Of a stretch of 64,000 nt of DNA, positions 1-64,000 are shown piece after piece. The translations under genes were made by a program, and so were the position numbers. Where the stretch lies: positions 11,156,235 through 11,220,234 of the forward strand of contig NC_057716.1 of assembly GCF_004010195.1 (NCBI RefSeq), in the 5' to 3' direction. This DNA is from Chiloscyllium plagiosum. Its lineage: Eukaryota. The notes under the pieces are model-generated. The model did not search any database, was not told where the DNA came from, and saw nothing but the letters and a program-made list of their open reading frames with translations. Position 1 is the stretch's first letter, and every line of letters begins with the position of its first letter.

Positions 1-590
1 TTCATTGGGGCCTTTTTCCGTGGAGTGTCGGAGACTGAGGGATTTCCTTTTTAGAAGTTTATAAAATCGTGAGGGGCATGGATAGGGTGAATACCCTAGG
101 TCTTGTCCTGTATGAGGGAGTCTAAAGCTAGGGGACATAGATTTAACGTGAGCGAGGACGAATTTGAAAAGGACCCAAAGATCATGCAGATGGTAATACG
201 TATATGGAACTAGTTGCCAGAGGAAATGGCAATTACAACATTTAGCAGGAATCTGGATGGGTATATGAATAAGAAGGGTTTAGAGGAACAAATGCTGGCA
301 AATGGGCCTAGTTAGAGACAAAAAAAAACTGCAGATGCTGGAATTCAAATTGGACAGGCAGGAAACTGGAGGAGCACAGTAAGCCAGGCAACATCAGAAG
401 GTGGAGAAGTCGATGTTTCGAGTATAACCCTTCTGGATTCTTGATGCTGCCTAGCTTGCTGTGTTCCTTCAGCCTCCGCTTGTCTCTACTATGGCAAATG
501 GTAGTAGGTCAGTTTGAGATGTCTGATTGGAGTGGATGAGTTGGACCGAAGAGACCGTTTCTGTTCTGAATGACTCTGACTCTGACTCTA
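1..590 (+). mobile_element. CR1-type LINE 3' fragment (degenerate), interrupted at about 315-490 by a short Penelope-type terminus
   Basis: Matches the 3' end of the other CR1 copies in the window (gaggtttataaaatcatgaggggcatggatagggt...gttggaccgaag...tgactct tail). The 315-490 insert resembles the ctgcagatgctggaa...gcagcatc termini seen at 37428 and 51545. Confidence 0.7.
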
Positions 591-857
591 ACTGATACAA
601 TGATATCATGGGCAGTTGCTGTGTTCACATCTCAAGAATTTAACGTTTTTGCCCAGTAGATTAAGCATTAGTGAATGGGTTACTGGTGATATGGAATTGA
701 TAGCACAAATGGTATTCCTTCCCACAATTTCCAGCTGATTGACAAAGGACTGACAGGGTGGGAATTCACTCTTAGATTTATCGTTTGGGAATAAGACATG
801 CCTGGGTCCCCACATTCGTGTGTATGGATATCAATGCAACTGTATTGCATCAGCTTG

Positions 858-3800
858 GCTAAGACCATAAGACATAGGAGTGGAAGTAAGGCCATTCGGC
901 CCATCGAGTCCACTCTGCCATTTAATCATGGCTGATGGGCATTTCAACTCCACTTACCCACATTCTGCCCGTAGCCCTTAATTCCTTGTGACATCAAGAA
1001 TTTATCAATCTCTGCCTTGAAGACATTTAGCGTCCCGGCCTCACTGCACTCCACGGCAATGAATTCTACAGGCCCACCACTCTCTGTCTGAAGAAATGTC
1101 TCTGCATTTCTGTTCTGAATTGACCTCCTCTAATTCTAAGGCTGTGCCCACAGGTCCTAGTCTCCATACCTAACGGAAACAATTTCTTAGTGTCCACCCT
1201 TTCCAAGCCATGTATTATCTTGTAAGTTTCTATTAGATCTCCCCTTAACCTTCTAAACTCCAATGAGTACAATCCCAGGACCCTCAGCCGTTCCTCGTAT
1301 GTTAGACCTACCATTCCAGGGATCATCCGTGTGAATCTCCGCTGGACACGCTCCAGTGCCAGTATGTCCCTCCTGAGGTGTGGGGCCCAAAACTAGACAC
1401 AGCACTCGAAATGGGGCCTACCCAGAGCTTTATAAAGTCTCAGTAGCGCATCGCTGCTTTTATATTCCAACCCTCTTGAGATAAATGACAACATTGCATT
1501 CGCTTTCTTAATCACGGATTCAACCTGCATGTTTACCTTTAGAGAATCCTCAACTAGCACTCCCAGATCTCTTTGTACTTTATGAATTTTCTCACCGTTT
1601 AGAAAGTAGTCCATGCTTGTATTCTTTTTTCCAAAGTGCAAGACCTCGCATTTGCTCACACTGAACTTCATTAGCCATTTCCTGGACCACTCTCCCAAAC
1701 TGTCTAGATCCTTCTGCAGCCTCCCCACTCCTCAGTACTACCTGCCTGTCCACCTATCTTCGTATCATCGGCAAACTTCGCTAGAATGCCCCCAGTCCCT
1801 TCATCCAGATCATTAATATATAATGTGAACAGCTGTGGCCCCAACACTGAACCCTGTGGGACACCGCGTGTCACCAGCTGCCATTCTGAAAATTAACCTT
1901 CTGTCAGACAGCCAATCCTCAGTCCATGCCAGTAGCTCACCTCAAACACCATGGGCCCTCACCTTACTCAGCAGCATCCCGTGTGGCACCTTATCAAAGG
2001 CCTTTTGGAAGTCTAGATAGACCACATCCACTGGGTTTCCCTGGTCTAACATACTTGTCACTTCTTCAAAGAATTCTAACAGGTTTGTCAGGCACGACCT
2101 CCCCTTACTAAATCCATGTTGACTTGTTCTAATCCGACCCTGCTCTTCCAAGAATTTAGAAACCTCATCCTTAATGATGGATTCTAGAATCTTACCAAGA
2201 ACCAAGGTTAGGCTAATTGGCCTATAATTTTCCATCTTTTGTCTTGATCCTTTCTTGAACAATGTGGTTACAACATGGTCTTCCAATCATCTGGGACTTT
2301 CCCTGACTCCAGTGGCTTTTGAAAGATCTCAACCAACGCCTCCGCTATTTCCTCAGCCACCTCCCTCAGAACTCTAGGATGTAGCCCATCGGGGCCAGGA
2401 GATTTGTCAATTTTAAGACCTTTTAGCTTTTCTAGCACTTTCTCTTTTGTAATGGCAACCGTACTCAACTCAGCCCCCTGACACCCTTTAATTGTTGGGA
2501 TATAACTCATGTCTTCCACTGTGAAGACTACGCAAAGTACTTATTAAGTTCTCCAGCTATTTCCTTATCTCCCATCACTAGCCTTCGAGCATCAGTTTGA
2601 AGTGGCCCAATGTCTTATGTATTGAAAGAAACTTTTACTATCATTTCTAATAATACTAGCTAGCCTACCTTCATATTTGATCCTCTCCTTCCTTATTTCT
2701 CTCTTTGTTTTCCTCTGTTTGTCTTTGTAACCTTCCCAATCTTCTGATTTCCCAGTGCTCTTGGCCACTTTATAGGATCTCTCTTTTTTATAGGATCTCT
2801 CTTTTTCTTTGATAGATTTCCTGACTTCCTTTGTCAACCATGGCTGTCTAATCTCTCCCCGGATAGTCTTTCTTTTCTTGGGGATGAACCTCTGTACTGT
2901 GTCCTCATTATACCCACAAACTCCTGCCATTTTTGCTCTACTGTCTTCCCTGCTAGGTTCTGCTTCCAGTCGATTTTCGTCAGTTCCTCTCTCATGCCCT
3001 CGTAATTACCTTTGTTTAACTGTAACACCATTACATCCAATTTTGCTTTCTCTCTTTCAAACTGCAGACTGAACTCTACCATATTATGATTGCTGCTTCT
3101 TAAGTGTTCCCTTACTTTAAGATCTTTTATAAAGTCTGGTTCATTACATAGCACTAGGTCCAGAATAGCCTGCTCCCTTGTGAGCTCCATGACAAGCTGT
3201 TCCAAAAAGCCATCCTGTAAGTATTCCAAGAATTCCCTTTCTTTGGATCCATTGGCAACATTATTTACCCAGTCCACCTGCATATGGAAGTCCCCCATGA
3301 TCACCGTGACCTTGCCTTTCTGACATGCCTTTTCTATTTCCCGCTACATGTTGCGCCTCTGGTCCTGACCATTGTTAGGAGGTCTGTACATAATTCCCAT
3401 TAAGGTTTTTTTGCCTTTGTGGTTCCTCAATTCCACCCACACAGACTCCGCATCATCCGACGCTGTGTCAATCAGTGCCATAGATTTAATTTTGTTCTTA
3501 ACTAACAAGGCCACCCCGTCCCCTCTGCCCACCTCCCTGTCTTTTCGATAAGTTGTAAATCCTTGGATGTTTAACTGCCGGTCCTGACCCCCCTGTAACC
3601 ATGTCTCTGTGATGCCACCACATCATAATCATTTACGATGATCTGTGCTGTTAGTTCATCTACTTTGTTACGAATGCTACGAGCATTCAGGTAAAGTGCC
3701 TTAATGCTAACATTCTTATCATTAGAGATATTGGAAGTCATAAGATGTCCTAAGTTATCCTTCCTTTTTGCTGCAGTCCCAGTCTGCCTCAGGACCTGTA

Positions 3801-4047
3801 CTTCAATTTCCTTCTTAGTGCTTGATAATCCCCAAACAGGTCCTCCACCCTAGCTTTGCCTATGTTGTTAGTCCCAACGTGGACCACAACAACTGGATCC
3901 TCCCCCTCCCGCTCCAATATCCTTTCAAGCCGGTCGGAGATGTCCTGCACCCTGGCACCGGGCAGGCAACACACCATGCGAGACTCCTGATCCGGCTTGC
4001 ATAGGATACTATCTGTCCCCCTAATTATAGAATCCCCTATAACAACT
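858..4047 (-). mobile_element. CR1 LINE, 5'-truncated and frameshifted: ORF1 esterase (SGNH-like) remnant, APE endonuclease, partial RT and 3' tail
   Basis: ORF track fragments VVIGDSIIRGTD...VCCLPGARV...VHVGTNN (ORF1), GDGVALLVK, IMGDF, ILDLVLCN (APE), KSPGPDGLHPRVL, NYRPISLT, QHGFSKGRSCLTNL, VVYLDFQKAFDKVPH (RT). 3' tail repeat ccataaga at about 860-875. Confidence 0.9.
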
Positions 4048-4224
4048 AGGACAAGTTCTAGAGCACAGATTTTCTGCACTACAGCTGGGATATTGCCAGA
4101 AATTGTAGTCTTTGCTATGCTCAGTGCTTTCAATCATCTCAATTATACATAAATGAAGACTGAGATCTGTGATGTCAGGGATCTCAGAAGGTTGTGATTC
4201 AAAAGTAAGTGATACACAAGCAAA

Positions 4225-4505
4225 TCACCTCTCAGCCTTCGATGCTTCAGGGAAAACAGCCCCAGCCTATTCAGTCTCTCCCAATAGCTGAAATCCTCCA
4301 ACCCAGGCAACATCCTTGTAAATCTTTTCTGAAACCTTTCAAGTTTCACAACATCCTTTTGATTGGAGGAGACCAGAATTGCACGCAATGTTCAGAAAGT
4401 GGCCTAACCAACGTCCTGTACAGCAGCAAGACAACCTCCCAACTCCTATACAGGACCTTGCCATTAAGTGTAGAAGTCCTGCTATGATTTGCTTTTCCAA
4501 AATAC
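4225..4505 (-). mobile_element. CR1 LINE internal/3' fragment
   Basis: KDVVKLERFQKRFTRMLPGL...RRLRGDL, same family as the 19390, 33905 and 41850 copies. Confidence 0.8.
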
Positions 4506-5649
4506 AGTATTTCATACTACTACATAAGCAGTTTGTAAGCTTGGGTAAAATGCCATAAAACAATGGAAAATGCCTTTTGTGAAGGCTAGTCTACGTTCAA
4601 AGCTATTATTCCTACTAATGTTGCAATGGGCAGATAAAAAACAAGGTGAGTAGATTTATGAAGATTGACTTGTGTTGGCTCTCTTGCCTAACAATCTGGA
4701 AACTGTGTCCTTTTAAGGCTTAGCTGGAGGCTCTGCTAAAGCACCCTTATAGACATGCACACTCCATCACTGAGTGTGTTCTGTGCACTAGCTACCTCAA
4801 TGTTTTCTCCATTTGATGTTCAACATATAGAATAGCGCAGAACCAAAATAGGTCTGTGTCAGTGCTTTGGGGAAAGCTGGTTTATGTTCAAAATAGTTAG
4901 TTCCAGCAGTACAGCTGTGGGCAAAGCCAACTCTTTGAAAGAACTATCCATAAGTCCTGCAAAGCTAGCTTCTTCAAATATTTATCCCAACTTCTTTTTT
5001 AAAAATAACTTGTTTTTTTTATCCTAGTCGTTTCTGATTCTTTTGCAGTTATCTTAAATTTGTGCACTGTAGTTATTGACCCTTCTACGGCTGAAAGTGG
5101 AAGTTTAAAATTAAACCTATAATCTCACACAGACTCCTCTTTCCCTCAAACTCTATGTAAAATGCAATCAAAGTATGGTTGCTTCTACTGATGGGCATCT
5201 TCACTGAAGCCACTAATTAATCCTATGTCAATGCAGTTCCAGATTTAGTATAGACTGTTGTCTGGTCAGCTCCAGAACATACTGTTCTTAAAAAGCTGTC
5301 TTGCAAACACCATCAAGGCACCTTTGCCCATTTGCCTTTTACAGTTAATATAAATTAATATCTCCAGTGATTTATGGCAATGCCTTTCTGACAAGTTCTC
5401 ATTTTTTTCAGTTCTTCCCTATCCTGTGGGGTTACTTTAACGACCTGCATATGACTGTCACAAGTGACTTCTTGCCTTTATCATTTCTAACCAAAATGGT
5501 TTCAGAATTTTGATTTCCTGCATTTAGGTCATCCCTCTCTTATTGTACTAATGCGACCGTCAATAGATTCATATTCAAAGTTTGGGAGAAGATTTGTAGC
5601 TCGGGTGCTCGTTGTTGTGGTTCTGTTCGCCGAGCTGGAAATGTTTATT

Positions 5650-5689
5650 GCAAACGTTTCGTCCCCTGTCTAGGTGACATCCTCAGTGC
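5650..5689 (-). ncRNA. Minimal hammerhead ribozyme motif in the Penelope 3' terminus
   Basis: Minus strand reads GCA-CUGAGGA-U-GUCACC-UAGACA-GGGGAC-GAAA-CG-UU-UGC: both conserved boxes, stem II with one mismatch, 3-bp stem I (GCA/UGC) and palindromic ACGU helix III. Confidence 0.65.
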
Positions 5690-6271
5690 CTGGGAGCCTC
5701 CTGTGAAGCACTTCTGTGGTGTTTCCTCCGGCATTTATAGTGGCCTGTCCCTGCCGCTTCCGGTTGTCAGTTTCAGCTGTCCGCTGTAGTGGCCGGTATA
5801 TTGGGTCCAGGTTGATGTGTTTGTTGATGGAGTTTGTGGATGAGTACCATGCTTCTCGGAATTCCCTGGCTGTTCTTTGTTTGGCTTGCCCTATAATGGT
5901 AGTGTTGTCCCAGTCGAATTCATATTGCTTGTCGTCTGCGTGTATGGCTACTAAGGATAGCTGGTCGTGTCGTTTCGTGGCTAGTTGATGTTCATGGATG
6001 CGGATCGTTAGCTGTCTTCCTGTTTGTCCTATATAGTGTTTTGTGCAGTCCTTGCATGGGATTTTGTACACTACGTTAGTTTTGTTCATGCTGGGTATCG
6101 GGTCCTTCGTTCTGGTGAGTTGTTGTCAGAGTGTGGCTGTTGGTTTGTGTGCTGTTATAAGTCCTAGTGGTCGCAGTAGTCTGGCTGTCATTTCAGAGAT
6201 GTTCTTGACGTATGGTAGTGTGGCTAGTCCTTTGGGTTGCGGCATGCCCTCGTTCCGTTGTCTTTCTCTTA

Positions 6272-6840
6272 NNNNNNNNNNNNNNNNNNNNNNNNNNNNN
6301 NNNNNNNNNNNNNNNNNNNNNNNNNNNNNNNNNNNNNNNNNNNNNNNNNNNNNNNNNNNNNNNNNNNNNNNNNNNNNNNNNNNNNNNNNNNNNNNNNNNN
6401 NNNNNNNNNNNNNNNNNNNNNNNNNNNNNNNNNNNNNNNNNNNNNNNNNNNNNNNNNNNNNNNNNNNNNNNNNNNNNNNNNNNNNNNNNNNNNNNNNNNN
6501 NNNNNNNNNNNNNNNNNNNNNNNNNNNNNNNNNNNNNNNNNNNNNNNNNNNNNNNNNNNNNNNNNNNNNNNNNNNNNNNNNNNNNNNNNNNNNNNNNNNN
6601 NNNNNNNNNNNNNNNNNNNNNNNNNNNNNNNNNNNNNNNNNNNNNNNNNNNNNNNNNNNNNNNNNNNNNNNNNNNNNNNNNNNNNNNNNNNNNNNNNNNN
6701 NNNNNNNNNNNNNNNNNNNNNNNNNNNNNNNNNNNNNNNNNNNNNNNNNNNNNNNNNNNNNNNNNNNNNNNNNNNNNNNNNNNNNNNNNNNNNNNNNNNN
6801 NNNNNNNNNNNNNNNNNNNNNNNNNNNNNNNNNNNNNNNN
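6272..6840. other. Assembly gap (run of N)
   Basis: Unresolved bases within the Penelope element. Confidence 1.
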
Positions 6841-8935
6841 GGTCTGAGTGGGATGTCTGGTTTGTGCACTTTAGGTAGTCCATAGAATCTGGGGGTGTTG
6901 TTGCTTTCAGGTTTCATTCTTTGTAGGTCCAACCTGGTTATCTGTCTGTTTTTTTGTAGATTCCTCAGTGTGTTATTTATCCTATTGGTGAGCTGTGGGG
7001 TGGGGTCAAACTCCCTCTTTTGGTAGGGAATTTGACCCCACCCCACAGTTCACCAATAGGATAAATAACACACTGAGGAATCTACAAAAAAAGACAGATA
7101 ACCAGGTCGGACCTACAAAGAATGAAACCTGAAAGCAACAACACCCCCCCAGATTCTATGGACTACCTAAAGTGCACAAAGATGTAATGCAATCCTGGTT
7201 ATGCTGTTATGCAATAATCATACACCGGTGATATTGCAGCAAATCTGATAGGGAAGGGTCTTTTCATTACAACTCTGGCATAGGAATTTCTAACAGTAAA
7301 TAATGTTGATGTAAGACTTGTTAAATATTACTGTTTGATATTCTATGGAGAATTAGTGTATTGAGGTGAAGTATTGAGGTGAGGATGGCAGACATAGAAA
7401 ATAGGTGCCCTTCAGGGCTCCTGCGTCAATCAATGTGATCAAGGCTGCTTATCCAACTCAGTGCCCTGTTTTTGCTACCTCTCCATAATCTTTGATCCCT
7501 TTAACGCTAATATTTATATTTAATTCCTTCCAAAAAAAAATGCAATATTTCGTTTTTGGATGCTTTCTTTGGCAACAAGTTGTACCTTTCTCTCTGGATG
7601 AAAATATTTCTCATCTCATTGGGAGTGTTAATGAAATGTCAAATAGAAATGGCTAAAAGGAATTACTGTCCCACCCCTGAACTTCCTTTTCATTTAGGTC
7701 AGCTCCTCCTACAATCCTCTTATTGCCTATTTTATTACATTTTAAGTTTTGCTTTTGGTTAGCTGTTTTTTTCCCACACTGTCCCTTGGCAGAATTTATA
7801 CCTCACCTTGCCCTACTTTGTTAATTCATCACTGTAATAATTATTCATTCAGAAACAGAAATAAATCTGGCATGATTTTTGGGGAGAAAGTGGAGTTAAT
7901 GTTTCAAATCTGGTAACTCTTCACCACAATTATTGATTGGTGCCTGCCGCTCATTGGTTTAATATAGCAGCAAATTAAAATAAATGTTTTAGTTGTGAAA
8001 CGTTATCTTACAAATTAATTTGTATCTTATTAGCTAGATTGCAACATTCAATAGTAACTTTTTGTAGCTGTCTCTGTGGTACAGTTTCTCTTAGGTTTTG
8101 AGTTGAGATTTTGTGTTGCAATTTCACAATGTCAGCACAAACCACTGTATTGTAATTTATTTTCTTGAGTTTGTTCAACTTAATTTTTGATTTCCATGTT
8201 AGACTCTGTTATTCAGTTTTAAAAGGTACTGTCATCAGATTCTTTGAATGATCAAATTACAGTAATAGGTTTCAGTATAGGGTTTTGACATGTGTAACAG
8301 ACAGTGATAATTTTATAAGAATATTCATGGTGATCTGTTATGTACTCCCCATCTCGGGGAAAAACATTATTGTGATTGCCCTGTTTAATCTTGTCAAATG
8401 TTACTAAGTAGACTTTTTCCTACAGCTGATTGGGTTATTCTTTGTGGCTATTTCAATAGAGCATAAAAGTAACATTCTGAAATCAGGTCTGCATATGACA
8501 CCATTATGTTATTTAAACAAAAATTTATTTAACTAAACACTCATTTTGTCAGTTAGTATTTGTCAGTTAATCTTGGAAGCCTTGAGCCACCCACATTTGT
8601 AGTCATGGTTGGTGGTTCTTGTATAACTGTTTCTAGTTTCAACAAACAAGTTGAAACAAACTTACACTTTACTCTTCCAAAAGACCTATAAACTGTGAAA
8701 ATGTTTACTTTTAAAATAGATTAGATCTTTTGTGTTTCCTCGATTGTCTTGTTTCTTGCAATTAACAGCCCATTTCACGTCAGTTCTGCAATGTGCTTAA
8801 CACTCACTTAGTCTAAATTCATCATATTGCTATACTGCAAGCAGTGGTTTAACAGCTGTTTTTGAGGATGCCAGATGAAAGATAATTTCTACATTGCATA
8901 CTGAACTTGATCCATTGCAATCATTTTTGTTTCAG

Positions 8936-9111
8936 ACAACTCCTCAATGATGAAGATTTCACTTAAAAATAACAATAAAGCTTTGGCATTAGCACTTGCT
9001 GAAGAGAAGAAAAAGTATAGATTGTCTGAACAGGAAAAAGTAATTCTTCAAAAAGAAATATGTATTCAAAATTATGACATAGTTATGCTCCAGCAAAGGT
9101 TGACTACTCAG
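8936..9111 (+). CDS. SGO2: Shugoshin 2, N-terminal coiled-coil exon (first coding exon seen; upstream coding exon not located)
   Basis: tttcag|AC AAC...CAG|gtaaaa. Encodes NSSMMKISLKNNNKALALALAEEK, matching the SGO2 coiled coil (NSSIFKISLKHNNRALAQAL-type). Confidence 0.9.
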
Positions 9112-9489
9112 GTAAAAAGGGCAATTTTTTGATTCTTTCTGATTGTCAGCCATGTTCTTTAATGTGGAATTGTAATTGAACATTTTTGGGATCCCTGCCT
9201 TCCATTTAGATGATATTGTAGTTCAATATGGCTTCTCATAAGTTGGAGTCAGAATGCTGCTTCTAGATTGGGAGTCAATTACCAGAGTTATTCTGCATCA
9301 ATTCCTCAAAATATAGGTGGATCTACCTAATTCTGGGGGAAAGACTAACACTAATAACTGAAAGTGGAGCCAAAGGGATCGAGTTTAAGGCAGTGAAGTT
9401 TTAGCCAACATCTAACCTTTGAATGTGGGTTTAATAGAGTCTTGAATACTGTTGATATGATGTCCGAATTTGTATCTTTTGAGAAACAG

Positions 9490-9594
9490 AATGCAAAACT
9501 TTCAACCTTGGAAGAATTTTTGATGAAGCTAAAAAGCTGCTTCTCTGATGCTACTGATTACTTGTCAACTGCCATCAGTACCTGTGAATGTGAT
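9490..9594 (+). CDS. SGO2: Shugoshin 2 exon (coiled-coil continuation)
   Basis: aaacag|AAT GCA AAA CTT...TGT GAT|gtaagg, phase 0/0. Encodes NAKLSTLEEFLMKLK...LSTAISTCECD. Confidence 0.8.
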
Positions 9595-11236
9595 GTAAGG
9601 ATTTGTTTTTATTCAGTTTCTTTCTGAACTTTTCATATTGGATTGCAATTGTAAGTTTTAATAGAATCTAGGCTCTGCATCAAACAACTTATACAACAGC
9701 TGAAGTATTTTTAACTGGAACTTAAAATATTACAATAATGAAATAATGGCCTATTATTCAACACAGTTAAATGAAGTTAAGATAATTGGTAAAGAGAAAC
9801 AACAAAGGAGAAAAAGCATCCAATGAATAATGATTTGGAGTAGACTATCTCAAATTGCAGTGGAAACAAATGCAATAGAAACTTTGAGAATTGGATAGGT
9901 ACTTGAAAGTAAGATTTTTTAAATCCTTTCATGGGATTTTAACACGACTGGTAAGATTAACATTTGCTGCTGAACTGTAATTGCCCTTGAGAACCTGATG
10001 TACTGCTTTCTTGAACTACTACGTGTAATCCAACTGGTGTAGATATGTTTGATGCAGTTTAAAAGGATTTGGATAAAGAGAGCAGACAAAAAAATGACAG
10101 ATTGAATATAATTTTGAAAATGTGAACTTCTCTGCTTTGGCAAGAAAAAAGAAAAGCAATATATTTTATTGAAGAAAGACTGTAGAACTCTACAGCACAT
10201 GGGAACCTAGTTGTCCTGGTACATGAACACAAGGGGTGTTTAGGCATTTGCTTCAATTGCTTATTAAGGCAAATGGAAGAATTACTGCAGTGAAGAAATA
10301 GGTCATTGATTTAGCTGATCCATATTATTGTATGTGCTCTATTCAAAGGTTTTTCCATCTTCATATTGCCTATCAGCTTAAGGTTTTCTCCCTGACATGT
10401 TTATTGGGCTTCCCAATAAATACTTAATCTTCCTTTCCTGAAATGGAAACTTCTTCACATCTGCTTTTATAAAAATATAATCTTAAAGGCCTTCATTAGG
10501 TTAACTCTTAAAACTTTCATGGATAAAAATGTTACATCCTGTAGAGTCTTTCCTGACCAGTACAACCTTTCATTTTGGCATTATCTTTGTAAATTTGTTT
10601 TTCTTGCACTGCCTCTAACTTTTCAATATCCTTAATATTAAATGGAGATCAGAATTGTACACAGTATTTAATCAGCATTCTGTGCAAATTTAACATCCTG
10701 CTTTTCAGTTCTTTTCCTCTATAAATACTGTCTTTTTAACCAGCTTCATTTTGAGTGGTTTTATATATCTGTACCCCTGGATCTATTGCTACTCTGATGT
10801 ACTTTCCAAGGAATATAGAGCCACATTACCATTCGACCAAATGCAGCATCCCCCCATGTTTAAATTGAAGTTTACTGGCCAGTTATGTACCATGTTGCAA
10901 GGTTGTTCATATCTTTTTTTTTGCAATCATATGCAGGGTTAATTGTGTCCCAGTCTGATGTATTTGTGTGACCTTCACTTAACATGAAACACAAAGGTAG
11001 TGAGCTCACCCTTTGATGCTGTGCTTTATGATCGGGTGTTGAGTTCTTCATGCTCTCCTTTCTCCCTGTCTCTAAAGCTCCCATTAAAAATGGTGTACTA
11101 ATGGGTAACTGTCTATTATAGATTTTTCAAACCTCTCGCTGTATCAATTTGACTGAAGTAATGAAAATTAGGCTAACCATTTACTATATATCTACTTGTA
11201 TTCTCCCCACTGAGGCATTTACTTCTTTCAATGTAG

Positions 11237-11310
11237 TTTCAGGAATATCAGTGGAATGGTATGTTATTCCAAAGAAGTAACCGTGTAAGTGAAGATTCCA
11301 ACTGCAACTT
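11237..11310 (+). CDS. SGO2: Shugoshin 2 small exon (alternative in-frame acceptor at 11243)
   Basis: atgtag|TTT CAG GAA...AAC TT|gtaagt. Open frame with phase 0/2, exactly what is needed to join the 9594 and 12162 exons. No homology evidence. Confidence 0.65.
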
Positions 11311-11857
11311 GTAAGTAATCAACAAAGTTATAATGCTTTAGAATGATCTGCAAATTACATTTATTCAAAGCTTAAAGAAAAGTGTATTCCAAAATTCAGG
11401 GCAGCAGTTAGCTTATGAGATTCAATTACAGTGTGTCAAATGAATACATAATAAATATACAAGTAGTTCAAAATGAAATTCCAACTCTACAAGAATTCTG
11501 AAGTGCAGTTTGCTTCCTGTGAAATAACTTGTATTTTTTTGTTTTGACTTGTGTTGTTTCTTTACCTCTCATCTCACACTCTCTTTTGTCTCTCACATAC
11601 TCTCAGCGTAGCAGACAAGCATGCAGACTGTTTCCAGGTTTTAGCTAGTGACTTGATTTAGTTCAATGAGGAAGCCCAGATTTTCTTAGTGAAGCCCCTA
11701 GCTGAGATGAGCATATCCCTGAAGTTACTGTGGTCAACTGTGGCTAGCTAATGATGTCAACAAACATTTTTTTTTTGAAGTCTTAAATTTTGATACACGA
11801 AATAATGCCTTTGTCATCATGAAAACAAGTTCTCCAATTAGACAAATTCTTCCTGAC

Positions 11858-12022
11858 AAGCTGCTGAAAGTTTGGATAAGATTTGAATAGGTACATGAAT
11901 AAGAAAACTTTAGAGGGATACGGCCCAAACACCGGCAAGTGGGATTTGTTTAGTTTGGAAAACTTGGTTGAAGTGGATAAATTGGACCAAAGGGTCTGTT
12001 TCCATTCAATATGACTCTATAA
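11858..12022 (+). mobile_element. CR1 3' tail fragment
   Basis: gggatacggcccaaac...ttggaccaaagggtctgtttcc...atgactctat tail shared with the other CR1 copies. Confidence 0.6.
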
Positions 12023-12161
12023 GACCAAGTATAGTGTAAAGCTGTTAAGTTGATTGGTGAGAACCATGTTGATTTTTGAGATATACAGTGAAAAACAAAT
12101 GCAAAAATAAAACATACCAGATTAAACAAATTGACTTCCTGAATGCCTATTTTGATTACAG

Positions 12162-12400
12162 AAATACTAAGTTACCATCAGACGCTCTGCCCAAATTTGG
12201 AATTGAAGGAAGATACAAAACTAACGCCATCCTGGATGACAAAATCGATCCCTTGAAACAAGCTGTCGTAGTTCCAGTAGAGGATTCTACATCTTCGGCT
12301 ACTGGACCAACACGTCAAACTTTTACTGTGAATTTCCATGAAAATGTCAATGAACCAAATAACTACAGTGAGCAAACTGAATTTGGGCAACATAATAAAG
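12162..12400 (+). CDS. SGO2: Shugoshin 2 exon ending at a GC donor
   Basis: ttacag|A AAT ACT AAG...AAT AAA G|gcaagt, phase 2/1. Lies within ORF 12076-12501 and contains TRQTFTV. Confidence 0.75.
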
Positions 12401-12659
12401 GCAAGTACAGCTTTAAAAAAAGTCTATTAAGTAAATGCTCCTACAGCTGGCAATCACTTATTACTCATTGTCTATGTACTTTTAACCAACAGAAACACTA
12501 AATGACAACTTGAGTAATTGTTCTGTAAGGCAATATAGTTCTGGGCAATTAAGTGGACAAAATTTAAATGGTGCAAAAAAGTGCGGGTGAAATATAATTT
12601 GCATTTAGTTTGCACTTTTTATAACATTTTGTGATTGACTTTAAAATATCCTTTTGAAA

Positions 12660-15320
12660 TATCTTAGCAAATCACTCTGTATCAAAACCACTACCCTTAT
12701 GAAAAGGAATGAAACCAGGTGAACCATTGGCATCAACTTAAGTACTGGAAATTGTAAAGTCAAACCCAGCCTGACTGTTCGGGTGGCTTTGCAGGGTCAA
12801 TCAGGAGTTTGTGCCAAAGTTAGGGAGAACATCCCCATTGACGAGTCAAGCATAGCTTGACTTAGTTATACTCAAGGAATTATTCCATACTCAAGTCTAG
12901 AGGACTTTGTATGTATGTATGTGTTGTATGTGTGTGTGTATGCATTAAATGTGACAGCACCATGATGTACCATTAGGAAGGAGTGTTGCTCTGGGAGGCC
13001 ACAACATTAACTCTGGGTTTCATGATGTCTCGTGGCATTAAGTCAAACATGGGCAAGCAACCCTTCTCTGATTACCATTTGTCACCAGCTCAACTGATCA
13101 ATCAGTACTCCTCCACTAGTTAGTGGAAATACTGAGGTTGCAGAATGTATTCTTGGTGGAAGACTTCAATGTTTATCACCAGGTATGGTTATATAGTGCT
13201 GATTGAGCTGGCTGAATCCTAAAGGACACTGCTGGTGATGATCAGAGAGCCAGCAAGAGAGAAAGCTAAACTGATGTCACTCTCCTCAAACTGCCTACAT
13301 CTGGCCATGAGCATGTAGGTAGAAGTAATCACTGTACATGTCATTGTGCTGCCAAATCTTGTTGTCATATTGATATGTTGGGTTATGTGCATGACATTAC
13401 TATTGTGTTAAATAGAATACATTTCAGATAGATCTAGCAACTCAACTGGGCTTCCATGAAACCATCAACTGCAGAATTATATCCGTACAGAATTAATCTG
13501 TAGCTCATTTGGAGCATATCTCTGCAATCTTCTATTACCATTAAGCTAGGAGATGAACCCTGCTTCATTGAAGAGTGCAGAGGAGCATACCAGGAGCAGC
13601 ACCAGTCATACCTAAAAATGGGGTGTCAACCTGGTATAGCCCTGGTATAACGCAGAATTACTTGCAAACAAAACCATGGAAGCAGCATGCAATAAACATG
13701 ACTAGATTAGAGTTGCGCTCGAAAAGCACAGTTGGTCAGGCAGCATCCGTGGAGCAGAAAAATCGATGTTTCAGACAAAAGCCCTTCATCAGGAATGGAG
13801 GCAGGGAGCTTTCCACATCCATCAAAGCTTCACCTGCACATCAACCAATGTCATTTATTGTATCCGTTGCTCCCATGCTGTCTCTTCTACATTGGGGAGA
13901 CTGGACGCCTCCTCGCAGAGCGCTTTAGGGAACATCTCTGGGACACCCACACCAATCAACCCCACTGCCCCATACCCCAACATTTCAACTCCCCCTCCCA
14001 CTCTGCCAAGGATATACAGGTCCTGGGTCTTGTCTGACGCTTGGAGGAAGAACACATCATCTTCCGCCTTGGAACACTTCAACCCCAGGGCATCAATGTG
14101 GACTTCACCAGTTTCCTGATTCCACCCCCCCCCCCCCACCTTACCCCAGTTCCAGACTTCCAGCTCAGCACCATCCTCATGACCTGTCCTACCTACCAAT
14201 CTCCCTTCTCACCTCTCCACTCCACCCTCCTCTCTAATCTATCACCTTCATCCTCACCTCCATCCACCCATTGTAGTCTTGTTACCTTCTCCCCAGCCCC
14301 TCTCTCTCTTCCAAGTGTGGCATCTAGGACTCTAGCAAAACTGGAGGCAGTAGGAATCTGGTTGGTTGGGTAGGGGTGAACTTTCCACTGGAGCCATACG
14401 TAGTGCAGAAGATGATGGATGTGGTTGTTCAAGATAAGTAATCTGTCCTGGGCTGTCAGTGCAGGAGTTCCTCAGAATACTGTCCCAGGTCTAACCATCT
14501 CCAGCTGCTTCAATTATGACTTTCCCTCTACCATAAGATCAGAAGTGGAGGTGTTCACTCATTCTGTTTAGCAATGTTCACCATGTCTTAGATACTGAAG
14601 CAGCTATGGCTACATCCAGCCATACCTGGTCAACATTCAGGCTTAGACTAAAAAGTGACAAGTAACACAAATGCCAGGCAATGGTAATCTCTAACGAGAG
14701 AGAATCTAACCATCTCCAATTGATATTCAGTGGAATTACCATCTCTGAAGCCCCCACTACCAATATCTTGCAGCCTAACATTGACCAGAAATTGAATTGG
14801 ATCGGTTATTCCTTATTGTCTGAGGTCGGAGGCTAGGAATTCTGCAGTGACTGACTTTCCTCCTGTTTCTCTGTGCCTGCTCACCATAACGTATGGGATA
14901 GAATACTGTTCACTTACCTGGATGGGTGCAACTCCAAGCACACTCCAGAAACTCAATCAGCATTTTTAACCTTCGCCACCAACCTATAGTGGGCAGCAGT
15001 AGGTACTACTTACAAGATGCACTGCAGCAAATTGCCCTAGCTGCTTTACAACTACAACCCTATGCACCTAGAAGGATAAAGTCGGCTAGATAGGAATGTC
15101 ATCACTTGCAAATTCCCCTCCAAGCTACGTTATCCCGGCTTGGAACTGTAGTGTTCATTCTTTTATTGTTGCTTTGTCAAAATCTTGGAACTTCCTTTCT
15201 GCAATATTGGTGTCCTGACAAGCACTCCAGAAATTCCAGAAGACAGCTCCTTATGACTGTCTTAAAGGCATTTATGGATGAGCCATAAATGTTGGCCCAG
15301 CCTTCCCCTGAAGGAACATA
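12660..15320 (+). mobile_element. Old degenerate non-LTR retrotransposon (CR1/L2-superfamily-like), interrupted by a Penelope fragment
   Basis: Decayed GDFNVHH-like endonuclease motif near 13160. Decayed [20 protein letters not shown] motif near 14460-14560. Confidence 0.55.
13705..14310. mobile_element. Penelope-like element fragment (second family) with inverted terminus
   Basis: + strand TSTNVIYCIRC...YIGETGRLLAERFREH GIY-YIG remnant at about 13800-14100. 13705-13800 is the same family's terminus in the opposite orientation. Confidence 0.8.
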
Positions 15321-15344
15321 TAATGAAAAAAACAGTTACCTCTG

Positions 15345-15720
15345 AACATCTCAAAATACTTTATAGCTGATGGACTATTTTTGTTGTCATTATTGTAATA
15401 TAAGAAATGCAGCAGCTAATTCACAAGCTCCTGCAAGCACCAATGTGATGATCAGGTAAACTGTTTTAGTGATGTTGATTGTGAGGAAAACATTGGCCTT
15501 GACACAAGGGGTAAAGCCAATGTCCATTTTTGGAATAGTGCTATGATGTAGTCTTCATTTATGGGAGAGGTCAGGCAGGTCCTAGATCTCAACCAGCAGT
15601 TAGCATCTCTCTCAGCAACCTCACTGGAAGTAGGCTTAGAATTTTGTTTGCACTCAAATCTTGAAAGTAGAACTCGAGTCCACAACATTTGTGAATCAAC
15701 TAAGACATGGCTAACACCAC
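15345..15720 (-). mobile_element. Probable Deu-domain SINE (SacSINE1/AmnSINE1-like), old
   Basis: ttttagtgatgttgattgtgaggaaaacattggcc...gacac...aatagtgctatg resembles the reverse complement of the Deu core as I recall it. Related degenerate copies at about 24020-24350 (+) and 24600-24760 (-). Confidence 0.5.
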
Positions 15721-16217
15721 AATTTACAGCTTCAAGGCTTTTTTTAAATCAACAACATTGTTGCAACTTCAGTTTGATTAGAAAATAATGAGAAAGTTAA
15801 CTTATTAATTTCTGTTTTTCCAGCCTTTGAGTAGATTAATTTGGAGTCTTAGTTAAGAATTTTAAAAAGGTAGAAGGACAGCTTTCCTTTTCTTCACTCT
15901 TTTTTCCCCCCCACCCTCCCAACCACAAAAAAAAAACCAGACAGCTGGCATGAGGCCCTTTGGGAAAGGCCTGCCAAGTTAGGAGCCAGTATGGCAGTTT
16001 ACAAGGCATTGGTACATTTCCACGGTATTGGCAACCTGCCCCTAATGTTATAATCAGAGACCACCCACCACTATTCTACCTGACTTAAATGCCTTTCTTG
16101 CTTCCATACTGTTCATGGGTATGGCAGAAAATATCGTCCTTAATTTTTGCTGCACATCAGTATAGAATTTGATAGAAAATGTTCTTTTTTCAAAAAAAAA
16201 CTTTTTATGTATTTCAG

Positions 16218-18698
16218 ATACTGTTTCAAATCATGCTTGGCATCCTCAGAATTGTGAAATATCTTCCATGAATAACTTTCTTGTTCCACACACATCATTT
16301 ACTGAGCAAATGCCTGAAACTCAGCAGAATGAAACTATTGTTGCATGTCAAAATGTTACCTTAAGAAAGAAAGATTCATGTTCCCGAAGTTCTAAAATAT
16401 CTCTGGAATTACTGGAGAAAAAGTGTGCTTCCTTGGCAAGAGAATCTTGTTCAAGAAATTCTAAAATCATTGATATTCCCGATTTTCACAGAATAAGTTT
16501 GGGTGGACCACAAGTTGAAATTTCTCCGATGCCACACAGCTCACATCCTTCTGATCCGCAGAAGTGTGGCACAAACCTGATTACTGAAGAACAGTCAGTT
16601 GAGCAACAGAAACCTGAAGTGACTGTCCTTGATGCAGAAATGGATCTAACTACAAGTGAAGCTGTAGAAATTGTTACTGTTGGAACAAATTCTACAAAGG
16701 GCAGAACGAAAAAAACTGGAAGAGATAATATGGAAGTTGAAACAACCTCCAAGAGTGTGGCAACTCTGCGAAAAGTAAAACAAACTAAGGGAAAAAATTC
16801 CAATAGTGCTCAAAGAAATTGCAACATTGATTCTCAGCTGTTTGAAAAGACACAAAGAAAGTGTTCTGAGGAATTTTCTGTCTTTGACCAAAACTCTATA
16901 AATAATAATGAGGAGCCCAATGTTCGTATTCCAAGCAGTGGACTGAATAATTGGCTAGTGCATAAGCAGAATATCCACCAAAATGATCAGAAGGAAGATA
17001 GTCAGATTGAAAGTTCTTCTAAAAATAATATAAACAGTATGAAAGAAACATTTGAGAAAAATACATTTAAAATTCATAACAGCATTAAGGACAGCTCATG
17101 TAATTTATTTGCCTCGAGGGCTAGTGAAATTTATAATAAACCAGAGAGGAATGAATGTCTAAATAATGAGGAAGAGAGCAGAGGAATTTCAAATACTTTG
17201 CAAGGAAATTTCTGTAATGTAAAAGAAAAGGTTGGACAAGGAACATTTACTGTGTTGAAGTATCACAATGTTGAGGAAAGTACATCTAATCTAATTAAAC
17301 AGCAAACAGTAGAGCGTGAAGTGGAAATGGCTAAACATCCAGTATTAGAAGATTACAGGAATTTAAATAACAGGAGCACTAGCCGAAGGACATTTTTGGT
17401 GACAGGGAGCAACAACATTAAAGATAATTCGCCTAAAGCAGTTGGTAAGAAAAAGCTTGGAAAGCAGAGTGTAGTGGTAACAAATGAATATTCAGATAAT
17501 TTAGAGGAGGGCTGCAGGAGCTCTCATGCGACAGAGGAAAATACTAACATTAAAGGTAAGACTGACCGAAGGACATTTGTGGTCATAGAAAAACACAACA
17601 GCATTAAAGATATTTCACCTAAATCATTTGGACAGGAGAAACTTAAAAAGCAGAGTTTGATGATAACAAATGAATATTCAGGTAGTTTGGAGGAGGGTTG
17701 CAAGAACTGTAATGCTTCAGGAAAGAATATTGATAACAAAAGTAAGGTTAACCGAAGGACGTTTGTTGTATGTAAACGCCACCGGACCATTAAAGAAGAT
17801 TCAACAAATTCATTGTTATGGCATGATGGCAAAGAGAAAAATGAAGTGGAGATGGTTGAGTGTTTAGGTAACTTAAAAGTTAGCAATACAAATAATATTG
17901 ATAACCAAAAGATGATCGTAGTGCTTAAAAGGGGCAAAAAATCATCCAAACGAGAGAAATTTAGAAATCAGCCTGAAATTACAATGGCTGAATCTTTGGA
18001 TAATCTGGAAGAAACCAGCAAGAGTTATAATGACTTGGAAACAAATATTGATAACAAAAAACGCAAAGCTGACATGGCTGCAGTGCACAAAAAACGAAAG
18101 AAATTTGAACAAAACCTCTCTGACCTAATTAAAGAAGAGAAAGATGATGAACCAGATACAATAACTGCATGTTTGCCTTGCACAGAAGGGTACAGTGAAA
18201 CTTCTGTCATGCAACAAGATTACATAAAAGGAATAGACGACCAAACGACATTTGTGGCAAACAAAATACTGGAAAATATTGAAAATCTACCTAATCTAAT
18301 TGTGGAAAATCAAAGTGAAGAGCAAATGGATGTAAATCAGCACTTGAATAGAAACAGGAAAAACTGCGATCAAAATGCAGGTGTTTCTCCTGAAAATTAT
18401 TGCAATGTGAAGGAAAGATTGGATAGAACAATTGCAGTTTGCAAAAATATTGAAGATCCACCTCGCTCAATACTGGCAGCAAGAAAAACATTACAGTATG
18501 AAATCAAGAAGGAACGAGCAGAGTGTGAGCAGAACACCCACAAAATTTTAAATCATGATTGCATAACTACTTCAAAAAAAGAAAGCCAACTTGTGGAGGA
18601 AATCTCTAGAAATAGCTCCAATGAATCTGTCACATGTCTATCCAGACGGGATGATATGGCTGTGGGTGTAACAACTGCAAAGTGCCCAAGAGTTCAAG
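16218..18698 (+). CDS. SGO2: Shugoshin 2 large central exon (2481 nt)
   Basis: tttcag|AT ACT...GTT CAA G|gtatgc inside the 889-aa ORF, phase 1/1. Contains the SGO2-type motif DAEMDLTTSEAVEIVTV and several RRTF(V/L)V motifs. Confidence 0.9.
17384..17800 (+). repeat. Coding tandem duplication in SGO2 (183-186 nt unit)
   Basis: CGAAGGAC (RRT) at 17384, 17567 and 17753. Units read RRTF..IKD.SPK..G..KL.KQS...TNEYS..LEEGC. Confidence 0.85.
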
Positions 18699-19389
18699 GT
18701 ATGCCTTTATCTTTGGTCAAACAATTAACCAATGTATATATGCACAATTTATACTACATGGCAGTTAGAACATCTCCCTCATTCTATTTTAGACATATAT
18801 GCAATTTCAATCTCCGCTGTCTCAACATTTCACAATGACTTATTTTTTGTGACCCCTTTATCTGTGGAAAAGGAAATCTTCTGGTCTTTAAAATTATGAA
18901 AGAGTTTGATTAGATAATTGCAAAGATTATGTTTTCACTTAAATATAATATGATTATTCAATGATCAAATCAATTAAGCAATTTCTTTATTGTATTGATC
19001 ATTTGAGTGGGCAGAATAGCATTGGTGTGTGTAAAAGGAGACATGGTGCCTATGTGAGAGAAAATAGATGAATATGTGGACAAGATGGGGGTAGATGGTG
19101 GAAGAAGGTAATTTAAGGTGTGAGGATATTTCTTTGGACTATGCCAACAAAAGAACTCTCAACCCATTAGTGTTGTAGAACCTTTTATCAGGTGATTATT
19201 TTGGGTTACCACCACTAGATTCCCATAATTTTCAAACTTTCATTACATTTGGGTAATCATGCCTTTAAAGGAATTGCACAATTAATGTAACAACTGAAAA
19301 ATTTATATTTACTACTTGAACAGGCAGACATAACCATTATTTAATTTCTCCTCTGAACCAATAGTAGTAGTTCTTTCTATCAAACCTAA

Positions 19390-20415
19390 GGTAGAAGACA
19401 GAGGGTGGTGGTGGAGGGATATTTTTCAGACTGGAGGCCTGTGACCAGTGGAGTGCCACAAGGATTGGTGCTGGGTCCTCTACTTTTTGTCATTTACATA
19501 AATGATTTGGATGCAAGCTTAAGAGGTACAGTTAGTAAGTTTGCAGATGACACCAAAATTGGAAGTGTAGTGGCCAGCAAAGAAGGTTACCTCAGGATCT
19601 GGACCACATGGGCCAATGGGCTGAGAAGTGGCAGATGGAGTTTAATTCACTTAAATGCGAGGTGCTGCATTTTGGGAAAGCAAATCTTAGCAGGACTTAT
19701 ACACTTAATGGTAAGGTCCTAGGGAGTGCAGGTTCATAGCTCCTTGAAAGTGGAGTTGCAGGTAGATAGGATAGTGAAGAAGGCATTTGGTATGCTTTCC
19801 TTTATTGGCCAGAGTATTGAGTACGGGCGTTAGGAGGTCATGTTGCAGCTGTACAGGACATTGGTTAGGCCACTGTTGGAATATTGCGTGCAATTCTGGT
19901 CTCCTTCCTATTGGAAAGATGTTGTGAAACTTGAAAGGGTGCAGAAAAGATTTACAAGGATGTTGCCAAAGTTGGAAAATTTGAGCTATAGGGAGAGGTT
20001 GAATAGGCTAGGGCTGTTTTCCCGGGAGCATCAGAGGCTGAGGGGTGACTTTATAGAGTTTTATAAAGTCATCAGGGGCACGGATAGGGTAAATAGACAA
20101 AGTCTTTTCCCTGAAGTGGGGGAGTCCAGAACTAGAGGGCATAAGTTTAGGGTGAGAGGGGAAAGATATAAAAGAGACCTAAGGGGCAACCTTTTTACAC
20201 AGAGGATGGTATGGCTATGGAATGAGCTGCCAGAGGATGTGGTGGAGGCTGGTACAATTGCTGCATTTGAGGCATTTGCATGGGTATATGAATAGGAAGG
20301 GTTTGGAGGGATATGGGCTGCGTGCTGGCAAGAGGGATAGATTGGGTTGGAATATCTGGTCGGCAAGGACCGGTTGGACTGAAGGGTCTGTTTCTATGCT
20401 GTATGACTCTATGAC
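19390..20415 (+). mobile_element. CR1 LINE 3' part (RT C-terminus + tail)
   Basis: [24 protein letters not shown]...KFADDTK and LYRTLVRPLLEYCVQFWSP. Tail tatgactctatgact. Confidence 0.92.
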
Positions 20416-21321
20416 TAGAATGAGAGTCTTTCCGCTGGCTGGTTGGCAGGAACCAGAATCTGGCCAACATTGGTGAACAAGTGTTGGCCCGCATGTGGGT
20501 GATCAGGAGTTGGGTAGCCTGGGGAAGAGAGATTCCGAATGCTTGCGAGGAGAAAATGAATCAGCAGCATTGGAGATTTAGAAGGATGAGAGTTGACAAT
20601 CTCTGGTGAGGAGAGAAAGTGATTTGGCTGTCTGGAGTAGAAGGGCAAATGAATTAATGCTGCTCATCTTAGAGATGGGTGTGTGATAAGAGAGAACAAG
20701 ATTTGGCATCTACCATCAAGTATGCAAGGAGAAATGGCTTCTGACCTACTTGCATGTGAGTTCCATGAAGGCCAATGTTTGTTAGTCCCAACACTTAGCT
20801 TGGCCTTGGTCCCAATCTCCTTCCCTCGTGATCAGGATTTTGGCCTCGGTTTTTTCTCTCTCTACTTTAGTGTCAAAAAAAGCCAAAGAAAGTTTTCCTG
20901 CTTAGCTCTGCTTCTTGACACTTTGTAATGGTTATTTTTATTAATTAGTCATTTAAATCATCAATTTATTGATTTTTGCTTTGGAATTTTTTTCAAATAT
21001 GTTGTGATAAACTTTTGTTCCTGAAATCTCCTCACTGCATCCCTCCTTATCACGAGTGCAAGGGAAATTCAAAAATGACTCCCTCCACTTCATCCCCCCA
21101 TTGAACAGTTTGAACAATGCTGCCATACGTTGTCCATTTGAGTAAAATAATAGGTAAGTAATTTCCCATTGTATTTAATTATATTTTAAATGCAACAAAT
21201 CTGATGGTAACTCTTTGTGCTCTATACTATACTGCACCATTAACTCTAATTGTTTGTCATTCTTTGCATTTTAACTTGTACCTTTAATATTAAAATCAGA
21301 TGTTCCTTCATATTGTTTCAG

Positions 21322-21481
21322 AGAAAAAAGAATGGGAAGTTCTAAAGGATGTGACAAATGTAACCCAGAACAAACTTGGTTGTCAGTCACAACTCACTAA
21401 AGAAAATCAAGGTCTTTTCAGTTCACGAAGCAAACGTCAAACTACTACAGTGTTAACTTATAAAGAACCAGCAATAGGCAG
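21322..21481 (+). CDS. SGO2: Shugoshin 2 penultimate exon (start of the SGO motif)
   Basis: tttcag|AG AAA...GGC AG|gtatgt, phase 1/2. Encodes LKDVTN...[19 protein letters not shown]. Confidence 0.92.
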
Positions 21482-22399
21482 GTATGTGAATTCATTTTGT
21501 TCCTCACTTTTGAAATATGAAAATAAAATGTCTCATTGGTTCAAATTCAAATGTTCATTTCACAAATTTGGAAAATGCTGAAGTTATTTTATGCTAAAAT
21601 TTCAAATCTGGTTGAAAATGAAGTTCATTTTAAGGACATTTCCACAAAGGAAGGTTATCTTACTTTCTGTTCTGAATTTTTTTTAATCTTGTAATACATT
21701 GCTCCTAATTCTGCACTGCTCAGTTAATGGAACAGTCTGTTACTTTTTACTGTTTCACCTTTTTCATAATTTTAGCAACCTTTACCAAATCACACTGCGT
21801 TTTCCTGTGATCTAATAAATTCTCATTTTGCAAGATCTTCATGATTATCTCCTTGCATGTCCTAGTGAATCTATGCTGTTGTTTCTATTGCTGCAACACC
21901 TTTCCAATAGCAAGAACAAAATTGCTTGATTTTACTACAGTTTTATATAAATTGATGGTAATATCAGAAATTTATATTCCATAGCTCATTCTAAAAAAAA
22001 TCCAGTTTATTTTATTCTGGTCACGTTCACTTGAGATGCACTTTGTCTTGTGAACTTTTGATCTTTGCTATTCCATAGCATGAGCCTTCTCTCCAAACCA
22101 CACATTGTATATTTTTAAAATCAAAGTGTACTGTTGTTTAACTAAGCCAACATTACTTTTCATTGAGCATTTTTGAAATTTTCAGAAAATAAGCATCATT
22201 TGAGAACAATCTTTCATATTTTGATATGAGCAAAAGCAAGTACATAAACTTTCCATTTTTGTTTGTTGATGAAAGCATTGAAATAAGAACAGAATGGAAG
22301 AAACCCTTTTGATTTAAATGTATTGTATTGGAGAATTGTAAGTAAAATCAAGCAACAAGTGCTATGAAAGTAGGTTGAAAATACATTCAAATGGCCCTT

Positions 22400-23110
22400 C
22401 AGTCTAACCCATCTACACTGACCATGTGCCCAAACCAAACTAGTCCCGCTTTCCTGCACTTAGCCCATATATTGTCCCTGATGAAGGGCTCTTGCCCAAA
22501 ACATCGATTTTCCTGCTCCTCTGATGCTGCCTGACCTGCTGTGCTTTTCCAGCACCACTGTGATCTAGACTCTGATCTCCAGCATCTGCAATCCTCACTT
22601 TTGCCATATTCCCCCAAACCTTTTCTATTCATGTGCTTATCCAAATGTCTTTTAAGTGTTGTAACTGAACCTACATCCACTACTACTAAAGTTAGTTCAT
22701 TCCACATTTTGAAAAAAACATGTCTCTCATCTTAAAAATATGCGCTTTTGAATATTCCATTTCCTAAGGAAAAGACTATTGCTATTTACCTTATCTAGGC
22801 GCCTCATGATTTTCTTGATCTGTAAGGTCACCCCGCAACCTCCTACGCTTCAGTGAATAAAGGTCCCTGCCTACCTTTTAGTCAAACCTTCCATTCCTGG
22901 CAATGTCCCGGTAAATCTTTTCTGAATTCTCTCTAAGTATTAATCTCCTGTCGTAGGGTGACCAGAACTGTACATAGACCTCAGTGTCCTATACAATCTT
23001 AACATGATATCCCAATTCCAATATTCAAAGCTCTGAGCAATGAAGGCAAGCATGTTAAGTGCCTCCTTAACCACCCTGTCTATATTGCAGGTTTCAAATA
23101 ATTATGTACT
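22400..23110 (-). mobile_element. CR1 3' fragment with a nested Penelope-type terminus (about 22477-22600)
   Basis: Reverse-complement CR1 tail (LKRHLDKHMNRKGL) split by ctgatgaagggctcttgccc...ccagcatctgca. Confidence 0.7.
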
Positions 23111-25084
23111 GGGTTTCTAGTATAATTGTTTATAATTCAATATCAACAGGTTAGACATTTAACAAAAAAATCAAATTTATTTTTACTGAATTAGCAATAA
23201 AGTTTTGACTGCTGCAGTTATGCAAGACTACTAAAACATCCAATACAACTACATTTATGAATGTTGAATACATGTTTGGCAAGCAGGAATTAAGGCAGTG
23301 AACAGCTGGATTCAGCTCTAGATAATTTTTTGCTGGGCCCAATGAGTTTCAGCTAACCATTTATAAAAATAAAGTCCATGAGTTAAGATAAGCACAGCCA
23401 GTTGTAAAACGTTTCTAGAGTAGTCATGAAATATACAATCCAATAAGCTGCATTGAATCGGAATTAATTCATTGTCCTTTTTTATTAAGAGTACAAATTA
23501 GCTGAGTATGGTTCCAGAAAAAACAATGAAACTTAAACTGAGTACCAAACGTCTTTGCATCAATTGTGCAACATATTAAGACTTGTGACCAGTGAGTTCA
23601 AAGCTTTAAAATAATCTAGCCAATTAAGAAAAACATCTGTCTCATGAAGCATACAAATGAGAGGGTTATTTGCGGAACTGAATTTTTCTCTCTTGAAAGC
23701 CCAAGTGGCTCATTTCTGCTCCTGAATCCTACATAAAATCTCCAACATCATGAAATTCAAATATTTGAACATTAAGATGAAATTGGAAGTTTGAAGATCT
23801 ACAAGCAATATTTGCCTAGATTCCAACATGAATTTACAGCACTGTAAACAATTTCTGTTAATATATAGAAATTTTAATGTGTAAAACCTTTCAAGTTTTA
23901 TCTTTATTCCCTCTACTTTTGCTGCACTATCTCAATGTTGTGATTGCTGCAATGGGCAGGGTGTGGATTGCAGTCGGAAAAGATAATAGAAATTTGACCG
24001 AGAAGCCAAATTTGTGGCATCAGGCCTCACCAGAGATGAAAGCACATATCTCAAACTGATGCTCTAATTCAGTATCATGAACTTCACTATATCACATGTA
24101 TCATTCTCTTTTGAATTAACCTGAGGCTCCTCTGCCATCTGAAGTGTTTGAGATTCTGTTAAATTATCTAGAAAAACAAGTAGTTCTTCCAGTGGCTTGA
24201 CTAATATTTATCCTTTAGCTGATATGACTTTTTTAAAAAGTTACCTAGTCATCAAACATTGCTGTTAGTGAGACCTTTACCTGACACTAGTGACTATATG
24301 TCAAACTTAATTTTGGGATGTACATGAAATCATTGCGCCAATTACTGCACACGTTATAATCTTTAAATTGATTTGAAAAATGAATTTTTGAAGGTTACAT
24401 GAAGTGGAGCCATTGGGCAGGTCCTTTTTGAAACAAGGACGATGATGTGAGTAATTTTGTCAGACAAATGTATAGTTTGGAGAACCAAAGGGTACAGGAA
24501 TACCTATAAACTTGGAGATTACAAAGATAGCATGTTATAAATTGGAGAATTTGAAGAGTTATTTAAATTAACTGACACGAACAAGTCATATCTCATACCT
24601 TGAAATTCAGTACTTTAAAGCGCAGTGACAATTATATAGACAGATGTAGCAGCTATTTTGTTTTGGCGCTAGTTAAGAGGAAGGTTGGACGAGACAAACA
24701 TGGTAGTTCTGCAGCACTTAAGGCATCAGAACTGTGCTATATAGTTCAGTTCTGACCATAAAAGTAGAAATGTATTACATCATTGTCAAAGCAAGTTTAA
24801 AAGATTCAGTTTCTGTTGCATCGCAACTTATGTCTTCTTCCAGTCAGTGGTATTTTTAATATTACAATATCCTTACATGGTATATCATTTTAGATTTTGA
24901 CTGTGGTATATTGCATTGTCTTTAGTTTGCTCAATGAATTAAGGATCATTTATCATACCTTTTAAGGCTGGTGTTTTGCAGGACAAATTTTTGAAAGTGT
25001 TAAAGGAAATTTGATGTGCAGTCTTATTAATGCTAAAATAACTATTGGTAATTTACTATTATGCATAACTTGCTCTATTTGCAG

Positions 25085-25190
25085 AAAACTACGTCGAGGG
25101 GATCAATTTACAGACTCGAGCTTTCTCTGCTCACCTGTATATAAAAATAAGAAAAGACAAAGACACAGTGTTCAAAAAGTACACAAATGA
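25085..25190 (+). CDS. SGO2: Shugoshin 2 last coding exon (end of SGO motif, stop TGA 25188-25190)
   Basis: ttgcag|A AAA CTA CGT CGA GGG GAT... encodes [34 protein letters not shown]. Phase matches the previous exon. Confidence 0.92.
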
Positions 25191-25317
25191 AGATATAGGG
25201 AAAATACAACATCACAGAATTTCAACTTTTGACAAATTTCAGATCGAGAAATAACACTTGCACTTCCTGCATTTTAAAAATTTCTCTGAAATTGTCATGG
25301 CTATCTAAATGCAGCCT

Positions 25318-25323
25318 AATAAA
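25318..25323 (+). terminator. Candidate polyadenylation signal of SGO2
   Basis: First AATAAA after the stop codon, followed by GT-rich sequence. Use is not demonstrated. Confidence 0.35.
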
Positions 25324-28300
25324 TGTATTTCTTATGTGTTGCCATTACTGTTCATGTTTATATCTAATTAGTACAGGAGAGCTTTCTAGTTGTTCCAAGA
25401 AAATATGCAAAACCGTTTAGGATTCTCTATCCACTTTTGAATTTTAAAGGTGCATGGTAACTTTGCTCTTTTTAAGCTGTCTATCAAACCGAGTTGCCAT
25501 TTTCATTGTAAACATACTTCAAAAACCAGTGTAAAAATATTAATGAAAACCACTAATTAATGTACAGTTGCACTGTAAAGTTCATGCACAAATTCCAAGT
25601 TGGTTTATACTAATTATATAAATCTGTCCAGAAAGTGTCAATTCAGTCAAGCTAACTTTTTGATCTCAATGGCTGAACAATCGTCACCAAGCAAGTCTGG
25701 TATGTTGCGTGCCAGTGGTGCTGCAGGCAGTAAATATGCACCAAGAGGCAGGAAACCTTTCAGTTCTGCCATGGCCCAGACTGCTTCCAAATCTTCAGTA
25801 AAACTTAACATTTAAGTTGCTATTCAGTCGGATTGCCACGGAGCACTACGCACAAGTTCCGGCTAATTTTATCTCTTAATTGCAAAACAGATGCTGACAA
25901 TGCAGTTGGATTCATTTACATATTAACAAGGCTGCCTTCCAGTTCTGGCTGTCATAATGGCAACAGGAATGGGAGATGAATCAGTCCCACCATTTTCATT
26001 GCAATATTTTCCCATTTCCTTTGGGCAGGAAATCTTTATCTCTTGTTGTATTGTTAAACGTTTTGAAACAATATACATAACCAAAAACTGTTGCCATACC
26101 TTTGCAAAGTTGTGGCTTAACATGCAAGTTTTAGGTTTTGTACACTTTGGAGGAAAAAAATCACCATTTATTTTAGATGCATTTGCAAAATGGGCAGTTG
26201 ATTTTAAATTCTGATGTGATTGTCACTCAGTTTGATTAAAAAAATACATTGTTGTGGATTATTTTTAGATATTTTTATTGCACTTTTCTGCTTTGTGAAT
26301 TAATAGGCAAAACTGAAACTCTTAAGGTTGCATTTTCTTGAAGAATTGTGCAATCACCTCTACAGTATTATGTCCATAAGATCTATGCTAACACCAGCAA
26401 TGTGCAAGAAACTTGTGGAAACAATAACCTAAAATCAATTTTTGTACTTGCAAGTTTTATTGTTGAAATTGAAAATCTTACTAATTCTATGTACACTAAC
26501 TGAAGGTGAAATAATTTGTAGACAAATGTGATTAGACTAGAAATCAAGTTACTATTTAATCTTTCGTGCAGTCAAAATAACTAAAGATACTTCGTTCAGT
26601 CTTTGGTTCACATATCCTTGGAAGGATAGCTTGTAAGCCATATTTTTTAAAAAAATATTGCTTCCTAGGAGGTAGAGCCAGCAGGTGTGCACATGTACTA
26701 TCCCAGTTCCAGAAAGATTTTGCCAGTGATCTACGTGGGAATACCCAACATACGTCGGCAGTTTACTGGGTTAATGTACAAGGTCTACTTTGATGCAAGA
26801 ATGTTAAGTCTTTTAAATGTTTTCCAGCTTTATTTTAAAATTCAGTTAATTTGCAGATGGAAAAAAAAGTTACTGACAGGTGCTATTAAATCTTAATACA
26901 ACCATATTTGCTTTAAAATTCAAACTTAAATTAGAATGACTAGAGTGTGATTGTATGACATAACGTTCTGTAAATTCTCTCATGTTCAAAACCACTAAAT
27001 GAAATATTTAATAAATTTGGTTCAAATAAAGCTTCTGAAATTTGTTCCCCAGCACAAACGAGAAGTTTGAGAGGTAGAAAAAAAGGCTGATTAAATAGTA
27101 CTAGTTCTTCCTGAAACACTGAATAATCTTTTAGAAGAGAGTATCATCTAAGCATGTAAGTGTAACAGATCTGAGCAAAAATATGTCTAATTTGGAAGAG
27201 ATTAAGCCTTGAATTCAAAGTGTATTCCGAAAATGGTATAAAAAGATAACAGCTGAAACAATGTATTTGTAAAAATATATTGGATACATATCTTAGCTGA
27301 AAATTATTTTCAAAAACATTGGTCAATAAATTACAATTTGGATTTAAAATCCTATTTCAAGCTGCATCAGACCAAGAAATACACTAACTTTTTGTTACTT
27401 TGGCCTTGAAATTTATAAAATGAGCCTCCTGTTTCTAAACAGCACACATCAAATTGAGGAAATCAGCTTTTTCAACAATACATACTGTCAAAAATATGGA
27501 GGCAGGATGCCAGATGGGTGGAGGGTAGGGATAGTAGGGTGTCATAAGTGCATGTCTGCCAGTGGTGGGAAGTTAAGCAAATGTTGCACCTGCATCTGAG
27601 GTGTCAAAGAATGACAAAACCACACATTGGAGTGTGGGGGACAATTCAGGGAAACACCTAAACATTCTTAAACTTGATTAAATTCTTCAATATTTTCCTG
27701 TATGACATCACAGCTGCTTTTATTTTAAATACACGTTTACACGAGGAATGTTTAGTAAATTTTATTTCTGGAATATCAGGTGTAATGAAAATTATATTAA
27801 CATTAGTAAATTATTTTAGCAGTTTCAAATGGAAAATTATTCACAACTCTTGTAAATATAAAAGCAGACCCACGTTGCTAAAGCTGCAGTAAACCCATAC
27901 AGAAAAGAGTTCATACTTTGTTCAAAATACTCCTAACTTACACAAGAAAGCTTAGCCTTGAGAATCTGAAGTGTTTCCATGTGGCTCCCATCAATATACT
28001 GACAAGAGTAAGAATTGCTGTAGAAATTTCGGGCAAAAAAAGCTTAATTTTCTTTAGACCATTTGACAGTAAATAGTCCAAATTCAAAAATGGTAACTTT
28101 GCTTTTATAAAGTCACTCAAATATATTCCAATTGTCACTGATATCAGCTATCCATGCCAATAGCAAGGCTAGTATGTTTTTCTAGGGTCTCATAATTCCA
28201 GAATACCTTTAGTCTCGTCTGGTCCTTTGTCCTAACCGTTGGTAGCAACACTAGATGGGGTAAGGTTAAAAAAAAATGTAATAAGTAATTATCCCAAAAA

Positions 28301-28816
28301 GCTAGTATTCTAAAATGGAACTGCTTTGAACAAAATATTTCTCTCATTCTTTTCCCCTTCAAGTCTTAAAAGAAACTGAAGTATATGGAATGAAAAATTG
28401 ATATTGCAGTGACAAGTATGAAGAGATATGGATTTCTAAAGGTTTACGTAGACATAAAAGTTTTGTCTTAAATGGTACCTCTTGCAGGTACTGTGTATAT
28501 ACCCCAACTCATCAAAAGTTATGGAAAGTGTTGTAATGTAAACATACCTGATTAAATACTTGCACAATCTGTATAAAATAATGATCAAAACTAGCAATAA
28601 TTCAAATTGCTTGGTGGTATTATTCAAGTGTTCAACGTTTTGTTAAGTTCTAAATACAATCATGCTTCTTAATACAATTTTAACATTTATTATGGTTCTT
28701 ATCAAGTGTACCGGCTATATTTGATTCTCTAGGCTTTTTATTTAAAGTGACAATCTACCATTTAATAGCCAACTTTAATATTGTAGTGTACCTTCTACAT
28801 ACGTACATAAACAATT

Positions 28817-28907
28817 TTAAAGCTTGTGTGATACCAGTTTCAAGCTCAGATTTTCTGAAAGCTTGTCCATGAATTCAAAGGTATTCAAATAATCAGAGCG
28901 TTGCACA
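28817..28907 (-). CDS. IDH1: IDH1 last coding exon
   Basis: ttgcag|T GTG CAA CGC... encodes [29 protein letters not shown]; 91 nt. Confidence 0.96.
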
Positions 28908-29439
28908 CTGCAAAACAAAATTAGTGAATTTCAGACAAGAATTCAACCACTAATATACTGAAAAATTCAAAGCAAATTAGGTGTTTTTATTTTAAAGAAA
29001 GGACAATAGTATTGATAATATTCCAAGTGTATCAAATTTTCACATGGAACAAAACAAGAATTTTTTTTAAGATGCAACTTGTTTACAAATTAAATAGGCA
29101 TCAGGACAATATTCCATAGTCATAAATGCCCAGATTATTTACATAACAATCAAATCTTTTTCCTTTATGTTCAGTGCCATTGGTCACTTCAGTCAGGGTA
29201 CTTGAGTTTCCTATCGATCAGAATTCTGACTTTTTTTTTCAAAGAAAATATCAACCTTGGGTTCCAGAATATATACAACATACAATTCCTGAGATTTTAA
29301 TAAAAAAGGATAATACTGGAGAGAGATTTGGGAAATAAATTACTAAATAAATTAATTGAATTTCTTTTTAAAAGGGATTTTAAATCAATACAACCAATCG
29401 TAATGTCAAAACAACAAATGAACTTTAATGAGCTGCTCT

Positions 29440-29920
29440 TTAATGAATACCATTCTAATTCATTAAAGTTTTTTGAAGAAGTCTCAACTAGAGTGGGTAC
29501 AGGGGAACCAGATCATGTTTGGCAAGGTTCTTTGGAAAAGTTGAAGTCATAAGGGAAGAGCCCAATGTTGGAGGTATATTGGCATGGACTCAATTGGCTA
29601 ATAGGCAGGGAACAGTGAGTGGGGTTGAGTTATTTTTCAGACGTGCAACCTGTGACACGACCAATAGGGCTCCAGAGGTTAGTGCTGAAACTGCAACTAT
29701 TTACAAAATTTGCAATACAAAAATAGGTGGAAAGGCAGCTTATGAGAACTGTCTTTTTCAGATAAATATTGACAGATTAAATAAATGGCAACAAGTTGGC
29801 AAATAAGGTATAATGTGAAAAAATGTCAAGTCCATTTTGAAAGGGAAACAAAAGAACAGTACTATTTAAATGAAGAAAATTTGCAACACAGAAGGACTTG
29901 GTATTCACCATCATGCACAA
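29440..29920 (+). mobile_element. Old CR1 RT fragment
   Basis: Decayed LKFFEEVS...TKIGG...DIDRL.KW...YNVKKC.V.HF motifs. Confidence 0.5.
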
Positions 29921-30084
29921 TTACTAAAGTGCTCAGACTGGGTTCAAACTCTGGTATTCTCAAAATGACCAGTTAACAGTGTAGGAAACAAAAAAAAAGT
30001 CCCATAGTATAGAAGTATTGACAAACAGTCAGTACAAAGTCATAATGTTCACAAATCTGACAAAAGGCTCAAACAGTTTTAGTT

Positions 30085-30488
30085 AGCAACAAATCCTCAT
30101 CGCGCCGGGGACCTGGGTTCGATTCCGGCTCAGGTCGCTATCTGTGTGGAGTTTGCACATTCTCCCCGTGTCTGCGTGGGTTTCCTCCCGTTGCTCCGGT
30201 TTCCTCCCACGGTCCGGGGATGTGCGGGTCAGGGTGGATTGGCTGTGCTGGACTGCCCATTGTGTTCGGGGATGTGTAGGGTGGGTGCATTGGTCAGGGG
30301 TAAACGTAGAATAATAGGGTAGGGGAATGGGTCTGGTGAATTGGCTGTGCTAAACTGTCCATAGTGTTAGGTGCATTAGTCAGAGGGGAATGGGTCTGGC
30401 TGGGTTACTGTTCAGAGGGTCGGTGTGGATTTGTTGGGCTGAAGGGCCTGTTTCCACACGAGGGATTCTAATTTCTAATCTAATCTAA
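30085..30488 (+). mobile_element. HE1-type tRNA-derived V-SINE with internal duplication
   Basis: B box gggttcgattcc, V-domain tgtgtggagtttgcacattctccccgtgtctgcgtgggtttcctcc and (tctaa)n tail. Confidence 0.85.
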
Positions 30489-30916
30489 AATCAATATTTA
30501 TCCATGAGGTAATCACAGGACGCAAATGAAATAAAATATCCAGAATTAGTGGAGTAGTTTGTTTTTTGGGAAATCCATTGATTTTCTTGTACTACTATAC
30601 TAACCAGTGATGAGGAAATTAATATTCAATCAAGGACACTTAGGACAGAATATAGCAATAAATTTGAACTGAACAGACATTAACATATTTTATCCCAATA
30701 GGAACAAATCAGCACCAATATGTATCTCTGATCATAATGAACAATTGAATAATGAACGTTTCTGCTAATTGATTCAGCAGTGTTGATTGAGTGTACCCTT
30801 ACTGAAAATTAACAATCTAGAACAAACCTTATCACATCTGGAATAGATTTAAAAGGTTGAAAAACAGCTTTCTTAAACTGAATGAGACTGTTGGCTTCAA
30901 GCAGGATTGTACTTAC

Positions 30917-31079
30917 TTTGGTAGTCCTTTGATGCATGCAGCCAAATCCTTGGTCATGAAACCAGATTCAATTGTTTCTACACAAACTCCTTCTAATAAA
31001 GTACAGAATGTCTGTAGCTCCAAGTTATTGTCCAGCTTTGCTCTATGGGATAGTCCTCGAGTCCAAGCAAAGATGGAAG
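30917..31079 (-). CDS. IDH1: IDH1 coding exon 7 of 8
   Basis: tttaag|CT TCC ATC TTT GCT TGG...CCA AA|gtaagt. Encodes [16 protein letters not shown]...[13 protein letters not shown]; 163 nt. Confidence 0.96.
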
Positions 31080-32089
31080 CTTAAAACAAAAAAAAGTGGG
31101 AAGAGAGTTGACGGAGGAAAATCTTGCATTAAAAAAATGCTACAAGGTAAGAAAGTACTTTTAACCATATCTATGATTTAACAGACTATTAAACACTGAA
31201 TTATTATTGCAACACTTTAAGAACAGAAAAAAACATCTTGGGAGTTTCATTGCTTACAAATTACAAAATAAGAGATGCAATGCAACGCGACAATGGGAGA
31301 GGTGTCCACATAACTTGTAAACAAGAGAGACTATTGTTGATCTTATGCAGAGTGTTCTGGTCCTTAGTTAAAGAAACTGATTTCCAGCCATCAAAGATGG
31401 CAAAGCGGAGAGCAGAGTGAGAAGTGAAATGAGGTTGGAGAAAGTTGTAAAGTTTGAAATAAATTTGACTTGGAGTGGATTGAAAATGAAGGCAATTTTA
31501 ATTTCAACCCATTCAGAATAGGCAGCTATGATTGACAAGTAGGCTTAAAATAGAGGAGACTGGGAGAAGGAAGACGTTGGAGATATCAACTCTAGAGATA
31601 TCATAAGAATTGGTAAAGAGTGACAGATGACATTTTTGATAGTAAGCAATTTTGGTGGCAGATGAGATTTAGACTTTAAAATTTAGCTTAAGCAGTAAGG
31701 AATAAGAGACTTGTGAAGGAACTAGTGAAACTATTTCACTTGGGAGAAGAGATTTAGTAGAGTTAAAAGGATGGGAGTTACAACAAAGATGAGCAAAAGG
31801 CAATAGAATATTATGCATAAAATATGAAGTGCTTTGACACAATGATCAAAGAAAAGCTATTCATTTGAAAGTCATCAATTTAAAATGTTCACAAAAGAGT
31901 GAAGACTATTCAGAAAATTTTCTCTAGCAGACTGTTAAGAGTAAGGAATACTTTGCTATATATAAACAATTCTGAAGACAGACCATTGAACCTTCTAAGG
32001 AATGGTTGATACATTTGAATCAGGGGAAGGACAGTGAAAGCAGTTTTGTAATATTCTAATTAAAATGACAAACACAATTAACTTCCTTG

Positions 32090-32381
32090 ATTAGATTAGA
32101 TTAGATTCCCTACAGGCCCAACAAGTCCACACTGACCCTCTGAAGAGTAACCCACCCAGACCCATTTCCCTCGGATTAATGCACCTAATGGGCAATTTAA
32201 CATGGCCAATTCACCTGACTTACACATCTTTGGTCTATGGGAGGAAACCGGAGTACTCGGAGCAAACCCACACAGACACGGGGCGAATGTGCAAACTCCA
32301 CACAGTCACCCGAGACTGGAATCGAACCTGGGACCCTGGTCCTGTGAGGCAGCAATGCTAACCACGGAGCCACCGTGCCGC
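32090..32381 (-). mobile_element. HE1-type V-SINE, near full length
   Basis: Reverse complement begins ggcggcacggtggctccgtggttagc (A box), includes the B box ggttcgattcc and ends in (tctaa)n. Confidence 0.88.
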
Positions 32382-33904
32382 CTGTTCCTTCTATTGAGTT
32401 CTACAGTTCTAAGTCCAAACATTTCTATTACTTATTTTTTAACAAAGAATTTGTAATTCACTTATTGTTAACTTATGAATCTGGATCTCGTGAATTTTAC
32501 GTTTTCTAAACATTGCGCTTTCCGTAAAACTTGGTGTCACCTACAAAATTAAACAGTCTAATTTTGACAGCAAAGTCCCAAAACTCAGTTTAAAGTATTC
32601 TGTTGATTACACTCAATGTATTAGTTACACTAAAAGTCGGCAATCCAGCTGTGCTGACTTAAATAGCAAAAGTTGTGAAACTGAATTCAATAAATTTGCT
32701 ACTGTATAGTTCAATGCCAAGGAAATAATACCCATAAAGATGTTAGATTTTCTAAGAATCCATCTAGTTCACCAATACCCTATATGGTGGAGAATCTAAC
32801 ATCTCTATTTGTTTCGTTCATACAAAACTCTTATTTTGTGATGAAGCTCTTATAATATTTTTTGTTTTGGGAACTGGGGTTCTAAATTGGAAGTAAATAG
32901 GATTTTGGTTTTCAGTTTTTGAAAGGATTGAAAAACAGTATTTCCTTAAAAAAGCATATGATTTGAGCACAATTGATTTCCTTCTAGAAATTAGATAAAT
33001 TATTTGACAAGCTGTCTGGTGAGCTATTTACTGAAGTATTCACTTTAAGATCTACAACCCAGAGACAGAGTTGGAGAGGGACCTTCAGCTACAGTTCAGA
33101 GGAAAAAAAAGAGATCATATCACTGAAAGGACTGTTTCATTTTGGCAATCTCCAGCCCATCAGAGCTGGAAAGCAGTTTTCAGCTGTTTTAAAGTCTTAG
33201 TAAAAAGGGCTGGAAAAGCCCTTGAGCTTTTTAAACAGTTCAGTGAGAAAAGATCAGTCAGTTAGCATGTGTTTGTGTCTCAGAGAGATAGTAACACACA
33301 ATGAAATCTGTGGTAAATCACTAAGTCACTTTCACCATGTCAGTTGAGTAGGAAATTAAAGAATGAAGATAGGAGTGACACTTCACTGGGTTTGAATATC
33401 CAAAAGGAAATTGCTGGATAAAATGGTTGAATCTCTATTTTTGCTTTTTATATATTTCCAACCTCTCTTATTACTGTTTCATTGTTTTCCATTTTGAGCA
33501 ATAAATCTGTGTCATTTTGTTAAAAGTACATTATCAATCTCCTGTGAATATTATCAGTGACTGATAACAAGATTACTGAATTGCAAATATAAAACTTAAC
33601 ATCTGTCAAGCCAGGCTTCACTCTGGAATCTGATCTGACCTGTCCAGTATAACCATCGGCTGTATGATGATAACTCCCACAAGACGTGGTTAGCTGTTCG
33701 TGCCCACAAAGTAATTGTGTTAGGCAGTAAATGTTCCTGTTTCAGAATTTCCCACATCCTGAACCAAAATAAAAAATATAACTACTAATAGTTACCTCTG
33801 GTTCCCAGAATATAACCAACTTATTACTGAGCCCTTAGCATGGTTTCACAAATCTTTAGTTATAACTCTCACAAGAACCAAACAATGTTTTCCCACAAAC
33901 TTAA

Positions 33905-35277
33905 AGAGTGGTGGGCAAGTTGTTGGAGGGAATCCTGAGGGACAGGATGTACATGTATTTGGAAAGGCAAGGACTGATTAGGGATAGTCAACATGGCATG
34001 GGAAATAATGTCTCACAAACTTGATTGAGATTTTTGAGGAAGTAACAAAGAAGATTGATGAGGGCAGAGCAGTAGATGTGATCCAAATGGACTTCAGTAA
34101 GGCATTCGACAAGGTTCCCCATGGGATACTGATTAGCAAAGTTAGATCTCACAGAATACAGAGAGAACTTGGATGAAGAACTGGCTGAAAAGGTAGAAGA
34201 CAGAGGGTGGTGGTGGAAGGTTGTTTTTCAGACTGGAGGCCTGTGACCAGTGGAGTCGCCATAAGGATTGGTGCTGGGTCCTCTACTTTTTGTCATTTAC
34301 ATAAATGATTTGGATGTGAGCATAAGAGATACAGTTAGTAAGTTTGCAGATGACACCAAAATTGGAGGTATAGTGGACAGTGAAGTGGATTACATCAGAT
34401 TACAACAGGATCTGGACAAGATGGGTCAATGGGCTGAGAAGTGGCAGATGGAGTTTAATTCACATAAATGCGAGGTGCTGCATTTTGGGACAGCAAATCT
34501 TAGCAGGACTTATACACTTAATGATAAGGTCCTAGGGAGTGTTGCTGAACAAAGAGACCTTGGAGTGCAGGTTCATAGCTCCTTGAAAGTGGAGTGCAGG
34601 TTCATAGCTCCTTGAAAGTGGAGTCGCAGGTAGATAGGATAGTGAAGAAGGCATTTGGTATGCTTTCCTTTATTGGTCAGAGTATTGAATACGGGAGTTA
34701 GGAGGTCATGTTACAGCTGTACAGGACATTGGTTAGGCCACTGTTGGAATATTGCGTGCAGTTCTGGTCTCCTTCCTATTGGAAAGATGTTGTGAAACTT
34801 GAAAGGGTGCAGAAAAGATTTACAAGGATGTTGCCAGGGTTGGAAAATTTGAGCTACAGGGAGAGGTTGAATAGGCTAGGGCTGTTTTCCCGGGAGCATC
34901 AGAGGCTGAGGGGTGACTTTATAGAGTTTTATAAAGTCATCAGGGGCAGGGATAGAGTAAATAGACAAAGTCTTTTCCCTGAAGTGGGGGAGTCCAGAAC
35001 TAGAGGGCATAAGTTTAGGGTGAGAGGGGAAAGATATAAAAGAGACCTAAGGGGCAACCTTTTTACACAGAGGATGGTATGGCTATGGAATGAGCTGCCA
35101 GAGGATGTGGTGGAGGCTGGTACAATTGCTGCATTTAAGAGGCATTTGGATGGGAAGGAATAGGAAGGGTTTGGAAGGATATGGGCTGCGTGCTGGCAAG
35201 AGGGATAGATTGGGTTGGGATAACTGGTCGGCATGGACCGAAGGGTCTGTTTCCATGTTGTACATCTCTATGACTCT
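33905..35277 (+). mobile_element. CR1 LINE 3' part with internal 29-bp tandem duplication (34561-34618)
   Basis: [30 protein letters not shown] and LYRTLVRPLLEYC motifs. Tail ctctatgactcta. Confidence 0.92.
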
Positions 35278-35721
35278 AATACAATTTCCACAGTACTTCT
35301 CCTATTTGTCTTAGTGGATGAGCCATAAAAACCTCCATATAATAATACTTACACCTATGTTCCTCAGCAATTTAAACAATGGATGGAGTGGAAGAACTTC
35401 CATGGAAAATCACTTCCTAAATATCAACATTACCAAATCTGTAAAACTGTTGTTTCATGAACGATAAATGATTCTGAAGTATTGCTGTAATTCCTATGAT
35501 CTCTTCCATTTAGGTGAGCTAAGAAAAATTCACATCATTGAACAAACTACTAAAATGGAGACTTGGGGCTTTTCAGATTTAACATCAAGTAAAATAAGCT
35601 TCAAATTAGTATATTTTGAGATTATCATGTAATACACTGCAAACTCTGCATTATCATTGATTAACAAAATAGAATGGTTATACTTTGTAATTACTTTTCT
35701 ATAAGACAAAAGTATTTTTAC

Positions 35722-35862
35722 CAATTGGATTGGTTGAGGTTTCTTTGCCCTGCTGGTGCATACGGTAATGGCGTGTAACAGTACCATGGGCTGCCTCAGC
35801 TTCTACTGTTTTACCATCAGGACAAAGCAATACGCTAGTCATCATTCCCAGTGAGCCATACC
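35722..35862 (-). CDS. IDH1: IDH1 coding exon 6 of 8
   Basis: ctacag|GG TAT GGC...ATT G|gtaaaa. Encodes [46 protein letters not shown]; 141 nt. Confidence 0.97.
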
Positions 35863-36219
35863 CTGTAGACAATTAGAAACCAATCTTTAAAAACAATCAA
35901 AATAAAGAAACCATAATACAATCTACAAGGGATTAGCTTAGAAAAAAGGTCAGCTTTTCATTTTCTGTAAAATAGAGGCACCACGAACATACAAGAACTG
36001 GAATCAATTTTCCCTCGATAATTCCTGAAATTATCTCCTGTGTTAATTTGAAAATGGGAAGTTTGATATTCCAAGACATTGACATGTATTTTGCAAGTTA
36101 TTTGGATAGATTTCAAATTAAACTCTAGAATAGAATGTAGACATTCATCAGTAGAAGTAGCTGTTCAGTATATATTATCGAGTGTAGAATAACATAGATA
36201 AACAAACTGGCAAGAATAC

Positions 36220-36371
36220 CTTGTGCAATAGAATCAGATTGCACATCACCATCATAATTTTTACAGGCCCAAACGAAGCCACCCTCAGATTTTAGTGCTT
36301 GAGCTACCATATCATCAATTAGTCTGTGTTCATACCAGATTCCTTTGGCCTCAAACTGTGCTTTGTATTGG
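36220..36371 (-). CDS. IDH1: IDH1 coding exon 5 of 8
   Basis: tttcag|C CAA TAC...CAA G|gtattc. Encodes [35 protein letters not shown]; 152 nt. Confidence 0.97.
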
Positions 36372-36800
36372 CTGAAAGAGAAAGCAATTCTGGGTTAGAA
36401 AAATATCTGTGTGCTTTATGGCAATGACATCTAGTTAATCTTCTTACCTCAACAAGTGAACTATAAAGTCAAGTTTTCCAAAATGTTTAAAATTTACATT
36501 GCCCTCCTCTTTTAAGGAACCCAAATGCTTTCTCCCAAATGCTTTCATTGTTTCTTCCTTCAATTGATAGGGCTAGCCAGTTTGGTCCACTTGATGCTTT
36601 ATGGATCACTGCCACTGGTGATCACCTTGTTCACCAATCCAAAAAAGATATAAACTACAGCCAAAATGCCCATTGACTTATACAACTTAACGAGCTTCAA
36701 AAAGGAAGATTTCTTTCCAGAAAACAAAATAATGTGGGAAAGATGCAAGTGTGGCAGGAGGAAAAGAAAAATACTGAGATCATTACTTTAAAAGAGTTAC

Positions 36801-36978
36801 TTTTCATAGATTTCCTGGAATATGTCCTTGAATCGTCCATCGTATTTCTTCAGTATGGTATTCTTTGTGCTCATGTATAAAGGCCAACCTTTAGCAAGAG
36901 CTTGCTGGAAGGAGCTATGAGCGAAGTCTCTAATAGAGGAGTCAGTGTTATACATTCCCAGAGCAACTCCTCCCCCAT
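36801..36978 (-). CDS. IDH1: IDH1 coding exon 4 of 8
   Basis: ttacag|AT GGG GGA...GAA AA|gtaact. Encodes [12 protein letters not shown]...[23 protein letters not shown]; 178 nt. Confidence 0.97.
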
Positions 36979-37412
36979 CTGTAACAAAAAATAGTTAATA
37001 ACTTTTCTTTTGAAAAACAAAGTCACATATACCAAAGTATGTGCTTATCATGACTTCTTGGACCTTACACATAGTGTCAAAAGAACTCTTCAACTGTTGG
37101 ATCCTCTTCCATCCCATCCTGTTCTCATTTGCAAATGTAAAATGAACCTAATATATAATTGTATAGCGGTATTTTCTTTCTATTCTTTTTTGATATCAGT
37201 TACCTTATTTCTTTTCACGAGCTCTCCTCATTTGTATGTATTCTGTAGTGCTTGCTGTATACATTCTGGTTACGTTATTCCTACAAGTAAACATTGTGGG
37301 TAAAGTAGATTTTGTTTCTTTCAAACCATAAAAACTGCACAGTAGAAAGGAAAAGTTAAGCTTTTTGATGCTAGTACGCAAAGATATGATTGAATGTACT
37401 TCAATGATATCT

Positions 37413-39192
37413 AGGTAAAAACAAGGACTGCAGATGCTGGAAATCAGAGTCTAGATCAGAGTGGTGCTGGAAAAGCACAGCAGGTCAGGCAGCATCCGAG
37501 GAGCAGGAAAATCGACATTTCGGGCAGAAGCCCTTCATCAGGAATAGAGGCGAGGGGGGTGTGAGGGGGGAGAAGGTAGCACAGAGTATAATAGGTGGAT
37601 GGGGGTGGGGATGAAGGTGATAGGTCAGCGAGGAGGGTAGAGTGGATAGGTGGAAAGGAAGATAGACAGGTAGGACAGGTCATGAGGGCAGTGCTGAGCT
37701 GGAAGGTTGGAGCTGGGGTGAGGTGGGGGAAAGGGAAATGCGGAAACTGGTGAAATCCACATTGATGCCCTGGAATTGAAATGTTCTGAAGCAGAAGATG
37801 AGGCATTCTTCCTCCAGGAGTCGGGTGGTGAGGGAGCGGCGGTGTAGGAGACCCAGAACCTGCATGTTCTCGGCAGAGTGGGAGGGGGAATTGAAATGTT
37901 GAGCCACAGGGCGGTGGGGTTGATTGGTGCGGGTGTCCCGGAGATGTTCTCTAAAGCGCTCTGCTAGGAGGCGCCCAGTCTCCCCAATGTAGAGGAGACC
38001 GCATCGGGAGCAACGGATACAATAAAAGATATCGGTGGATGTGCATTTAAAACTTTGATGGATGTGGAAGGCTCCTTTGGGGCATGGGATGGTGGTGAGG
38101 GAGGAGGTGTGGGCGCAGGTTTTGCAATTCCTACGGTGGCAGTGGAGGGTACCAGGAAGGGAGAGTGTGTAGTTGGGGGGTGTGGACCTGACCAGGTAGT
38201 CACGGAGGGAACTGTCTTTGCAGAAAGCGGAAATGGGTGGGGAGGGAAATATATCCCTGGTGGTGGGGTCCGCTTGGAGGTGGCGGAAATGTCGTTGGAT
38301 GATGTGGTTTATGCAAAGGTTGGTAAGTGGAAATGGGTGGGGAGGTAAATATATCCCTGGTGGTGGAGTCCGTTTGGAGGTGACAGAAATGTCTTCGAAT
38401 CATGTTTGTGCAAAGGTTGGTAGGGTGGAAGGTGACCACCAGGGGGGTTCTGTCCTTGTTATAGTTGGAGGGGTGGGGTTTGAGGGCGGAGGGGCAGGAT
38501 GTGGACAAGATGCGTAGGAGGGCATCTTTATCCACGTGGGAAGGGAAATTGCGGCCATCTGGTGTGTTCTGTGGTGCAACACCCTCCCTTCCTGACACCT
38601 TCCCCTGCCACTGCAGGAATTGCAAAACCTGCGCCCACACCTCCTCCCTTACCACCATCCAAGGCCTCAAAGGAGCCTTCCACATGCATCAAAGATTTAC
38701 CTGCACATCCACCAATATCATTTATTGTATCCGTTGCTCTCGATGCGGTCTCCTCTAAATTGGGGAGACTGGACGCCTCCTAGCAGAGCGCTTTAGGGAA
38801 CATCTCTGAGGCACCCACACCAATCAACCCCACCGCCCTGTGGCCCAACATTTCAACTCCCCCTCCCACTCTGCAGAGGACATACAGGTCCTGGGCCTCC
38901 TCCACCGCCACTTCCTCACCACCCGATGCCTGGAGGTGACCTGTTCTACCTGCCCATCTTCCTTTCCACCTAGTCACTCCACCCTCCTCTCTGACCTATC
39001 ACCTCCATCCCCACCCCCATTCACCTATTGTACTCTATGCTACTTTCTCCCAACTCCCCTCTCATTTATCTCTCCACTCTGCAGGCACCCTGCCTCTATT
39101 ACTGATGAAGGGCTTTTGCCCGAAACATCGATTTTCCTGTTCCTCGGATGCTGTCTGACCTGCTGTGCTTTTCCAGCAGCACTCTAATCTAG
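37413..39192. mobile_element. Penelope-like element inserted as an inverted pair, with target-site duplication
   Basis: Left arm (-) to about 38580 and right arm (+) from about 38580 both carry IIYCIRCSRCGLL/GETGR GIY-YIG remnants. Flanked by acttcaatgatatct at 37398-37412 and 39193-39207. Confidence 0.88.
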
Positions 39193-39343
39193 ACTTCAAT
39201 GATATCTGTCAGTCAAGTATTGTAATTGAAAACTTAAGTTGAGTGGACTGTGTTAGATCTTAAAAGAATCAAATAATGCATTGTGCAGAATATGTAAAAA
39301 CACATATTTCATAAAGCATTAATTTTAACAATGCAAATCTTAC

Positions 39344-39446
39344 CTTTAAAATTATGGACACAGTAGGTGACGGGCTCACCATGAACAGGCGTGTATTTAA
39401 TTTCAACTGAACCAGGACCAGGCACAACAAAGTCTGCAGCTCTGTA
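39344..39446 (-). CDS. IDH1: IDH1 coding exon 3 of 8
   Basis: ccacag|TAC AGA GCT GCA GAC TTT...AAA G|gtaaga. Encodes [20 protein letters not shown]; 103 nt. Confidence 0.95.
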
Positions 39447-40023
39447 CTGTGGACAAAATTTTTATCCATGACTAAATAAGAATCAAAACAATGTTAGACT
39501 TTATATTTTTCAAGCCACATTCAATGAGGGGTTTAACTTTCATTCTAATTGAATTAAAATGATAAAGCTCATCAGCCAAAACACCCAGATTAAAATAAAT
39601 CACTCGATAAGCTCTTAACAATTAGTAATGATTCAGTCAAAATAGCATTATATTTTGAATTGTTCTATTTCGGTTCAAGGTTTCTCAAACTGTGGGTGAT
39701 TGCAAGAATGAAAATTTGTGTCTTAAGCTCAATGGCTACCATGCACTTCAGTCTGAAGGCCTACTGCTGCAAGAGCTCCTCAATCGTTCACTTGTTTTGT
39801 GTTGGCAGATATGCCCTGAGGGACAGATCTTCAAGATCAGATTGCCTCCAAAAACAAAATGGCCCGTGAAAAGGTATTTGTTTTTACAAAACTGCAAGGA
39901 TAAATTCTTGATATCAGGTTGTTGCTCACCAGCTGAAGCTCATCTCCACCACTGAGCAAATAAAGCTTCAATCTACTCAGCAGCTGAAGCCCACAATTGT
40001 TCCCACTCAACAGATGAAGATCA

Positions 40024-40115
40024 TTCCTGATGAAGGGCTTATGCCGGAAACGTCGGTTCTCCTGTTTTTCGGATGCTGCCTGACTGGCTGTGCTTTTCCA
40101 GCACCACACTTTTCG
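40024..40115 (+). mobile_element. 92-bp Penelope-terminus mini-insertion with 15-bp TSD
   Basis: aacagatgaagatca at 40009-40023 and 40116-40130. The insert matches the terminus of the 37413-39192 element. Confidence 0.85.
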
Positions 40116-40364
40116 AACAGATGAAGATCACTCTCACATCTGCTCAACAACTCCCATACCCTCGCATATGTTCAGATTTGGAATAGGTTTGGCAAGCACT
40201 GCAGTCATGGTTTTTAGGATTGCAGTTCCCTGCTATCCATGATCATCTGGCATTGTTCACCCATGTGACTATTACTTGCATGTAAGCTTTTACAATAAAT
40301 GTCCACTGGCTCTTCAATTACAAGAGCAAATTACAGCTAACAGCAATTCCATGATCACATAAAT

Positions 40365-41290
40365 AGAAACATAGAAAATAAGAGCAGGAGAAAGCTGTTT
40401 GGCCCTTCCGGCATGCTCCACCATGCAAAATGACAACGTCTGATCATCCAATTAGTGCCCTGTTCCCATTTTTTCCTCATATCCTTTGATCGCTTTAGAC
40501 TCAATCATTGTATCTAACTAATTGAAAACATTTGATGTTTTGGCCTCAACTGCTTTTTGTAATGGAAAATTTCAAAGGCTCATCATGCTGGGTAAAGATA
40601 TTTCTCCTCACCTTAGTCCTAAATGGCCTACTTTGTATCCTTAAACTGTGACCCCTTATTCCAGACTCCCCAGTCATCAAGAACATTGTTCTTCTTTATC
40701 CTGTTTAGTCCAATTTGAGTATGAGGGGTTTATATAAGAACCCCCTCATTTTTCTGAACTCAAGTGAATATAGTCCAAAATGATACAGTCTTTCTTCACC
40801 GGTCAGTCCTCCTATCTCAGGAAACAGCCTGGTAAGCCTTCATTGTACTCCCTTCACAGCCAGAACATCCTTCCTTAGCTAAGGTGACCAAAAGTGCACA
40901 CAATACCCCAGATGTGATCTCACCAGGGTCCTTTATAATTGCAGCAGGATATCCCAGCTCCTGAATTCAAATCCTCTCACTACAAATGACAACATAGCAT
41001 TTCCTTCTTGACCATCAGCTGCACCGGCCTGTGTATTTTGAATAACTGGTGTACAAAGAAACTTGGGTCTTTTTGCACCTCCCTCTTTCCCAATCTATCA
41101 CCATCCACATAATAATCTGCCTTCCTGTTTTTGCTATTAAAATTGATAACCTCACATTTATCCATATTCCACTTCATCTGCCATGCATTTTTCTACTCAC
41201 TCAACTTACCTAAATCACAGTGAAGTACCTCTGCATCCTCACAGTGCATCCTCCCTCCAGCTTTGTGTCATTAGCTAACTGAGCAAATTC
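40365..41290 (-). mobile_element. CR1 LINE 3' part, older
   Basis: MKWNMDKCEVINF...LGKREVQKD remnant. Tail atagaaacatagaaaat. Confidence 0.7.
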
Positions 41291-41849
41291 ACTCATGCGC
41301 TTAGTATTTAAGTGTAAGTCTGTTGAAGTCCAATATTAAGTTTGAAAATTGACGTGGATTACCAGAAAAAGAACAACATTCCCAAGTTAAATTAATATTT
41401 ATAATATTAATTCAACCATTAATAGTATTAATATTTCCAAAGCATATGTAAAATCTTTACTGATGATCCAGCATTTGACAAAAAGAATATTTTCTTTGTG
41501 GGTGTCAGGTATAATACCATTCTTCAGTTGACAGATGGCCAGCGGCCCCGTGATTACAGGTACAAATAAATGTAAGTAGAATTTAACAGTGTGCAAAAAG
41601 ACATGATTTTCTGTCCTGTTTAGAAAATTAACAACTAAATTATTTTCCACTTAAGGGGTGATGATATCCAGTGAAAATTCTTTGTTGGATTTACTGTTCC
41701 ATGGAAAGTATTGTGGAGAAGTTGATCCTTCATAATTTATCATGATCTTAACATATGAAGCATTTTCAACTCATTTACTGACCATTCACTGAAAGGTATT
41801 TAGTAGTTTCTTCAACTCGCTATAATTATTAAATCAACGTCCAATAATA

Positions 41850-43650
41850 GTCATAGAGTAATAGAGGATGTACAGCATGGAAACAGACCCTTCGGTCCAA
41901 CCCGTCCATACCGACCAGATATCCCAACCCAATCTAGTCCCACCTGCCAGCACCTGGCCCATAACCCTCCAAACTCTTCCTATTCATATACCCATCCTGA
42001 TGCCTTTTAAATGTTGCAATTGTACTAGCCTCCACCACTTCCTCTGAGTAAAAAAGTTGCCTCTTAGGTCACTTTTATATCTTTCCCCTCTCACCTAAAC
42101 CCCTCTGGACTCCCCCACCCCAGGGAAAAAAAACCTTGTCTATTTACCCTATCCATACCCCTCATGATTTTATAAACCTCTAAAAAGGTCACCCCTTAGC
42201 CTCCAACGCTCCAGGGAAAACAGCCCCAGCCTGTACAGCCTCTCCCTATAGGTCAGATCCTCCAACCCTGGCAACATCCTTGTAAATCCTTTCTGAACCC
42301 TTTCACATTTCACAACATCTTTCCAATAGGATGGAGACCAGAATTGCACGCAGTATTCCAGCAGTGGCCTAACCAATGTCCTATACAGCCGCAACATTAC
42401 CTCCCAACTCCTGTACTCAATACTCTGACCAATAAAGGAAAGCATACCAAATGCCTTCCTCACTATCCTATCTACCTGCGACTCCACTTTCAAGGAGCTA
42501 TGAACCTGCACTCCAAGGTCTCTTTGTTCAGCAACACTCCTTAGGACGTAACCATTAAGTGTATAAGTCCTGCTAAGATTTGCTTTCCTAAAATGCAGCA
42601 CCTCATATTTATCTAAGTTCAACTCTATCTGCCACTTCTCAGCCCACTGGCCCATTTGATCAAGATCCCGTTATAATCTGAGGCAACCTTCTTCGCTGTC
42701 CACTACACCTCCAATTTTGGTGTCATCAGCAAACTTACTAACTGTACCTCTTATACTTACATCCAAATCATTTATATAAATGACAAAAAGTAGTGGACCC
42801 AGCACCGATCCTTGTGGCACTCCACTGGTCACAGGCTACAGTCTGAAAAACAACCCTCCACCACCATCCTCTGTCTTCTACCTTTGAGCCAGTTCTGTAT
42901 CCAAATGGCGAGTTCTCCCTGTATTCCATGAGATCTGACCTTGCTCACCAGTCTCCCATGGGGAACCTTGTCGCACTCCTTACTTAAGTCTATCTAAATC
43001 ACATCTACCACTGTGCTCTCATCAAAAGTCTTTGTTACTCCATAAAAAACTGAATCAAGTTTGTGAGACATGATTTCCCATGCATAAAACCATACTGACC
43101 ATTCCTAATTACTCCTTGCCTTTCCAAATATATGTACATCCTGTCCCTCAGGATTCCCTCAAACAACTTGCCCACCACCGACATCAGGTTCATTGGTCTA
43201 TAGTTTCCTGGCTTGTAATTACCACCTTTTTAAACAGTGGCACATGTCAGCCAACCTCCAGTGATCTGGCATCTCACCTGTGACTATCAATGATACAAAT
43301 ATCTCAGTAAGAGGCCCAGCAATCACTTCCCTAGCTTCCCATAGAGTTCTAGGATACACCTGATCAGGCCCAGGGGATTTATCCACCCTTATGGGTTTAA
43401 GACATCCAGCACTTCCTCCTCTGTAATATGGACATTTTTCAAGATGTCTATTTCCCTACATTCCATATCTTCCATGTCCTTTTCCACAGTAAACACTGAT
43501 GTAAAATACTCGTTTAGTATCTTCCCCATCTCCTGCAGCTCCACACAAAGGCCACCTTACTGATCTTTGAGGAGCCCTCTTCTCTCCCTAGTTACCCTTT
43601 TGTCCTTAATGTATTTGTAAAAAAACCCTTTGGATTTTCCTTATTCTATA
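41850..43650 (-). mobile_element. CR1 LINE 3' part
   Basis: ORF 42170-42655 GQWAEKWQ...LYRTLVRPLLEYCVQFWSP. Same family as the 19390 and 33905 copies. Confidence 0.92.
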
Positions 43651-43914
43651 CATTTGTTATTGTCTGTGCATCTTGACTGGCCATTCCTCAAGTCAGCAAA
43701 AAAGTGGTTACCAAGTGAGACTTATACAAACTCACACCTATCAATGTAATTAGACTGTGTGCTGGTCCATCAGCTTAGTGCATTTAGGTTTGATCTCTCA
43801 ACAGCATTCCTTGGCAAGCATTTCACTGAAAGAAAATTATGGTAAACTTTCTGCGGACATTGGTATTTTTGAAATTAATATGGAAGATATGTCCATGAGA
43901 TCACTGGAAATGAT

Positions 43915-44198
43915 TATAGAATCCTTACGGTGTGGAAGCAAGCCTTTTGGCCCATCGAGTCCACACTGACCCTCAGTATAGCCCACCCAGACCCACTCCC
44001 CTATCTTATCCAGTAATCCTGCGTCGTTTATGGCTAATCCACCTAGCCTGCACATCCCTGGTCACTGTGTGCAATTTAGCATGGCTAATCCACCTGATCT
44101 GCATATCTTTGGACTGTGGGAGGAAACCCACGCAGATACAGGGAGGACGCTGGCACTGTGAGGCAACAATGCTAACTACTGAGCCACCATGCTGCCCA
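43915..44198 (-). mobile_element. HE1-type SINE, internally deleted
   Basis: Reverse complement gggcagcatggtggctcagtagttagc...gcgtgggtttcctcccacagtccaaagat. Confidence 0.8.
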
Positions 44199-47100
44199 TA
44201 TCTAATCATATGAACAGTATTTCAACATTCGTGAGTGCCAACATGGATCAATACTAAAACATTGAGATCAATTTCCCAGCCAATTAGAGATGGAAGGGAT
44301 GAAATAATGTCTCCATGTCACTACTAGATTTTGAGAAAGGTGGTTAACAGGAAGGAGGACTTTGCACTGACACACTTCAACTAACTTCAATTTGACCAGG
44401 TTTTCCTATATTTCCAAACATATGTAAAAACCATTAGACTTCAGTTCCTTGCCTGGTATAAAGGAGGCAGTTACATTAGCAGATGTCACTTGTGACTCCA
44501 TTCGGCAACCATCATGAACAGCTTAGCATTTAAAGTGACAAGAGAGGCATTTGCCTTGTTATAGGGAAAAGGATAAAATATAAATGCCAAAACTATTACA
44601 GCGTACTGCTACAATGCCATCCTAGAGTTGACACTTGTGTGGCTATTGATAACTGAGTACATCTATCTGCTGTTGGCCTCATTCTTTAGGATTTGGGACT
44701 TCCACTGAAGTCAGGGAGGGAAAGAATTAAAGGCAATGGCGACGGCAAACCAGAGGGGCAGAAAGGGTGGCTGCATTGGGGTTGCACATCATGGCAATGT
44801 GTTGCACACTGCACAATCTGGCATCTGTAAGTATCCCTTCATCTGAAAGATTGCAGAGATTCAAGACAACAACTCTGCACCACCATCTCCAGTGCAATTA
44901 AGAATGAGCAATAAACGCATCCTGTAAACAAATAAAAATACTGACACTTTGACAATGGGAATATCTCACAGCATGACATCTGCTCCAATGATGAGGAAAT
45001 GTAGGAAGGTAATAACTGGCTCAGGATGCAAAGCAATCTAGGGCAGATAAAGATGCAATGAGAAAAACATAGGGGAGGTTGGGGACAACAAAACAGACAA
45101 ATTTCACATGATCTTCAATGTCAGATTTCTGTAATTCAATAAAGCTTCAGCACTCTACATTCCTTTGCTGCTTCCTTCATTGACCTTGCCATGTATTTGC
45201 ACACACTAAGACATTAGATAGTGGTAGGAGGAATAATTCAATCTTATACAGTTTTGTCCCACCCATTAACCAAGTGGCCAAGCCAGGGTCATCTGGAAGT
45301 CTCAGAAGCCCACTGAAATGCAAAGAAACCTCATACTTACTGATGAATAAAGAAAAAATGCCAAACAGCATGCTTTGACCTATTAACTCAAGAGTGCAGC
45401 TAAATCCTCTTTGTAAATCTTTGAAATGTGTTTCTACATAGTGCTCCCCCTGCAACATCAACTGAAGTTGAGGCAGGCTGCTGACTAGCTTTGAATGACC
45501 TTGACAGGCATCCTCCGCTTGCCTGAAGGCTGGTGGATGCTGACATATCAAGGACCATTTGCACAGTTCCAGCAGCCTGCCATCTCAGCCAATGAGGCAT
45601 TAGTGTCATAGATGGATGAGCTGAGGAGCCATTGCTAATGGCAGAAACATCCCAACTGGAGTCCATAAATGCTTCAGCAGTCACTCCACTATCGTTTCAA
45701 TGCACAGCTGCACCCCTGAAGAGTGCGAAGACAGAGAGTGAGTTCAGCTGTCTCGTTCAGCCACTGATGCACAATGGTCATGGAATTACCAAAATCTTTA
45801 AGGTCCATGTGCACCTACCACATCCACGAGATGCTGTTTTCCATAAGGGTCACCAGCATTGTTCTTCTCAGGGTCGCCAAGCTCATAATGGGGGAAACCA
45901 ACTGTGCATACACCAGGTATTGCTGGTGTGACCTACATGTGATGTAACTGACTTTTAACTACCCTCTGAAATGGCCAAGCAAGCCTTTCAGTTCACAAAT
46001 AATCAAGGATGGACAGCAAATGCTAGCCTTGTCAGCCATACTTGCATTTCATGAAATAATAAAATAAATTATACTTCTCTCAACTAAACAGCAGCAGTTC
46101 CTGCTTCCAGTTTCACCAGTAAGACCACTAGCCTTAATGAAAAATTCAACATGTGATCTTTGTATCAGTTTAAATTTGACTGAAAACTGATTTGATCGCT
46201 TTCTGTTGTAATTTTTTTCAATCTTTTCATTAAAGTAACATTAATTTTCTTAAATGAATCAATGTTTTTAGCCACAATCTTCCATGCAAACATTTTCAAC
46301 TATTGATCACAAAGATAGGTTCAATTAGAATCCATATATCTCTTTCAAGAAAGAAATTATCCATATATTCTTATTAAGAGTATATTAAGATGAAAATCGA
46401 CACAAGGGAGATCATTTTTTGAGCGATGACTAAAAGCTAGACACTGGTTAGTAAGGCTGAAAAGGAAGTGACAATCCCTTTCCACTCATGTCCATTTAAA
46501 GGAATAAGATGTAAGTTAGCCTTGATTTCTGCTCTAATTCTGCACCTGTCTACCTGTTCCATCCAAGTATTTTTACAGTTTCATATGTAACTTAATCTCT
46601 TCTGTTTTTATAGACAGGCCTTCTCATAAGCATGCTGTCAGAAAGTAAGTTTTAGTCTGAGAATGAAAAAAGAAAACAAAATAGTTAAGAATTGAACAAA
46701 GATAAAATGTGAGGAGACAAAGATTCAGACTTAGTAAACTAAAAACAGTACAATAGAGAAATAAGAAAACAGAGAGAAATTAAAATGCAAGGAAATACAG
46801 GATGATGTAAACTATTGGGATAAACTAAGAAAAACATTAGTGAGAAAAAGTATTTTAAAAATAAATATTCCTTAGAAACAAAGGATAACAATAAAATTAA
46901 AAATTGTGCACTAATTTGAAATAATGTATAATGTCTGTTAAAATTAATTGTATAAAGATTGAGTTTTACATTATTTTTAATAAAACTGACATCAATCATT
47001 GCATTTGTTATCACCTTCGCCTCCAATTTGATTGCAAAATGTATAAAATTGCTTTTCAAAGCAAAGCTCATGTTTGGCTTTATCATTATTTTGCCATTTT

Positions 47101-47239
47101 AGGATCACCTGTTTACTAATGCAACATAGTTTGCAGATTCTGCATTATTTATTAACATTTGCTCCAAGGTTAAACTCAAGGTTTAAATACTACCATTAAA
47201 CTGTGTTAGTCTGTACAAAGAAAGTGTTTAATTTACTCG

Positions 47240-47765
47240 CCTTCATCGCTCACATCTTTGAGTATAGGAGTTGGGACACAGTGTTGATATTGTAAAAGGT
47301 GTGGCCTCCTCTGGAACACTGTGTCCAGTTTTGGTTGTGCTGTTCTAGGAGGATATTATTAAGCTGGAGAGGATTCGGAATAAAATTACCAGGATGTTGC
47401 AGGGAGTTAAATAATAAAGGAGAGGCTAGATAGGTTGGGACTTCTTTTTCACTAGAGTGTAGGAGGTTAAGGGGTTACCTTCTACAGGGTTATAAAATCA
47501 TAACAGTTTTAGGAGAAAGATTTAAAAAAGACATTTTTTGTTTTACACAGAGTGCTGCATGTATAGAATAAACTTCCAAAGGAAGTGATGAATGTGGGTA
47601 CAGTTATAACGTTTAAAAGACATTATGATAAATACATGAATAAAAAATATGTTTAGAGGGCTATGGGTCAAGTGCAGGCAGGTGGGACTCATTTAGTTTG
47701 GGATTATGATCGGCATGGACTAGTTTGACTGAAGGGTCTGCTTTTGTGCTGTGCAACTCTATGAC
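47240..47765 (+). mobile_element. CR1 3' fragment
   Basis: ttgagtataggagttggga...gaagggtctg...ctctatgac, similar to the other CR1 3' ends. Confidence 0.7.
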
Positions 47766-49287
47766 AATTCGTAGATAGTTATAAACCATCAGGTGAATTT
47801 TGCTCTTTACCTCAAATGATTTTTATAAGTTTAACACTTGGCAGATAATATATTTCCATGTTTCTTATCTTTACAGTAATATCCCTATCCCTGTTCATGA
47901 ATAGTGACCAAGGGACAATTAATTACTCCAGAGTAAAGTACAAACAAAGTGAGTAAAACTTGAGGAAGTAATTTACAGAGACTTCCAAAACTGCATACTA
48001 TGGGTATCGAGTACAGAGAACAGACTCCAATTTTCAAACATTATCAAAAATATTGTGCTTTTCTGACATGATTCTATTATAATGAACATACACTCAACAC
48101 TAAAAGTATATGCAGGGTTCTTTTGGAAAGGGAGAAAGGAGTGGTTTCAATATAAAGTATTCTGCCTGCCTTTTTCATGGGGAATATATACTTTTAATAC
48201 ACTCATCTTATCAACTTCGAGAAATTTTTCTATCTTCCAAAAACGATCATGTTGGCCATCATCATGTTTCCATTGATTAAGCCAGAAGACTATTTTAGAC
48301 TGGCCCAGCTGCCAATTTGGTGGTATCCAACAGAATAAAAGCAAATAGAAGTGGAGGGTTTTTTTCACGTTGTCTTCTCCAGGTTTACCTATATGCCAGT
48401 TCAAAACTTTGTCTTTTCCATTAATCAATGATGGTATATAGAATACACCTATAATCATCACAGTACCTTCACCCAGCAAAGCAAAATGACATATTTCCAT
48501 GAACAATATCTCTTCTGCATATGAATCAAGGAGCAGAAATTCTGCACTGACAAACTTGAACAAAATTTGTTACTGTACACATAAATTGTTTATTCCCTAA
48601 CTACATTCCATCTATTAGTAAGTCAAAATAGAAAAAAATAAAAGTTTACTTGTAGCAGACCATTTAGAGTGGAGATTGGGATTTAGGTATTTAGATTTCT
48701 AATGTCTGCACAGGACTGATATTTATACTCATTTTTATTTGAAATGTGGAATTAATAAACTTTTCAGATTAATATGGCTGAGTTTTATACTGTTACAACC
48801 AAACAATGTTCCAATGATTTTACTGAATCAATATTGACAGCTATCATAACTTTAGTTTCAGCACAGTTGGTGAGACTGCATTGTTATACATCATCCAGAA
48901 CCTAAGAGGTACTGTAAAATCTTGGCTCTATTGCTGCATAACATATTGACACCAGAATTAAGGGACAACTACCTTTATGGCCACTAAAAGAGTGAACAGC
49001 TCTTTGAAATAGTTCCAATGTAGATAGCCCAGAAAAAGAAAATAAGAACGAACAAAAATTTGACTTTGGTGGTTACAAAGCAGTTTTGATAGAAATTCTG
49101 GCGCAATTGTTGCACATTATTCAAACTAACAGTGCTGAAATCAGTAAATGAGCTAGCAATTAAGCTATATTCAGTTAAGGTCACAAGGACTTAAAATATT
49201 TTTACTCTTTAAAAGATTATCAAAATAACAGTGAGTCAAAGATCTTTCAGACTTACATTTTACGACACTAATTAAATTACTATTTCA

Positions 49288-49611
<324 letters not shown>

Positions 49612-50574
49612 CTACTTTCAAACAAAATCTACTTGAAATACATGATATTGATACTGAATATTTATTTTTCAGAAGAATATTTATGTACTTCTCCTTTGAA
49701 AGCACACAGGATTATAGATTATTACTGTGCCAGTGAAAGGTCTATGTCCATTCAGAAGAGACTGAAGTTTCTTGTTTAGACTGAAGTTGAAACACAAACT
49801 TAAAACTAAAATAGAAATCCAAAGGAATAGGTCCACTGTCAATCCACTATTAAAGGCATTTATATTCCAGAGCCAAATCTCAAGTTTCAGCATAAAATAA
49901 TAAATTTAATATATACATTAATTTGGTTACATTGTACTGCTAAAAATGTTCTATTGTGCAAGATTTTTCAAATTATTTTGTATGTGAAACAGGACAGCAA
50001 AAAAAAACTGGAACTAGCAATTTAGTAAAAAATTATTTTAAAATTAATTTACATTTCTTCCTAAATTAACCATCAAATTAAATGTAAATGTCTTTATTCC
50101 TTCTTGTAAAACTATAAAATCTAGTAATTGGACTGCTGTTCGTCTTCTACAAAACTCTCTTGACATCCAGCGTATGTTTAGTCTGTAAAAGCATGAACGC
50201 ACTTTCTGCAATTTCTTGTTTGAAGGTGGCCATCTTAGTTGTTTTGCATGTCTTCACACATACTTTTGTTTTTGGGGAATTACAAGGAAGTGGTATAAGG
50301 ATTCAGAAGTGAACATTCATCTCATTGCTCCCTCTTGAACACATTTCTGTGGCCAACAGGTAGTGAGGCATTACCCAAATGAGCTACAATTCCTTCATGG
50401 CAACCTTCTGCAGTGGCTCTATTCATGGCTAACCACGATGAAATGAACCCAGAGGCTAACCCATATGTTATCGTACCACTAACTTGTTGGAGAACAGATA
50501 TCATTTAATTCTTTATTTACAAAAAAAAATCCATTGTGGTTGCTTCTTTTTTAACTTTAAATAGTCCTTGTACA

Positions 50575-50748
50575 TCCACAGCCCAAAGATGTGCAAATCA
50601 GGTGAATTGGCCATGCTAATTGCCCATAGTATTATGTTCATTAGTCAGGGGTAAATATAGGGTAGGAGAATGGCTCTGGGTGGGTTACTCTTTGGAGGAT
50701 TAGTGTGGACTTGGGCCAAATGGCCTGTTTCCACACATCTAATCTAAT
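50575..50748 (+). mobile_element. HE1-type SINE 3' half
   Basis: ccaaagatgtgc...ggtgaattggccatgctaa...ggcctgtttccacac(atcta)n. Confidence 0.75.
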
Positions 50749-51529
50749 CATAACTCAGATCAAAGAACATATACTAAACATCAATTTCCACAGAAAACAC
50801 TATTCTTCCTTCTCCCTATTAAAAAAAAGACAAATAACTTAAAAGCAGGTACAGAATAAATTTCCTAGAGATTCATCTAACCACTGCTCAAACAGCATTA
50901 AAAAGGAAGATGGGATTACACAATTTTTTTTAAATGCCCATGTCCAACTACTTTCCCAAAAATCCAAATTCATTTTGAGACTGAAGTCTAGGAATGTAAG
51001 ACTTAGGAGCAGGAGTAGGCCATTTGCCTTTTGGATTATTCTGGCAAATATTCCTGCCCTCCCTCTCCCCAGAAGATGTTTTATTTTCTGGATTTCAAAT
51101 TGTTTAACTACTTCAATAAATAAATTTGCATAATTGTTTTTAAAAACAAAGTCAAACAACTGTAAATAATTATTAACACACATTTACTAAACATTCCCAT
51201 GAAACCCAAGTTAGTTATCCTGATTAATGGAAGAAATTTACCTTGTAGGGAAATTATAAACTTTTTTTTCATATGATATCAGGTCAGTTGATGTGGCATT
51301 AGGTTAAAAATATGCATGTTTAATCTTTAGTTTGTATGGAGTTAGCCAACATCAATCAGGATAGTAATTGTGTCAGAGGAAAGAACAAACATAATTAAAC
51401 TTATTGTGGCAAAGTTATGGGAAGACACATATCAGCCATGACCCACTTATTGTTTTCTTTCCTGTAACCCCAACAGGAAGAGTGCTGTCTATGGAGGTCA
51501 AGGGACAGTTGGAATTAAACAACAGTAAA

Positions 51530-51665
51530 ATCTAAAAAAAAACCCTGCAGATGCTGTAAATCAGAGACAAAATTAGAAATTGCTGGAATAGCTCCGCAAG
51601 TCTGCTAGCATCTGTGTAGAGAAATCAGAGTTAACATTTTGGATTGAGTGACCCTTCCTCAGAAC
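51530..51665 (-). mobile_element. Short Penelope-type terminus with a decayed hammerhead motif (51630-51665)
   Basis: ctgcagatgctg...gcatctgtg architecture. Minus strand reads GUU-CUGAGGA-A-GGGUC-ACUC-AAUCC-AAAA-UGUU-AAC. Confidence 0.55.
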
Positions 51666-52202
51666 AAAATAATAGTAATAGTTCCTAAAAATAACATCTA
51701 GCCTGACTCAAACAAAAAAAGTCAATAGCTTTAACACAATAGTCCTCAACAGTATTTACCTCTTTCATGAAAAAGAGAGCCAAAATTAAGAAAACAATCT
51801 TTTATTTATATACACTTTAGGTCATTTCTACACACATTACACTGGGAAAGTTCTGAAAACACAAGATAAATTAATACAGTTTGAAAATGTAGATAATAAG
51901 TTTGCTGTTTATTGAATTTTTTTTATATTTGGAAAAAAATGCTTGGTGACTCAGTAATTTGGTGAATCAGCAATTTTACTTGCATATGTTTACTCACCCA
52001 GACAGCAAATTGTGCAATAATCACTGATCCCTATTTCATCAGCTCGCAACAGACAAAAACCATTTATTTAAAAATTGAAAAAATTGGAAAATGTAAGTCT
52101 TAATTTTGAAGCAAAATGTGGATTTTATATGCTCGGTTTCTTGAGCCAATAAAACGTTTAAATTAATAAAAGCCATATTTGAAATGTTCACTAAGTTACA
52201 AC

Positions 52203-52327
52203 CTGTGTAGGTCTATCTCCATATAGGGGAAGAGGAGTTTCTCTTTGATCAGTTCCCATATAACTCTGGTCATCTCATCTCCTTTCATTTCCACCACAGA
52301 ACCAACTTGGATCTTTTTACCTGACAT
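52203..52327 (-). CDS. IDH1: IDH1 first coding exon (ATG at 52327; exon begins at 52342)
   Basis: Encodes [41 protein letters not shown], ending AG|gttgta. No mitochondrial leader, so IDH1 rather than IDH2. The eight exons sum to 1245 nt. Confidence 0.96.
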
Positions 52328-53663
52328 TGTTTAGTTTAATTTCTGCAAAGAAACAAGAAAAGATAAAGTAATCCATTCAGAGTACCTTTTCTATGAACAG
52401 TATCCTACATATATTTGAACTTTTGTGTTAAACCTTAAAACTATTGTAGTATTGTAGTAACTTTGTTAGATCACTCCTGCCAAATCTGATTAAATTTCAA
52501 CAGCTTAACCTCATGATGAAACCAAAGATTCCAAGTTGATGTAATGTAACTCCCGAAACTGGTTTTTCAATCATGTGAATGCCAAAAACTGACATTACAC
52601 ATCTCAAATACTTTAAATAAAGTACAACGCATTCACACACTTTTATGATCTTCATCCATCTTAGGATCTTCCATGTAAATTGGCTGCATTCCTGCAATCT
52701 GCAGCCTGTCACTTCTCAGTGACTGTAGATTATCACAGTAAAAAAAAAATCAAACGTTTAGCATTAGGAAGTGTAAGAGTGAAAGTGTAGTTTGGAGTAC
52801 ATGCAGAGACTTTTCCCCTGCTATATAATGGACGCTCTCTAGTCTATTTCTGGAATCTGGCACTTGAGGTCACTCTCTCAATATCACGAGAAGGAATTTA
52901 TTCAAACGGCCATGAATCTTTCAAATTCTCCACCAAAGCTGTGGATGTTGAAATCAGCCACTGTATAACCAAGACAGAGATGGATGAATAGATCTTTTTG
53001 GTGGTGGTGGTGGTGGTGGGGAAGGTGATATTGGCTAAAGGTATCAAGAGGAATGCTAGAAGTGTTAGACAGTGCAACCCGAGATAGAATTTTATGATTT
53101 GAACGGTCAGATGGCCCATTCCTGCATTTCTTAAATAAAAACCAAGTGACCAGCAGAAACAAAGACCAGACGTACTGACAGGCTGATCTTCAATAGTGTG
53201 AGAAAAGAAACCCACATAATTCTTATCCCATGGCAGTATTTCCGATACAGGCGTCTCTCTCTGCCTGCCTGCCTTGCCTGTCACCACTTGTTTGACGGAT
53301 CTTGTACTTTGCACCACAGAGACCTCTTCCTGCTATTACTCCAGCTCTCATTGCAAATGCTATGTGAGTTGGGTGGGACTGGAAACCCTATCAACCCCAA
53401 TCGGGGATGGGAGAGAAGAACTCGAGATTGAATCAGCGAAAGTGTCGATCGTGTTTTAATTTAAACGACCCGTTGAATCGTCGAGGGGTGTGTGCAGGAA
53501 AGAGAACAACATAATAAAGGAATTCCTTCTGGCTTATCAGCAGCGGTGGTGCCAAGAAGTCCATTCACCTTTTTCTTGAAGTTTCGACCTACTTTAAGTG
53601 GTATCGTTACTGAAATAGTGAATGGGATGGGGGCGGGAGGAGATGAAGAGAGACATCCCTCAC

Positions 53664-53770
53664 CTGTTCGAGAGTGCAACGTCGACGAAGGGGATGTACC
53701 AAGCTCCCTCGGTGCTCGCAGCAGCCTCTGTCAGTCCGCACTGACAGTCCGAACGCCAGCCCCGGCTGAT
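53664..53770 (-). other. IDH1: Probable non-coding first exon of IDH1
   Basis: CAG|gtgagg donor at 53664/53663 on the minus strand, immediately downstream of the CpG-rich promoter. TSS is approximate. Confidence 0.6.
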
Positions 53771-54010
53771 CGAACGGAGCCCCTCCCCACGTGATTACAA
53801 CGCCGCCCAATCCGCAGCGCGGAGGGCTGCAACCTCGCGCCCACGCCCCGCCCCGCGGCCGGGCTTTGTCCAATAGGGATGCCCCACATCAAGGTGGCCT
53901 CGAGGCCGGTGCAACGGTTGGCAGTTGACAGCTCGAGCCGCGTTTGTTTTCCGGCTCCTCGGGCCTAGGCCGGCTCCGAGTCTTCGGTATAACTGTACTG
54001 CACGTTCCTG
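53770..54010 (-). promoter_or_regulatory. IDH1 CpG-rich promoter (E-box, CCAAT boxes, GC boxes)
   Basis: CACGTG 53788-53793, CCAAT 53807-53811 and 53870-53874, GC boxes 53803-53808 and 53846-53856. High CpG density against a CpG-depleted background. Confidence 0.75.
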
Positions 54011-54669
54011 CAGTGCTGGCAGAGGGTAGGGAAACCCAATGGGACGACTTTGTAGGTCCAAATCTTAACCCTCAAGAAATTCCTTCTCAAACGAACATCC
54101 GTGACAGAACTAATGAATGTGATAGCTCGCATCGGTGCAACAGTAATTACCCTTTTTATATATAAATTTATGAGAGCGTGTAGGTAGCGCCCACAATCTC
54201 CCGTGTTATTTTGGCATAGCAGGAACTATTGTGCTCTGAATCATCGCCACCTTCTTTCCTTCTACAGCATCTCTCCCCGTTGTTTAAAATGCCAGAGAGA
54301 CTGTCACTATCGGTGTGTTTTTTTTCAGTATTAACGTTTGTTCTGCAATTAAGTACAAAGTGACGTGAAATTTGTAGCTGAACAATAATTTAGCTCAGGG
54401 GAGGGTACCTTCATTCAGCACACAGGGATATTATGGTCAGTGTTTACCTTGTCTCAGGACTTTCATTTTAATTGATGTCATTGCTTAAAATGCATCTTGG
54501 TATAAGTGGGTTGCACCACATGGGCTCAAGAAGCCTTCAAACTAAAATGTCTCCAAGAGTATCTCACTTACCTTGGTTCTGAGTGAGCTCCCTGGTGAAA
54601 GGCCAGTAGGTTTTCTTCAAAGTTTTGATATGGGGGGGCGGGTGTAGAGAGAGAGTGTCAGCTTACCTT

Positions 54670-55065
54670 CAATAAAATAGACTGGGACTTTTTTCACTGG
54701 AGCCTAGGAGGTTGAGGGGTGACCCTTACTGAGGTTTATAAAATCATGAGGGCCATTGACAAAGTGAATGACAAGGGTCTTTTTGCTAGGGTGGGAGAGT
54801 TCAAAACTAGGGAGCATATTTTTATGGTGAGAAGACAAGGATTTATAAAGGACATGGGGGCAACTTTTTTTACACAATGGTTTGTCTGTTGAATGAGTTG
54901 CCAGAGGAAGTGATGAGTGCAGGTATAGTTACAATATTAAAAGGCATTTGGGTAACTACATGAATAGGAAAGGTTTAGAAGGATATGGGCCAAGTGCAGG
55001 CAGGTAAAACTAATTTAGTTTGGGAACATGGACTGGTTGGACCAAAGGGTCTATTTCCATGCTGG
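54670..55065 (+). mobile_element. CR1 3' fragment
   Basis: ttcactggag...gaggggtgacc...gaggtttataaaatcatgaggg...ttggaccaaagggtct. Confidence 0.75.
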
Positions 55066-55945
55066 AAGGCTCTTCCCATTAAAGACATTTGTAACCCATA
55101 TGAGTAGCAGGGTATTTGGTTTTTGTTATGGCAAATAAGCATTACATTTATTGTATATAGCATGAATTTTTGCATATAGCACAAAAACCACAAAGCTCTG
55201 GGTTTTATTATGATTAGTCATTTTTTACTTGAATAAAATCATAAACACCTGCAGTATTTCCACAAACAAGAACTTTGTGATTTAATAATATATATCTGGT
55301 GATTTCCTTTCAAATGTGGCAATACATTCATTGCCAGGCAAAAAAAGTTCCCCCATTTTGCACAGTTTATTCAGCTGATTTCATTTCATTGAAGATGGAA
55401 GGTAACCTGATTTAACCAGCCACACATCATCATCTAGCTCCTCAGCAAATTAAAGTTTCTTCTCAGCTTAGAAGATACATTTCTCTTCTCTAAGATTTAA
55501 TATGTTCTGCCTCAGTAACCAGCTCAATTCTATAGTTATAAACATGGAACTGTTTTCTCCATCCAATTCTGCATGAAGTGCAGAGATACAACTGAAATTT
55601 CTTTGTCTGCATTTAATAAACTAAATGAGCGTTAGTACTTCACTCTGAGGATACTTGGTTTACTATCTTTTGTACCAAATCCCTCTGTGTAAAAAGCAAT
55701 TTGTTTTCAATCCTTGCATCTTCCTTTCTTATCTTTAATTTCTTCAAGCCCTACAATTTGCTGTCATTGCTGCCACCACCAAAAAAGAATTCTGCTTCTT
55801 GGAATCATTTCAAAAGTAGTGGTTGCAACCTCATATCTGAGCCTTAAAGCTGTGGGACGACCTCGTGAAATCTCTCAGTCTTTCCTCTGTAAAATATTGC
55901 TTAAAACCTACCTCTCTGGCCAATTTCTTTGTTGTCTGGCATAAT

Positions 55946-56680
55946 GGTTGCAAGTTTACTTGCTGAGCTGGAAGGTTGGTTTTCAGATATTTTGTCACCG
56001 TGCTAGTTAACATCATCAGTAAGCCTCTAGTGAGACGCTGGTGTTCTGTCCCACTTTCTATTTGTGTGTCTCGGTCTCTCGAGGTGGGTGATATCATTTC
56101 TGTTTCTTTTTCTCAGGAGGTTGGTAAATGGGATCCAAATCGATGTTTTATTAATGAATTTCTAGTTTGAATGCTAGGCCTCTAGGAATTCCCGTGTGTG
56201 TCTCTGTTTAGCCTGTCTTAAGATGGATCTCTTATCCCAGTCAACAAGAAACTAGATACCAGGATACACAAACACCAACTATCCACCAAAAAACATGACC
56301 CACTGTCACTTGTATCTTTACATACAGACAAAGAAGGACACCACTTTGACTGGGACAACACATCCATTCTAGGACAGGTGAAACAGAGACACATATGGAA
56401 ATTCTTAGAGGCCTGGCATTCAAACCAGAACTCCATCAATAAATACATTGATTTGGACCCCATTTATCAACCTCTGAGAAAAAGAATCAGAAATAATATC
56501 ACCCACCTTAACAGACCAAGACAAATAAGTAGAAAGTGAGACAGAACACCAGCGCTTCACCAGAGGCTCACGGATGATATTACCTAGCATGGTGACAAAA
56601 TGTCTGAAAACAAACCTTCCAGCTCAGTGAGCAAACTTACAACCTGAACCTCAACCTGAGCTACAAATCTTCTCAAAATG
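55946..56680. mobile_element. Penelope-like element 3' end as an inverted pair (related to the 5575 family)
   Basis: + arm encodes HHFDWDNTSILGQ...LEAWHS...SINKYIDLDPIY. 55946-56220 is its inverted copy. Decayed hammerhead motifs at 55984-56021 (-) and 56569-56606 (+). Confidence 0.8.
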
Positions 56681-56949
56681 TCTGGCCTAATATATTCTCA
56701 TTTAGCTTAAATGTCTGATATTTTGTCTTAATGTTCCTATAAAAAGCTTTTGGAACTTTGTTTTACTTTAAAGAAGAGAAAAATGCAACATGTTGTTACT
56801 GAATAATCATTTTGAGTCCAAAGAACTGCTAGTAACAGTACCATCTGATTCTGATTCATACAAAGCAGCAAGGATCCAGAGTTGGCAGAGCTGAGTCAAA
56901 GTCTAGACATTCTACAATTAAAACACAATTTGCTCTTTTCTCCATATGA

Positions 56950-57385
56950 AAGACAGTGGCAAGAGTTTAAAAGAGTGAGCTTGAGGGAGAGAAGAAAATA
57001 GCAGCAAGAGTGAATCTGAGAGGGAGTAGCGCGATGGGGCAAGTATTTGAAGAGTGAACCTGAGAAGAAGTAGTGAAATAGCAGCATAGTGTTTAAAGAG
57101 TGCACCCAGAGGGACTAGTGAGATAGCAACAAGAGGTTAAACAGCAACTCAGGATGAGGGAGACAGTAAAAAGAGTTTAAACAACAACTTAATCAAAAGC
57201 AATGAAACTGGCAAGAGTGAGCCTGGGCAGAATAGTGAGATTGAAGCAACAATTTACATTATGAATTTAAAAGGGAGCAGTGAGACAGTGGCAAGAGTTT
57301 AAAAACTGAGTCTGAGAAGGAGAAGTGAAACAGCATTGAGAGTTTTAAAGAGTGAATCTGAGAGAGAGCAATGAGTGAGAACAGT
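56950..57385 (+). repeat. Degenerate purine-rich tandem repeat (unit about 45 bp)
   Basis: Recurrent gagtgaatctgag...agtgagacagtggcaagagtttaaaa-like units. Confidence 0.6.
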
Positions 57386-57904
57386 ATTTTACACTCCCAT
57401 TGGGGTCAGGACTGGAGCAGGAAAGCCCAATAATTATCAGAGGACATTGATTTTCATCCTGGCACAAGTAGTGGGTATTGTTTTAGATCAATTAATTAGG
57501 TCCACTCAGAAGAATCTTCACTAGTTGTCTTGCCACCCTGAGAATGAAACTTAAGTTATGGATGGAAGCATCCTCTGTTCTGCTAGGAACTGCCCTTCCC
57601 AACCGCTGAACTTGGCATGGCTGCAGTGCCCCTTAATGATAACAGCCTTATTAAATTCAACAAATTTTACCTTTTCTTCAAAGGTTGAGCCCAACGTGAG
57701 GGACACTTTTTATCTTCGATATGCATCATAATTATCATGTTGTAAGATGTTTTATTATGAGAGGGCATCCTTTTGGCCCTCCAGTTTTGACAGCCCTTCA
57801 TCATCCCTAATTCAAAAGCAAATGATTTCCCTGTTACTAACTGGCCATCCCTTTAAACGTAGCATAGGCTTAGGTGATAGATAATTTTTGAGTTATAGGA
57901 AGAT

Positions 57905-58310
57905 GCTGAATAGGCTTTTTTTCCTGGAGCATTGGAGGCTGAGGGGAAACCTTATAGAAGTTTATATAATTATGTAGTGCATGGAAAAGGCGAATACCCT
58001 TTCTGAGGGGAGGGAAGTCCAAAACTAGAGGGCATAAGTTTAAAGTGGTGGGGAAAGATTTAGAAATGACCTAAGGGGTAACCTTTTTAGGCAGATGGTA
58101 GTGTGTGTATGGAATGAGCTGCCAGAGGAGGTGGTGGCAGCGGGTACAATTACAACATTTACATGGCATCTGGATGGTTATATGAATAGAAAGAGTTGAG
58201 AGAGATATGGGCTAAATGCTGACAAACGGAACTAAGTCAGATTGGGATGTCTGGTCAGTGTGGACGAGTTCGACCAAAGGGTCTGTTTCCGTGGTATATG
58301 GCTCTGACAC
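57905..58310 (+). mobile_element. CR1 3' fragment
   Basis: ggaggctgagggg...aactagagggcataagttta...ggaatgagctgccagagga...gggtctgtttcc. Confidence 0.8.
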
Positions 58311-58849
58311 GTAACCGAATCCCAAACATTTATCCATTGATCCAAAAACATATGGGCAGGATTTGGTTTATTATTTGTCTGTCTTAGGTTCTCTTTCAAG
58401 TTAATTCTTTTTTTTCTCTCATAGTCTCTCTGCTTCTCTTAGTTCCTTTTATGTTTCCTCTGAACTTCCTATATACAGCCTCGTTGTCACTTAAAGTTAT
58501 CTGACAGCATCACATGCCCTTTTTTCTGTTTCATCTTACTTTTTTCTTCCCTAAGACTCCAATTACTATGGCATTAAGAAATTCCAATAGAAAATGCATA
58601 CCTATATTATTGGTAAAAGCTGCCAGATGGCCAAAATAAAAATGTTATTCATACCTTCATTTTCTGCGTTGGTGACTTATGATTTTGATACAAACTTTAA
58701 AAGTCCCAAATTGAATAATTTGCAATGATGCAGAATCTTAATCATTTCCAGTAGGACCACCAGGTTAGGGGAAAAGGAACTATGAAAAAGACCAGTGAAT
58801 CAACATCTAGCCAATCAGTTCTACCATAAGAGCTGAATTCCAAAGTTGA

Positions 58850-59400
58850 TGTGCGAATGACTGCTTTTGACATCAGGTGCACATTTTACTGAGTGTCACA
58901 TCAAGCAGCCCTAGCAAAACTGGAGTCAGTGAAAATTAGGATGAAAACTCTGCTGGTTGGAATCTGACTCAGCACAATGTTTGAGATTGTTGGAAGTCAA
59001 TAATTACAGCTCCAAGATATCTCTGCAGGATCTCCTCAGGATAGATATATTTCTAATCAAGCTGTTCAGAAGTGATATTACACACCACTGGAACAGAAGG
59101 AACTTGAACATGGGCATCCTGTCTTAGAGGTATGGACGCTAACCACTGCACAATGTAGTTGATGAATCCACAATGTTCAGAACAATTTGTGATTCCTCAG
59201 ATACTCAAACAACCCATGTCTATATGCAGCAGGACCTGGGCAATATCCAGTCTTAAGACTAAGTGGCAACTAACATACATGCTACACAAGTTCTAGGCAA
59301 TCACTGTCTCCAACATGAGAAAATCTAATTATTGTGCTTGACATCAAATGGCAATTGAGTACCCCACAGTGGAGTTGCCATTGATAAGAATGAACTGGAC
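58850..59400 (+). mobile_element. Old LINE RT fragment (same family as 12660-15320)
   Basis: ctgcaggatctcctcagg...tcctcagatact...atgcagcaggacctgg...aatatccag parallels 14460-14800. Confidence 0.45.
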
Positions 59401-59544
59401 CAGACAATGGGGGTTGGATCTGCCTAAGTCCCAGATCCAACGAGTATATGAACTGCTCTAGATCAGTTACAGAATAGAGATGAATGAATAGTACAAGTCC
59501 AGCATTTAAATACTGGGCGACTGGACCAGTGTCATGCCGGATGA

Positions 59545-60465
59545 AGAAAAACCCTTTGCTCCAACTCGTCCATGCTGACCAGATTTCCCAAACTAAACTC
59601 ATCCCATTTGTCGGTGTTTGGCCACTATCATTCTAAACCTTTCCTATTCATGTATAGGACCAAATATCTTAAATGATGTAACTGTTCCGGCATCTACCAC
59701 TTCCTCTGGCAGTTCATTCCATATACACACCACCCACTTTGTGAAAAAGTCACCCCCCCAGTTCCCTTTAAATTTTTTCCCTCTCAGTTTAAACCTATCC
59801 CCTTTAGTTTTGAACTCCCATATCCTAGGGAAAAAGACCTTAGCTATTCACATTTTCTAAGCCTCTCATGATTTTATAAACCTCTTTAAAGGTCATGTCT
59901 CAACTTACTATGCACCAGAGAAAAACATTCCCAGCCTATCCAGTATCTCCTTATAACTCAACCCTTGCAGTCCCAGTAACATCCTTGTAAAGCTTTTCTG
60001 CATCCTTTCTAATTTAATATTTTTCCTACAGCAAGGCGATCAGGCTATATGCAGTACTCCAAAAGTGGCCTCACCAATGGTCCTGGACGGAAGTGGATAC
60101 TGCACGGAAGTGGGGATTAAAGTCAAGATTAGAGTGGTACTGAAAAAAGCACAGCAGGTCAGGCAGCATCCGAGAAGCAGGAAAATCGCCATTTCGGGCA
60201 AATGCCCTTCTGATGAAGAGCTTTTGCCCGAAATGTCGATTTTCCTGCTCCTATGATGCTGCCTGACCTGCTGTGCTTTTCCAGCATGCACCAATGTTCC
60301 TCAACTTGATGTCCCAACTACTCTTCTCAATGTTTTGACCAATGAAGACAAGTATGCCAAATGCCTTCTTCACCACTCTGTCTACCTGTGACACCACTTT
60401 CAAGGAATTATGTACGTGAACCCCTAGGTCTCGCTTTTCAACAACATTCCCCAATGCCCTACCAC
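59545..60465 (-). mobile_element. CR1 3' part with a nested inverted Penelope-terminus hairpin (about 60085-60289)
   Basis: RDLGVHVHNSLKV...VVKKAFGIL remnant. The insert is flanked by caccaatg(g/t)tcct direct repeats. Confidence 0.8.
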
Positions 60466-60582
60466 TAAAATCTAATCTAATCTAATCTAACTGCATCAGA
60501 TGGTAGAAATTCTGCAGTAAACAACACACTTCCTGATTCCTCAAACTTGTTCACCACCTACACCTCCACTTATCTGGAAGGG

Positions 60583-60678
60583 ATCACAACCACCTGATGA
60601 AGGAGTGGCGCTCCGAAAGCTAGTGTGCTTCCAATTAAACCTGTTGGACTATAACCTGGCGTTGTGTGATTTTTAACT
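60583..60678 (+). mobile_element. 96-bp mini-insertion consisting mostly of a hammerhead motif, with TSD
   Basis: Flanked by tta(t/c)ctggaaggg at 60570-60582 and 60679-60691. Confidence 0.7.
60591..60625 (+). ncRNA. Minimal hammerhead ribozyme motif (intact core)
   Basis: CAC-CUGAUGA-A-GGAGU-GGC-GCUCC-GAAA-GC-UA-GUG: stem I CAC/GUG, stem II 5 bp, palindromic AGCU helix III, predicted cleavage after A60622. Confidence 0.7.
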
Positions 60679-60849
60679 TTACCTGGAAGGGTGCAGCTTC
60701 AAAAATACATTTGAGAAGTTGCACATCCCAGATCTCCCGTGCAATCACGGACAGACAATAACTGCTCTCCTGGTCAGCGACAGCCACATCCCAACAATGA
60801 AAATATTTTTAATACACCATCCTTGCAAAAATGGAAAATGAAATTAGGT

Positions 60850-61150
60850 GGGGAGTCCGGAACCGTGTGCGCCACCGCTACACTAACGCAGTCAGGAGGG
60901 AGCGCGCACGTCACCGCCGGCGCACCAGGGAGCGCGCACGTCACCATGTTGGTGTAAGGAGGGAGCGGTTCAAGGGACTGAGATGATGTGAGTGAGCTGC
61001 TCCTGGAGGCCTCTGTCCGATTGTCTGCCCGCCCTCTCAGTCAGCGGACTGGTGCGGACCCTGTGAGAGGTGAGTGCCCCGGGAGACCTGGCAGGGCTCC
61101 ATTAAATTAACCCGGACTGGGTTGAGGCCGTTCAGGCCCCGGTCCGGGAC
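60850..61150 (+). promoter_or_regulatory. CpG-rich promoter / non-coding first exon of a gene divergent from IDH1 (possibly PIKFYVE, by synteny only)
   Basis: CpG-rich patch with a duplicated agggagcgcgcacgtcacc. Consensus donors GAT|gtgagt (60987/60988) and GAG|gtgagt (61069/61070). No coding exon found before 64000. Confidence 0.55.
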
Positions 61151-64000
61151 GTCGATGTTTGGTTTTGGTTTTGGTGTCCTCATCTCCACCCCATTCCATG
61201 CTTTTTTTAAAAATATGGATTACCTTCCCGGTGGAAAAAGAGCTGGTACTATTCCATCATCCATAGTCTGCAGCCGATCTGGAGCGGTTCACAGAGCGGC
61301 TGGGTTAGGAGCAGAGTCTAACCGCACCATAGAAATATCTGTGGAATAAGTTGCGATGGAACCACTGTGGTTGGCTATCCTTCATGTGATGAGAATGATG
61401 TGACTGCGTTCAGTCTCATGATCAGCTGCAACTCCTCTCTCCGCTGTTGTTTTGTGGGAGGGTATTTGCACTGCAGTGTCCAATATCCGTTTGGTGTCTG
61501 TTTCTGAAATGTACCTGTTGTCATTGATCGCATTTCACTTGTTTGGTTTCAGCCCTTTGGGTAATAATGCATGCCGTCAAGGGGTAGAATAGAATGGTTT
61601 TCAAGCTTTTGCTATTCGTCCATCATTTGTGTGTTTACCTATGGATTCATTCTTGAATCCAATTTTTTTTTGGAAATTACTAATTAGTATCGCAAGCTGC
61701 CAATCGTTTAGCATATATTCAATCCTGAGACATCGCTAACAGCAATCCTTTCTAACAGCCCAGATTTACAAAGCCTATCGCGAATAACTATAACGATGTA
61801 GCTATTTAAATAGTATTCTCCTCTCTGAACTATGTACTACAATTCACCGTGTGGCCCACAGGATATATTTTTGGACATCCCTCTTGAATTGTGTGCTACC
61901 TTTTGTCGTTGGAGATTGCTGTACCGACAGAAAAACGGGTTTAGTTCGGCTGTGTGAGAGTTTGAGCTGTAAATGAGCCATACTACATTTGCTGGTGATC
62001 TGAGAAATTGACAAGCAAGGTGATTCCAGAATTTAGAACAAGTGACAGGAAGCATTGAGCATTTGAAGAATTTCTATTAGGGGATTAAACCTTTCCCCCT
62101 AACCAATCCTTATACTGTATGAATTGTAATATACCCTAAACCACCAGAAAACCATTGATTAGTTTTATTGCTGCCAAATTAATCTAAGCAACGTACTGGC
62201 ATTAGTCAAGCAGCTATCAAAAGGACACAGTGGCCAACAAATAAGCTTGATAGATGAATGATGTTAGGGGAAGGGTCGAAGCTTCAAGAATGAAGGCTTC
62301 AACAATTTGTGCTAGGACCATTATTGTTTTGAATATACATCAACTCAAATTTGGGAATTCATCACATATCTGGTAAAATTACAAACATTTGTAAATTATG
62401 GGGCCAGTTTATACACTCTAAGGGTTCTATGATCTGAAAAAAACTGAGTGAAATCCATGTTCGCAGGTGAGAAATAAATAGGTGATAACTTTTACAGATG
62501 CTGTTGAAAGAAATTTATTGGTATTAGATTTTAAGTCTGAGTCTTAAAAATGGTTATCAGAACTAATTTGAGAGGATACTATTGTGATTTAACTTCCAGA
62601 TAGCTTTCGTAGTTGACTGAAGTTCATATTAATATATTTGTGCTGCTTCCTTAGACAAGATGTACATTTGAGAACTAGTTTACTAATTTGTGACATTATT
62701 GGTCTAAACAATATCAGCATATTCAATTAGTATGGATCAGAAATCAACAAAGCCAACAGAATAGTGAAACACATTGCTAATTCAGTAGAGTTTAACATTG
62801 GAAGATGAAATACCCTATCAGTCCAGAAGTGTTGTCAGAATGTAGTTTGAACTTTGTACCTATGTATGGTTATCACATCAAGATCCTTGAATGTTGTGCT
62901 ACTGTGACAATATACTTCTTCTAATAGAAGAGCTAAAATGGGTAAAATCGTCATCTTCCTCTATATTTAATTCACACTTTGGCACTTCAACTGTACTTTG
63001 TTAATATAAACAGTAAGTAATGAAGTTACTGAATAAACCTTAGTGAAATGTTTATCTAATGAATTCTCTCTGGTTGGAAATTAATGTGTAGAAATGTCTA
63101 ATTATGTTCTACCATTTATTAAATTGGAAATTAAGTTTATTTGGTATGGTAAATATCTTAAGCCTAAATAAATATAATTATAAACTTTGTGATCTTTAAG
63201 TAGTGATATAGGTGCAAAATTACACTTCTGAATTTTAAAATGCTTCTACGTTTCATGCTATATTTCCACTATATGCTATATTTCTTGAATAAATAAATTA
63301 TTGCAGAGAGTATCAATGTTGCTGTGATTGAAAATGTTAAGTGCCCTAAGTAACCAAACATAAATCAAATGATACATCTATCTCTGTCGGACCATTTCAG
63401 AGTCATGAAGAATCCTTACCTTTTAAAAATGGAACATTACTTTTTACGCCCCTTTAGGTTACTGCAGCATGCATCTTCTCCCTTGCTATGTCAAGAACTC
63501 CTAGTATTCTCATCCTTGCCAACTATTGCTAAATCACTGTCTTTTAAAATGTAATCTTTAATTAGAACCCAGTAAATTTTGGTAGTTTGAAAGTAAAACT
63601 CAAAATGCTGCAGGAACATTATCTACAGAGGCAACAGATCAGTTGACTGACCTTCTGTATATTTCCAGAATTTTGTTTTTTGTTCTTGACCTTATCTACA
63701 TCTGTGTCCTTCGGCTGCATATTTTCCCAAGCAACATCTGCTCCACAGTCAGTAGGTTAGTCCATATATCTCTGTTTCTGTTGCTTTGCATGTTATGACT
63801 TGAATTAAGTAACTGTTTGAGATCAGTAAAAATCTTTAACTTTGATGTTTACTTGTAACAAGAGGTTGTCCGTAGATGGAAGGGAAGCATAATGTGGCAG
63901 TAATTGGGGATTCAATAACTAGCAAGACTATGATTTGAGAGCAGAGTTAGGAGTCCCATGTGATAACTTGATTTGCTGGTGCAAGGATGAGGAGCTATCT

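Follow-up and report, generated by a model that had tools for sequence, protein, structure and literature searches.

Cervera and de la Pena (2014, PMC4209133) described minimal hammerhead ribozymes (min-HHRs) in the pseudo-LTRs of Penelope-like elements from metazoans, among them the Poseidon and Neptune elements of fish. The motifs considered here resemble them in their type I core, in the one base between A9 and 10.1, in the G10.1-C11.1 pair and the palindromic 15.2-16.2 segment, in forming several families per genome (with covariation that is suggestive in our case), mostly as single copies, and in the pairing of motifs on opposite strands 100-700 bp apart. Unlike the present case, the portions of that report available to us name no sharks. 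Helix I is 2-3 bp here and 4-5 bp in the schistosome motifs of the same report; we note that so short a helix I counts against the reading that we prefer below.

A second point of comparison is PAc, described from Anolis carolinensis as a Poseidon element by Frangieh et al. (2024, PMC11167929). In it, as here, an ORF begins at hammerhead stem II, the template is (in our case, probably) unprocessed RNA, and genomic copies end downstream inside the 5' part of the ORF, with two end positions in the tail. The stop codon of the upstream ORF also lies in loop II in two of our families (P1 and P2), unlike in PAc as described in the sections of that paper at hand, and our Neptune-type and N3 families differ from PAc in lacking any overlap of ORF and hammerhead. 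The insertion units of endonuclease-bearing (EN+) Penelope-like elements (Craig et al. 2021, PMC8557442) match ours in 5' truncation, in an adjacent inverted truncated copy, in a 30-40 bp tail on one arm and in a zinc-finger linker present in Neptune and absent from Penelope/Poseidon. Lastly, the non-LTR retrozymes of Li, Clavereau and Pollet (2026, 10.64898/2026.07.22.740005) share the type I hammerhead, the pLTR origin and the dispersed monomers; one chondrichthyan genome has both retrozymes and Penelope-like elements, and the families tabulated for that chondrichthyan may overlap ours. What the hammerhead does in Penelope-like elements is an open question (PMC8557442, PMC11167929).

Here we analyse a stretch of 64,000 nucleotides from Chiloscyllium plagiosum (the window; Table 1). 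As judged from sequence, its motifs are predicted ribozymes of the minimal type I hammerhead kind, and the pseudo-LTRs in which they lie belong to Penelope-like elements with an endonuclease. The architecture, the covariation, the palindromic helix III and the opposite-strand pairs are already published (PMC4209133, as far as its available text goes). What is new is that stop and start codons of Poseidon-family ORFs lie inside the ribozyme, the start as in the anole element, and that RNA of the N3 family receives its poly(A) 29-32 nt beyond the predicted cut site; bamboo-shark-type genomes, with a very high load, are also added to the published class.

Table 1. Penelope-like inserts, hammerhead motifs and host gene in the window (position 1 is its first nucleotide)
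Feature	Position	Strand	Remarks
Remnant of a sixth, N-related family	320..480	-	damaged 5' core; inverted tail-only arm
Parent Penelope/Poseidon insert of P1	5581..7185	-	tail 5581-5649; GIY-YIG end 5670-6125
P1 (Poseidon-type) hammerhead	5650..5689	-	intact; helix I GCA/UGC, ACGU; predicted cut after 5653; stem II 7 bp, one A.G mismatch; loop II holds stop TAG; start ATG at A9
Assembly gap in P1 parent insert	6272-6840		within 5581..7185
RT N-terminal piece	6842-7185	-	part of insert 5581..7185; piece with inverted arm 6861-7180
N1 (Neptune-type) fold-back	13700..14304		short hammerhead arm 13761-13796 (-), decayed; second arm a GIY-YIG end (+), joined head to head, without its own hammerhead
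Solo N1 stub	22477..22605	+	begins 1 nt before C3; decayed hammerhead (G12>A, ACAU)
Host gene IDH1, coding exons	28860..52330 (approximate)	-	matches cytoplasmic NADP isocitrate dehydrogenase, E=1e-51
N1 fold-back insert	37414..39193		15-bp TSD; hammerheads 37510-37545 (-) and 39098-39133 (+); in IDH1 intron; both arms with GIY-YIG end and zinc-finger linker; PF01541 E=2.3e-4, under curated cut-off
Solo N1-subfamily stub	40023..40116	+	15-bp TSD; begins about 4 nt before C3; hammerhead (+) with ACGU retained, G10.1-C11.1 broken
Solo N2 stub	51525..51665	-	N1-related tail; hammerhead 51630-51665, decayed; in IDH1 intron
P2 (Poseidon-type) fold-back insert	55946..56680		8-bp TSD; GIY-YIG ends on both arms; hammerheads 55984-56021 (-) and 56569-56606 (+), decayed
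N1 fold-back, two short arms	60081..60288		hammerhead 60210-60243 (+) and remnant 60121-60210 (-); pivot at hammerhead core; 8-bp TSD; inside another repeat
Solo N3 stub	60585..60682	+	9-bp TSD; hammerhead 60591-60625 intact, with CAC/GUG and AGCU; cut predicted after 60622; ATTAAA 60634-60639, GU-rich stretch further downstream

Hammerhead motifs and pairing across families

All 11 hammerhead motifs of the initial annotation were found where it placed them, on the same strands and with the stems it described, although its list was incomplete: two remnants, at 60121-60210 (-) and 320-433 (-), are added here. The 11 sites count as nine insertions, since 37510/39098 and 55984/56569 are paired arms of single fold-back inserts. 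We compared a minimal-hammerhead descriptor on the window with dinucleotide shuffles. It gave two matches without mismatch (none in any of 30 shuffles), six with at most one mismatch (shuffle mean 0.17, maximum 1, n=30) and 11 with at most two (mean 2.5, maximum 5, n=10), the last being seven of the known sites and four background matches. Sites 22478, 39102, 40027 and 56571 miss the descriptor, and their support is 80-95% homology to sister copies. No motif scored as a hammerhead in an Rfam scan; a mir-3151 match at 6981-7060 is explained by the hairpin that the P1 insert forms as a fold-back.

The type I core order (CUGANGA / GAAA / UH) is free of core mismatches at seven of the 11 sites, with one mismatch at three and two at one. 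A single base separates A9 from 10.1 at every site, and the G10.1-C11.1 pair is kept at eight, replaced by G.U at one and broken at two. Helix III does take the form of two palindromes, ACGU and AGCU, as had been described, but the palindrome is intact at only three sites; the other eight are altered to CA, TG or TA, as expected under CpG decay. Core, stem II closure and palindrome all survive, together with a helix I of at least 3 bp, in only two copies, P1 and N3, which we call intact; the remaining nine are damaged, mostly at CpG.

The stems do fall into about five distinct termini, but by identity these reduce to about three lineages, because P1 at 5650 is 68-69% identical to the P2 arms at 55984/56569 and the tail at 51630 is 73-77% identical to that of the GGGC family (N1). 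With one hand-picked and hand-registered, least-decayed copy for each of five families, themselves related (about three lineages), 28 of 30 variable stem positions are paired across families, the best of 120 permutations uncorrected for phylogeny (permutation mean 14.2), and stem II position 4 and helix I between them show all four Watson-Crick pair types. This supports the proposed selection on RNA structure in the parent elements. Covariation in helices I and II is nevertheless only suggestive, because the five families reduce to about three lineages; no double-sided compensatory change occurs within any single family among the 11 sites. PMC4209133, in its available portions, already gives covariation between families, one further base following A9, the G10.1-C11.1 pair and a helix III formed by palindromes as the signature of these motifs.

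Penelope-like elements of these families account for 7.9% of the window, in keeping with the heavy load of ribozyme-bearing repeats that had been proposed. The two strict matches in 63 kb (95% CI 4-114 per Mb) may be set beside 9,000 motifs reported, with a descriptor that differs from ours, in Xenopus tropicalis (PMC4209133), which for the genome size of that frog makes about 6 per Mb.

Parent elements and insertion structures

That the hammerheads belong to Penelope-like elements is borne out by the end of a GIY-YIG ORF directly upstream at five of the 11 sites (families N1, P1 and P2). The Pfam scores for this domain lie under the curated cut-off (for the P1 insert, PF01541 E=0.025), and the ORF-attached copies are 82-90% identical to Chiloscyllium punctatum proteins (90% for P1). 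Close relatives join RT (PF00078) to the same endonuclease; the window itself has only the RT N-terminal piece, and within it we found no whole, full-length or partial-tandem element, unlike the EN+ unit as described in the available text of PMC8557442. A zinc-finger linker, CX2-5CxxC, precedes GIY-YIG in N1 and was not seen in P1 or in protein P0015. On this linker N1 would belong to the Neptune clade; the absent linker and the ORF start in the hammerhead would place P1 and P2 in the Penelope/Poseidon clade, a name that depends on those features since no reference elements are in our tree. We infer that the stubs at 60591, 51630 and 320, to which no ORF is attached in the window, belong to Penelope-like elements as well.

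The P1 and P2 cores encode the last codons of an ORF in one frame and an ORF start in another. The frame of the P1 tail is 95% identical to the N-terminus of the RT-bearing protein P0050, where the ATG at A9 is in frame with RT. A search of Atlas gave no identification for the 890-aa ORF. In a tree of 21 RT-thumb/endonuclease rows, shark Poseidon proteins group with flatworm, soft-coral and unnamed proteins (95/99), a grouping that does not demonstrate horizontal transfer. Pattern scans found no further N-group copies in viral or in metagenome contigs. A 20-mer scan for N3 gave a single match (L001), bacterial and due to chance, with no hammerhead there, and so N3 is still without an ORF.

Target-site duplications of 15, 15, 9, 8 and 8 bp flank five of ten inserts, with no clear duplication at the other five, and fold-backs occur at 13700, 37414, 55946, 60081, 320 and 6861. 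Eight of 13 arms end just upstream of the hammerhead core. Start points vary between copies from about -17 to +6. The window has no head-to-tail tandem hammerhead units, in which it differs from the non-LTR retrozymes (10.64898/2026.07.22.740005, in the part available); the closest same-strand pair is 925 nt apart, each with its own TSD.

RNA data and the role of the motif

In one RNA run, 972 reads of the N3 family carry poly(A) that begins 29-32 nt beyond the predicted cut site, added after 60651 and 60654; these reads are likely uncleaved. The library was oligo-dT, and so blind to cut products, and contains no pile-up of read ends. A poly(A) site adjoining the motif is not described for PAc in the parts of PMC11167929 available to us, and the literature searched, with few subscription papers in it, held nothing on point for a poly(A) signal next to it, for strong-stop synthesis or template switching, or for shark elements. 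Folding energies are no better than those of shuffles (z of -0.76, 0.06, -1.66 and -1.61), the probability of helix I is 0-0.06 when folded with 30-nt flanks, and in the energy model the double-hammerhead fold lies 6.6-14.7 kcal/mol above the dimer minimum; these values speak against the reading that follows.

It is very probable, in our judgement, that the motifs are mostly decayed minimal type I hammerheads of the pseudo-LTRs of five or six Penelope-like families. In the parents, an RNA with two hammerheads would likely have them joined by pairing of the four-base palindrome, probably aided by the element's protein, and unit-length RNA would be cut out. Reverse transcription would begin 60-110 nt downstream of the hammerhead and read through an uncut site, so that the template would be uncleaved or re-ligated RNA. 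Copies that end just upstream of the core would have reached the RNA 5' end, longer copies would have run on into the ORF end, and template switches would have produced the fold-backs. In the genome the copies show no visible selection and are, most probably, debris of insertion rather than ribozymes of the host.

It is possible, if doubtful, that the motif is instead retained as an RNA structure, serving as a protein-binding, end-pairing or strand-transfer signal and cutting rarely or never in vivo. The poor folding energies and the polyadenylated N3 reads are consistent with this, as is the fact that every genomic copy spans the cut site; moreover, in the available accounts, hammerhead mutants of the anole element left insertion in vitro unaffected, with no RNA-seq ends at the site (PMC11167929), and cleavage rates in vitro are very low (PMC4209133). 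However, the bases of the catalytic core are retained across lineages with unrelated stems, the anole motif was cleaved in a C3/G8-dependent manner once protein was added (PMC11167929, same portions), and the library could not have registered cut products.

We consider it unlikely that the short stubs at 22477, 40023, 51525 and 60585 are separate non-autonomous families, SINE-like or retrozyme-like, with a life cycle of their own, as opposed to truncated copies made by full-length elements. Retrozymes that are monomeric and come from pLTRs have been described (10.64898/2026.07.22.740005, as available to us), the four solo stubs are all of 90-140 bp, two of them with clear TSDs, and about 500 contigs in each DNA run have sequence of low agreement ahead of the N1 core. 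Yet the identity of the N1 stubs to copies with an attached ORF is 83-95%, N3 reads and contigs extend upstream into common family sequence, and neither the variable start points nor the absence of tandems from the window fits such families.

A more speculative reading, to which we give similarly little credence, likens the pseudo-LTR to a retroviral U3-R-U5: RNA would start a few bases before the hammerhead and acquire poly(A) about 30 bases after it, the hammerheads at both ends would pair via the palindrome as a deadenylation switch or strand-transfer bridge, and the 90-140 bp stubs would be integrated strong-stop cDNAs. If so, scattered N3 copies would give many shark genes ribozyme-gated poly(A) sites. 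Such a genome would be a useful test bed in which ends are easily mapped, as its families are several and abundant, the motif marks a sharp 5' boundary and poly(A) follows 30 nt past the predicted cut.

It is very improbable that the motif arose merely as a side effect of constraint on coding or on terminal DNA signals: the alternative stands to the extent that both Poseidon families also translate the core, but N1, N2 and N3 share the core with no long frame across it, by which it is largely refuted, and neither synonymous nor amino-acid constraint explains the paired changes. Least probable of all is that some copies are domesticated host ribozymes regulating IDH1 or its neighbours, for although several lie in IDH1 introns and two are intact, most copies carry the damage described above, those on the IDH1 sense strand within introns (37541 and 51662) are decayed, and the intact copy at 60594 is antisense to IDH1.

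Hammerhead remnants and their parent elements

The initial annotation listed 11 hammerhead motifs, and all 11 were found where it placed them. With a descriptor of a minimal type I hammerhead (helix I of at least 2 bp, CUGANGA, 0-1 base, stem II of 4-8 bp, GAAA, a palindromic pair and UH), two sites in the window matched exactly, against none in each of 30 dinucleotide shuffles; one mismatch gave 6 sites (shuffle mean 0.17, again 30 dinucleotide shuffles) and two gave 11 (mean 2.5, 10 shuffles), of which 7 are annotated motifs and 4 resemble background. Four of the 11 annotated motifs fail the descriptor and were identified through homology instead, and an Rfam scan of the window gave no hammerhead match. 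Two further remnants bring the total to 13 in 10 insertions, covering 4,987 bases (7.9% of the window); at one remnant per 4.9 kb, the proposed heavy load of ribozyme-bearing repeats is borne out for this single window.

We distinguish five or six families in about three lineages, since Neptune-type N1 (7 arms), N2 (51630) and a remnant at 320 share a common tail (70-78% identity), Poseidon-type P1 (5650) and P2 (55984 and 56569) are 68-69% identical, and N3 (60591) groups with none of the other families and lacks an ORF in the window. The GIY-YIG ORF ends (see table) have weak Pfam matches (15.3 and 21.8 bits, cut-off 22.6); their relatives carry reverse transcriptase (RT) in the same chain, and among named proteins those of Chiloscyllium punctatum match best (82-90%), followed by those of other carpet sharks and rays. 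The zinc-finger linker typical of the Neptune clade (PMC8557442) is present in N1 and absent in P1. Six inserts have an inverted arm, and clear target-site duplications of 8-15 bp flank 5 of the 10 inserts. Every architectural feature in the initial annotation is already published for Penelope-like min-HHRs (Cervera and de la Pena 2014, PMC4209133), as are the insertion shapes for EN+ Penelope-like elements (Craig et al. 2021, PMC8557442); the families here are additional members of this published hammerhead class. A 2026 preprint (10.64898/2026.07.22.740005) describes hammerhead retrozymes and Penelope-like elements together in one chondrichthyan; other related literature includes PMC6155905, PMC6765202, PMC8455134 and PMC2377424.

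Features of the window, with positions
Feature	Position	Strand	Remark
GIY-YIG ORF end	5670-6125		directly ahead of hammerhead
GIY-YIG ORF end	37680-38399		directly ahead of hammerhead
GIY-YIG ORF end	38579-38944		directly ahead of hammerhead
GIY-YIG ORF end	56054-56242		directly ahead of hammerhead
GIY-YIG ORF end	56222-56539		directly ahead of hammerhead
Intact hammerhead, P1	5650-5689
Intact hammerhead, N3	60591-60625
Additional remnant	320-433	-
Additional remnant	60121-60210	-
Hammerhead peptide, P1	5561-5689	-
Poly(A) signal, N3	60634-60682	+
Splice-like site, N1	39040-39101	+	pyrimidine tract ending CAG
Fold-back	6842-7185		RT N-terminal piece; pivot near 7020
Open frame	16166-18838	+	890 codons; 186-nt internal duplication, 17410-17781
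GC-rich segment	60860-61070		18-base motif twice
Other abundant RT-encoding repeat (LINE-like), fragments	10-600, 19400-20420, 34000-35280, 41870-43050, 57900-58320, 59500-60450

Transcripts, copy boundaries and mechanism

Two RNA and two DNA runs were aligned to 55900-61200 at 85% likeness. RNA run X10 gave 0 reads, and the RNA results rest on one sample, X9, a single-cell poly(A) library of which about 2%, or 12.96 million records, was read. Only 104 of the 5,886 X9 reads aligned are at least 99% alike, so the signal is that of the family rather than of this locus. Among the ends listed, poly(A) follows 60651 in 434 reads and 60654 in 538 (972 in total, about 75 per million records read). 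These positions are 12-15 nt downstream of ATTAAA, which the DNA contigs show as AATAAA, and 29-32 nt downstream of the predicted cut. N3 thus appears to carry a working poly(A) signal, as seen in these family-wide reads from one sample. It is possible that a templated A-tract in some N3 subfamily produces such reads; the DNA at the poly(A) positions is not A-rich. The reads are 150 nt long; 67-69 nt are loose on the 3' side, and the 5' side comes loose at 60585 and 60591, a geometry, rather than a count, which suggests that they span the whole uncut hammerhead. No pile-up of molecule ends is listed, but neither cut product could appear in an oligo-dT library such as X9. In the genome, N3 extends 28-31 nt past the poly(A) site, which means that copying of the inserts did not start from the polyadenylated end. 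We found no prior report of a poly(A) site beside a hammerhead in the literature searched, itself weak evidence.

Among the 13 hammerhead-bearing arms, 5 extend into the ORF, 8 start in a zone that reaches from about 17 nt ahead of C3 to 6 nt past it, and none starts at the predicted cut. Under memoryless truncation with mean runs of 100-600 nt, such clustering, in a zone picked post hoc, has P of 0.003 to 1e-8. In each of the two DNA runs about 500 contigs diverge from the copy of N1 immediately ahead of C3; upstream of that point they show low agreement. We infer from these sequences that the 5' boundary probably marks where the RNA starts or RT stops rather than where cleavage occurs. The N1 tract resembling a 3' splice site ends about 17 nt before C3, and the 13792 arm starts near the same point; no splice donor to pair with it was found.

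In the most likely mechanism, the parent RNA would bear a hammerhead in each of two pseudo-LTRs, paired through the palindrome and, aided by the element's protein, able to cut after H17 (PMC4209133, PMC11167929). RT would prime at a nicked target, start internally, downstream of the hammerhead, and read through the uncut site; run-off just upstream of the motif would yield stubs (short solo copies), continuation into the ORF end long copies, and template switching fold-backs. A structural, non-cutting role for the hammerhead competes with the cleavage step only, and we regard it as a tentative alternative. Energy models do not favor the active fold: folding z-scores range from -0.76 to 0.06 in the intact copies and are near -1.6 in two N1 copies with a different fold, and the double hammerhead is placed 6.6-14.7 kcal/mol above the dimer minimum. 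Isolated published min-HHRs likewise cleave poorly (PMC4209133), and cleavage by the anole hammerhead requires protein (PMC11167929). Rather less probable is that the stubs are independent SINE-like families.

Stem pairing, reading frames and decay

The initial annotation also proposed selection on RNA structure in the parent elements. With one least-decayed copy per family, in related, hand-registered rows excluding the invariant G10.1-C11.1, helices I and II pair at 28 of 30 positions across families; 3' arms shuffled among families pair at 14.2 positions on average, and of 120 orders the true one scores best, which is the floor of this small test. Helix III changes from ACGU to AGCU in N3, and no double-sided stem change was found within any family. 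The cross-family pairing is consistent with structural selection in the parents, which about three lineages leave short of proof.

It had been suggested that a purely coding signal would undo this reading, and in P1 and P2 the hammerhead is indeed read as protein. A long ORF traverses the core, with a TAG stop in loop II, and another frame starts from an ATG at A9; its counterpart in P0050, a protein of C. punctatum, leads on into RT (95% identity across 39 residues); the ORF of the anole element similarly begins at stem II (PMC11167929). A Clonorchis protein, P0020, has the P1 hammerhead peptide behind its endonuclease as well (64% across 25 residues, E=4e-5). The nearest named non-shark relatives of this Poseidon family are mostly from parasitic flatworms (44-56% identity), with a soft coral, and horizontal transfer possibly underlies this kinship. 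That the motif is a coding by-product is nevertheless very improbable: N1 and N3 keep the core despite early stops in the equivalent frame, so coding constraint cannot explain it.

Only two copies are intact. The palindrome is lost through CG>CA/TG/TA in 8 of 11, G12>A occurs in four copies and C11.1>T in one, every such change at a CpG, and CpG observed/expected across the window is 0.28. The genomic copies thus appear, from their sequence, to be under no visible selection, and domestication as host ribozymes is the least credible explanation.

Host context

IDH1 is encoded on the minus strand, its exons spanning about 52,300 to 28,900, so several hammerhead copies are intronic. The GC-rich segment, with the intact N3 stub some 200 bases away, is likely the IDH1 promoter region. 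Annotated shark and ray isoforms of MAP3K7, NT5DC1, an EYA3-like protein and DIPK1C (P0016, P0026, P0030 and P0006) include Penelope-like endonuclease sequence, internally or at their end, which reflects either exonisation or an annotation artefact. The 890-codon frame, a large host exon, gained no identification via Pfam or Atlas. The fold-back at 60081 sits inside one LINE-like fragment. The near-perfect fold-back carrying an RT piece (arms 93% alike) adjoins a 569-base assembly gap and accounts for an Rfam mir-3151 match.

Follow-up and report, generated by a model that had tools for sequence, protein, structure and literature searches.

The 96-bp insertion at positions 60583-60678 of the window (the whole 64-kb stretch of Chiloscyllium plagiosum DNA analysed here) is most probably a copy of the end module, or pseudo-LTR, of a Penelope-like retrotransposon (PLE), in which a minimal hammerhead ribozyme motif is combined with a likely poly(A) signal, and which as a lone copy is likely inert. 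A hammerhead-bearing PLE stub is in itself ordinary, of a kind described in 2014; the new element here is RNA evidence that the module of this family fixes a 3′ end.

The insertion and its hammerhead motif

The insertion is flanked on both sides by a 13-bp direct repeat (60570..60582 and 60679..60691, by repeat comparison), with one mismatch between the copies and more mismatches in longer registers. Among 20,000 trials with random 96-bp stretches of the window, 24 had a repeat of equal quality within 5 bases of both ends, which bears out the 96-bp insertion and once-mismatched 13-bp duplication proposed in the first-pass annotation. By contig alignment, the inserted module is likely a + strand pseudo-LTR fragment, lacking the tail, of a high-copy Penelope-like family. 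When contigs of sequencing runs are compared with 60450-61200, the family aligns across 60585-60680 only, and the letters at 60583-84 do not belong to it, differing from the upstream family letters in loose ends. The 3′ border is uncertain by 2-4 bases because the family goes on with TT at 60679-80 and ACTT also precedes the left repeat. None of the 15 joints listed, out of 58 contig joints, is an empty-site allele, and no second copy of the unit, of its tail or of its upstream motif was found within the 64-kb window.

A strict descriptor identifies a minimal type I hammerhead motif at 60591..60625 on the + strand. Helix I is formed by CAC (60591-93) and GUG (60623-25), 3 bp; the core box CUGAUGA (60594-600) is followed by an extra A (60601) before stem II, whose 5 bp (60602-06 with 60610-14) include one U.G and the pair G60602-C60614 and close a loop II of 3 nt. 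GAA (60615-17) precedes helix III, which consists of the palindrome AGCU (60618-21), and A17 is 60622, with cleavage predicted after A60622 (a CUA triplet). The poly(A) signal occupies the other half of the unit, behind the hammerhead.

This architecture is that of the minimal hammerheads of PLEs: CUGANGA and GAAA boxes, an NUH triplet, an extra base before stem II, a G10.1-C11.1 pair and palindromic positions 15.1-16.1. Cervera and De la Pena (2014, PMC4209133) describe the metazoan PLE minimal hammerheads in the same terms, as type I motifs with no helix III of their own, a palindromic 15.1-16.1, an extra base between 9 and 10.1 and a G10.1-C11.1 pair. Differences lie in helix I, which has 3 bp here against 4-5 in the schistosome families of that account, and in the CUA triplet of the insertion; the available parts of the account name no sharks and no poly(A) signal. 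The ORF of the green anole Poseidon element is described as starting at stem II (PMC11167929), whereas the ATG in the core here opens only 8 codons before a stop, and an ORF from it was rejected.

An abundant family with two kinds of 3′ end

Four of 24 listed sequencing runs (X1, X10, X5 and X21) were aligned to 60450-61200 at 85% likeness. Contigs pile on the unit in large numbers (34,590 in X1, 22,623 in X10 and 20,737 in X5), and in these three runs summed depth reaches 10^5-10^7 over 60580-60683, compared with 8-20 on the unique flank. Summed contig depth translates into 10^4 to 10^6 depending on the correction and is not a copy count; the family is plainly very abundant, and the insertion is not a rare one. 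About half of the family contigs are 90-95% like this copy.

The 3′ ends of the family are of two types. One stops at 60677-79, where the flanks are unrelated and AT-rich; the other runs past 60680 into a common AC-rich sequence (first 30 letters; 1228, 980 and 605 contigs). At the opposite end, loose ends of both DNA and RNA enter a common family sequence, visible for about 40 letters upstream, so the module is the terminal part of a longer unit. The loose ends before 60585 form a mixture (agreement 0.43-0.47), and at least 975 RNA reads in X21 extend upstream of the module.

Variation within the family is largest in loop II (60607..60609, + strand), with 60607 and 60608 each at about one third of summed depth in X1. 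At 60606 the family majority has C, giving a C-G pair where this copy has U.G, and the other variants listed in the unit are at 60590, 60635 (T or A) and 60660 (majority T), together with 2-base deletions at 60623, which touches the repeat of helix I, and at 60663. All of these 6 substitutions and 2 deletions lie outside the CUGANGA and GAAA boxes and leave stem II paired; among the variants listed, the tail half of the unit, outside the ribozyme, is about as invariant as the ribozyme half. By change counts the 18 variant rows beyond those listed are mostly C>T and G>A, which makes low-share decay in the core likely, and variants at 5-12% beyond those listed may be present there.

RNAs of the family carry A-runs behind a likely poly(A) signal

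X21 comes from single-cell poly(A) sequencing; about 2% of the run was sampled, and 2,283 reads aligned out of 12,955,460 records. A-runs were found in 1,137 listed reads of the 2,283, at a single register (60652..60654, + strand) that is likely the site of poly(A) addition: 538 begin behind 60654, 434 behind 60651 after a C, and 165 at the same register in a variant with a 2-base deletion. The register lies 13-14 nt after the hexamer ATTAAA (60634..60639, + strand), which a common variant, T60635A, turns into AATAAA; it stands just before a GU/U-rich tract (60656..60678, + strand; 74% G+T, 48% T) and about 30 bases past the predicted cut. ATTAAA and AATAAA are the two commonest poly(A) hexamers, and a hexamer, then tail addition, then a GU-rich tract is the standard layout of a poly(A) site. 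At the family level the unit thus has the layout used by RNA polymerase II, with a hexamer 10-30 nt upstream of the end and a GU/U-rich tract downstream. The tract, which ends at the 3′ border of the insertion, would serve as the downstream element.

The + strand, which is that of the hammerhead, makes up 83% of X21 depth at 60635, and sense-class depth is 1516 there and 331 at 60660, a fall attributable to the loose ends with A-runs, while the other class is steady at 303-306. A-tailed reads have a median loose length of 67-89, as a tail plus barcode predicts, and no A-run at this register appears in the 18 rows of loose ends listed for X1, X10 and X5. A point against is that summed depth between 60635 and 60660 also falls in X10 (3.2M to 1.1M), a run of unrecorded kind, though it rises in X1 and X5.

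We consider it probable that the family module contains a true poly(A) site. The chief competing explanation, to which we give perhaps one part in five of our belief, is that oligo-dT primed on A tracts in the genome that follow a few truncated copies with high expression, which would yield the A-tailed reads with no working signal. Genomic A-runs may indeed exist at a few source loci. About half of the tailed reads (599 of 1,137) carry C at 60652, a letter present at less than 5% in X1, and may thus stem largely from a few loci; one class of upstream flank accounts for 377 reads (agreement 0.81), and the observation comes from a single run, with the comparison of loose ends covering the rows listed and a further 580 rows lying outside it. 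Against such priming, however, at least three haplotype classes have their A-runs at the same register, 13-14 nt after a hexamer whose sole common variant exchanges ATTAAA and AATAAA, with CA or TA at the junction and the GU-rich tract behind it. The priming explanation would in any case touch only the poly(A) detail and not the assignment to PLEs.

A poly(A) signal is not general to PLE modules, because within 110 nt of the core a hexamer is present in none of six family-B copies and neither of two family-D copies in the window; one is present behind one family-C copy. Among the openly accessible articles reached by literature searches on PLE poly(A) signals and shark PLE hammerheads, none describes a poly(A) site within the pseudo-LTR of a PLE.

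A probable Penelope-like origin

Several features of the family are those of PLEs. Such elements are reported to carry an optional 3′ tail of 30-40 bp (PMC8557442), with two internal start points of reverse transcription behind their two 3′ ends (Frangieh et al. 2024, PMC11167929), and target-site duplications (TSDs) of 8-10 bp are reported for PLE inserts (PMC3846280). Here the tail is optional in the manner of PLEs (EN+), with ends at 60677-79 as against continuation after 60680; the duplication is 13 bp with one mismatch; and 9 of the 15 joints listed are to the opposite strand, the inverted arrangement known from PLEs. The green anole Poseidon element, as described, has like this family two 3′ ends that differ by an AC-rich tail, and AT-rich flanks (PMC11167929). 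Thousands of solo minimal hammerhead motifs per genome have been ascribed to truncated PLEs (PMC4209133).

The window contains nine other hammerhead-like loci, from three other families, none of which passes the strict descriptor. Two of the nine immediately follow a GIY-YIG-type frame in the same orientation, and Pfam recognised one of four PLE protein fragments, just below the curated cut-off. A reverse transcriptase and GIY-YIG frame upstream of the module is seen for these other families only, the family of the insertion having one copy in the window. The first-pass annotation had assigned the insertion to PLEs with a dimer-type hammerhead; abundance, optional tail, inverted joints and the GIY-YIG layout of the other window families support this as the likely origin.

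The other PLE loci in the window are varied. At 5570-7049 (minus strand) lies a Poseidon-like PLE remnant that includes an assembly gap and has a hammerhead core at 5686; an AATAAA (5649-5644) directly behind this hammerhead is a second such case, in one copy only. A 1.7-kb fold-back PLE insertion at 37448-39195 contains a GIY-YIG frame (37680-38399, minus strand) with a zinc-finger-like motif upstream; close to either end of the insertion a family-B hammerhead faces outward (37541 minus and 39102 plus), and further family-B modules lie at 13792, 22478 and 40027. A decayed fold-back insertion of a fourth PLE family occupies 55946-56644; its two hammerheads, at 56019 (minus) and 56572 (plus), are degenerate. 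Finally, 60140-60285 is a near-perfect fold-back of 146 bp (z -18.5), in which two end modules of a second PLE family meet head to head with the hammerhead core at the centre. It is inserted into a LINE fragment, some 300 bp upstream of the 96-bp insertion, and a CpG-type change has disrupted the helix III palindrome of this hammerhead.

The insertion could have arisen as follows. The element's endonuclease would nick the target, and repair would leave the 13-bp duplication. Reverse transcription would start at the first of the two internal start points of the element RNA, which would leave no tail, and would come to an end some 9 bases upstream of the core of the hammerhead, where the RNA itself probably begins. 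The template cannot have been an RNA ended at the poly(A) position, because the insertion runs 24-26 bases past it; a full transcript, copied at its upstream repeat, or else a read-through RNA would have served instead. The order in a tandem element would then be start, hammerhead, poly(A) site, start of reverse transcription and tail, and in a full tandem element the module would resemble the R region of an LTR, its poly(A) signal ignored near the cap and used at the far end. The mRNA of such an element would have a hammerhead at both ends, which together would make up the pair required by the AGCU palindrome; a solo copy would at most provide a poly(A) site for + strand transcripts that traverse it.

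Alternatively, the 96-130-bp module could be a non-autonomous mini-element, SINE- or retrozyme-like, transcribed and copied as a unit of its own. The very high abundance and the clean TSD would suit this, as would a preprint in which PLE pseudo-LTRs are given as the source of animal retrozymes and solo monomers are described (Li, Clavereau, Pollet 2026, 10.64898/2026.07.22.740005). The non-LTR retrozymes described there are, like the insertion, non-coding and PLE-derived, with a type I hammerhead; one chondrichthyan is included, whose tandem units have a mean of 363 bp. Retrozymes are, however, defined by two or more tandem units, each with a hammerhead, whereas the copy here is solo and single within the window. 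Tandem joints are rare in the family (2 back-joints among the 12 rows listed), the loose ends that enter a common upstream sequence mark the module as part of a longer unit, and an RNA ended at 60652-54 would lack the last bases of the insertion. We therefore regard an independent mini-element as improbable, and retain the end module of a longer PLE as the preferred reading.

Age, constraint and genomic setting

A contig of a second organism, organism B (60625-61196), spans the 3′ junction, with 41 other letters in 570 and 10 gaps. Since the junction is shared, the insertion predates the split from organism B and is therefore old. Of its 96 bases, 2 depart from the family majority, a number not below what drift at half the divergence of the flank would give (P = 0.33). 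Under drift of 7-3%, the 15-base core should still be intact in 34-63% of copies. Because drift leaves the core intact in about half of copies, its survival is no sign of a host role. The AGCU palindrome contains no CpG; five of the six family-B copies are broken at or next to helix III by CpG decay.

The unit lies between two CpG islands, on the same strand as the downstream exon. On one side are an IDH1 exon (49288-49611, minus strand) and a CpG island that is likely the IDH1 promoter (53601-54100). On the other, a CpG island at 60801..61300 (+ strand; called in 300-bp windows with GC>0.55 and o/e>0.6) contains a splice-donor-like site, GAG/GTGAGT, at 61069/61070, and is likely to hold the first exon of a gene divergent from IDH1. 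The putative promoter that had been placed about 200 bp downstream of the unit corresponds to this CpG island, with CpG-rich sequence beginning about 170 bases after the unit. Contigs of X5 fork at 61069, and one X5 contig starts at 60840 and ends exactly at 61069, with zero depth over 60710-60839, although the kind of run is not recorded for X5 and gaps in it prove nothing; its extent suggests what RNA of a first exon would give. No coding exon is recognisable by eye behind the island in 61000-64000. Human gene order would make PIKFYVE a candidate for the gene downstream; a literature search for it gave no match.

Within this island an 18-bp motif (GC-rich with CACGTCAC) occurs twice, at 60900 and 60929 (60900-60947), and looks from its sequence like paired transcription-factor sites; organism B differs at several positions of the pair. 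Elsewhere in the window, the large exon of shugoshin 2 (16166-18838, + strand) has protein identities of 94% to Chiloscyllium punctatum and 90% to Hemiscyllium ocellatum, the best 2 of 13 hits, as befits a genome of bamboo-shark type.

This setting, between two CpG-island promoters that are divergent, raises the possibility that the host has retained the copy for a function, in which it would end (by its poly(A) signal) or cut + strand RNA from the IDH1 side ahead of the next promoter. The strand is right for such RNA, the motif and the poly(A) signal are both intact, the 3′ junction is common to organism B at about 7% flank divergence, and the insertion is the sole strict match among the 10 hammerhead-like loci in the window. 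Yet the copy's own flanks have no reads in X21 (depth 0 at 60502-60579 and 0.04 at 60684-60709, in 2% of one run), its conservation is not above drift, the CpG-free AGCU explains the contrast with family-B copies, and there is no partner for a dimer. A host role is thus very improbable. As a local effect of what we take to be an inert PLE end module, a poly(A) site that + strand RNA arriving from IDH1 could use is more plausible than cleavage, and no such use was seen in X21.

Hammerhead statistics and cleavage

The strict descriptor has one match in the 64-kb window and none in 300 dinucleotide shuffles, and the complete minimal hammerhead with its extra base and AGCU palindrome reads as the first-pass annotation had given it. 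An Rfam search of 58000-64000 (E<=10) returned no hammerhead among 9 weak matches, which we do not count against the motif because Rfam models expect a helix III; in minimum free energy folding the unit does not stand out (z -1.5 for the 96 nt and -0.85 for the core). Both results are explained by the absence of a helix III of the motif's own, and neither lends it support. That the match is due to chance, to which the Rfam blank and ordinary folding scores would be congenial, has next to no probability given the empty shuffles and the three other window families in which the boxes and the extra base recur. Pattern scans elsewhere gave one match among metagenome contigs, in the unrelated context of a bacterial-looking contig and taken as chance, and none among viral contigs or prokaryote genomes.

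The proposal that the insertion could cleave transcripts crossing the promoter found no support. A double-hammerhead fold of two copies reaches -15.5 kcal/mol, against -15.4 to -18.2 for two separate monomers, so the dimer fold brings no gain. Single schistosome minimal hammerheads are reported not to have cleaved, while dimers did so weakly (PMC4209133), and the anole hammerhead is reported to cut only with the element's protein, with no RNA ends at the hammerhead site in RNA-seq (PMC11167929), as in the family studied here; insertion of the anole element does not need cleavage, according to the same source. A solo copy such as ours would not cut, because the partner for its AGCU palindrome is missing, and with its flanks free of RNA reads we conclude that this lone copy is likely inert.

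For the family as a whole, depth in X21 shows no step at the cut site (1569 at 60608 and 1774 at 60623), and no pile of read ends is listed at 60623. Many tailed family RNAs are therefore uncut; some cutting is still possible, since a tailed product of 30 nt would probably be lost from such a library.

Stem II (60602-60614) is nearly self-complementary, and two copies fold best as a duplex with swapped stems II, at -31 kcal/mol. By comparison with the double hammerhead, this modelled duplex may compete with dimer formation or may nucleate it.

Implications

The family invites comparison with two known systems. In the rodent Clec2 3′-UTR hammerhead, as described in PMC6765202, the cut site lies upstream of the poly(A) signal, as in the insertion, and cleavage would remove the tail; that ribozyme is split, active and confined to one host gene family, whereas the insertion is a predicted, dimer-dependent motif in a mobile repeat, and by analogy it would work like the Clec2 hammerhead only if it cleaves. 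SINE-borne poly(A) signals in host 3′ UTRs are a reported case of a repeat that spreads poly(A) signals (10.1101/2020.11.30.405357), as this family would; SINEs, in that report, have A-rich tails, no ribozyme and use in host 3′ UTRs, whereas the A-runs here are those of repeat RNAs.

A more speculative extension, which we think unlikely as it stands, is a coupled ribozyme and poly(A) cassette. The hammerheads at both ends of the element's mRNA would pair in cis and trim cap and tail, and tens of thousands of stubs would hand shark transcripts poly(A) sites that could be cut with a partner RNA or the element's protein. If true, the cassette would amount to the Clec2 arrangement made mobile and spread across the genome.

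How PLE transcripts end, and what a poorly active hammerhead does for them, are the questions on which the proposed element order bears. It would give a concrete and testable layout, like the R/U5 of an LTR, and predicts which PLE RNAs can be copied and which can cleave. Many shark 3′ ends may come from this repeat.
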